Below are positions 1-64,000 of a stretch of 64,000 bases of DNA, piece by piece. This DNA is from Malacoraja senta. Its lineage: Eukaryota. Under the pieces are notes generated by a model. The model saw only the letters and a program-made list of their open reading frames with translations, was not told the DNA's origin and did not search any database. A program made the position numbers and the translations under genes. Location of the stretch: assembly GCA_038087875.1 (NCBI GenBank), contig JAXLNO010003509.1, forward strand, positions 1 through 64,000. Direction: 5' to 3'. How positions within the stretch are numbered: position 1 is the stretch's first letter; each line of letters opens with the position of its first letter.

Positions 1-2210
1 TGATAGGCCTACGGCCAGAATATTAACTAATAATATTTTGTTCTCAAAATTTCAGTTATCAAGGGGAAATAGACAGGGGTGTTCATTATCACCTCTGCTA
101 TTTGCTCTGGTAATAGAACCGTTAGCGGAAAGTATTAGGATACATTCGAATATTCATGGATATAATACAAAATATTCAAATAATAAGATATCTTTATATG
201 CAGATGATGTACTACTATATGTTACAAAATCACAAATTAGTATACCAAATATATTAAATTTAATTGAGGAATTCGGATCCTTCTCAGGATATAGAATAAA
301 TTGGAATAAAAGTGAAATTATGACGATTAAACCTCAAGAATCGACACACCTGTTAAAATTCCCTTTTAAAATCGCTTCAGAAAAATTTAAATATTTGGGA
401 ATTGAAATTACTAGAAAATATAAATCACTATTTAATGCAAACTATATGCCCTTATTCAATAAATTAAACACATTGATTAAATTCTGGAAAACCCTCCCGA
501 TGTCTCTTGTAGGCCGAATAAATGCTATAAAAATGATTTTTTTACCACAAATTTTATAATTAGTCCAGTCAATACCGATATACTTACCAAAAACATTTTT
601 TTTTAAATTGGATGCCGATATTACAAATTTTATATGGGACTATAAATCCCACAGAATTCAAAGAAAACATTTGTGCAAACCTAAGGAATTTGGTGGATTA
701 TCACTTCCCAATTTTATATATTATTATTGGGCCACAAATGTAAAAAATATGATCCACCTGTTGGACAATTCGGCCCAACGGGTGGATTGGACAGTAATGG
801 AGAGAGAGGACTGTTCCCCTTTCAATATAGGAGCGATCCTTCTCTCACCAACAAAAATAAAGAATACAATATATAGTAAAAATCCAATTATTCATAGTAC
901 AATTAGAATTTGGAAACAAATAAAATTAACGTTAAAATTATGAAATCTATCACTACTTTCTCCTATAATGAGAATATATTAAATATATGCGTTTAAACCT
1001 TCTATGATAGATAGAGCTTTTATAACTTGGGAAAGAGTAGGAATTAAAACGTTTGGAGATATGTATGATAATGGAAGTTTTTTAACATTTAATCAATTAC
1101 AACTTAAATACAACTTGAATAGTAATCAATATTTTAAATATTTTCAACTACGTGATTATTTGAAAAAGTATACACGAGAATATCAAAACATGTCTCCTGA
1201 CCTATTAGATGGGATAATGAATATAAAAGCGGAATCAGCTAATTTAATATCATATCTATATAACTCCATTTTAAACATAGAAATTCCAGCATCGGACGGG
1301 ATTAGAAGAGAATGGGAACAGGAACTAGCTATAAAAATCTCGAAAGAGAGTTGGGATAGACATCTATTATATGTGCATAAATGTTCGATTAACGTAAGAC
1401 ATACTCTGATTCAATTTAAAATTTTACATAGATTATATTATTCAAAAGCTAAATTAAGTAAATTGTACCCTAATACCTCGGCTAACTGTGATAAATGCCT
1501 AGTCCAAGAATCAACTATAGCACATTATTTTGTCTTTTGTATAAAAATTCAAAAATTTTGGAATGACATTTTTGAAATTTTCTCTAAATTATTTAAAATA
1601 AAATTGAAACCGAATGCAGAACTGATTATTTTTGGAACAACAGAAGCAAGTTTGGAGCTGACTGTTTCAAAGGAGTTTTCTTCGTTGTGGTTTATTAACG
1701 GCAAAAAAACTGATATTGAAATTTTGGGAAAATGCCCCTACGCCAACAATAAAAATGTGGACTTCTAATATGTCGGAATTGTTACATTTAGAAGATATGA
1801 GATTCCTCCTAGCAGGTAAACAAGACCAATTCCAAAAGATTTGGTTGCCATATATCGACTTATTACAAACATAGGGTGCAACAAAATGTTGATAGTAAAT
1901 GGTTTTAGGACCTGGTGAGGGGTGAGTAAAGATAAGAAGTAGACACATCCCTTTCATATTGTCCTATCTTATTTTCTTTTTTCTCTTTTTTTCTTTTCTT
2001 CTTTAACTACTTCTTGTGGTTTAGGTTCACAAGAGTGTTCCTGGACCACTTTCATTCACTCACTGACTATCTTTGCAAGCTCTTTCTATCCTTTTTTCTA
2101 TTAAAGTTGAAAAACAGAAGTGGTACAAGAATTGTATAAAATTATGTTATGTTATTGCAGATAACTGTAATGTAAAATACTTCTAATAAAAAAAAAGAAT
2201 AAAATAAAAA
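1..2210 (+). mobile_element. L1-clade LINE, 3' part of ORF2 (RT and C-terminus) plus 3' UTR and A-rich tail; disrupted
   Basis: ORFs 38-559 (RQGCSLSPLLFAL, LYADD, KYLGI), 608-943 and 1004-1768 (QFKILHRLY, CDKC..HYFVFC) are consecutive L1 ORF2 pieces broken by a stop at 557-559 and frameshifts; aataaaaaaaaagaataaaataaaaa tail near 2185-2210. Confidence 0.92.
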
Positions 2211-2214
2211 ACAC

Positions 2215-3575
2215 CATAAAACCACATAAAACACCACACTCACATTTCAGTAGACATTCAGTGTGTTCAGTTGATTCACAGCTCAGACAGAGTCGTGACC
2301 TCTCCCTCCCCATCATGCAGAGACTGAGCCACACCCACACTTCCTGGTTTTATAATCCCTCCCCCTACCACCGGAAAAGATGTGGACTTCATGGCGTGAT
2401 TAACAGGAGAGAGATTCTCAACATTTTTTAAACACTAATAACACTTTTGTTTTTCATTGATGGGAAGACTCATCTGCACCTGATGAGCAGAGGGGAACTG
2501 AGTAAGGTGGCCAAAAATCACAGCCGTAAGTGGTAGCGTTTTATCTAAAATCAATATAGTGCAAACGGGAAGTTGCCAAGTTCAGAGAAACATCCATTTG
2601 CAGGCAGTGCCTTTTCACTGCAACCCAAATCCCCCAAACAACCATTTGCAGGCAGTGCCTTTTCACTTCAACCCAAACCCCCCAAACAACCATTTGCAGG
2701 CAGTGCCTTTTCACTTCAACCCAACCCGCCAAACAACCAGTTGCAGGCAATGCCTTTTCACTTCAACCCAATCCTCCCAAACAACCATTTGCAGGCAGTG
2801 CCTTTTCACTTCAACCCAAACCCCCTAAACAACCATTTGCAGGCAGTGCTTTTCACTTCAACCCAAACCCCCCAAACAACCATTTGCAGGCAGTGCATTT
2901 TCACTTCAACCCAAAACCCCCAAAGTACCATTTGCAGGCAGTGCCTTTTCACTTCAACTGAACCCCCCGAAACAACCATTTGCAGGCAGTGCCTTTTCAC
3001 CTCAACCCAAACCCTCCATTCAACCATTTGCAGACTGTGCCTTTTCACTTCAACCCAAACCCCCCAAACAACCATTTGCAGGCAGTGCCATTTTACTTCA
3101 ACCGTAACCCCCCAAACAACCATTTGCAGGCAGTGCCTTTTTACTTCAACCCAAACCCCCCAAACAACCATTTGCAGGCCGTGCCTTTTTACTTCAAGCC
3201 AACCATATTTTCATTTACAAACCACATTAAGGGCACTCACAGTTGAGTAGACATATGTTCAGTGTTATTCAGAGCTCAGAGAGACGTGACCCTCTGGCTT
3301 CCTTCATCTTGCAGAGACTGATTGAGCCACACCACTTCCTGGTTTTATAGTCCCTCCCCCTCCCTCCAGCAGGGGCAGCAGAGAGAATGGCAATTTAAAA
3401 AAAAACATTAATATCTCTCTGACTTTTCATCGATGGGAAAAATCCTCCGGTCCTGGAAGGCGAAGGGGGGCTCTGAGCGAGGTGGCCAAAAATGACGGCC
3501 GTAGGTGGCGGCGTTCTCTAGGAAACACAGCACAGTGAGCCAAAAGCGGTCGAGATCAGACTTTTAGTAATATTG
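2215..3575. repeat. Two diverged direct copies (~2225-2560 and ~3230-3575) of a non-coding interspersed repeat flanking a minisatellite
   Basis: Shared blocks: agtagacat..gttcagt, gcagagactga..gccacacc..cacttcctggttttata.tccctccccc, ttttcat.gatgggaa, aggtggccaaaaat.ac.gccgta.gtgg..gcgtt. Confidence 0.6.
2588..3205. repeat. 48-bp minisatellite, about 13 copies
   Basis: Unit aaacaaccatttgcaggcagtgccttttcacttcaacccaaacccccc (starts at 2636, 2684, ...); explains the 16-aa periodic ORFs 2559-3250. Confidence 0.95.
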
Positions 3576-3599
3576 ATGTACATGTGTGTATATATATGC

Positions 3600-3830
3600 C
3601 AGGAAGGTGTGTGTTTCTGATGATGTTGGCTGCCTTTTTGAGGCAACGACTCCGATAAATATCTTCGATTGAGGGGAGGTCAGAGCCGGTGATGGACTTA
3701 GCAGCGTTTACAACATTTTGCAATCTTTTCCGCTCCTGGACGTTCAAGTTGCCGAACCAGACAATGATGCAACCAATCAATATGCTTTCTACTGTGCACC
3801 TGTAGAAGGTCAAGAGCATCCACTTTGACA
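3600..3830 (-). mobile_element. Rex1/Babar-type LINE fragment (post-RT region)
   Basis: FYRCTVESILIGCIIVWFGN..RLQNVVNAAKSITGSDLPSIEDIYRSRCLKKAANII; same family as 25870-26520. Confidence 0.8.
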
Positions 3831-4959
3831 TACCGTGACATCCACCGTTAATGGCTAATCCTGTCATCAGCTCACAGGTATTAACATTATTACATTAGTT
3901 GGCGTTGCTCTGAATGTCATCAGAATGGCTGGTAGTACCTTAAACCACTCGTGTCGGTTGTCGGTGGGTTCTTTAGTGTCCTGTTTATTCGATACGCAAA
4001 ACCTGTGGTGGATGATGGGGAAGGGGAAACGCTGTTTCACTCCTGACAAGCCGCCATCTTCCTTCATCACCTCCCTGTGAAATACTTTCCCTGGTCAAAG
4101 TCCACGCGAAGAGGGACGCGCTACCTAAATATTATTTATTCGGTTCCATGTTATGCTACTGGATGTACTAGCATGGCATGGGAAAGCCGTTAACCAGTGG
4201 ACAAGTTGGTCAATCAGCACTGAACAATATCTTTATTTGCAAGAGCAAGGCAAGGGCTTGCGTAATTTATCTGCACATGTTAGTCAGTAGGCAACACACA
4301 CTCTTGCATTTTGCTCGTCAACTCGCAAATGAGTCGCCCTGCTTCACAGAGTCGTATTCTACTATGGGAAGAGTGTAAAATTATAGTCCCCTCAGTGTAA
4401 TGGGTTCTGAGACTTTCAATGACCATGTTACACAATTCAGTGCTTGCGCACATTAGTTTAGCAAGTCGGCATTTGCCTAGTTGAATAATATGTATCTGGC
4501 CTCATTGTCGCCATGTTTTTGTTTTAGTACTGCTGTTCAGTATCCTTTCTCATTATCACATTGCAAATGGAAGGGATTAGTTTAATCTGAGCGTCCCAGT
4601 GCTGGAGAGCATGTTAGCACTTGCTGGATTTTTGTAAATGCCGAAATTTGTTTATACTCCCAGTCTACTAGCTCTCCCGTCTGTTTACGGCCGCTAGTGA
4701 GTTCCCTCGAATCATTTTGTATTATGATAGCTTCTGACGTAATCGACCAGCTCGGTCGACCAGCACGGCTTACCCAGTCATTTGAATTTTATCGGAGACA
4801 TGCAAAACCTCATGCTCTTGCACATTTTGGATGCTGCTTATCAGAATCGTGGCAGCTTACTTGCACATAACAAGGTAAACGCATTGATTACAGCAAGCCA
4901 GCCTTCCCGAAATATCTCATAAACGCAAAATGGGAAATCACAACTCATGAGCAGAACAG

Positions 4960-5655
4960 CGGGTTGCGCCACCTGCAGTGGCTGCCTCACCAACAGTCCG
5001 TCTGTCCTTTCGTCTGTTTTTGTTGTTTTAAGTTATTTTGAGTTAAATGTATGTTTTAGTATTTTCTGGTTTGTTTTATGTGGGGAAGGAGGTTGAGGGA
5101 AGCTTTTTTCAATCTCTTATCTCGATTAAGATGCGGCCTAACATCGAGGACTTGGCGGCCTTTCCTGGAGACCGACCCGGCGCTCCAAACCGCAAGAGTC
5201 TGCGGGACTTTAACATCGTGGAACTTGCGATCTCGTTTCAGGGATCGAAGCTCCATCTGCGGGGTCTGTGGACTTTAACATCGTGAAGCACGCGGTCTCT
5301 GGTAAGAAGAGGCCGACTTGAGAGCTCCATGCCGCGGAGAGAGTTTCAACCGCCCCCGACGCGGGTGCATCGATTACCCCGACGGAGGTTTCGATCGTCG
5401 GTTGCGGGGGATTTGATCGCCCCGACTGCGGATGGTTTGATTGCCCCGATCGCGAGGGAACAAGTTGAAAAAGATTGAAATTTATTGCCTTCCATCAGAG
5501 TGAGGAATGTGGAATCTACTGTGATAGATGTTTATGTAAAGTTGTATTTTATGGGTTATGTGTATTGTTGCTTTTCACTTAGTATGGTTTTATGGTAACT
5601 CAAATTTCACTGTACCTTAACTGGTACATGTGACAATAAACTGACCTTGATACCT
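4960..5655 (+). mobile_element. GC-rich non-autonomous retroposon-like repeat (family copy 1)
   Basis: 5' block gcgggttgcgccacctgcagtggctgcctcaccaacagtc, internal aacatcg(c/t)gga repeats, 3' tail tgtgacaataaactgaccttga; reverse copies elsewhere in the window. Confidence 0.6.
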
Positions 5656-7104
5656 TGAAAACTTGCATATTTCTAAACCTTTCGGAAATATATTATTGTT
5701 GAGAATGCAATGTTGAAGGTTAATCGCCATTTGTTTGGATCTACCTCCCATACTACCAATTTCAAATTATTAGTGGAAATAAGTGCATTAATCATACTTT
5801 CCCCAAGTTTCAATGCTTTCTGTACACCAACACTATATTAGCACAAGTGTTGGGAATGGGCTTAAGCGAAGGTTACTTCCTTTATCTATTTGCTACATCT
5901 TCCATACTCTTCCAGAGCTGAACGGTCTCAGATACATGTTAATTTAATTTCCTTTATTGCGACATTCACCTGGTTTCTTCGAGCCCAGGATCACACTCGA
6001 TTTCCTTGTCTCACCGTGTCTCTCCGCAACATCAGCTTAACGTTGAATAGATATTCACCTAACATCAACACGATGCCAATATTTGTCAAAGCTCCCCTCC
6101 CTCCATTCAGGATGTCTCCTTTGACACACACAGCCCAATCATCTTCTCATTTATCTCAGTCGTACTTCACGTAAACACGCGAGATATGACATATGCCTTT
6201 TTTCCAGGAGCCTTTGCAGCTTCTAGATAGGCGCAAAACACCTTCTTTCCTGAGCAATAATTGATATATATTTCCAGTTTTATGTGCATCAAAAATGTGA
6301 TCCCCTGTGCAAATTAAATAAACACAAATCCAAAAGGACTGAACTGCTTTCGTTTTTATTTCGGAACACAGTTCGCAAGCGTGACCAGAGGCGTCCTGAT
6401 ACCTGTCCCACACTCTCACCCGCTTGTTAAACCGGATATTTGGTATCTTGGCTGTATATGACCCTCAAGGAGCAGGATTCAACTAATTCAAATGTTTTCC
6501 AGGTTGCATCGGAACAAGTCAAGACTGATGACATTTCAATCAACACACAACCTTAGCTCTGCTTTCATCCACAGTTGATGCTGTCTGACATGTGTGTTTC
6601 AATAATGGTTATTTATTTGCGCACTGCTACAACTATAGTTTCCATCTCAGACGCTAGTTCCATTTCTAAATGCCTTTGTCTTCACTGAATTATGTCCGCA
6701 CCCCCGAGAGAGCGTGTGATTAACAAGCCTATGTCACAAAAATATAAATTAATATCATTTATATTTTCCATTGCCCTTGGCGTTCAGAACAGTTGTTTTT
6801 CATTCTGTCTATAAGCTCGCGTTATCACAAATCATATTATAGTGATTTGAACCATTGTCTGCACCTGACGAAAGGTAATGGACCTCAAACGTCGTTATCG
6901 TCACAATTGGGTTCAGTAAACTGAAGCCAATGCACTATTTCAATTACTTGGTGTCAGGTTTCGAAATTAGCACTTTGTTTGTTTCTTGATGACTGAATAT
7001 CAAACTTCAGGTAACCCTTGCTCTCTCCTGCCCCTCCCCCTTCCCAGTACTCTCACTATTCCCACTGTCTCCGCCCACTTTATTTCTTTGTCCTCCCCCC
7101 TCCC

Positions 7105-7215
7105 CGACATCATTCTGAAGAAGGGTCTCGACCTGAAACGACGACAATTCCTTCTCTCCATAGATGCTGCCTCACCCGCTGAGTTTCTCCACTATTTTGT
7201 GTCTACCTGCAAAAA
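7105..7215 (+). mobile_element. Penelope-like terminal-repeat fragment with hammerhead-like core
   Basis: ctgaagaagggtctcgacctgaaacga..ttccttctctccatagatgctgcctcacccgctgagtttctcca. Confidence 0.7.
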
Positions 7216-7299
7216 TAATCGATCCGAAGAAATTGTGGAAGTGGATAACGAGGCAAATGCCCATGCATGTTACGGATTTATATGTGTGCCTTTCGTTCA

Positions 7300-7745
7300 A
7301 GACTGGATAGACTTGGTTTATACTCGCTAGAATTTAGGAGATTGAGAGGGGATCTCATAGAAACGTACAAAATTCTTATGGGGTTGGACAGGCTAGATGC
7401 AGGAAGATTGTTACCGATGTTGGGGAAGTCCAGGACAAGGGGTCACAGCTTAAGGATAAGGGGGAAATCCTTTAAGACCGAGATGAGGACAAACTTTTTC
7501 ACACAGAGAGTGGTGAATCTCTGGAACTCTCTGCCACAGAGGGTAGTTGAGGCCAGTTCATTGGCTATATTTAAGAGGGAGTTAGATGTGGCCCTTGTGG
7601 CTAAAGGGATCAGGGGGTATGGAGAGAAGGCAGGTACGGGATACTGAGTTGGATGATCAGCCATGATCATATTGAATGGCGGTGCAGGCTCGAAGGGCCG
7701 AATGGCCTACTCCTGCACCTATTTTCTATGTATCTATGTATCTAT
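7300..7745 (+). mobile_element. CR1 LINE 3' end
   Basis: LDRLGLYSLEFRRLRGDLIETYKI..TRGH..FFTQRVVNLWNSLP; CR1 3' UTR and (tctatg)n tail. Confidence 0.95.
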
Positions 7746-7823
7746 TTACTTTTTCGGATAAAGTTCGCCTTGTGCGTGTGAATATATTCGTAGTAACAAT
7801 AAAGGGACGCGAAATGACATGCT

Positions 7824-8496
7824 TCAGTCTCTGAAGTGTCTCTGAGAAATCGCATAAATGAAAGTGTTTGTACAAGTACTCAAGCATCTTAGCATATAGC
7901 CACTTTTTTCAGCAATTGGGAAATAGGCGTTGTAATCAGTTTTCAAAAATTGAGTACCTGTAAGCTGCACACATATGAAGAACACAAGGTTTAACATCCA
8001 TAGGGAAATAAATTTGCCAGATATTGCAACGAGTAAAATTATCGATTTCCTTCGGTTTTTCAGACTCTTGATCAGTCTCGCACGCCTCTCGATTACTCCC
8101 TCGGAGCTTGCTCCTGACTCTGTTGGCCAGGATAATATGCTTTATGGTCAAGTAATTGAACAGAAGGATCAACACACATGGTGTAAATGGGGTTAAAATA
8201 GTTTCAAACCATAAAAACGCGATCCAGGTGGGCGATATGTAGAAGGTTGCTTTTATATCACAGGACCATGGCACATCATTAATGATTTCCCGAGGTTCAA
8301 ATATAAAGTAGATTGGAATATTTTGCAAAATGCTTACAAGAAACGTTGCTGTTGTAACCTTCACTGCAGTCTTGGTGGTACAATATTTTGTACGTAAAGA
8401 TTGACAACATATAGCAACAAATCGGTCGAATGTAAAAGTGACAGTCAGCCAGACAGAACAATCAAGCGAAATATAACTCAGCTCAATAACAAGCAC
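7824..8496 (-). pseudogene. 5'-truncated class A GPCR pseudogene, GPR139/GPR142-like (family expanded in elasmobranchs), TM3-TM7
   Basis: DCSVWLTVTFTFDRFVAICCQSLRTKYCT (TM3, DRF), LQNIPIYF (TM4), ILTPFTPCVLILLFNYLTIKHII (TM5); frameshift at T5 run 8056-8060, then RRKSIILLVAISGKFISLW (TM6) and LSTCTNTFIYAISQRHFRD* (TM7; TGA at 7826-7824). TM1-TM2 absent. Confidence 0.88.
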
Positions 8497-8569
8497 CCGG
8501 AAACAGGATCGAACCCGTGTCTCTGGCGCTGTAAGGCAGTAGTTCTACCGCGGCGCCACCGTGCAGCCC
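8493..8569 (-). mobile_element. tRNA-derived SINE head (A and B boxes) abutting the GPCR remnant
   Basis: Minus strand gggctgcacggtggcgccgcggtagaactactgccttacagcgccagagacacgggttcgatcctg; A box 8546-8559, B box 8506-8516. Confidence 0.85.
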
Positions 8570-8974
8570 CACTGAAAATCTCTCAGTTCTATTCTTTCTT
8601 GAAAAATATAACGTTTTTTATAAATATACTATGGCTTTCAAATGAATGAGTGAATATTCCATGCAAAATACTGTCGAAGCGGTTTCTTTGTCATATCGGA
8701 AGACGGTATGAAGTATTTGAACATTTCTTAAACTCTCTCAGATTCATATTAGGTTATTGTTATATCAACCAGGATACAATGACATTCCTGCAGGTCATAC
8801 AGATAACAGGGTCCTTGTTCATCAGTCGTCTGAAGAAGGGGTTCGGCCCGAAATGTTGCCTATTTCCTTCGCTCCATAGATGCTGCCTCACCAGCTGAGT
8901 TACTCTAGAATGTTTTTCTATCTTCGATTTTCCAGCATCTGCAGTTCCTTCTTAAACAATTATAGTAAGTATAC

Positions 8975-9606
8975 ACGTACAGCAGGCAGTGAAGAAAGCG
9001 AACGGCATGTTGGCCTTTATAACAAGAGGAATTGCGTATTGAGCAAAGAGGTCCTTCTGCAGGTGTATAGGGCCCTAGTAAGACCACAACTGGAATATTG
9101 TCTGCAGTTTTGGCCCCCTAATTTGAGGAAGTACATTCTTGTTATTGAGGGAGTACAGTGTAGGTTTACAAGGTTAATTCCCGGGATGGTGGGACTGTCA
9201 TGTGCTGAGAGAATGGTGCGGCTGGGCTTGTATGCTCTGGAGTTTAGAAGGATGAGAGGGGATCTTATTGAAACATATAAGATTATTAAGGGTTTGTACA
9301 GGCTAGAGGCAGGAAACATGTTCCCGATGTTGGGGGAGGCCACAACCAGGGGCCACAGTTTAAGAAGAAGGGGTAAGCCATTTAGAACGGATGCGAGGAA
9401 ACACTTTTTCTCACAGAGAGTTGTGAGTCTGTGGAAGTCTTTGCCTCAGAGGGAGGTGGAGGCCGGTTCTCTGGATATTTTGAAGAGAGTGCTAGATAGG
9501 GCTCCTAAAGATAGCGGCGTCAGCGGATATGGGGAGAAGGCAGCACCATCGAATGGCGGTGTTGGCTCGAAGGACCGAATGGCTTTCTCCTGCATCTATT
9601 GTCTAT
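8975..9606 (+). mobile_element. CR1 LINE 3' fragment
   Basis: VLLQVYRALVRPQLEYCLQFW..RRMRGDLIETYKI..FFSQRVVSLW. Confidence 0.93.
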
Positions 9607-10299
9607 AACAGTGTACGGTAATGGTGGATGCAATTAAAAAAAAAAGTAGAACCCAATTCAAAAAGGCAGAAAGGAGCAAAAATGGCCGCACGCTCTTTGG
9701 TGTGATAATGTTGAAATATTTTACCCAGTTACTTCTCTATATTTTGAGCGTAAATTTGCACTTTTTCTCAATTATAAATTATAAATTGAAATGGTCGCAC
9801 GCTCTTTGGTGTGATAATGATTGGTGTTATTCAGACACGATCACATTAGTGACATTGTTTGTTTCATGCCCCTAATCACTGTTACAATGGTAACATGTGC
9901 ACAGATGAGTGAGCATTTATAATCGTCAACACATGATGCATCGGTTGGAAGCAAAAAACTATATTTAACGTCATTCATGCGGTTTCTCTTGATATTTCTT
10001 CGTTAGGTGCATCAGGAATTTCTGATTTGCATCTTGTATTTCGTCCACGTATCAGGTACAAATACAACCAGATTACACAAACATTAACATTTTCTGAGAC
10101 TATGAAAAAATATGGAAATGTGGCAGAAATATTACACAAAGCAAGATGAAAACAATAGAACAGTTTATAAGTTTTGTGATGCAATGCATGCACAATCACG
10201 TGTGGATCATTAATGTTATGCCATCGTGAAGAAATCATTATTGTTAAGTAGAGATTCAGAGGTTTCAATTATGTTTAAACGAAACAGTGAGACCCGTGT

Positions 10300-10620
10300 G
10301 AGATGATGAACATGTCCGTGGACCTTCCGACCTAATATGCTGCATTCGGTGCTCCAGATGTGATCTCCTCTGCATGTGTGAAACGATGGTTTTGTTGAAA
10401 CTCAGCGGAACGATTTTCAATGCCACTGCTGTGTCCGCAACGGCCATCTACAGCTTTCAATTGCTTGTTATTTCAACTCCTTTTTCCACTTACAGACCGG
10501 ACCTTCCGTTCTCAGCCTTCTGCATTGTCACATAGGACACTTGAAAACATGGAAGGGCAAGATCTGATGTTCCAATTCGGTAGCCCAATGTAACGAATAA
10601 TGATTTTGCCAATTCCATGT
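10300..10620 (+). mobile_element. Highly degenerate Penelope-like GIY-YIG endonuclease fragment
   Basis: gcattcggtgctccagatgtgatctcctctgcatgtgtgaaacg reads CIRCSRCDLLCMCET (cf. YCIRCSRCGLLYIGET), followed by FNS..DL.VLSLLHC-like remnants. Confidence 0.6.
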
Positions 10621-11842
10621 ATCCCACAGTCTCCTTCCACAATCTTGCCTCTCCGCCTAGTTTATTCCGCAGTCCTATTCCTTCATTTAACAGGTTCAAT
10701 GTTTCCTTCTCCCCTCCCTACGCCACCTGGCTCAACCAGATTACATCCCACATCTGTCCACTTTAGTTGCAAAATTCTGGCTTCTTCCGTGATCCCACTC
10801 ATTCTTTCTGCAGGGTCTCCACTCGAATCGATGATCTACACACTTTGTTTCCATGGTTGCTGCGTGACCCAGATGGTTCTTGCAAGGTTATTTCTTTTCA
10901 TTGATAGAAATGTGTAGCCACTGATCAAGTGTATATTCATGCATGGACAAACATCATTCAGCATTCTTAACTAGATCCAAATTATCTAAACATCCGCACG
11001 GGAGGAGAATCGGGATCATCTGATAATTTTGACTCCGTGATGGAAGCTCATGGTTAGAATTTATGTTTGATTTAGCTCTTAGGGTAAATGAATCAAGGGA
11101 TATGGGGAAAAAGCAGGAACGGGTACTGATTTTAGATGATCAACCATGATCATATTGAACGGCGGTGCTGGCTCGAAGGGCCGAATGGCCTACTAATTAT
11201 CTATGTTTCTATGTTTTATGATCATACTCAGTAGCGGTGCAGGCTCGAAAGGCCAAATCGCATAATCCTGCACCTATTTTTCCATGTTTCTATGTTCTTA
11301 ATGTGCCACATATTATTTCAAGGATTAACCCTGATTGAGCAGCTGCAACATAAAACAACGGGGATGCAGCTCACGCATAAATAATGTTGTTTTCTCGGCA
11401 ACGGTACATTCATACGTTATATGTAAGTTCATAAGTGATAGTAGCAGAATTAAGCCATTCGGACAATCAAGTGTACTCCGCCATTCAATCGTGGTTGATC
11501 TATTTCTCCCTCCTAAAAACTTTCTCCTGCCTTCTCCCCATGACCCATGACCCCCGTACCCACGATTCACCCATGAATCTATCTACCTGTGCCTTAAAAA
11601 TATCCATTGACGTCTTCCACAGTCTTCTGTGGCATTGAATTCCACAGACCCATCATCATCTGAGTAAATAAATCCCTCACCATCTCCTTGTTAAAGGAAC
11701 GCCCTTTAAATCTGAGGCTATGACCTCTGGTCCTAGACTCTGCCACTAATGGAAACACCCTCTCCACATCAACTCTATCCAGGTAGACAAAAATGCTGGA
11801 GAAACTCAGCGGGTGCGGCAGCGTGTATGGAGCGAAGGAAAT

Positions 11843-11877
11843 AGGCAACGTTTCGGGCCGAACCCCTTCTTCAGACT
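11843..11877 (-). ncRNA. Minimal type I hammerhead-ribozyme motif in a Penelope-like terminal repeat (host repeat ~11785-11960)
   Basis: Minus strand agt-CTGAAGA-agggg-ttcg-gccc-GAAAC-GTT-gcct: CUGANGA and GAAA cores, short stem II, NUH triplet GUU. Confidence 0.6.
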
Positions 11878-11989
11878 GATGTAGGGTGGGGAGGACGGGG
11901 AGAAGAAAGGAGAAAGGAAGAGGAGGAGCTTGAGGGCTGAGGGAGTGCTGAGAAGGAGAGGAGACAAGATCAAGATCAAGATCAAGGTA

Positions 11990-12525
11990 CATTTATTTGT
12001 CACATGTGCCAATTGGCACAGTGAAATAAATGATTACCATACAGCCATACAATTAAAGTAAAGTAGACAACACACGATAGAGTCCAACATAAAACATCCC
12101 CACACAGCAGAATCAAAATTTGCCACTGTGAGGGAAGGCACCAAAGTCAGTCCTCTTCCTCTGTTGTTCTTAATGTTCACCCGTGGTCGGGGCCTCCCGA
12201 GCCCTCTGCATTCGCCGCTATGGGCGACCCGATATTCAGGCCCGCTCGCCGGGATGGAACTCTGACGACGGATCGGGAGAACAACCTCCGCGGCTTGGAC
12301 CTCCGAATCGGCCGCTTCCTACCAGAGTCCTCGGCTCCCGGAGTCCACAGGCCGCGCTGGGCGGAGAGCAAGCTGGCGGGCCTCGGCAAACGGTCCCAGG
12401 GACTCTGCGATGTTGAGGTCAACGCCGCCCGCGTTGGGAGCTCTACGAACCACAGCTCCGCGATGTTGGAACAGCGGGCCCAGCACTCCGGAGCTTCAAA
12501 CGGCGATCCAGGTAGGCATCGCTCC
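11990..12525 (-). mobile_element. GC-rich non-autonomous repeat (family copy 2)
   Basis: tcaaggtacatttatttgtcaca reverse tail; repeated ctc(c/t)gcgatgtt motifs. Confidence 0.6.
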
Positions 12526-12529
12526 GCGG

Positions 12530-26520: not shown

Positions 26521-26918
26521 GAAGAACAGTTTTCTTGTTTTTCAGTCATCAATATTCTCACTAGAATGGGCCATAAAAAAGTACTTCCTGTGGAAAAAGT
26601 TCAGTGACTTGGGGGATAAAGATTTAAACTAATTGGTCAACTAAATTGTAAAAGACAATGTAAAAAGAATACACATGTGATCCATGAACTAGTTCAAAGA
26701 GCTGCCTTGCCTCAGGCACCATCCACTGAATGCTGCCGAGTGGTGTATTTGTGGGATACTTTGTAGGATTGCATGGAATAAAAATATACATCAATCATAA
26801 ATGATTTAAATGGCACACAGGATGCCAAGTTTTATTTACACTCTATTTGTAAACACAGAACAATGCTGCACAAGGCAGGATGTACAGGAAGGAACTGCTG
26901 ATGCTGGTTAAAACTCTT

Positions 26919-27609
26919 CAGTGAGTCCCTCAGCACGTATTCCTGCAGTCTGGAATGGACAGATGATGTTTTGGGTCAGACGCTTCTTCAGACTGATTGT
27001 AATAGAAAGCTGAAAAAGAGATGTGGGGCTGGGACAAAGCCTGGCAAGTGATACAGGTGATAAGACACAAAAAGCTAGAGTAACTCAGCGGGACAGGCAG
27101 CATCTCTGGAGAGAAGGAATGGGTGATGTTTCTGGTCGAGACCCTTCTTCAGACACTTTGTCTCCTTTTCACCTCTAGCCGTTGCCACTTACTCCACCCG
27201 TCTATTTATCAAAATCCGTTCTCTAGTCGCACCAGCTTCTCGTTTTCACCCAACAAATAACTTACAATGGCCTGTTTCCTTTATCATCGTTACTTTTTTG
27301 CATATCTTTCATTCATTGTTCTTTATCTCTCTACATCCTTTTCTATATCTCTTGTTTCCCTTATCCCCAACTAGTCTGAAGAAGAATCTCGACCTGAAAA
27401 GTCACCCATTCCTTCTCTCCAGAGATGCTGCCTGTCCCACTGAGTTACTCCGGCTTTTTATGTCTTATCACCTGTATCACTTGCCAGGCTTTGTCCCAGC
27501 CCCACAACTCTTTTTCAGCTTTCTATTACAATCAGTCTGAAGAAGTGTCTGACCCAAAACATCATCTGTCCATTCCAGACTGCAGGACTACGTGCTGAGG
27601 GACTCACTG
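26919..27609. repeat. Long inverted repeat: ~236-bp arms (26919-27154 / 27374-27609) with a 219-bp spacer, Penelope-terminal-repeat derived
   Basis: cagtgagtccctcagcacgta...cttcttcagac versus gtctgaagaag...tacgtgctgagggactcactg are reverse complements with few mismatches. Confidence 0.9.
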
Positions 27610-28299
27610 CAGTTTGTTGCAGCCAACACCAAGGCTCAGTGGAGGTCTACAGTCTAGGGTCCTTCGTGGCAATACATTGGGGGGCTGCAACTGGTGAAGA
27701 CGCCCCTCAAACAAGGGAAGGGCTATTAACCCAGGAGGGCTATACAAGTGGCAAGGGTGCTTGATATAAGGATAGTTTGTGAACACAACCAAAAATAACT
27801 GTAATTAATCCATGTGTGGACACTGAGAATGGCAGAAAAGTTGTTTGCACTGTTCTTGTTTTGTATATATTTCATTATTCTGAATAATGTTTATTTTTGG
27901 CTGGGATAAAATCCCTCCAGATATTACCTGACCTGCTGAGTCTCTGCAGCCCTTTGTGTTTTGCAGTGAATAGTATATATGATGTGGATGTGAATATTGG
28001 TGGTTTGATTAGTAGGTTTGCAGATGACATGTACATTGAAGAAGGTTGTCTATGGATCCAGTGGGATACAGATTAGCTAGAGAGCTGGATGGAGCAATAG
28101 CAGAAGGAATGTAATGCAGACATGTGTGAAGTTGTGCATGTCGGCATGTCATGTTCTGGTAGGACATAAACGGTAAGAACCTGAGGGGTGTTAATATACA
28201 GAGTGTCCTTGGGTTGCAAGTTCATAGTTACCTGAAAACGCCGACAAGGGTAGACAGGAAAGCAAAGAATGCACTTTGGCATGTTTGTCCACTTAGACA

Positions 28300-28880
28300 T
28301 AGAAACATATAAAATTGGTGCAGGAGTAGGCCATTTGGCCCTTCAAGCCAGCACCACCATTCAATATGGTCATGGCTGATCAACCAGAATCAGTACCCTG
28401 TTCCTGCTTTCTCCCCATATCCCTTGATTCCGTTAACCCTAAGAGCTAACTCTCTCTTGAATACATTCAGTGAATTGGTCTCCGCTGCCTTCTGTGGCAG
28501 AGAATTCCACAGATTCACAACACTCTGGGTGAAAAGGTTTTTCCCCATCTCAATCCTAAATGGCCTACCCCTTATTCGTAAACTGTGACCCCTGGTTCTG
28601 GACTCCCCCAACATTGAGAATATTTTTCCTGCATCTAGTCTGTCAAATCCCTTATTAGTATTCGGTTTCTATCTGATACCTCTCATCCTTCTGAATTCCA
28701 GTGAATATAAGCCCAGTCGATTCACTCTTTTATTATATGTCAGTCCTGCCATCCTGGGAATTAACCTGGTGAACTTTGCTGCACTCCTTCAATAGCAAGA
28801 ATGTCCTTCTTCAAACTAGGTGACCAAGACTGCACAAAATACTCCAGGTGCAGTCTCACCAAGGCCCTGTATAACTGAAT
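28300..28880 (-). mobile_element. CR1 LINE 3' fragment
   Basis: MLGESRTRGHSLRIRGRPFRIEMGKNLFTQSVVNLWNSLP. Confidence 0.9.
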
Positions 28881-29164
28881 AGACTCTGGCATCAAGTATA
28901 AGAGTTGAGAAATCAAACAAAACATTGGTTAGGCTGCACATGGAGTATTGTGTAGAGTTCCGGTCGCTCCACTACTAACGTTACTGTGCGGGGATCACTG
29001 GTCAGCGTGGGCCGAAGGGCCTGTTTCTGCAATGTATCTCTAAACTAAAAAGGATGTGATGGCATCAAAAGTAGTGCAGAAGGATTTTGCCAGGTTGTTG
29101 CCTGGAATAGAGGTCTGGTGTTATGTGAAGAAATTGGATAGGCTGCATTTATTCTCACTAGAAT

Positions 29165-30184
29165 TAGGTATGTTACAAAACTTACCTTCAGTCGCGCTGT
29201 AATTCTGCCACTGGCCTTGTGCGCGATTTTGGCGCCTTTAAGGGGGGGGCAGGGTTAAAACACGGGTTTCTCCTCCCTGGTCCTGGTTAATATTTTGTTG
29301 GAGTACAAGCCTTGGCAGACAAAGCGTTTTGTGAATTAAAAAAAATAATTAAATCGTCAATGTCAGCGCTGGAGTCATTTTAAAAGCAGCTCCTGAAGCG
29401 TCAACGCCGATAACGGGGACGGATTTCACACACGGGACAGGTAAACGAAAGTGGTTTCTTTAAATGTATAAAAGTGCTTCTTAAGAAGCCTTTAATTCAC
29501 ATTTTTTCATGCGACACGGTGATTTTATTCCCCGAATTAACGGCAGTATTTTTCATGCCAATACGGGGTTAAATTCACCGCAAATTAACGTTCCAAAAGA
29601 TCGCGTTCCAGAAATCCTCACTCGCAAGATGAATTAAATTTACAGGTATTAAACATTCAATTCCTTCCATTTGGCCTGTAAATTCATGAAAATTAGATTT
29701 AAAAATTATGTTATATTGTGAATTATTGTGTGAATGTTATTTGGACACTTAGGCTATTTAAAAATGTTAATATATTCTTAAGAAATTGATAGATGTTTAG
29801 ATCTAGTAATTGAATTTTGTAATTAGCTACAATTAGGTAACTAACTAATTATATGCTTTACTTTCATGTCTTCGAAGTAAGATTGTTTCATATTTGTTTC
29901 AGAATGCTTCAATCTATAATAACTGAAAATTTCTTTCAGTTATCATAATTTTTAAGAAAGTTATGGGCTTTTAACTGTCCTCGATCACAGCTTTTGTGTT
30001 AAGTCAATGGAAAAGCAATAGGGAACTAGATGCTAATTTCTGAGTATGATAATGGCCATAATTTTTTTAATACTGAAGATATGAAAGTGAATTAAGTGTC
30101 AAATTAAACTTCTTTTTATGCTTTATCTGATGGGATAAATTGCAGACTTTATTTTTAATATCTCAAAATTTTGTAACATTGCTA
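29165..30184. mobile_element. 1020-bp non-autonomous DNA transposon inserted in a CR1 remnant
   Basis: TIRs TAGGTATGTTACAAAA / revcomp TAGCAATGTTACAAAA; flanking duplication ctagaat at 29158-29164 and 30185-30191; no coding capacity seen. Confidence 0.8.
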
Positions 30185-30224
30185 CTAGAATGCAGGAGTG
30201 AAATAATGAGGGCTATAGATTGTG

Positions 30225-30670
30225 TCGGAAGGATCTGCAGATGCTGGTTTAAACCGAAGAAAGACACAAAAAGCTGGAGTAACTCAGTGGGACAGGCAGC
30301 ATCACTGGAGAGAAGGAATAGGTGATATTTCGGGTCGAGACCTTTTCGGGTTGAGTCCCTTCTTCAGGAAGGATCTACAGATGCTGGTTTACACCGAAGA
30401 CAGATGTAAAATGCTGGAGTAACTCAGTGGGACAGGCAGCATCACTGGAGAGAAGGAATGGGTGACATTTCGGGTCGACATCCTTCTTCAGGAAGGATTA
30501 ACAGATGTTGGTTTACACCGAAGACAGACATAAAATGCTGGAGTAACTCAGCAGGACAGGCAGCATCTTTGGAGGGAAGGAATGAGTGACGTTTCTAAAC
30601 ATCATCCATTCCTTCTCTCCATAAATACTGCCTGCCCTGCTGAGTTACTCCAGCATTTTGTGTCTATCTT
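30225..30670 (-). repeat. Three tandem Penelope terminal-repeat units (~110-140 bp) plus an inverted partial unit
   Basis: ggaaggat..cagatg.tggttt..accgaaga.aga...aaaa.gctggagtaactcag starts at ~30227, ~30367 and ~30490; inverted copy ~30600-30670. Confidence 0.85.
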
Positions 30671-31124
30671 TGGGGTATAGATAGTATAGAGAGTAACTGT
30701 CTCATTCCCAGGGCAGTGGAGACTAGAACTGGAGGTTTAAGGTGATGGGAGAGAAATGTCAAGGGGATCTGAGCAGACGTTTCTCACCGCAGTAGTTATC
30801 TGGAATGAGCTGCAGGGGAGATGGTAGAGGCAGATATAATCACAATTTCTATAAAGCATTTGGACTTATGGTAGGAAAGTCAGGGAGGGATAATGGCGTA
30901 ATTCATGTAATTGTAGATAAACATCTCGGTCAGCATAGACAAGATTGGGCAAATGGGCCTGTTTATACGCTGCAGGATTCAGTTTATTTTAAGATTCTTT
31001 CTGTGGTTTTCATGTTGCTATCTCTATTAGCCAGAATAAGCACTGAAAATGGCTCAAGCAGTCTACACCAGAGAGAACACAGCGTGAACCAAAGGAAGTG
31101 AGATATGTAAAATAGGTTCTTTAG

Positions 31125-31440
31125 TTTTTTAATTTAGATACACAGCGCGGAAACAGGCCTTTCGGCCCACCAAGTCTGCACCGACCAGCGACTAACCCGC
31201 ACACCAATACTATCCTATGCACACGAGGGACAATTTGACACATGCATCAAGTCAATTAACCTACATTCCTGCACGTCTTTGGAGTGGGAGGAAATCGAAG
31301 ATCTCAGCGAAAATCCACGCAGGTCACGGGGAGAACGTACTAACTCCGTACAGACAGCACCCATAGTCAGGATTGAAACCGGGTCTCTGGCACTGCAAAC
31401 ACTGTAAGGCAGCAACTCTACCACTGTGCCACTGTGCCGC
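31125..31440 (-). mobile_element. tRNA-derived V-SINE
   Basis: Reverse V-domain tggagtgggaggaaatcgaagatctc; reverse B and A boxes at ~31370-31440. Confidence 0.85.
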
Positions 31441-33525
31441 CCTTATTGGTAACTTTGTATGATCTTATTTTGTTAGGATGCAAATTCTATGGGAACGCTT
31501 TCTCAAAGAGATGGATAATGATGTAGAAACAACGAACTGCAGATGCTGGTTTGTATCAAAGAGAGTCACAAAGTGCTGGAGTAACTCAACGGGTCAGAGG
31601 TGTTCTACAGCATCTCTGTAGATAAAGGATGGGTGATGCTGGGTGAAGCTTCAGGTTGGGATCCTTCTTCAGACTGATGTATCGGGTTGGGACCCTTCTT
31701 CAGACTAACCCTACTTGAGACTGAAGTAGGGTCCCGACCCAAAGAGTCATCCAGCCTTTTCTCCAGAGATGCTGCCGGTCTCGCTGAGTTACTTTAGCAC
31801 TCTGTGTGTAAGGTTGATAATGAGTTGTTCAATCCTGATGTTTTGTGATGTTAATTTCTGCATGTTCACAGGGCAGACTGTGAGAGTAAACAGTTGAAAA
31901 ACTAGTCTAGCAGGAACTGTGTGGTATTTGAGTAAGTGTGAATGTGGGGCCTCTCCGGTGAGATGATTGGGGAACTCCCTGACAAAGGGAGATGTGGGGA
32001 ACAAGTCACCAGGAGGTCACATCAAAGCAGAAGTTAAATGTTACATTGATATTTAGAGTCTGCTCTTGATGTACTGGCATGGTGCAATCCGATTTGGACA
32101 ACTTACTGTATATTGCAGCTCAAGATGGTATAGAGATATAGCATTGGAACAGGCTCTTCAGCCCACCAAGTCCACGCTGAACAGCGATCCCCATACAGTA
32201 GCAATATCCTATAGACTAGCAACAATTTATAATCTTTACCAAACCCTATTAAACTACAAACTCATCTTTGGAGTGTGGGAGGAAGCTGGAGCACCCAGGG
32301 AAAACCCACAGGTAGTATGTAAAAAGTCCATGGTCAGGATTGAACCTGGCGGTCTCTTGAGCTGTAAGGCAGTAACTCTACCGCTGTTCCACCGTGTCAC
32401 CCTTTTGTGGGGGATCATGCAGAAGCCTCCTCGTGGCGATCCACGGAACCGACGACACGATGCACTCTGTGACGCGTCGGGCGACCAATTCTGTCAACAT
32501 GTTGGACGACGACAGAAGCCAACAGTGAGCTACACCTCGTCTGACACACGAGCGAATGAACCCTTGTTAGACTAATTAACTGAAGGTTACGACTTATAAA
32601 TATGATGTGATGCAACTAATTGAGAGTGCAGCATAGAGAGTGCAGCACAGAAACAAGCCCTTTGACCCATCAAGTCCATACTAACTATTTTGGGACCTGA
32701 TCTCTTTTTATCTTCCTGATATTTCCAATACCTACCCCTAGATTTTACTCTTTAACGACACACGGAGCAATAAATGGTGGCCTGTGAACCAAATAACTGC
32801 CGTGACTTCCCTTTGCGGGTGGAATATCTGAATATCATATTTCCAAATGTTGATCAGTAAGGGCGACATGGTGGGGCAGCGATAGAGTTGCTGCCTTAAA
32901 GTGCCAGAGCCCCGGGTCCAATCCTGACTATGGCTGCTGTCTGTACGGAGTTTGTACATTCTCCCCATGACCAGTGGGTTTTCGCCAAGATCTTCGGTTT
33001 CCTCCCACACTCCAAAGACGTACAGGTTTGTAGGTTAATAGGCTTGATATAAATGTAAATTGTCCTTCGTGTGTAGGATAGTGTTAATGTGCGGGGATCT
33101 GTGCCGACTCGTGCTGAAGGGCCTGTTTCCACACTGTATCTCTAAACTAAACTAAAATAATCTAAGTAAGCTTGACATTTAGAATCATATACAGCATAGA
33201 AACAGGCCCTTCAGCCCAGCTTATCTATGCCAGCCAAGATGCCCCATCTACCCTTGACCCACCCATCTATATTTTACCTTAGTTTAACTTATTATTAATG
33301 TCACGTGTACTGTTTTGCAGTGAAAATGTTTCTTGTGTGCTATCCAGTCAGTGAAAAGACTACATAACAATGAAGCCGTTCACAATCTATAGATACAGGG
33401 TAAATGATATCATGTTTAGTGCAATGTAAATCCAATTGGTGTTTTGCCAATTTCCCTCCAAACCTTTCCTATCCATAGAAATGTCTATTACTTGACAATA
33501 ATTGTATTATTGTCTTTGTGTCTAG

Positions 33526-33786
33526 GGCCTCACACACTGATCTATTACTACACCCTGAACCACGTGAATACTCATCTACCAGAATATAGTGTCGTGGGTG
33601 TACTGGACGGTTGTGAGATACAGTATTATGACAAAAACATGGTCATTACAGTTCCAAGACAGAAATGGATGGCGGCTGCATTTGACAGGAATTACTGGGT
33701 AACAAATACGGTCTCTGAAACTGGTTTCCATGGAATCATCAAAGGGCAAGTCGATGAATGGATGCGGAGGCAGAACGAAACAGCAA
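33526..33786 (+). CDS. MHC class I-like heavy chain, alpha1-domain exon (copy A)
   Basis: tgtctag|GG..GCA A|gttagt, 261 nt, phase 1-1; GPHTLIYYYTLNHVNTHLPEYSVVGVLDGCEIQYYDKNMVITVPRQKWMAAAFDRNYWVTNTVSETGFHGIIKGQVDEWMRRQNETA; H3, Y7, PE.S.VG.LD, VPRQ.WM, Y59/W60-like, R84-like and the N86 glycan site (NET). Confidence 0.9.
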
Positions 33787-35949
33787 GTTAGTTCATTCAT
33801 TTCTATACATTCGGAGTGTGATCAATGTTCATAAAAAAACATCTCAAAGAAATTTCTCGCTGTGCCAGAGACCCAGGTTTGATCCTGACTACACGTTCTC
33901 CCTGTGACCACAGATATTTCCTCCAGCTGCTCCGGTTTCGTCCCATATCTTGAAAACACGAGAGTTTGTAGGTTAATTGGGCTCTGCAAATTACTCTTGT
34001 GTGCTGAGAATGGGTGAGAAAGTGGGATTACATAGATGTGTAGGAAGGAACTGAAGATGCTGGTTTACAGCAAAGATAGGCACAATGTGCTGGAGTAACT
34101 CAGCGGGACAGGCAGCATCTCTGGATACAAGGAATGGATGACTTTTCAGGTCAAGACCCTTCCTCACACAGAGTGTCTCCCCTGACTTACTCCAGCATTT
34201 TGTGTCCATTTTGGGATAACATAGAACTAGTGTGAAAGATGATCGATGGTTGGCATGGAATTGGTGGGCAGAATGGCCCATTTCCATGCTGAGTCACTAA
34301 CCTAAGAACTGCAGATGCTGCAAATGTGAAATAAAAACCAAAAATGCCATTGTCTGATGGCTTCATTGTCAGTTTATCACCATGGAAACCTGTAATTACC
34401 TTATCAGTGATACTCCCTATGTCCAACCATGCCTCCCACTCCTGTCTGTAACTTACACATTCTCACAATTCTGAAGCATTAATTTTGTATCTCTTTCCAT
34501 AGGTTCCATAGGTAACCAATATTTCAATGATTTGTAAAATGCTGTGCTTCCAGCATTTTACAAATCATTGAAATGTTGGTGGCTTTTTGAATGGTTAAAA
34601 TCCCTTGCGTACCTCAGCAATTGTTTTTACTTTTATTGACAAATTTAGAATGAAAAGTTGTGTGAAATATTTAAAGGATAACCTAAATGGCATTGTGGTT
34701 CAGCCGTAGTGATGGTGCCGTAGTGCCAGAGACCCAGGGTTGATCCTGGCCTCAGGTGCTGTCTGTACAGAGTTTGTACGTACTCCCCGTGACCTGCGTG
34801 GGATTTCCCCGGATGCTCCAGTTTCCTCCCACACTCCAAGCCTGTATGCCAAAGGGGATCACTGGTCACTGTGGACTCTAAGGGCTGTTTTCGTGCTATA
34901 TCTCTAAATTATCTTGGGCACCAATTGTAAAGTAAGCTGTCCAAATCCATCTGCACCACACTTGTATATCCATATAAGTTGCAATTGGACATGTTTTATA
35001 TTGTAAATCAATAAGTCCTATCACCATTACTGTGTTAATTCAATGACATTCGTAGTGTACCATTGAACAAAGCAGGACCAGGCGTGGGGGAACCATGGTG
35101 AGGTGGGGGACAAAGGAGGACCTGGTGTGGGAGACTTTATAACTTTGTCGGTGCCCTTTATGTGAAGAATCTTGACATACGTTGGGTTTACAAAACAAAG
35201 ACTTTCACTGTGACTTGTCACATGTCACAATAAAGTATCATTCATTCATGATTAATTATTGCTGAAAACATTGCTTTTTGTTACCTCTTCGGTTACACAT
35301 TAAACACATTATATTATTAATCTTTAACTGGACTAAAACAGGGTGAGGGTTACAAACAGGGAACAATACATCAAAATATTATGCACTGGGCATAATTTCT
35401 ATCAATTTTCCACATCTTGCAATATTTATTATTATTTTCAAATTATATGTGAATACATGTGAATGACATTTATTAGATTATCATCTGATTCATTGAACCT
35501 TGTTTATTGAATCATATTGCCTTCAAAAATATTTTTTTAATTTGCATTATTTATGGTGCACATATTATCTGCAACATTGTTATGTTTATGAGATTTATGA
35601 GCATATTGTCGGGGCTCAAGGGTGGGAACAAGAGGTAGAGATTGGGCAAGCCAGGGCTTTATTCCATGGAGCACAGGAGGCTGAAAGGGTGATCATATAG
35701 TGGTGCTTAAAATCATGAGGGGAATTGATAGAGTGTATGCCCAGAGCCTTTTACCCAGAGAAGGAGAATAAAATAACCAGAGGACATGGGTTTAATGTGA
35801 GAGGGGAAATATTTAATTGGAACTTGGGACAATCTTTGTGCTCAGAGAGTGGTCAGCATATGGAATGACCTGCCAGAGAATGGAGTTGCGGCAGGTACAA
35901 TAACAATATTTAAAAGACACATGGACAGGGACATGCATAGGTAGTTAAA

Positions 35950-36415
35950 AGTGCTGGAGAAACTCAGCGGGTGAGGCAGCATCTATGGAGCGAAGGAAAT
36001 AGGCAACGTTTCGGGCCGAAAACCCTTCTTCAGACTGATGTGAGGGTGGGGGGGAGTGGGGGGGGGGGGGGCACAGGAAGAAGAAAGGAAGAGGTGGAGC
36101 CAGTGGGCTGAGGGAGAGCTGAGAAGGGGAGGAGAAAGTAGGGACTACCTGAAATTAGAGAAGTCAATGTTCATACCGCTGGGGTGTAAACTGCCCAAGC
36201 GAAATATGAGGTGCTGCTCCTCCAATTTACGGTGGTCCTCACTCTGGCCATGGAGGAGGCCGAGGGCAGAAAGGTCGGATTTGGAATGGGAGGGGGGAGT
36301 TGAAGTGCTGATCCACCGGGAGATCAGGTTGGTTGTTGCGAACCGAGCGGAGGCGTTCGGCGAAACGATCGCCAAGCCTGCGCTTGGTCTCACTGATGTA
36401 GAGCAGTTGACATCT
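35950..36415 (-). mobile_element. Penelope-like element 3' end (GIY-YIG C-terminus plus terminal repeat)
   Basis: FNSPSHSKSDLSALGLLH.QSEDHRKLEEQHLIFRLGSLHPSGMNIDFSNFR*. Confidence 0.88.
36001..36036 (-). ncRNA. Minimal type I hammerhead-ribozyme motif
   Basis: Minus strand agt-CTGAAGA-a-gggt-tttcg-gccc-GAAAC-GTT-gcct. Confidence 0.62.
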
Positions 36416-37334
36416 AGAGAGAAACGTTTTGAATGATGTCTACCCATTGCAGGGTACATGGGACTAGCTTAAATGGGGTATCTTGATTAGCATGGACAAG
36501 TTGGGCCAAAGGGCTTGTTTCCCTGCTGTGTGACTCTATGACTGCTTTATAGCAAAGAGCGCTGCTGCCTCATAGCTCCAGTGATCCGTGTTCAATCATC
36601 TCCAGTGCAGTCTGTGTGGAGTATAAGCATTCTCCCTGTGACAATGTTTGTTCTCCAGTTTCCTCCCACATACCAAAATGTGCTGAATTAGTAGATTAAG
36701 CCACTGCTGCAAATAGGTGGATTTGTGGCATTGATAGAAATGAGAAAGATCCGTTTTGGGGAAAATTAGTGTTGGAATAATTTTGTTCTCTGGGCTAGAG
36801 TGGGCTCAGGAGGCTGAAAGGCCTCTTTCTCTGTCACATGGATTTATGGGCCGTTATTTATCCTTGAATTGCCTTCTTTCTCAATTTAGTCAACAATGTA
36901 AAATTGAAGTAATTGTCTGGATTGAACTATTTAACAATTGTAGATGAAAGGAAGAGCAGAGGCTGCTTTCCTCCACACACAAAGTGCTAAGGAACTCAAC
37001 GGGTCAAGCGGCATCTTTGGGGAACATGGGAAGGCAGATATTTCGGGTGAGGATCCTACTTCAGACTGAAGTTGGGTCACGTTAGAACATGCTTTGTACT
37101 CGCACTCGCAGTACAGTGTTAGTTTTCAAGGTTTTGTTGTTATTCACAGCTTGTAGTTGTTACATATTCAGCAGAGAGAAGACGAGACAAACTAAAGCAC
37201 CTGCAAAGCACAACTAAAAGACCGCAGAAAGAAGCTTGAAAAGAAGGCTCTTATCTAAACAACGTACTTTCAAGAGAGAGTTAGATTTAGCTCTTAAGGC
37301 TAAAGGAATCAAGGGATATGGAGGAAAAGATTAG

Positions 37335-39136
37335 TTAAAACAAATGTAGGTCCCTTGCCATCAGAAACAGGTGAATTGATCATGGGGAACAAGGACATGG
37401 CAGACCAATTGAATAACTACTTTGGTTCTGTCTTCACTAAGGAAGACTTAATTAATCTGCCGGAAATAGCAGGGGACCGTGGGTCAAATGAGTTGGAGGA
37501 TCTGAGTGAAATCCAGGTTAGCCGGGAAGTGGTGTTCAGTAAATTGAATGGCTTAAAGGCCGATAAATCCCCAGGGCCAGATAGGCTGCATCCCAGAGTA
37601 CTTAAGGAAGTAGCCCCAGAAATAGTGGATCCATTAGTGATAATTTTTCAAAACTCTTTAGATTTTGGAGTAGTTCCTGAGGATTGGAGGGTAGCTAATG
37701 TAACCCCACTTTTTAAAAAGGGAGGGAGAGAGAAAACGGGGAATTACAGATCAGTTAGTCTAACATTGGTAGTGGGGAAACTGCTAGAGTCAGTTATTAA
37801 AAATGGGATAGTAGCACATTTGGAAAATGGTGAAATCATTGGACAAAGTCAGCATTGATTTATGAAAGGTAAATCATGTCTGACGAATCTTATAGAATTT
37901 TTCGAGGATGTAACTATTAGAGTGGATAAGGGAGAACCAGTGGATGTGTTATATCTGGACTTTCAGAAGGCTTTCGACAAGGTCCCACATATGTGATTAA
38001 TATGCATACTTAAAGCACACGGTATTGGGGGTTCAGTATTGATGTGGATAGAGAACTGGCTGGCAGACAGGAAGCAAAGAGTAGGAGTAAACGGTTCCTT
38101 TTCAGAATGGCAGGCAGTGACTAGTGGCGTACCGCAAGGCTCAGTGCTGGGACCCCAGCTATTTACAATAAATATTAATGATTTGGACGAGGGAATTGAA
38201 TGCAACATCTCCAAGTTTGCGGATGACACGAAGCTGGGGGGCAGTGTTAGCTGTGAGAAGGGTGCTAGGAGGCTGCAAGATGACTTGGATAGGCTGGGTG
38301 AGTGGGCAAATGCATGGCAGATGCAGTATAATGTGGATAAATGTGAGGTTATCCACTTTGGTGGCAAAAACAGGAAAGTAGACTATTACCTGAATGGTGG
38401 CCGATTAGTAAAAGGGGAGATGCAACGAGAGCTGTACACCAGTCATTGAAAGTAGGCATGCAGGTGCAGCAGGCAGTGATGAAAGCAAATGGTATGTTAG
38501 CATTCATTGCAAAAGGATTTGAGTATAGGAGCAGGGAGGTTCTATTGCAGTTGTACAGGGTCTTGGTGAGACCACACCTGGGGTATTGCATACAGTTTTG
38601 GTTTCCTAATGTGAGGAAGGACATTCTTGCCATAGAGGGAGTACAGAGAAGGTTCACCAGACTGATTCCTGGGATATCAGGACTTTCATATGAAGAAAGA
38701 CTGGATAGACTCGGTTTGTACTCGCTCGAATTTAGAAGATTGAGGGGGGATCTTATAGAAACTTACAAAATTCTTAAGGGGTTGGACAGGCTAGATGCAG
38801 GAAGATTGTTCCCGATGTTGGGGAAGTCCAGAACAAGGGGTCACAGTTTAAGTATAAGAGGGAGGTCTTTTAGGACCGAGATGAGAAAATCATTTTTCAC
38901 ACAGAGAGTTGTGAATCTGTGGAATTCTCTGCCAGAGAAGGTAGTTGAGGCCAGTTCATTGGCTATATTTAAGAGGGAGTTAGATGTGGCCCTTGTGGCT
39001 AAAGGGATCAGGGGGTATGGAGAGAAGGCAGGTACAGTATACTGAGTTTAATGATCAGCCATGATCATATTGAATGGTGGTGCAGGCTCGAAGGGCCGAA
39101 TGGCCTACTCCTGCACCTATTTTCTATGTTTCTATG
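37335..39136 (+). mobile_element. CR1 LINE, ~1.8-kb 3' part with stops
   Basis: KSPGPDRLHPRVLKE, NYRSVSLT, GVPQGSVLGP, KFADDTKLG, RRLRGDLIETYKI; (tttctatg)n tail. Confidence 0.95.
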
Positions 39137-40338
39137 ACGGCACCCATGGTCAGGATTGAACCTGGCGGTCTCTTGAGCTGTAAGGCAGTAACTCTACCGC
39201 TGTTCCACCGTGTCACCCTTTTGTGGGGGATCATGACAGAAGCCTCCTCGTGGCGATCCACGGAACCGACTACACGATGCACTCTGAGACGCGTCGGGCG
39301 ACCAATTCTGTCAACATGTTGGACGACGACAGAAGCCAACAGTGAGCTACACCTCGTCTGACACACGAGCGAATGAACCCTTGTTAGACTAATCAACAAG
39401 TTTACGACTTATAAATATGATGTGATGCAACTAATTGAGAGTGCAGCATAGAGAGTGCAGCACAGAAACAAGCCCTTTTACCTATTGTCCATACTAACTA
39501 TTTTGGGACCTGATCTCTTTTTATTTTCCTGATATTTCCAATACCTACCCCTAGATTTTACTCTTTAACGACACACGGAGCAATAAATGGTGGCCTGTGA
39601 ACCAAATAACTGCCGTGACTTCCCTTTGTGGGTGGAATATCTGAATATCATATTTCCAAATGTTGATCAGTAAGGGCGACATGGTGGGGCAGCGATAGAG
39701 TTGCTGCCTTAAAGTGTCAGAGCCCCGGGTCCGATCCTGACTATGGCTGCTGTCTGTACGGAGTTTGTACGTTCTCCCCATGACCAGTGGGTTTTCGCCA
39801 AGATCTTCGGTTTCCTCCCACACTCCAAAGACGTACAGGTTTGTAGGTTAATAGGCTTGATATAAATGTAAATTGTCCTTCGTGTGTAGGATAGTGTTAA
39901 TGTGCGGGGATCTGTGCGGACTCGTGCTGAAGGGCCTGTTTCCACACTGTATCTCTAAACTAAACTAAAATAATCTAAGTAAGCTTGACATTTAGAATCA
40001 TGTACAGCATAGAAACAGGCCCTTCAGCCCAGCTTATCTATGCCAGCCAAGATGCCCCATCTACCCTTGACCCATCTATCTATATTTTAGCTTAGTTTAA
40101 TTTATTATTAATGTCACGTGTACTGTTTTGCAGTGAAAATGTTTCTTGTGTGCTATCCAGTCAGTGAAAAGACTACATTACAATGAAGCCGTTCACAATC
40201 TATAGATACAGGGTAAATGATATCATGTTTAGTGCAATGTAAATCTAATTGGTGTTTTGCCGATTTCCCTCCAAACCTTTCCTATCCATAGAAATTTCTA
40301 TTACTTGACAATAATTGTATTATTTTATTTGTGTCTAG

Positions 40339-40599
40339 GGCCTCACACACTGATCTACTACTACACCCTGAACCACGGGAGTACTCATCTACCAGAATAT
40401 AGTGTCGTGGGTGAACTGGATGGTTGTGAGATACAGTATTATGACAAAAACATGGTCATTACAGTTCCAAGACAGAAATGGATGGCGGCTGCATTTGACA
40501 GGAATTACTGGGTAACAAATACGGTCTCTGAAACTGGTTTCCATGGAATCATCAAAGGGCAAGTCGATGAATGGATGCGGAGGCAGAACGAAACAGCAA
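40339..40599 (+). CDS. MHC class I-like heavy chain, alpha1-domain exon (copy B)
   Basis: gtctag|GG..GCA A|gttagt, 261 nt, open; differs from copy A at 5 nt (V14G, N15S, V26E and 2 synonymous). Confidence 0.9.
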
Positions 40600-42759
40600 G
40601 TTAGTTCATTCATTTCAATACATTTGGAGTGTGATCAATGTTCATAAAAAAACACCTCAAAGAAATTTCTCGCTGTGCCAGAGACCCAGGTTTGATCCTG
40701 ACTACACGTTCTCCCTGTGAACACAGATATTTCCTCCAGGTTCTCCGGTTCCGTCCCATATCTTGAAAATGTGAGAGTTTGTAGGTTAATTGGGCTCTGT
40801 AAATTACTCTTGTGTGCTGAGAATGGGTGAGGAAAGAGGGATTACATAGATGTGTAGGAAGGAACTGAAGATGCTGGTTTACAGCAAAGATAGGCACAAT
40901 GTGCTGGAGTAACTCAGCGGGACAGGCAGCATCTCTGGATACAAGGAATGGATGACTTTTCAGGTCAAGACCCTTCCTCAGACAGAGTGTTTCCCCTGAC
41001 TTACTCCAGCATTTTGTGTCCATTTTGGGATAACATAGAACTAGTGTGAAAGATGATCGATGGTTGGCATGGAATTGGTGGGCAGAATGGCCCATTTCCA
41101 AGCTGAGTCACTAACCTAAGAACTGCAGATGCTGCAAATGTGAAATAAAAACCAAAAATGCCATTGTCTGATGGCTTCATTGTCAGTTTATCACCATGGA
41201 AACCTGTAATTACCTTATCAGTGATACTCCCTATGTCCAACCATGCCTCCCACTCCTGTCTGTAACTTACACATTCTCACAATTCTGAAGCATTAATTTT
41301 GTATCTCTTTCCATAGGTTCCATAGGTAACCAATATTTCAATGATTTGTAAAATGCTGTGCTTCCAGCATTTTACAAATCATTAAAATGTTGGTGGCTTT
41401 TTGAATGGTTAAAATCCCTTGCGTACCTCACCAATTGTTTTTACTTTTATTGACAAATTTAGAATGAAAAGTTGTGTGAAATATTTAAAGGATAACCTAA
41501 ATGTCATTGTGGTTCAGCCGTAGTGATGGTGCCGTAGTGCTATTGACCCAGGGTTGATCCTGGCCTCAGGTGCTGTCTGTACAGAGTTTGTACGTACTCC
41601 CCGTGACCTGCGTGGGATTTCCCCGGGTTCCCCGGTTTCCTCCCACACTCCAAGCCTGTATGCCAAAGGGGATCACTGGTCACTGTGGACTCTAAGGGCT
41701 GTTTTCGTGCTATATCTCTAAATTATCTTGGGCACCAATTGTAAAGTAAGCTGTCCAAATCCATCTGCACCACACTTGTATATCCATATAAGTTGCAATT
41801 GGACATGTTTTATATTGTAAATCAATAAGTCCTATCACCATTACTGTGTTAATTCAATGACATTCGTAGTGTACCATTGAACAAAGCAGGACCAGGCGTG
41901 GGGGAACCATGGTGAGGTGGGGGACAAAGGAGGACCTGGTGTGGGAGACTTTATAACTTTGTCGGTGCCCTTTATGTGAAGAATCTTGACATACGTTGGG
42001 TTTACAAAACAAAGACTTTCACTGTGACTTGTCACATGTCACAATAAAGTATCATTCATTCATGATTAATTATTGCTGAAAACATTGCTTTTTGTTACCT
42101 CTTCGGTTACACATTAAACACATTATATTATTAATATTTAACTGGACTAAAACAGGGTGAGGGTACAAACAGGGAACAATACATCAAAATATTATGCACT
42201 GGGCATAATTTCTATCAATTTTCCACATCTTGCAATATTTATTATTATTTTCAAATTATATGTGAATACATGTGAATGACGTTTATTACATTATCATCTG
42301 ATTCATTGAACCATGTTTATTGAATCATATTGCCTTCAAAAATATTTTTTTAATTTGCATTATTTATGGTGCACATATTATCTGCAACATTGTTATGTTT
42401 ATGAGATTTATGAGCATATTGTCGGGGCTCAAGGGTGGGAACAAGAGGGAGAGATTGGGCAAGCCAGGGCTTTATTCCATGGAGCACAGGAGGCTGAGGG
42501 GTGATCATATAGGGGTGCTTAAAATCATGAGGGGAATTGATAGATGTATGCCCAGAGCCTTTTACCCAGAGAAGGGGAATCAAATAACCAGAGGACATGG
42601 GTTGAATGTGAGAGGGGGAAGATTTAATTGGAACTTGGGGGCGATCTTTGTGCTCAGAGAGTGGTCAGCATATGGAATGACCTGCCAGAGAATGGAGTTG
42701 CGGCAGGTACAATAACAATATTTAAAAGACACATGGACAGGGACATGCATAGGTAGATA

Positions 42760-43230
42760 AAAGTGCTGGAGAAACTCAGCAGTTGAGGCAGCATCTATGG
42801 AGCGAAGGAAATAGGCAACGTTTCGGGCCGAAAACCCTTCTTCAGACTGATGTGAGGGTGGGTGGGAGGGGGGGAGTGGGGCGCAGGAAGAAGAAAGGAA
42901 AAGGTGGAGCCAGTGGGCTGAGGGAGAGCTGAGTAGGGGAGGAGAAAGTAAGGACTACCTGAAATTAAAGAAGTCAATGTTCATACCGTTGGGGTGTAAA
43001 CTGCCCAAGCGAAATATGAGGTGCTGCTCCTCCAATTTACGGTGGTCCTCACTCTGGCCATGGAGGAGGCCGAGGGCAGAAAGGTCGGATTTGGAATGGG
43101 AGGGGAGAGTTGAAGTGCTGATCCACCGGGAGATCAGGTTGGTTGTTGCGAACTGAGCGGAGGTGTTGGGCGAGGCGATCGCCAAGCCTGCGCTTGGTCT
43201 CACCGATGTAGAGCAGCTGACATCTAGAGA
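42760..43230 (-). mobile_element. Penelope-like element 3' end with hammerhead motif (42813-42848); duplicate of 35950-36415
   Basis: KLEEQHLIFRLGSLHPNGMNIDFFNFR*; ctgaagaagggttttcggcccgaaacgtt on the minus strand. Confidence 0.88.
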
Positions 43231-44149
43231 GAAACGTTTTGAATGATGTCTACCCATTGCAGGGTAAATGGGACTAGCTTAAATGGGGTATCTTGATTAG
43301 CATGGACAAGTTGGGCCAAAGGGCTTGTTTCCCTGCTGTGTGACTCTCTCTATGACTGCTTTATAGCAAAGAGCGCTGCTGTCTCACAGCTCCAGTGATC
43401 GGGTTCAATCATCTCCAGTGCAGTCTGTGTGGAGTATAAGCATTCTCCCTGTGACAATGTTTGTTCTCCAGTTTCCTCCCACATACCAAAATGTGCTGAA
43501 TTAGTAGATTAAGCCACCGCTGCAAATAGGTGGATTTGTGGCATTGATAGAAATGAGAAAGATCCGTTTTGGGGAAAATTAGTGTTGGAATAATTTTGTT
43601 CTCTGGGCTAGAGTGGGCTCAGGAGGCTGAAAGGCCTCTTTCTCTGTCACATGGATTTATGGGCCGTTATTTATCCTTGAATTGCCTTCTTTCTCAATTT
43701 AGTCAACAATGTAAAATTGAAGTAATTGTCTGGATTGAACTATTTAACAATTGTAGATGAAAGGAAGAGCAGAGGCTGCTTTCCTCCACACACAAAGTGC
43801 TAAGGAACTCAACGGGTCAAGCGGCATCTTTGGAGAACATGGGAAGGCAGATATTTCGGGTGAGGATCCTACTTCAGACTGAAGTTGGGACACGTTAGAA
43901 CATGCTTTGTACTCACACTTGCAGTCCAGTGTTAGTTTTCAAGGATTTTTTGTTATTCACAGCTTGTAGTTGTTACATATTCAGCAGACAGAAGATGAGC
44001 AAACTAAAGCACCTGCAAAGCACAACTAAAAGACCGCAGAAAGAAGCTTGAAAAGAAGGCTCTTATCTAAACAAAGTACTTTCAAGAGAGAGTTAGATTT
44101 AGCTCTTAAGACGAAAGGAATCAAGGGATATGGGGGAAAAGGTTAGTTA

Positions 44150-46036
44150 AAACAAATGTAGGTCCCTTGCAGTCAGAAACAGGTGAATTGATCATGTGGA
44201 ACAAGGACATGGCAGACCAATTGAATAACTACATTGGTTCTGTCTTCACTAAGGAAGACTTAATTAACTGCCGGAAAGAGCAGGGGACCGGGGGTCAAAT
44301 GAGATGGAGGAATTGAGTGAAATCCAGGTTAGCCGGGAAGTGGTGTTAGGTAAATTGAATGGATTAAAGGCCGATAAATCCCCAGGGCCAGATAGAGTGC
44401 ATCCCAGAGTACTTAAGGAAGTAGCCCCAGAAATAGTGGATGCATTAGTGATAATTTTTCAAAACTCTTTAGATTCTGGAGTAGTTCCTGAGGATTGGAG
44501 GGTAGCTAATGTAACCACACTTTTTGAAAAGGGAGGGAGAGAGAAGTGGGGAACCTGCTAGAGTCAGTTATTAAAGATGGGATAGCAGCACATTAGGAAA
44601 ATGGTGAAATCATTGGACAAAGTCAGCATAGATTTATGAAAGGTAAATCATGTCTGACGAATCTTATAGAATTTTTCGAGGATGTAACTAGTAGAGTGGA
44701 TAAGGCAGAACCAGTGGATGTGTTATATCTGGACTTTCAGAAGGCTTTCGACAAGATCCAACATAAGTGATTAGTATACAAACTTAAAGCACCTGGTATT
44801 GGGGGTTCAGTATTGATGTGGATAGAGAACTTGCTGGCAGACAGGAAGCAAAGAGTAGGAGTAAACGGGTCCTTTTTAGAATGGCAGGCAGTGACTAGTG
44901 GGGTACCTCAAGGCTCAGTGCTGGGACCCCAGCTATTTACAATATATATTAATGATTTGGACGAGGGAATTGAATGCAACATCTCCAAGTTTGTGGATGA
45001 CACGAAGCTGGGGGGCAGTGTTAGCTGTGAGGAGGGTGCTAGGAGGCTGCAAGGTGACTTGGATAGGCTAGGTGAATGGGCAAATGCATGGCAGGTGCAG
45101 TATAATGTGGATAAATGTGTGGTTATCCACTTTGGTGGCAAAAACAGGAAAGTAGACTATTACCTGAATGGTGGCTGATTAGGAAAAGGGGAGATGCAAC
45201 GAGACCTGGGTGTCATGGTACACCAGTCATTGAAAGTAGGCATGCAGGTGCAGCAGGCAGTGAAGAAAGCGAATGGTATGTTAACATTCATAGCAAAAGG
45301 ATTTGAGTATAGGAGCAGGGAGGTTCTTCTGCAGTTGTTCAGGGTCTTGGTGAGACCACACCTGGAGTATTGCCTACAGTTTTGGTCTCCTAATCTGAGG
45401 AAGGACATTGTTGCCATAGAGGGAGTACAGAGAAGGTTCACCAGACTGATTCCTGGGATGTCAGGACTTTCATATGAAGAAAGACTGGATACACTCTGCT
45501 TGTATTCGCTAGAATTTAGAAGATTGAGGGGGGATCTTATAGAAACTTACAAAATTCTTAAGGGGTTGGACAGGCTAGATGCAGGAAGATTGTTCCCGAT
45601 GTTGGGGAAGTCGAGAACAAGGGGTCACAGTTTAAGGATAAAGGGGAAATCTTTTAGGACTGAGATGAGAAAAACATTTTTTACACAGAGAGTGCTGAAT
45701 CTCTGGAATTCTCTGCCACAGAATGTAGTTGAGGCCAGTTCATTGGCTATATTTAAGAGGGAGTTAGATGTGGCCCTTGTGGCTAAAGGGATCAGGGGGT
45801 ATGGAGAGAAGGCAGGTACAGGATACTGAGTTGGATGATCAGCCATGATCATATTGAATGGCGGTGCAGGCTCGAAGGGCCGAATGGCTTGCTCCTGCAC
45901 CTATTTTCTGTGTTTCTATGTTTCTAAAAGCAGGAATGGGGTACTGATTCTAGATGCAGGCATGATCATATTGAATGGCGGTGCTGGCTCGAATGGCCGA
46001 ATGGCCTGCTCCTGTGCCTATTTTTCTATGTTTCTA
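44150..46036 (+). mobile_element. CR1 LINE (duplicate of 37335-39136) with a doubled 3' tail
   Basis: ORFs 44304-44561, 44813-45178 and 45194-45829. Confidence 0.93.
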
Positions 46037-46522
46037 TAATTAGTATACATTCGGCTATTGGTGGTGTTTCTTGAAAACACGAAGACGAGAGAATGTAAAG
46101 GATCTGCAGAACAACTAAAAGACTGCAGAAAGCAGCTTGAAAAGGAGGCTCTTCATCTATACAACATAATTATGTTTTATTCAGCTATCATTGTTTGTAG
46201 AGTTTCTTATTGGTATGAAAACATCATCCAAGTTTTGACCCTTCCTTATTACTCCTGGTCCCAGGGGCATGGTTGGCATTAGCTCATTACATTCATCCTA
46301 ATAAAGGGTTGGTGTTCACAGTTGTGCCTAGATTTTTATCAATTACAACCTTGAGTTCACAAACTGTTCTTTGTCTCTGGGCTAAAGTTCACAGACTCTC
46401 CTTTTCAAGGAGTGAGCAGTTTTAAGCAAACTGACTTCAGCAAATCCTTACAAATTCCATCACCCCCCCCCCCCCACTTTGATTCATCAATCAATGCCAG
46501 AGGGAATGAATCATCTAAGTAA

Positions 46523-47204
46523 AGGGGCCTGTCCCACTTACGTGTCCTTGGAATGCAAATTACGCGTTGAGCCACGATGGTCCGGCGAAGGTCGGGTGCG
46601 ATTACATGCGTACGCACAGCCGTCTGGAGCGCGTGACGTTATTTGAAGATGGACACAAAGCTGGAGTAAGCCAGTGGGACCGGCAGCATCTCTGGAGAGA
46701 AGCAATGGGTGACGTTTCATGTCGAGACTCTTCTTCAGTCTGAAAAGAAGGGTCTTGACCCGAAACATCACCCATTGCTTCTCTCCAGAGATGCTGCCGG
46801 TCCCGCTGAGTTACTCCTGCATTTCGTGTCTATCTTCAATTTTTTTGGCCCCGCTCTGGGAGTAGAAGTGGGGGCGGATCCGGACTGCAACGGCTGTGAG
46901 CCCCAGGCCGAGTTCGGCGATCGTTCGCCTGCTTCTGCTCCTGTTGAAAGTGAGACTTTGCGTCGCGCCAGGGTCTTGGGCCTGTCCCACTTTGGCCGTC
47001 AGTTCCGCGACAGGCCGTTGGCGCGCGAAGATTTCGTTCACTACAAAATTATTGGAGCCCCGCGCGATGTCGCGCACAACTCCATACCCCTCCGCGCTTC
47101 CAAGTGGGACCGGCCCCGCGCGGCCATACGATGCCCGTGCGCTTCAACGCGACCACAAGGTCGCATAATTTGTGTGCCAAGGACACGTAAGTGGGACAGG
47201 CCCT
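46523..47204. mobile_element. PIF/Harbinger-type MITE (682 bp) with an internal palindromic hammerhead-like cassette
   Basis: TIR ag(g)ggcctgtcccacttacgtgtccttgg / ccaaggacacgtaagtgggacaggccct; TAA at 46520-46522 and 47205-47207; head-to-head Penelope repeats ~46645-46830. Confidence 0.82.
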
Positions 47205-48199
47205 TAAAAATATCAAGGAAAGGTAGCGCAGCTACACATCACTGGATATCTTTAACCTGTTCAATGCCACCGCCGAGTACACTAGGGGTCATGGCCAATA
47301 GTGAAAAATAAACTTGGCAGTGAACAGCTTAATGGTCTCCATATTTTAGAGAAAGCCTTCAATGCCCATGAGGGGTGAGCCTTATTATATCTATGTTTCT
47401 CTAAATATAGGAAGCACTTTTGTGGTAAAAGATGGGGCAGCTCGGGCCTCGAAAAGATCCAACCTTATGTGCAGCTTTATATTTGTTTATATGCAATAAG
47501 CAAAAAGAACACAATAGAAGATAAAACATGATAATAACTATAAGCAAAGCCAAGAGATCGTGGCCTTACACGAGTTGCTGCCTTGCAGCACCAGAGACCC
47601 TGGTTTGAACCTGACTACGAGTGGTGACTGTACGGAGTTTGCATGTTCTCCCCGTAACCTGTGTGGCTTTTCTCTGAGATGTAGGTAAATTGGCTTGGTA
47701 TAAATGTAAATTGTCCCTAGTGTGGGCTGAAGGGCCTGTTTCAGCACTGTATCTCCAAAGCAGTGGTTCTTAACCTGGGGGTCGTGACCCCCATGGGGGT
47801 CGTTTGGGGTTTTTCCGGGGGTCATGAAGGGGTTGTAAAGAACATCAATTTGTTGAGCCTATTTTTAGGAACCTAACAAAGGTACAGACCACACACAGTA
47901 TTTTGTTCACGAATGCGCTTACGTATACACAGGGCCTATGAGAGGGGGGTGCAGGGGGTACATCGTATGCGGGCCCAGAGTCCAAATCGGAGCCCGGGAG
48001 CTGAAGGAGGGGGGATGGGAATTTCCTGAAATCTCAGAAAATGTCTGCATATATTTTGTGAAGACTAGCATTTACATTTTGTGCCTTCGGAGTTTTATAT
48101 ATTGTAATTCGTAGAAATTGTGATCCATAATAAAGCAGGGAATTTTAACTGGCGGGTGTGTGGTCGGGGTAACCTGATTAAAAGAGGGGGAAGGGGAAG

Positions 48200-48995
48200 A
48201 CCTATCACTACTGATGGATCTTCCCTGTAGGAGGAGGGAGAGCACTAGGACCCAGCTGAGTCATCACTACTGATGGATCTCCCTGCAGGAGGAGGGAGAG
48301 CACTAGGACCCAACAGAGTCATCACTACTGATGGATCTCCCTGCAGGAGGAGGGCACTAGGACCCAACTGACTGATGGATCTGCCCTATAGTGGGGGGGA
48401 GCACTAGGACCCAGCAGAGTCATCACTACTGATGGATCTTCCCTGCAGGAGGAGGGAGAGCACTAGGACCCAGCTGACCGATGGATCTGCCCTATAGGGG
48501 GGGAGCACTAGGACCCAGCAGAGTCATCACTACTGATTGATCTTCCCTGCAGGGGGAGGGGGACTAGGACCCAGCTGACCGATGGATCTGCCCTATAAGG
48601 GGGGGGGAGCACTAGGACCCAGCAGAGTCATCACTACTGATTGATCTTCCCTGCAGGAGGAGAGCACTAGGACCCAGCTGACCGATGGATCTGCCCTATA
48701 GGGGGGGGGAGCACTAGGACCCAGCAGAGTCATCACTACTGATTGATCTTCCCTGTAGGGGGAGGGGGACTAGGACCCAGCTGACCGATGGATCTGCCCT
48801 ATAGGGGGGGGAGCACTAGGACCCAGCAGAGTCATCACTACTGATTGATCTTCCCTGCAGGAGGAGGGAGAGCACTAGGACCCAGCTGACCGATGGATCT
48901 GCCCTATAGTGGGGGGGGGGAGCACTAGGACCCAGCAGAGTCATCACTACTGATTGATCTTCCCTGTAGGGGGAGGGGGACTAGGAGCCAGCAGA
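48200..48995. repeat. Higher-order minisatellite (alternating ~55-bp and ~45-bp units; g(c)actaggaccca about 15 times)
   Basis: atcactactgat(g/t)gatcttccctg..gagcactaggacccag alternating with ctgaccgatggatctgccctataggggg..gcactaggacccagcagagtc. Confidence 0.92.
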
Positions 48996-49332
48996 GTTAG
49001 ACCACGTGCTGCCTGCATGGTGGAGGTTGTGGGCCTGGTGCTGAACCGGGAAGGTGACGACTCTGGCCCGCTGGTGGCCGGTGGAGAGGCAAGTGTCGGC
49101 GGAGTCGCTGGCGGAGGCCCGTGGGGAGCTGGAGTAGAGATATGGGCTTTCCAGCGACAGTGGCTGTGGTGTCCCCGCCCGGGGAGGTGGTGAGAGTCGG
49201 CAGCCACGGCTGTTTCAGTGGTCCGGGCCTGCGTTTGGGTGGGGGTGGGGGTGTTTGTCTGGGAGAGTGGGCGTGGGTAAGGGGGTGGATTTGTGTGGGT
49301 GGGGGTGTAGGTCAGTGGGTGTGGGTCAGTGT

Positions 49333-49567
49333 NNNNNNNNNNNNNNNNNNNNNNNNNNNNNNNNNNNNNNNNNNNNNNNNNNNNNNNNNNNNNNNNNNNN
49401 NNNNNNNNNNNNNNNNNNNNNNNNNNNNNNNNNNNNNNNNNNNNNNNNNNNNNNNNNNNNNNNNNNNNNNNNNNNNNNNNNNNNNNNNNNNNNNNNNNNN
49501 NNNNNNNNNNNNNNNNNNNNNNNNNNNNNNNNNNNNNNNNNNNNNNNNNNNNNNNNNNNNNNNNNNN
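49333..49567. other. Assembly gap (235 N), flanked by GT-rich simple sequence
   Basis: Run of N. Confidence 1.
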
Positions 49568-49669
49568 TGTGTGTCTGAGTGTATGTGTGTGTTAGTGGGA
49601 GGGTGAATTTTATAAATGAAGTTAAAACCATTAGATCTGTTGAACTTGTTAACAGACTATTGACTTGGT

Positions 49670-49830
49670 AACCTGTTTCCAAATGTTTGTGTTAGCTTCA
49701 GAATACTATTAACAATTCCAGCAACAGTAGCTTCTGCAGAGGTCATTTAGCAAACTCAAGCTGATTACGAATTATTTAAGGTCGACAATGTCTCATGAAT
49801 GTCTTGTGGATTTGGCCAGGCTAAGTATTC
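49670..49830 (+). pseudogene. hAT C-terminal dimerisation-domain remnant (ZMYM1-like)
   Basis: NLFPNVCVSFRILLTIPATVASA(frameshift)SFSKLKLITNYLRSTMSHECLVDLARLSIQ. Confidence 0.82.
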
Positions 49831-49834
49831 AAAG

Positions 49835-50200
49835 TTAAAGTCAGTTTTAGTCATCACATACACCCGAAGGTGCAGTGAAGTGAATTTGCCAGCAGTGATA
49901 CATGTAAAAAGAACACACAATACACAATAAAATTGAACACAAACATCCACTACAGCATTCTTCACTGTGGTGGAAGGCAACAAGTTTCAGCAAGTCCTCC
50001 TCCTTTGTTCACCCGTGTTCGGGGCCATAACCCCTCCGTAGTCGCCGCTAGGGACGGCCCGATGTACAAGGCCCTCTCGTCGGGATGATCCAAACTCCGA
50101 CGTTGGGACGGACAAACACACTCTGTGGCTTGGAGGTCCCGACTCGGCACTTTCCTACTGGAGACCGCAGCTTCAGGATGTTATAGGCCGCAGGCCAGCG
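49835..50200 (-). mobile_element. GC-rich non-autonomous repeat (family copy 3), inside the nested hAT
   Basis: aaacatccactacagcattcttcactgtggtggaaggcaac..cttcaggatgttataggccgc, matching other copies. Confidence 0.55.
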
Positions 50201-50651
50201 GTTTTGCGGTTAAATATAAAAGGATGTTTCAATGTGAATTCTTTCTCCTTATCTGTATTGTAGCATAAACAAAGATGGTCAAAACAAAGGTAGATAAAAT
50301 GCTGGAGAAACTCAATGGGTGAGGCAGCATCTATAGAGTGAAGGAAGACAAATGTGCTTGCTGATCCTTTTATGTTATTTATACTTATTTATATTTATCA
50401 TGGAGGGTGTATAGGGACATAAGGCCTCAAATGCAGAAAATCAACAGAGCGCCCCATTCCACCCCTCTCTCAACTTCCATACCCCTTTTTGCCGTGCAGG
50501 CTCCAGCTCATGGCATAAAACTGTAGCATAGTGGATAAAAACAGGATGACTAATGGAGAAGGGAAGGGGGCCCAAAATAAACTTTGTATCCACTGATAAA
50601 ATTCCTGTGAGGCCCTGCGTATACACGCACAAACAGTGTATGTTGTGAACC

Positions 50652-52404
<1,753 letters not shown>

Positions 52405-52614
52405 CTGAGCATTGGCAGACATGTTTTAATAAATCGGGCTGTTTTTTTTCAAATTTTGTTTTAGAGGTCACGGTACTGATCAAGAATGCCTGATGGGGTC
52501 GTGGGGCCAAAAAGATTAAGAACCACTGCTCTAAAGCTTAAAACTAAAGGGGCTAATAAAGGCCACAAAGTGGCTTTAGTGAGTCGGATTACAGAAAATC
52601 CCACATCTTTTTCA

Positions 52615-53310
52615 AGGTTTCATGGTTAGTTTATTGTCACATATACCAATTAAGGTACATTGAAATGCAGACTACCATACACCATACTAAAAGAAAGCAA
52701 CAAGACAAACAATAACGTAAAAGTTAACATAAACATCCACAACAGAGGAGCCCGCACGTTCCTCACTGTGATAGAAGGCAATAAAGTCTAATCTCCTTCC
52801 TCTTTATCTCCCGCTGTCGGGGCAGTCAAACAATCTGCAGTCGGTGGTCGAAACCCCCGTTGGGGAATCGAAACTCCCATGTCGGAGCGGTCGGAGCGGT
52901 CGAAACTCCTGCGGCTTGGAGGTCCCGGATGTTGGTCTCGACCGGGGACCGCGGGCTCCGCGATGTTAAAGTCTTGCAGGCTCTCACAGTTGGAGCCCTA
53001 AAGTCGATCCCCGACAGGGATTGCGAGCTCCATGATGGTAAGTCCACAGGCTCCTGCGATGGATCTCCCGGTCGATCTCTAGCAAAGGCCACCATTCCTC
53101 AATGTTAGGCCGCATTGTGGACGGAGATACGATACAGAAAATATCACATCTACGTCGAGGTAAGAGATTAGGAAAAGTTTCCCACAACTCCCCCAACCCC
53201 CACCCCCAAAACAAGCTAAAGAACACTAAAGAATATACATTTAACACGTACAAAACAGACACAAGGAAGGAAGGGACAGACATACTGTTGGCGAGGCAAC
53301 CATTGCAGCA
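52615..53310 (-). mobile_element. GC-rich non-autonomous repeat (family copy 4)
   Basis: Reverse tail ggttagtttattgtcaca; ctccgcgatgttaa motifs; reverse 5' block gacagacatactgttggcgaggcaaccattgc. Confidence 0.6.
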
Positions 53311-53419
53311 AAAGGTGGATTGCTTAAGGATATAGAAGGGAATATGTGCTTGGAGTTTGTGGATATAGGCGAGGTTTGGTTTCACCAAGGAAGACATGTA
53401 GAATAGTAAGGACCATTAA

Positions 53420-54230
53420 TAGTAAGTACATCATAAAATCCTCCAACATTTTTGCCGCCTCCAACGGGATCCCACTACTGGTCACATCTTCCCATCTCCA
53501 CCCCTTTCTGCTTTCCGCAGAGACCGTTCCCTCCGAAACTCCCTGGTCAACTCGTCCCTTCACACCCAAACCACCTGCTCTCCGGATACTTTCCCCTGCA
53601 ACCGCAGGAGATGCAACACCTGTCCCTTTACGTCCCCCCTCGACTCCGTCCAAGGACCTAAAGTCTTTCCAGGTGAGGCAGAAGTTCACTTGCACCTCTT
53701 CCAACCTCATCTACTGTATCCGCTGTTTCAGTTGTCAACTTCTCTACATCAGTGAGACCAAGCGCAGGCTCGACGATCGTTTTGCTGAACACTTCCCCTC
53801 AGTCCGTCTTACCCTACCCGATCTCCCGGTGGCTCAGCACTTCAACTCCCCCTCCCATTCCCAATCTGACCTTTCTGTCCTGGGCCTCCTCCATTGTCAG
53901 AGTGAGGCCCAGCCCAAATTGGAGGAACAGCACCCCATATTTCGCTTGGGTAGTCTATACTCCAGCGGTATGAACATTGACTTCTATAACTTTCGATAGC
54001 CCTTGATTTCTCTCTCCATCCCCTCCCCCTTCCCAATTCTGCCACCAGTCTTACTGTCTCCGCCGACATTCTATCTTTGTCCCTCCCCTGACATCAGTCT
54101 GAAGAAGGGTCTTGACCCAAAACAATGCCCATTCCATCTCTCCAGGGAAGCTGCCTGACCCGCTGAGTTACCCCAGCATTTTGTGTCTCTCTACGATTTT
54201 AACATCTGCAGCATCTGCAGTTCTTTCTTA
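53420..54230 (+). mobile_element. Penelope-like element: RT linker, GIY-YIG endonuclease and 3' terminal repeat with hammerhead-like core
   Basis: FQVRQKFTCTSSNLIYCIRCFSCQLLYISETKRRLDDRFAEH..VAQHFNSPSH..LEEQHPIFRLGSL..MNIDFYNFR* (53999); ctgaagaagggtcttgacccaaaac at ~54100. Confidence 0.9.
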
Positions 54231-54589
54231 CACATGGAGAATCAATGTGGAGAATGCTAACATGCAGGGACACTTTGAAGTTAAGTAAGAAGGAGATGTT
54301 GGATCACTTGAAGAGAAATGTGGATAAATCCCCAGGACAGAGGGGGTGTAGTGGATGATAATAATAATCGTTGAAAACATTAGTGCCGTGCTGGTTTCCA
54401 ATGGGCACGGTGACGGACGCACCACACATCTCTGTCCTCCATGCAGCTGGCAAGCTCCTCTTTTGTCTCTACACATGCGTCTTCCATCAACGTCTTCAAC
54501 ATCGTCTTGAATGGCCATCCTGGGTCAAGTCTTCCATGGGTGGAAGACGCATGCCAGCAAACAGGCATGTCTGGCATTTAACGAGCATT

Positions 54590-54735
54590 GATGTATATAT
54601 TGTAGACTTTCGTCCCAAATATCTTTCGTTATGGGTTGGCCTAATTCATTTTCCCATGTGTGTCTATATAAATCCGTCGGCGGGACCTCACTATCTAAGA
54701 GGGTATTATAAATATGAGATATTAATTTTTCTGTA
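54590..54735 (-). mobile_element. L1 ORF2 C-terminal fragment
   Basis: LISHIYNTLL..WENELGQPITKDIWDESLQYIHQCSLNARH, homologous to 1240-1410. Confidence 0.75.
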
Positions 54736-54754
54736 TTAAGATTCAAGATTCAAG

Positions 54755-55580
54755 ATTCAAGAAGTTTATTGCCATGTCAACTGAGTTGATAGGAATTTGA
54801 CTTGCCATGCAGCACACAAATAAAGATTACAACAAAGAATTTAACAGTAAACATAAAAACATCCCCCCACAATGGTTCCCACTGTGGGGGAAGGCAGCAA
54901 AGTCCAGTCCCATCCCCAGTTCACCCATAGTCGGGGCCTATTGAGGCCTCTGCAGTCGCCGCTACGGCAGCCCGATGCCTCAGGCCCTCTCGCCGGATGA
55001 TGAAGCTCCGGCGTCGGGTGAACACTCTCAGCGGCCCGGAGTGTCTGGAGCGGCTGCCTCCTCCCAGTAGACCGCGGCTCCCGAAGTCCACGAGCCGCGC
55101 TGGTCGATGCCCCGACTCTGTCGACCTCGTCGTCAGATCCCAGGCTCCGCGGTGTTCCAAGCTCAGCGCCGCTGGAAGCTCCACTGACCGCAGACCGCAG
55201 CTCTGCGATGTTAGTGCTGGCCGTCACAGCACTCCGGAGCTTACTGCACGGCGACCCGGGTTAGGCATCGCCCGCTCCGCGATGGTGCTTCAGCGCTGTG
55301 CCGCCGCCGAAGCTGAAGTCCTGGCCGGTCCCGGCAGGAAAACGCCGCTCCAGCCTGCCCGTAGGCCGCGAGGAAGGGGCGAAGATACGGCTCGGAGAAA
55401 AGCCGCATCTCCGACCAGGTAGGGACTGAGAAGAATAGTTTCCCCCTTCCCCCTACCCCCCCCCCCCCCCACATAAAAAGACTAAAAGATCTCCAACCAA
55501 CACTCTCAACTAACTAAAAATAAAAAAAAGAGTGAAAAAACTAACAGCTGCTGGCGGGGCAGCCATATTCGACGGCACCC
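54755..55580 (-). mobile_element. GC-rich non-autonomous repeat (family copy 5)
   Basis: (ttcaaga)n reverse tail; ctc(c/t)gcg(a/g)tg motifs; reverse 5' block ctaacagctgctggcggggcagccat. Confidence 0.6.
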
Positions 55581-55984
55581 CCTGTTGATGTTATTAGGAT
55601 GTTTATTCAAACATTCATCAAGGATTTCTGGTTCCCTAGTTCTGTAATCTTGTGTATTTGATTTAATGTAATCTCTAATTTGTAAATATCTGAAAAAGTT
55701 ATTTGAGTGTGGTCCGTAAATCTGTTGTAACCCCTGAAATTAAAGAAAAGTGCCTTTCCTATAAAGATGTCCCATCTTTTTAATTCCTTAATTTTTCTAT
55801 TGTGTAAAGCCTTTATCCAACATGGAGGGTTTGAATAAAGGGTTGTTTATAATGGGGAGACAGAGTGATAAATTATCCAATTTTAAAGTCTTTTTTAATT
55901 GTTTCCAAATTCGTATACCACTATATATTATAGAATTTTCACTATAGGTTTTTTAATGCAATTTTGTGGGAGCAAACATAATCG

Positions 55985-56260
55985 AACCAATTTCAAAAGG
56001 CAAACAGTCTTTCACTATTTTGTATGACTCAATGAGGTCCCCCCTTATTCTTCTAAACTCCAGCGAGTACAGGCCCACTGCCATCAAATGGTCATCATAT
56101 GTTAACCCATTCATTCCTGGGATCATTCTTGTACACCTCCTCTGGACACTCTCCAGAGCCAGCACATCCTTCCTCAGATATGGTGCCCAAAATTGCTCAC
56201 AATGCTCCAAATGTGGCCTGACCGGCGCCTTATAGAACCTCAGCATTACATCCCTGTTTG
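55985..56260 (-). mobile_element. CR1 LINE fragment
   Basis: VMLRFYKAPVRPHLEHCEQFWAPYLRKD..LYSLEFRRIRGDLIE. Confidence 0.9.
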
Positions 56261-56579
56261 ACAGGGAGAAAGTGTAATTGATGTATTTCATATTAGTTAA
56301 CCATGGATTTTCTTGACCACAGTTGACAGCCCCTAATGGGATTGCATGTCTATCACACATCTCAAAAGAGCACAGCATTAAGCTTCGAAGGGCAAAATTT
56401 ACACGAGTTGTGCAGGTCAAGTGTTTTTTTGCACAGAGAGAGCTTGATACCTAGAATGCGCTACCAGGAGTGGTGGTAGAGGAAGACATGATAATGGTGC
56501 TTAAGAAGGTTTTGGACAGGCTTGTGAATGTGCAGCGAATACAAGGATATGGATCACATGCAGGCAGTGGAAATCAGTT

Positions 56580-56880
56580 TTGGTTTAGTTTAGAGATAGA
56601 GTATGGAAACAGGAACTTTGGGCCACTGAGTCCGCACTGACCAGCAATTGCCCATTCACTATTTTTGTCCTACAAGCTAGGGACAATTTACAGAAGCCAA
56701 TTAACCTACAAACCTGCACGTCTTTTGTATTTGGGAGGAAACCGTAGCCCCCAGAGAAAACCCACAGGGTGACAGAGAGAACGTACAAACTCCGTCCAGA
56801 CAGCACTCTAGTCAGGATCGAACCCGGGTCTCTAATGCTGTAAGACAGCCATTCTATCACTGTGCCACTGTGTTGCCTTA
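56580..56880 (-). mobile_element. tRNA-derived V-SINE
   Basis: Reverse tail, V-domain and B box ggatcgaacccggg. Confidence 0.85.
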
Positions 56881-57579
56881 GTTTAACTTGGTATCCTGTT
56901 CGACATGGACATTGCAGGCTGAAAGTCCTGTTCTTGTACTGTTCTATGTTCTATATATTCTCATTGGACAGGGCAGAGTTTTTCACTCCTCCAGCCTCCA
57001 TGTTGAATACTTACTCCCAGTTTAAATCTGATTCAATTAGTCAATCCATTTCTCCCTCCCCTCCTGCCCTGATCCCCATTCTATATCTTGAAGTAGTCAT
57101 TCCCTTTTTCGCTCCCTGGTCTGTCTACTATCCCCACAACTTTCCTCTACTTTCCTGTCTTGGTGCATGCAACATCTATCCATTTACCTCTTCCCTTCCT
57201 ACTGTCCATAGACCCAGGCAGTTCTTCAAAGTGAAACAGCGTGAAACACTTGCACTTCCAGTCAAATCTACTGCATTTGGTTTTCATGACGTAATCTTCC
57301 ACATCGCATCAATGAAACAAATTGAGTGGCTGCGTTCTGGAGAACCCGCATTCAATCCATGGGACTTTCTAAGATTCCTAATTCCTGCCACTTTAATTCT
57401 CCATTCAACACCCACCATGATCCATCCATCTGTACCTCTTACACTAGGATAACAAGGGTGAAAGTAACCTTGAGGACCAACAACTCAGCTTCTACCTTGA
57501 CATGTTGCAGCCTTTCACACTCAATTCCACGTTCAACAAGTTGTATTCCCTGTCGATAAAAGAACTGGTCATTTCATAA

Positions 57580-58085
57580 GTTCATGTTCATTTATTGTCA
57601 CATACACCAATTGGTGTAGTAAAATTCACTGGCCAGGTCAGTCATACAATTTTAAAAAGCAACAGACTCAAAAACACATTTTGACATAAACATCCATCAT
57701 AGTGACTCCTACACATTCCTCACTGTGATGGAAGGCGAAAATAAAGTTCCAAGTCCTTCCCTTGTTGTTCTTCCTTGGTCGGGGGCCTCGAGCCCCCCGT
57801 TGAACGGACGGTCTTGAGTCCCGTAGCCGGCGGCGTTCGGGCCCTCCGCGTCGAGGTGATCAGCTCCCGCATCGGGGGGATTGTCAGCTCCCCTGCGCCG
57901 GGCGATCGAACCTCGCGTCGGGGCTGGACGAACCTTCTGTGGCGTTGGAGCTCCCGACTAGCCTCTCCCGAGACTGGGAGCCCTTGATGGTAAGTTCGCA
58001 GGCCGCGTTGGGAGCGATCCCAGGCAAGGGATCCGCTCCGATGGTAAGTCCACGCCCCGTGGTGGGGCTCACGACGGTCCTTTTC
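57580..58085 (-). mobile_element. GC-rich non-autonomous repeat (family copy 6)
   Basis: Reverse tail tttattgtcacatacacc; cacattcctcactgtgatggaaggcga block shared with other copies. Confidence 0.55.
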
Positions 58086-59139
58086 AACTGTTAAGTTGAA
58101 GTCAGAAAGAACAGATGCAAGAAGTATGAAGACGGACACCAAGCTGAAACATTACGTAACCATGTCTTCCAGATGCTGCCTGAGCCACTGAGTTACACCT
58201 GCACGTTTTTGTGTTTTTTTTAAATTACAGTAAAGTTATCCACCTGCAAAATCAGGACAGCCTGACCTACTTGAGTACTGCAGTATGTGCTGCATTTTAT
58301 ATAACTCTGTTTAGTTTCATGCATGCAGAGATGCAGTGAAATGGTTTGGATGGAACAGCAGATGCTGGACACCCCGTCCCTTCTCTCCAGAGATGCTGCC
58401 TGTCCCGCTGAGTTACTCCAGCTTTTTGTGTCTGTCTGCAGTGAAATGGTTGTTCTGCATTCTCCCCAGTCAAGTCATACTGTACATAAGTACAATTCGT
58501 CCTCTTCTGGAACAGCACGCAGAGATCCACCACATTCCAGGACTATCTTGCAGCTTCCAAGTCTCTGAGAAGTCTGATTTTGCCCTAAGGAAATACCCAA
58601 TTTCACATTTTCTCATGTTAAGGCCCAGTGTCATAACAGCACTGGATTGATGAAGTAGAGGCGCCTGCCTCAGTTTAAGTTTTTCTGTTTCAAGATTGTG
58701 ATCAAACCCTCGTCACTGGAACTGTGTCGCAGTGCCACCCATTACGTATCAGTCCCAATTATCTTTCAACATGCTGGAATCACTTGTTTTTTATCCTTTT
58801 TAGACTTTTTTCATGAATTGTTCAGCTTAAACAGTTATGCTACAGCAGTTAAGCGCAGCTACCACTTAGTTCCAGAGACGTAACAACACAAGAGATAGTG
58901 TTGGAAGAATGATCAAACTCACACATAGTGGTTAGAATCCATAGTCTTTTATTAGTAACTCTGCAGATGAAACACAAGGTGCTTTCTTCTCAGCATGCTT
59001 ACTACCAGTCTACCAGAGAGAGAGAGAGCTGTCTAATAAGCCTGTGGGCGGAGCCACAGTATGAGTGACACTAATCTACAGATAGGCACAGGGATAAGTT
59101 TCGGTTTATTATTGTCACGTTTAGTTTCGAGGTACAGCA

Positions 59140-59410
59140 TGAAAATAGGCCTTTTGGCCCACTGAACCTGTGCTGACTAACGACCACCCAAATATTAGTT
59201 CTATCCTACACACTAGGGACAATTTACAGAAGCCAAAAAACTTACAAACCTGCACGTCTTTGAATGTGACGGAACTGTAGCACCCGGAGATAACTCACAT
59301 GGTCACAGGGAGAATGTATGAACTCTATATAGACAGCACCCATTGTCAGGATTGAACTTTGGTCTGTGGTACTGTAAGGCAGCAACTTTCCCTCTGCGCC
59401 ACTGTGCTGC
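59140..59410 (-). mobile_element. tRNA-derived V-SINE
   Basis: Reverse V-SINE body and head (gtcaggattgaac..ctgcgccactgtgc). Confidence 0.8.
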
Positions 59411-60715
59411 CCATGTACTGAGGTAGAGTGTAAAGCTTTGTTTTGCATGCTATCCAATTGGATGAGGTAACAAAATACATATATATGATCATCAAACTCA
59501 AGTACTGTAGGTAGAGCAAAGGGGAAGGTACAGAGTGTGGCATGTAGTTCTCAGCAATGTAGCACAGCAGTTCCATTAGATAAGTGTTTCGACACGAAAC
59601 GTAACACATTCCTTCTCTCCAGAGATGCTGCCTGACCCGTTGAGTTACTCTAGCATTTTGTGTCTATCTGCGGTTTAAACCAGCATCTACAGTTCCTCCC
59701 TACATAGTTCTATAAACAAAGTCCACTGTCTTTAATGGGGTAGTGGTCATTTGGACAGTACCCTAGCTTATGGAACGATCATTCAGAAGCCTGATTTTCT
59801 CCTCGGTTATTAAGTTTCCGAGTAAGCCATTTGGTCCTCTAACCTGCCCACCATTCAATATGACCATGGCTGACGTTCCTCAGGCATCAACTCCTGTTCG
59901 ATATCAGTTCCTCATTGCACTCAGTTCTCCAATTTAAGTTTAATTAAGTTAACTAACGCCACATTAAATGCTTCCAATGATTTTGTCTTCACAAATCTCT
60001 GGCGCCAGAGAATGACCACACTCTGCAAAAAGAGATTTTGTAAACAAATGACTGGTCTCTTTTATCTCTTATTGAAGAGGAGTGAAAATACTGCCAATTT
60101 TAAGCTTGTCCCCTCCCCAATTGACCCTCATTTCGTAACTTGTCAATTATTTATTATTGTCAATAATATGCCCTAGTGAAAAGATTTGCCGATGGTATTA
60201 GTTTATTATTGTCACATGAACTGTGATATAGTCAAAAGTTTGTCTGTGTGTTATCCAATCAGATCATACTACACATGTGCAATCAAGCCATCCACAAGTA
60301 GAACAGTGCAAAGAGAAAAATTCTCAGAGTGCAGAATATCGGGTTACAATATCATAGCATTACAGTTACAGAGAAAGTGCAGATCAAAAAGAGTTGCAAG
60401 GATCACAATGAGATTGGTTGGAAGATCAGGGCAACATCTTATCTTACATGAGAACCATTCAGTAGTCCAATAACAGTGGGGAAGTAGCTGTTCCTGAATT
60501 TAATGGTACGTACTTTCAAACTTTCTTGTGTACTGTCTTAACAGGGAGCGTGCGATCCCTTTTAAACCACGTGGTTGGTTGATGGTGCCGAAAGAGGCAA
60601 AATGGGGCAGATGTGGACAGTAACTTGGTTGTTGTAGTGGACTGAAGAATATTTTGTGGTGGGTGACTGTGCAAGTTTTACTGAAGATGAAAATAACCAT
60701 CTTACTGTCTTGTAG

Positions 60716-60982
60716 TTTCCCCTGAGGTCACTCTCGCTGCCCGCCCTGATGATCATTCAGTCCTGTACTGCACTGTGTTTGGATTTTACCCACCGGCCAT
60801 CAATGTCAGCTGGTTGCAGAATGGTCAACATGTCTCTGAGACCAAATCTTCTGGGGTCATACCCAACAACGATGGAACATATCATCTAAGGTCTGTCCTT
60901 GAGTATGATCCGTATGATGGGAAACAGTATTCCTGTCATGTCGATCACAGCAGCCTGCCCGGTGGGAAGACCATCATCTGGG
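60716..60982 (+). CDS. MHC class I-like alpha3 (Ig C1-set) exon
   Basis: cttgtag|TT TCC..TGG G|gtaaga, 267 nt, phase 1-1; xSPEVTLAARPDDHSVLYCTVFGFYPPAINVSWLQNGQHVSETKSSGVIPNNDGTYHLRSVLEYDPYDGKQYSCHVDHSSLPGGKTIIW; C-GFYP-W-PNNDGTY-YSCHVDH is the class I alpha3 signature. Confidence 0.95.
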
Positions 60983-61329
60983 GTAAGAACGTTAAATATT
61001 CTTTCATAGATAATCATTATCTTCTGTTGTTTCCATTTTAATCATCATGAATACATCCCATATTCCAAGATGCTTAAACTTTCTTTGTTTAGTGGTGTTG
61101 CTCTAAGTAATCACGTAATCAGCACCCACTCTCCGCATGAGCAGAAGACTTTGTCAACAGAACATTTATCAAAAGTAAATAAATAACTAATATATAAGGA
61201 AGGAGTATTTGAGATTCTCAGTGGTGGAACTGAAATCTATGAAAGGTATGTTTAAATAAAAAATGAATCTTTCCTCATGATGTGATTAACAGCAAGGCAC
61301 TGGGGGAGTACATGCCCCAATCTGAATCA

Positions 61330-61760
61330 ATGGTCCGAAGTGGAAATGATTGAGAGCTTCATGTTCCTTGGCATGAATTTATCCAATATTCTGTAAAGGA
61401 CTGACCACATAGCCAAGGAGGCACACCGACACCTCTACTTCCTCAGGAGACTGAGAATATTCATCATGTCTCTGGTGACTCCAGCAAACATCTATAGATG
61501 CCGCTAGAGAAAGCATGTTGTTGGGTTGCATCACATCTTGATTTGGGAACTGCACTGCCCAAGACTGCAAGAATATACAAAGAGTTAAAGATCATCACAC
61601 AGGCCAGACTTCCCACTATTGGCTCAATCTACACTAGGTTGCCTTGGAAAACGAGACTTATCCCAACCTTCCTCCTTCTTGCTCCCATCAGGCATTAGGT
61701 ACAGAAAGTTGAAAATATGCACTGCCAGACTCAGGAACACCCCCTTTCCACCTGTTAACA
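61330..61760 (+). mobile_element. Degenerate Rex1/Babar-type LINE fragment
   Basis: VEMIESFMFLGMN.., AKEAHRHLYFLRRLR, LLGCITS*FGNCTAQDCK. Confidence 0.7.
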
Positions 61761-62480
61761 GGCTTCGGAAGGGTCCTTCCATAATGTAGGTTTAATGCCC
61801 GATTCACCTCAACCTCATTGAACATTGAACATTGTCCATGGAACTGATGTGTTACAATGCTGAGAACTATATTCTGTACTCTGTATCCTCCTCTTTGCTC
61901 TATCTATTGTTTTTGAGTTTGTATTTATGTATAGTTTTATAATTTGTTTGGATAGCATACAAAACAAACTTTGCTCATATTTTGAAACATCTGGCGTTAA
62001 TAAAACTAAACCTAATGAAGTAAGTTCCATGACGCAAGTTACAGATTCAGCAACGAAAAATATAACTGCCTGACAAACAGCGATCGTAGAAGTTTGATTC
62101 CAAGTATGCTGCACTAACCTACACAAATGCTCACTTTTGAAGATTCCCTCGAACAATGCACAACTAAGGAATCTGATGTTTCACTCTGAAGACTGTTGAC
62201 ATACCCCAGAACTTAATTTCCAACCTATCTATGTATCATCAGCAATCTAGGCTACAGCGCCACCAGTCCCTTCATCTGCTCTTAATACCAACGATAAGTA
62301 GTTCACTTTCTTGCATTGATTCCCAACCTGCAGTTGCAGTTTCCCAACCAGAACACTCCTTTAAGACAACTCTCTGCTTGCTCTTAATTGTTTTTCCATT
62401 CATGCTAATTATTACCCCCAATGTCATAAGCCATGTGCCTTTGCATCACTTGATCAGATATCTTATGAAAATCCAGATAT

Positions 62481-62500
62481 TGTGGCGACATCTGGTGGTC
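62481..62500 (-). promoter_or_regulatory. Candidate CTCF site in the alpha3-TM intron
   Basis: Minus strand GACCACCAGATGTCGCCACA versus consensus CCASYAGRKGGCR (one core mismatch); motif match only. Confidence 0.4.
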
Positions 62501-63669
62501 AGGCCACTTATTGCTAGAACCCTCGTCAGGGGAGCTGGGACTATCACGTGAGTGACAGGGTTTTGGTGGGAGTTGGTGATGAGTTAATCGCCAGTCAACT
62601 GGTGTGCCCGATAACAACGGCAGGAACTTTGCTCAAGTCCTTACTAAACGCGAGTGGGCCAAAACTGTATTTCTTTAAAAAAACATTGATTTGTTCACGA
62701 CGTTTGGATCTCTACAATATATTGTATTTCTTTTGTTTCTCATTCCAATTTTGTTACCTATTCTGCTTTTCCATCATTTTGTTTATGAATTTTAGGCTTT
62801 TCACACCTGCTGCTCGAATATACATTGTCTACGGGTTCCTGTTGCATTTTCAAAGAGTTCTAATCAATTTCTCAAACAAAGTTTGAAGAAGGGTCCCAAA
62901 ACGAAACGTCACCTGTCCATGTGTAAGAAGAAACTGCAAATGCTGGTTTACACCAAAGATGGACACAAATTGCTGGAATAACTCAGCTGGTCAGCCAGCA
63001 TCTCTGGAGAAAAGGAATAGGTGATGAATCCATGTTCGCCAGAGATGCTGCCTGTTCCGCTGAGTTACTCCAGCATTTTGTGTCTATTATGTATATTCTT
63101 TCCACTGACTGGTTAGCATGAAACAAAAGCTTTTCACTGTACCTCAATACATGTGACAATAAACTAAACTAAAGCTTTTGTGTAAATCAGTATCTGCATC
63201 TCTTTCTTTCTACAATTTTCCTGATAATGCCCTGATAATGCACTTTATTGTTTTGTTATTACTTAAATGTTCTGCCATTATTGAAAGGAATCCAGCATTT
63301 TCCCCAAAACAAATGTTAGTTTATATAGGGTTAAAGCTTTCTGCTTTCAATTCACCTTCTTTCATGAATTAAGTTGTGGCTGTGATGGTGCCATATATCA
63401 TAGTTGTACAGAACATATATTGTCCCTTTGCCATGCTGCAGAACTCCGTGATTCAAAACACCATATCATCTTATATACCTTGAAAAGCCCCAAATATAGA
63501 CACAAAATGCTGGAGTAACTCAGCGGTCAGGTAACATCTCTGGAGAAAAGGAATAGGTGGCATTTCGGGTCGAGACCCTTCTTCACCCTGAAGTCTTCAG
63601 ACAGTGCCCATCTATTTAGCTGCACAGCTTAACAATTGATTTGTAAAATTATGCATTCTTATTTTTCAG

Positions 63670-63777
63670 AAGGAAATAGGAAGAAAGACAGGCACATAGG
63701 CCTTATTGCCGTGTGTGTGCTGATATTGCTGGCTATTGTCTTGGCAGTAATTGTTTGGTGGAGAAAAAAGAGGAGAG
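63670..63777 (+). CDS. Connecting-peptide/transmembrane exon of the MHC class I-like gene
   Basis: tttttcag|AA GGA..AGA G|gtaaga, 108 nt, phase 1-1; EGNRKKDRHIGLIAVCVLILLAIVLAVIVWWRKKRR, a ~21-aa hydrophobic span with a basic stop-transfer. Confidence 0.9.
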
Positions 63778-64000
63778 GTAAGATGGAAAAATTGTGATGC
63801 ACTGTTGCTAGTAAAGGTATTGGGCTTGAAGAAATGATCGATCTCAAGTAGGATAAGGCAGCAGCTACACCTGAAATGCCTCGACAGTCACCACTGTCAA
63901 CTAGCCTTTGTGCTGTTGTTAAATGTTTCTGATAATCAGATATTTAAAAATTGTGAATTCAGTGTAAAAAAAAGTTAAACATTATGGATTCACTGCCCCA

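What the first reader, a model, noticed from the sequence alone, without database searches (positions are those of the whole stretch)
33526..63777. MHC class I-like gene with no detectable alpha2 exon: possible genome-encoded two-domain (alpha1-alpha3) heavy chain
Seen: clean, open, phase 1-1 exons for alpha1, alpha3 and TM. Reading the 20-kb interval 40600-60715 I found no alpha2-like exon (no LQ..GC motif, GC..C pair or YDG.DF); it is nearly all TE. Alpha1 splices in frame to alpha3. Known: class I chains are alpha1-alpha2-alpha3. W-category chains pair alpha1 with a beta2m-like Ig (WA) or an alpha2-like domain with an alpha3-like Ig (WB). This combination fits neither, since the Ig has PNNDGTY rather than the beta2m DWSF. 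The HLA-G2 splice isoform is alpha1-alpha3 and has been proposed to form class II-like dimers. Inference: this could be a hard-wired two-domain lineage of that type, or a pseudogene, or an assembly loss.
Basis: partly seen in the sequence, partly recalled or inferred. Interest (0 to 1): 0.8.

Follow-up and report, generated by a model that had tools for sequence, protein, structure and literature searches.

The report
Skate class I gene, alpha2 deleted
This is one copy of a multi-copy skate immune gene (a CD1-like MHC class I lineage) whose second-domain exon was removed by a mapped 1.4-kb deletion, so it is most likely a recently disabled copy and not a new two-domain antigen-presenting molecule.

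Summary
Open phase 1-1 exons for alpha1 (33526-33786, with a second copy at 40339-40599), alpha3 (60716-60982) and TM (63670-63777) are present. No alpha2 exon exists anywhere in the assembled window.

The gene belongs to the elasmobranch CD1-like class Ib lineage. Its nearest solved relative, PDB 9ch4, and the orthologues in three other skates all have alpha2.

Synteny with those three loci puts the missing exon between 54543 and 56010. There, 1423 bp of the orthologue (alpha2 plus flanks) is replaced, at sharp breakpoints, by 1467 bp of unrelated repeat-like sequence. This site is 5 kb downstream of the N gap, which sits inside a GT-rich simple repeat. The gap therefore does not explain the loss.

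The leader exon is also absent, but a second gap (16665-17238) confounds that. On the window's own branch, alpha3 plus TM carry 0 of 369 changes against 2.65% in introns. The alpha1 copies drift near the intron rate.

Most likely this is a young dead or null copy in a birth-and-death family. The scan has already found the same alpha2-less architecture on other pieces of this genome (s1-140132, s1-140120 and others). An amplified, still-used alpha2-less subfamily is therefore not excluded. No read-level or RNA evidence could be obtained.

The parts
33526..33786 (+). alpha1 exon, copy A (phase 1-1, open, splice sites identical to orthologues)
40339..40599 (+). alpha1 exon, copy B (5 nt / 3 aa different from copy A; intact splice sites)
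32328..45926 (+). two units of a 6.8-kb tandem duplication (32328-39136 and 39144-45926, 97.3% identical), each carrying one alpha1 exon and ending in the same repeat tail
49333..49567 (.). assembly gap in the alpha1-alpha3 intron, flanked on both sides by GT-rich degenerate microsatellite; not at alpha2's syntenic site
54544..56009 (+). deletion scar: 1467 bp of unrelated, repeat-like sequence (a dispersed repeat at about 54848-55470) standing where the orthologues have 1423 bp holding the alpha2 exon
60716..60982 (+). alpha3 exon (C1-set Ig domain; no lineage-specific substitution)
63670..63777 (+). connecting peptide / transmembrane exon ending in WWRKKRR; the tail exon lies beyond the window
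16665..17238 (.). second assembly gap; synteny with orthologous intron 1 starts 48 bp after it, and the leader exon expected about 5 kb upstream of that anchor is not in the window

Best explanation
The locus is one copy of the skate member of the elasmobranch CD1-like MHC class Ib lineage. Earlier scan notes call this lineage UGA, and UFA/UGA are mentioned in PMC12562908; I could not verify the name.

Its ancestor had the usual leader-alpha1-alpha2-alpha3-TM-tail structure. In this copy a deletion removed about 1.4 kb: 481 bp of upstream intron, the 279-bp alpha2 exon, and about 660 bp downstream. The wound is occupied by unrelated repeat-derived sequence.

Without alpha2 the alpha1/alpha2 ligand-binding platform cannot form. 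The copy is therefore most likely a young pseudogene or null copy in a birth-and-death, multi-copy family. Its remaining exons still look intact because the loss is recent, or because gene conversion from intact paralogues keeps them alike, or both.

Shown: the lineage assignment, the deletion and its breakpoints, the irrelevance of the gap, and the duplication of alpha1. Inferred: loss of function.
For: - Nearest solved relative: PDB 9ch4_A (268 aa) matches alpha1 at residues 3-86 (E 2e-36) and alpha3 at 182-268 (E 8.5e-35), with a full alpha2 between them.
- Orthologues: P0154 (A. radiata), P0156/P0157 (L. erinacea) and P0164 with 9 paralogues (R. longicauda) all have alpha2.
- Left breakpoint: homology to L. 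erinacea (L001) and A. radiata (L002) runs to w54543.
- Right breakpoint: homology resumes at w56010 against L001 and L002, and at w56007 against R. longicauda (L003).
- In L001 the 1423 bp between those points holds alpha2 (54471-54749). L001 and L002 are 96% identical across it.
- Both breakpoints are sharp in three-way alignments.
- No residual alpha2 similarity remains in the window.
- No leader exon is present in the window.
- The two alpha1 copies differ at 5 of 258 nt (3 nonsynonymous, 2 synonymous) against 2.7% in their flanks. Their lineage-specific rates (3/258 and 4/258) do not differ from the intron rate of 69/2601.
- The family is multi-copy with truncated members: at least 10 on one Rhinoraja chromosome.
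- No alpha2-less protein of this lineage appears among 5.8 billion predicted proteins.
Against: - All remaining exons are open, with splice sites identical to functional orthologues.
- alpha3 plus TM carry 0 of 369 lineage-specific substitutions against 69 of 2601 in introns (Fisher p 1.4e-4). They were constrained, or homogenised, for most of this copy's own history.
- Unverified scan notes report the same alpha1-alpha3-TM architecture on at least seven other pieces of this genome. Two of them have alpha1-to-TM spans (23,457 and 23,463 letters) nearly equal to the 23,439 bp from alpha1 copy B to the TM exon here. A deletion-bearing copy that was amplified and stays open could still be in use.
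- Absence of the leader is confounded by the gap at 16665-17238.
Confidence: 0.65

Rival explanations
1. A functional alpha2-less gene or subfamily. The deletion-bearing copy was amplified and is expressed as alpha1-alpha3-TM, forming class II-like dimers as proposed for HLA-G2. In this window it could instead be expressed as alpha1-alpha1'-alpha3-TM, with the duplicated alpha1 taking alpha2's place in the platform.
For: - Exons are in frame and open, and the splice sites are intact on both alpha1 copies.
- alpha3 plus TM have 0 of 369 lineage-specific changes against 2.65% in introns.
- Scan notes list at least seven further alpha2-less copies on other pieces.
Against: - Phase 1-1 is a property of every class I gene, so being in frame costs nothing.
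- The alpha1 exons evolve at about the neutral rate.
- No leader exon is in the window.
- No such protein or transcript is on record.
- The deletion looks accidental, with repeat debris in its place.
- Pseudogene fragments are commonly amplified with segmental duplications in MHC regions (general knowledge).
- The other copies may be assembly redundancy.
Confidence: 0.13
2. Assembly artefact. The alpha2 exon exists in the animal but was dropped, either in the N gap 49333-49567 or by a collapse near 54.5-56.0 kb.
For: - A gap of only estimated length lies in the intron.
- The region is repeat-rich and multi-copy.
Against: - Synteny puts alpha2 5 kb downstream of the gap, in contiguous sequence.
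- The gap's two flanks are the same simple repeat.
- The 1467-bp replacement has no homology to the orthologous flanks of alpha2, so a simple collapse between repeats does not explain it.
- Two runs of one organism hold 67% and 58% of the sampled 31-mers of 54300-56200.
- Notes report the same deletion on other pieces.
Confidence: 0.05
3. The alpha3 and TM exons stay conserved because transcripts that start in a neighbouring copy use them (read-through or array splicing), not because this copy's own alpha1 is used.
For: - alpha3 and TM are conserved while alpha1 drifts.
- Read-through isoforms that fuse this gene to its neighbour are annotated in L. erinacea.
- Notes mention a copy with leader-alpha1-alpha2 but no alpha3.
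Against: - No upstream class I exons are present in this window.
- The idea is purely inferential.
- Gene conversion explains the same pattern more simply.
Confidence: 0.04

Closest known systems
Elasmobranch CD1-like MHC class Ib lineage (UFA/UGA; solved member PDB 9ch4 chain A; annotated skate genes XP_032898133 A. radiata, XP_055521885 L. erinacea, XP_078272153 R. longicauda)
   Same: alpha1 is 86-94% and alpha3 92-94% identical to the skate genes, and about 65% identical to 9ch4. The intron phases and splice sites are the same, the TM exon ends in RKKRR, and the introns are syntenic.
   Different: The alpha2 exon is deleted, alpha1 is tandemly duplicated, and the leader was not found. The tail exon lies outside the window.
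HLA-G2 / HLA-G6 (alpha1-alpha3 splice isoforms of HLA-G)
   Same: The predicted product would join alpha1 directly to alpha3 in frame.
   Different: HLA-G2 arises by skipping an exon that the gene still has. Here the exon is gone from the DNA, and no transcript is known.
W-category MHC (WA/WB; PMC8713811)
   Same: Two-domain chains (one membrane-distal domain plus one Ig domain) in cartilaginous fish.
   Different: Both domains here have their best matches in three-domain class I molecules. The two-domain state is a recent secondary loss and not an old category.
Truncated class I gene fragments in mammalian MHCs (birth-and-death pseudogenes)
   Same: A multi-copy family with copies that lack single exons or carry frameshifts, spread by segmental duplication.
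   Different: The remaining exons here are still open, and alpha3 and TM are unusually well kept.

Membership tests
MHC class I heavy chain, elasmobranch CD1-like (UGA/UFA-type) lineage | alpha1 domain homologous to lineage members | tested here: met
   PDB 9ch4_A E 2e-36; P0001 E 2.9e-44; 86-94% identity to skate genes. Pfam MHC_I alone gave no hit for the isolated exon.
MHC class I heavy chain, elasmobranch CD1-like (UGA/UFA-type) lineage | alpha2 exon between alpha1 and alpha3 | tested here: not met
   No hit by tblastn or by DNA Smith-Waterman. The syntenic site 54544-56009 holds unrelated sequence.
MHC class I heavy chain, elasmobranch CD1-like (UGA/UFA-type) lineage | C1-set Ig alpha3 domain of class I type | tested here: met
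   Pfam C1-set E 3.5e-20; 9ch4_A residues 182-268 E 8.5e-35, followed by MR1, CD1 and class I alpha3 domains.
MHC class I heavy chain, elasmobranch CD1-like (UGA/UFA-type) lineage | TM exon ending in a basic stop-transfer, plus a separate DYQNI tail exon | tested here: inconclusive
   The TM exon is 89-97% identical to orthologues. No DYQ[NTS]I exon is in the window. In orthologues the tail exon lies 6 kb or more downstream of TM, which is beyond the window's end.
MHC class I heavy chain, elasmobranch CD1-like (UGA/UFA-type) lineage | Leader exon upstream of alpha1 | tested here: inconclusive
   The best ungapped match to orthologous leaders is 36/72, which is chance. Synteny begins 48 bp after the gap at 16665-17238.
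MHC class I heavy chain, elasmobranch CD1-like (UGA/UFA-type) lineage | Colinear introns with annotated orthologues | tested here: met
   Colinear blocks at 86-92% identity with L001, L002 and L003 across intron 1, the alpha2-alpha3 intron and the alpha3-TM intron.
W-category MHC (WA/WB) | Membrane-distal and Ig domains closest to W sequences, with two-domain genes as the ancestral state | tested here: not met
   The closest relatives of both domains are three-domain class I genes. The loss of alpha2 is specific to this lineage. W sequences themselves were not compared.
HLA-G2-type alpha1-alpha3 isoform | Produced by alternative splicing from a gene that keeps alpha2; a transcript has been observed | tested here: not met
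   The exon is absent from the DNA. No RNA holder is on record for alpha3, and no such protein is in the collection.
Pseudogene / gene remnant | Loss of an essential part | tested here: met
   alpha2 is deleted.
Pseudogene / gene remnant | Relaxed constraint or disabling changes in the remaining exons | tested here: inconclusive
   There are no stops or frameshifts. The alpha1 copies evolve at about the intron rate (p 0.2 and 0.4), but alpha3 plus TM show 0/369 against 69/2601 (p 1.4e-4).
Pseudogene / gene remnant | No transcription or translation | not testable with these tools

The most novel reading that the evidence does not exclude
In this skate, an alpha2-deleted copy of the CD1-like class Ib gene was amplified into a small subfamily that is still expressed. 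It would give genome-encoded alpha1-alpha3 chains, or here alpha1-alpha1'-alpha3 chains, that build a groove from two alpha1 domains. That would be a natural, hard-wired analogue of the proposed HLA-G2 dimer and of the class II design.
Probability: 0.1. Interest if true: 0.85.

Novelty: new member of a known kind. Interest (0 to 1): 0.3.

Why it matters
As a dead copy, it documents birth-and-death turnover in the CD1-like class Ib family of skates: multi-copy in Rhinoraja, and exon-deleted or frameshifted copies in this genome.

It would matter far more if the alpha2-less copies proved to be a used subfamily. A class I chain without alpha2, encoded in the genome, would bear on how class I and class II architectures interconvert. 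The pattern found here makes that question cheap to settle with the other copies and one RNA data set: alpha3 and TM are kept, alpha1 drifts, and the same architecture is reported on several other pieces.

Tried and rejected
No read-level check of the breakpoints, and no RNA junction evidence, was possible.
- Complex prediction of alpha1 copy A with alpha1 copy B gave no verdict (score 0.19, below the mark of 0.34). It counts neither for nor against pairing.
- The look-up of encoding contigs for P0001 found nothing on record. P0157, P0154 and P0186 were used instead.
- A leader search found nothing: 72-nt cores of two orthologous leaders and 2-kb flanks.
- Apparent class I hits at 12873-13629 are retroelement parts fused into mis-annotated proteins, not MHC exons.
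- Weak matches of 54707-54752 and 55771-55970 to A. radiata fall inside an A. radiata-specific 5.9-kb insertion. They were rejected as orthology.
- Pfam gave no hit for the repeat ORFs.
- A paper search for 9CH4 and for a primary UFA/UGA paper found only a review mention.
- The source species could not be named. It is not L. erinacea, A. radiata or R. longicauda.
Full report
**What is there.**
- The window carries open exons of an MHC class I-like gene on the + strand: alpha1 at 33526-33786, alpha3 at 60716-60982 and the connecting-peptide/TM exon at 63670-63777.
- All three have AG acceptors and GT donors and are phase 1-1.
- A second, nearly identical alpha1 exon lies at 40339-40599. A 6.8-kb segment is tandemly duplicated (32328-39136 and 39144-45926, 97.3% identical).
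- The splice sites of both alpha1 copies and of alpha3 are identical or nearly identical to those of functional orthologues.

**What family it belongs to.**
- Pfam recognises alpha3 as a C1-set domain. It gives no hit for the isolated alpha1 exon.
- Against solved structures, both domains hit one chain far above all others. This is 9ch4_A, a 268-residue three-domain molecule. alpha1 matches residues 3-86 (E 2e-36) and alpha3 matches residues 182-268 (E 8.5e-35). The next hits are ordinary fish, bird and shark class I molecules, MR1 and CD1.
- An exhaustive profile-free search with alpha1 found full-length relatives. Cluster look-ups named them: class I 'F10 alpha chain-like' genes of Leucoraja erinacea, Amblyraja radiata and Rhinoraja longicauda, plus sawfish, rays and many sharks.
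- All of these have an alpha2 domain with the GC...C pair.
- A review states that two CD1-like, MHC-linked class Ib genes, UFA and UGA, exist in sharks and rays and bind lipids (PMC12562908; see also PMC10751288). Earlier scan notes call this lineage UGA. I could not verify which of the two names applies.
- The window's exons are 86-94% identical to the skate proteins and identical to none of them. The source is therefore another skate, or an unsampled paralogue.

**Is alpha2 really missing?** Three searches found nothing.
- tblastn with four close relatives at permissive settings found only the two alpha1 exons, alpha3 and TM.
- Smith-Waterman alignment of the L. erinacea alpha2 exon DNA against the whole window scored at the level of shuffled controls.

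**Where alpha2 should be.**
- I fetched the genomic loci of three orthologues: L001 (L. erinacea), L002 (A. radiata) and L003 (R. longicauda). Exons were mapped on each.
- Introns are colinear with the window at 86-92% identity.
- Homology to L001 and L002 runs up to w54543. It resumes at w56010 against L001 and L002, and at w56007 against L003.
- In L001 the 1423 bp between those points contains alpha2 (54471-54749). L001 and L002 are 96% identical right through that segment, so the ancestral state is clear.
- Three-way alignments show both breakpoints to be sharp.
- The window has 1467 bp of unrelated sequence in that place. It includes a dispersed repeat (about 54848-55470), whose other copies are about 70% identical, and a homopolymer-rich stretch.
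- alpha2 was therefore lost by a lineage-specific deletion with repeat-derived filler. It was not lost by failing to be assembled.

**The gap.**
- The gap at 49333-49567 was examined first, as the scan's program asked.
- It lies 5 kb upstream of the deletion, in sequence with no counterpart in the three orthologous loci, and 340 bp from a 102-bp satellite.
- The last 100 bases before it and the first 40 after it are the same GT-rich degenerate microsatellite. This is what a break inside a simple repeat looks like.
- A second gap (16665-17238) matters more. Synteny with intron 1 of the orthologues begins 48 bp after it. The leader exon, which lies 5.2-5.3 kb upstream of that anchor in L001 and L003, is nowhere in the window. 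Whether the leader is lost or merely unassembled cannot be told.

**Selection.** I counted substitutions unique to the window at sites where the other taxa agree.

| Region | Unique substitutions | Rate or test |
|---|---|---|
| Introns (four-taxon) | 69 / 2601 | 2.65% |
| alpha1 copy A | 3 / 258 | vs introns p = 0.2 |
| alpha1 copy B | 4 / 258 | vs introns p = 0.4 |
| alpha3 | 0 / 264 | – |
| TM (three-taxon) | 0 / 105 | – |
| alpha3 + TM | 0 / 369 | vs introns Fisher p = 1.4e-4 |

- Exon counts are and the tests.
- alpha3 plus TM differ strongly from introns. The alpha1 copies do not.
- The two alpha1 copies differ at 5 of 258 sites (3 nonsynonymous, 2 synonymous), against 2.7% in their flanks.
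- The remaining exons were therefore constrained, or homogenised by conversion, for most of this copy's history. alpha1 has drifted about neutrally since the duplication.
- This fits a recent loss of function. It does not exclude continuing use of alpha3 and TM.
- The timing argument weakens if the tandem alpha1 units arose by unequal crossing-over between paralogues that had already diverged.

**Family context.**
- Rhinoraja longicauda has at least ten paralogues of this gene on one chromosome, including truncated models.
- L. erinacea has copies on two unplaced contigs, with read-through isoforms into a neighbouring GPR139-like gene.
- Notes of this scan report the following on other pieces of the same genome:
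  - a frameshifted copy;
  - a copy with leader-alpha1-alpha2 but no alpha3;
  - at least seven alpha1-alpha3-TM copies without alpha2.
- Two of the alpha2-less copies were followed up. They were explained by the same 1.4-kb deletion patched by repeat sequence.
- Two of the reported spans (23,457 and 23,463 letters) nearly equal the 23,439 bp from alpha1 copy B to the end of the TM exon here.
- I could not read those pieces. They may be real paralogues that share one ancestral deletion, or redundant contigs of one locus.

**Independent data.**
- No RNA run is on record as holding alpha3. Six coded organisms hold 64-77% of its 31-mers, which fits an exon with no private changes.
- Two runs of one organism hold 67% and 58% of the 31-mers of 54300-56200. 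This gives some raw-data support for the assembled scar.
- A complex prediction for the two alpha1 domains gave no verdict.

**Verdict.**
- This is not a separate two-domain lineage. It is a three-domain CD1-like class Ib gene that lost its alpha2 exon by deletion, and it is most likely a young dead or null copy (confidence about 0.65).
- The main open point is whether the alpha2-less form is a single accident seen many times or an amplified subfamily still in use. The well-kept alpha3 and TM exons, and the number of similar copies noted elsewhere in this genome, keep that reading alive at about one in ten.

Noticed in passing
window 7827-8487 (-): Fragment of a GPR139-like rhodopsin-family GPCR (Pfam 7tm_1, E 4e-09). 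It is about 60% identical to the GPR139-like gene that neighbours this class I gene in L. erinacea. It lacks the first 60 residues and its two aligned parts are in different frames, so it is probably a pseudogene.
   Followed up: partly
window 32328-45926: 6.8-kb tandem duplication at 97.3% identity. It gives two spliceable alpha1 exons, and default splicing would yield alpha1-alpha1'-alpha3. Each unit ends in the 3' end of the same dispersed repeat.
   Followed up: partly
window 48204-48992: Satellite of 102-bp units (7 copies, 91% matches; higher-order period 206 bp) with no counterpart in the three orthologous loci, 340 bp before the N gap.
   Followed up: no
window 2588-3202: Tandem array with a period of about 48 bp (self-matches offset by 48, 96, 143 and 191 bp, about 90% identical).
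   Followed up: no
window 51235-52404 (+): Two long ORFs (114 and 187 aa) in lineage-specific intron sequence that read like a transposase remnant. Pfam gave no hit.
   Followed up: partly
L002 53831-59755 and L001/L002 versus the window at 58612-58680 and 61314-61349: Large lineage-specific insertions distinguish the orthologous introns. A 1.1-kb repeat at window 13851-14927 matches two of the pieces present in Amblyraja and Leucoraja but absent at the corresponding window sites.
   Followed up: no
quartet of window, L001, L002, L003 introns: Branch lengths are very uneven: window 2.65%, Rhinoraja copy 8.4%, internal branch to Leucoraja + Amblyraja about 6%. Either rates differ about three-fold, or the compared copies are not strict orthologues.
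   Followed up: no
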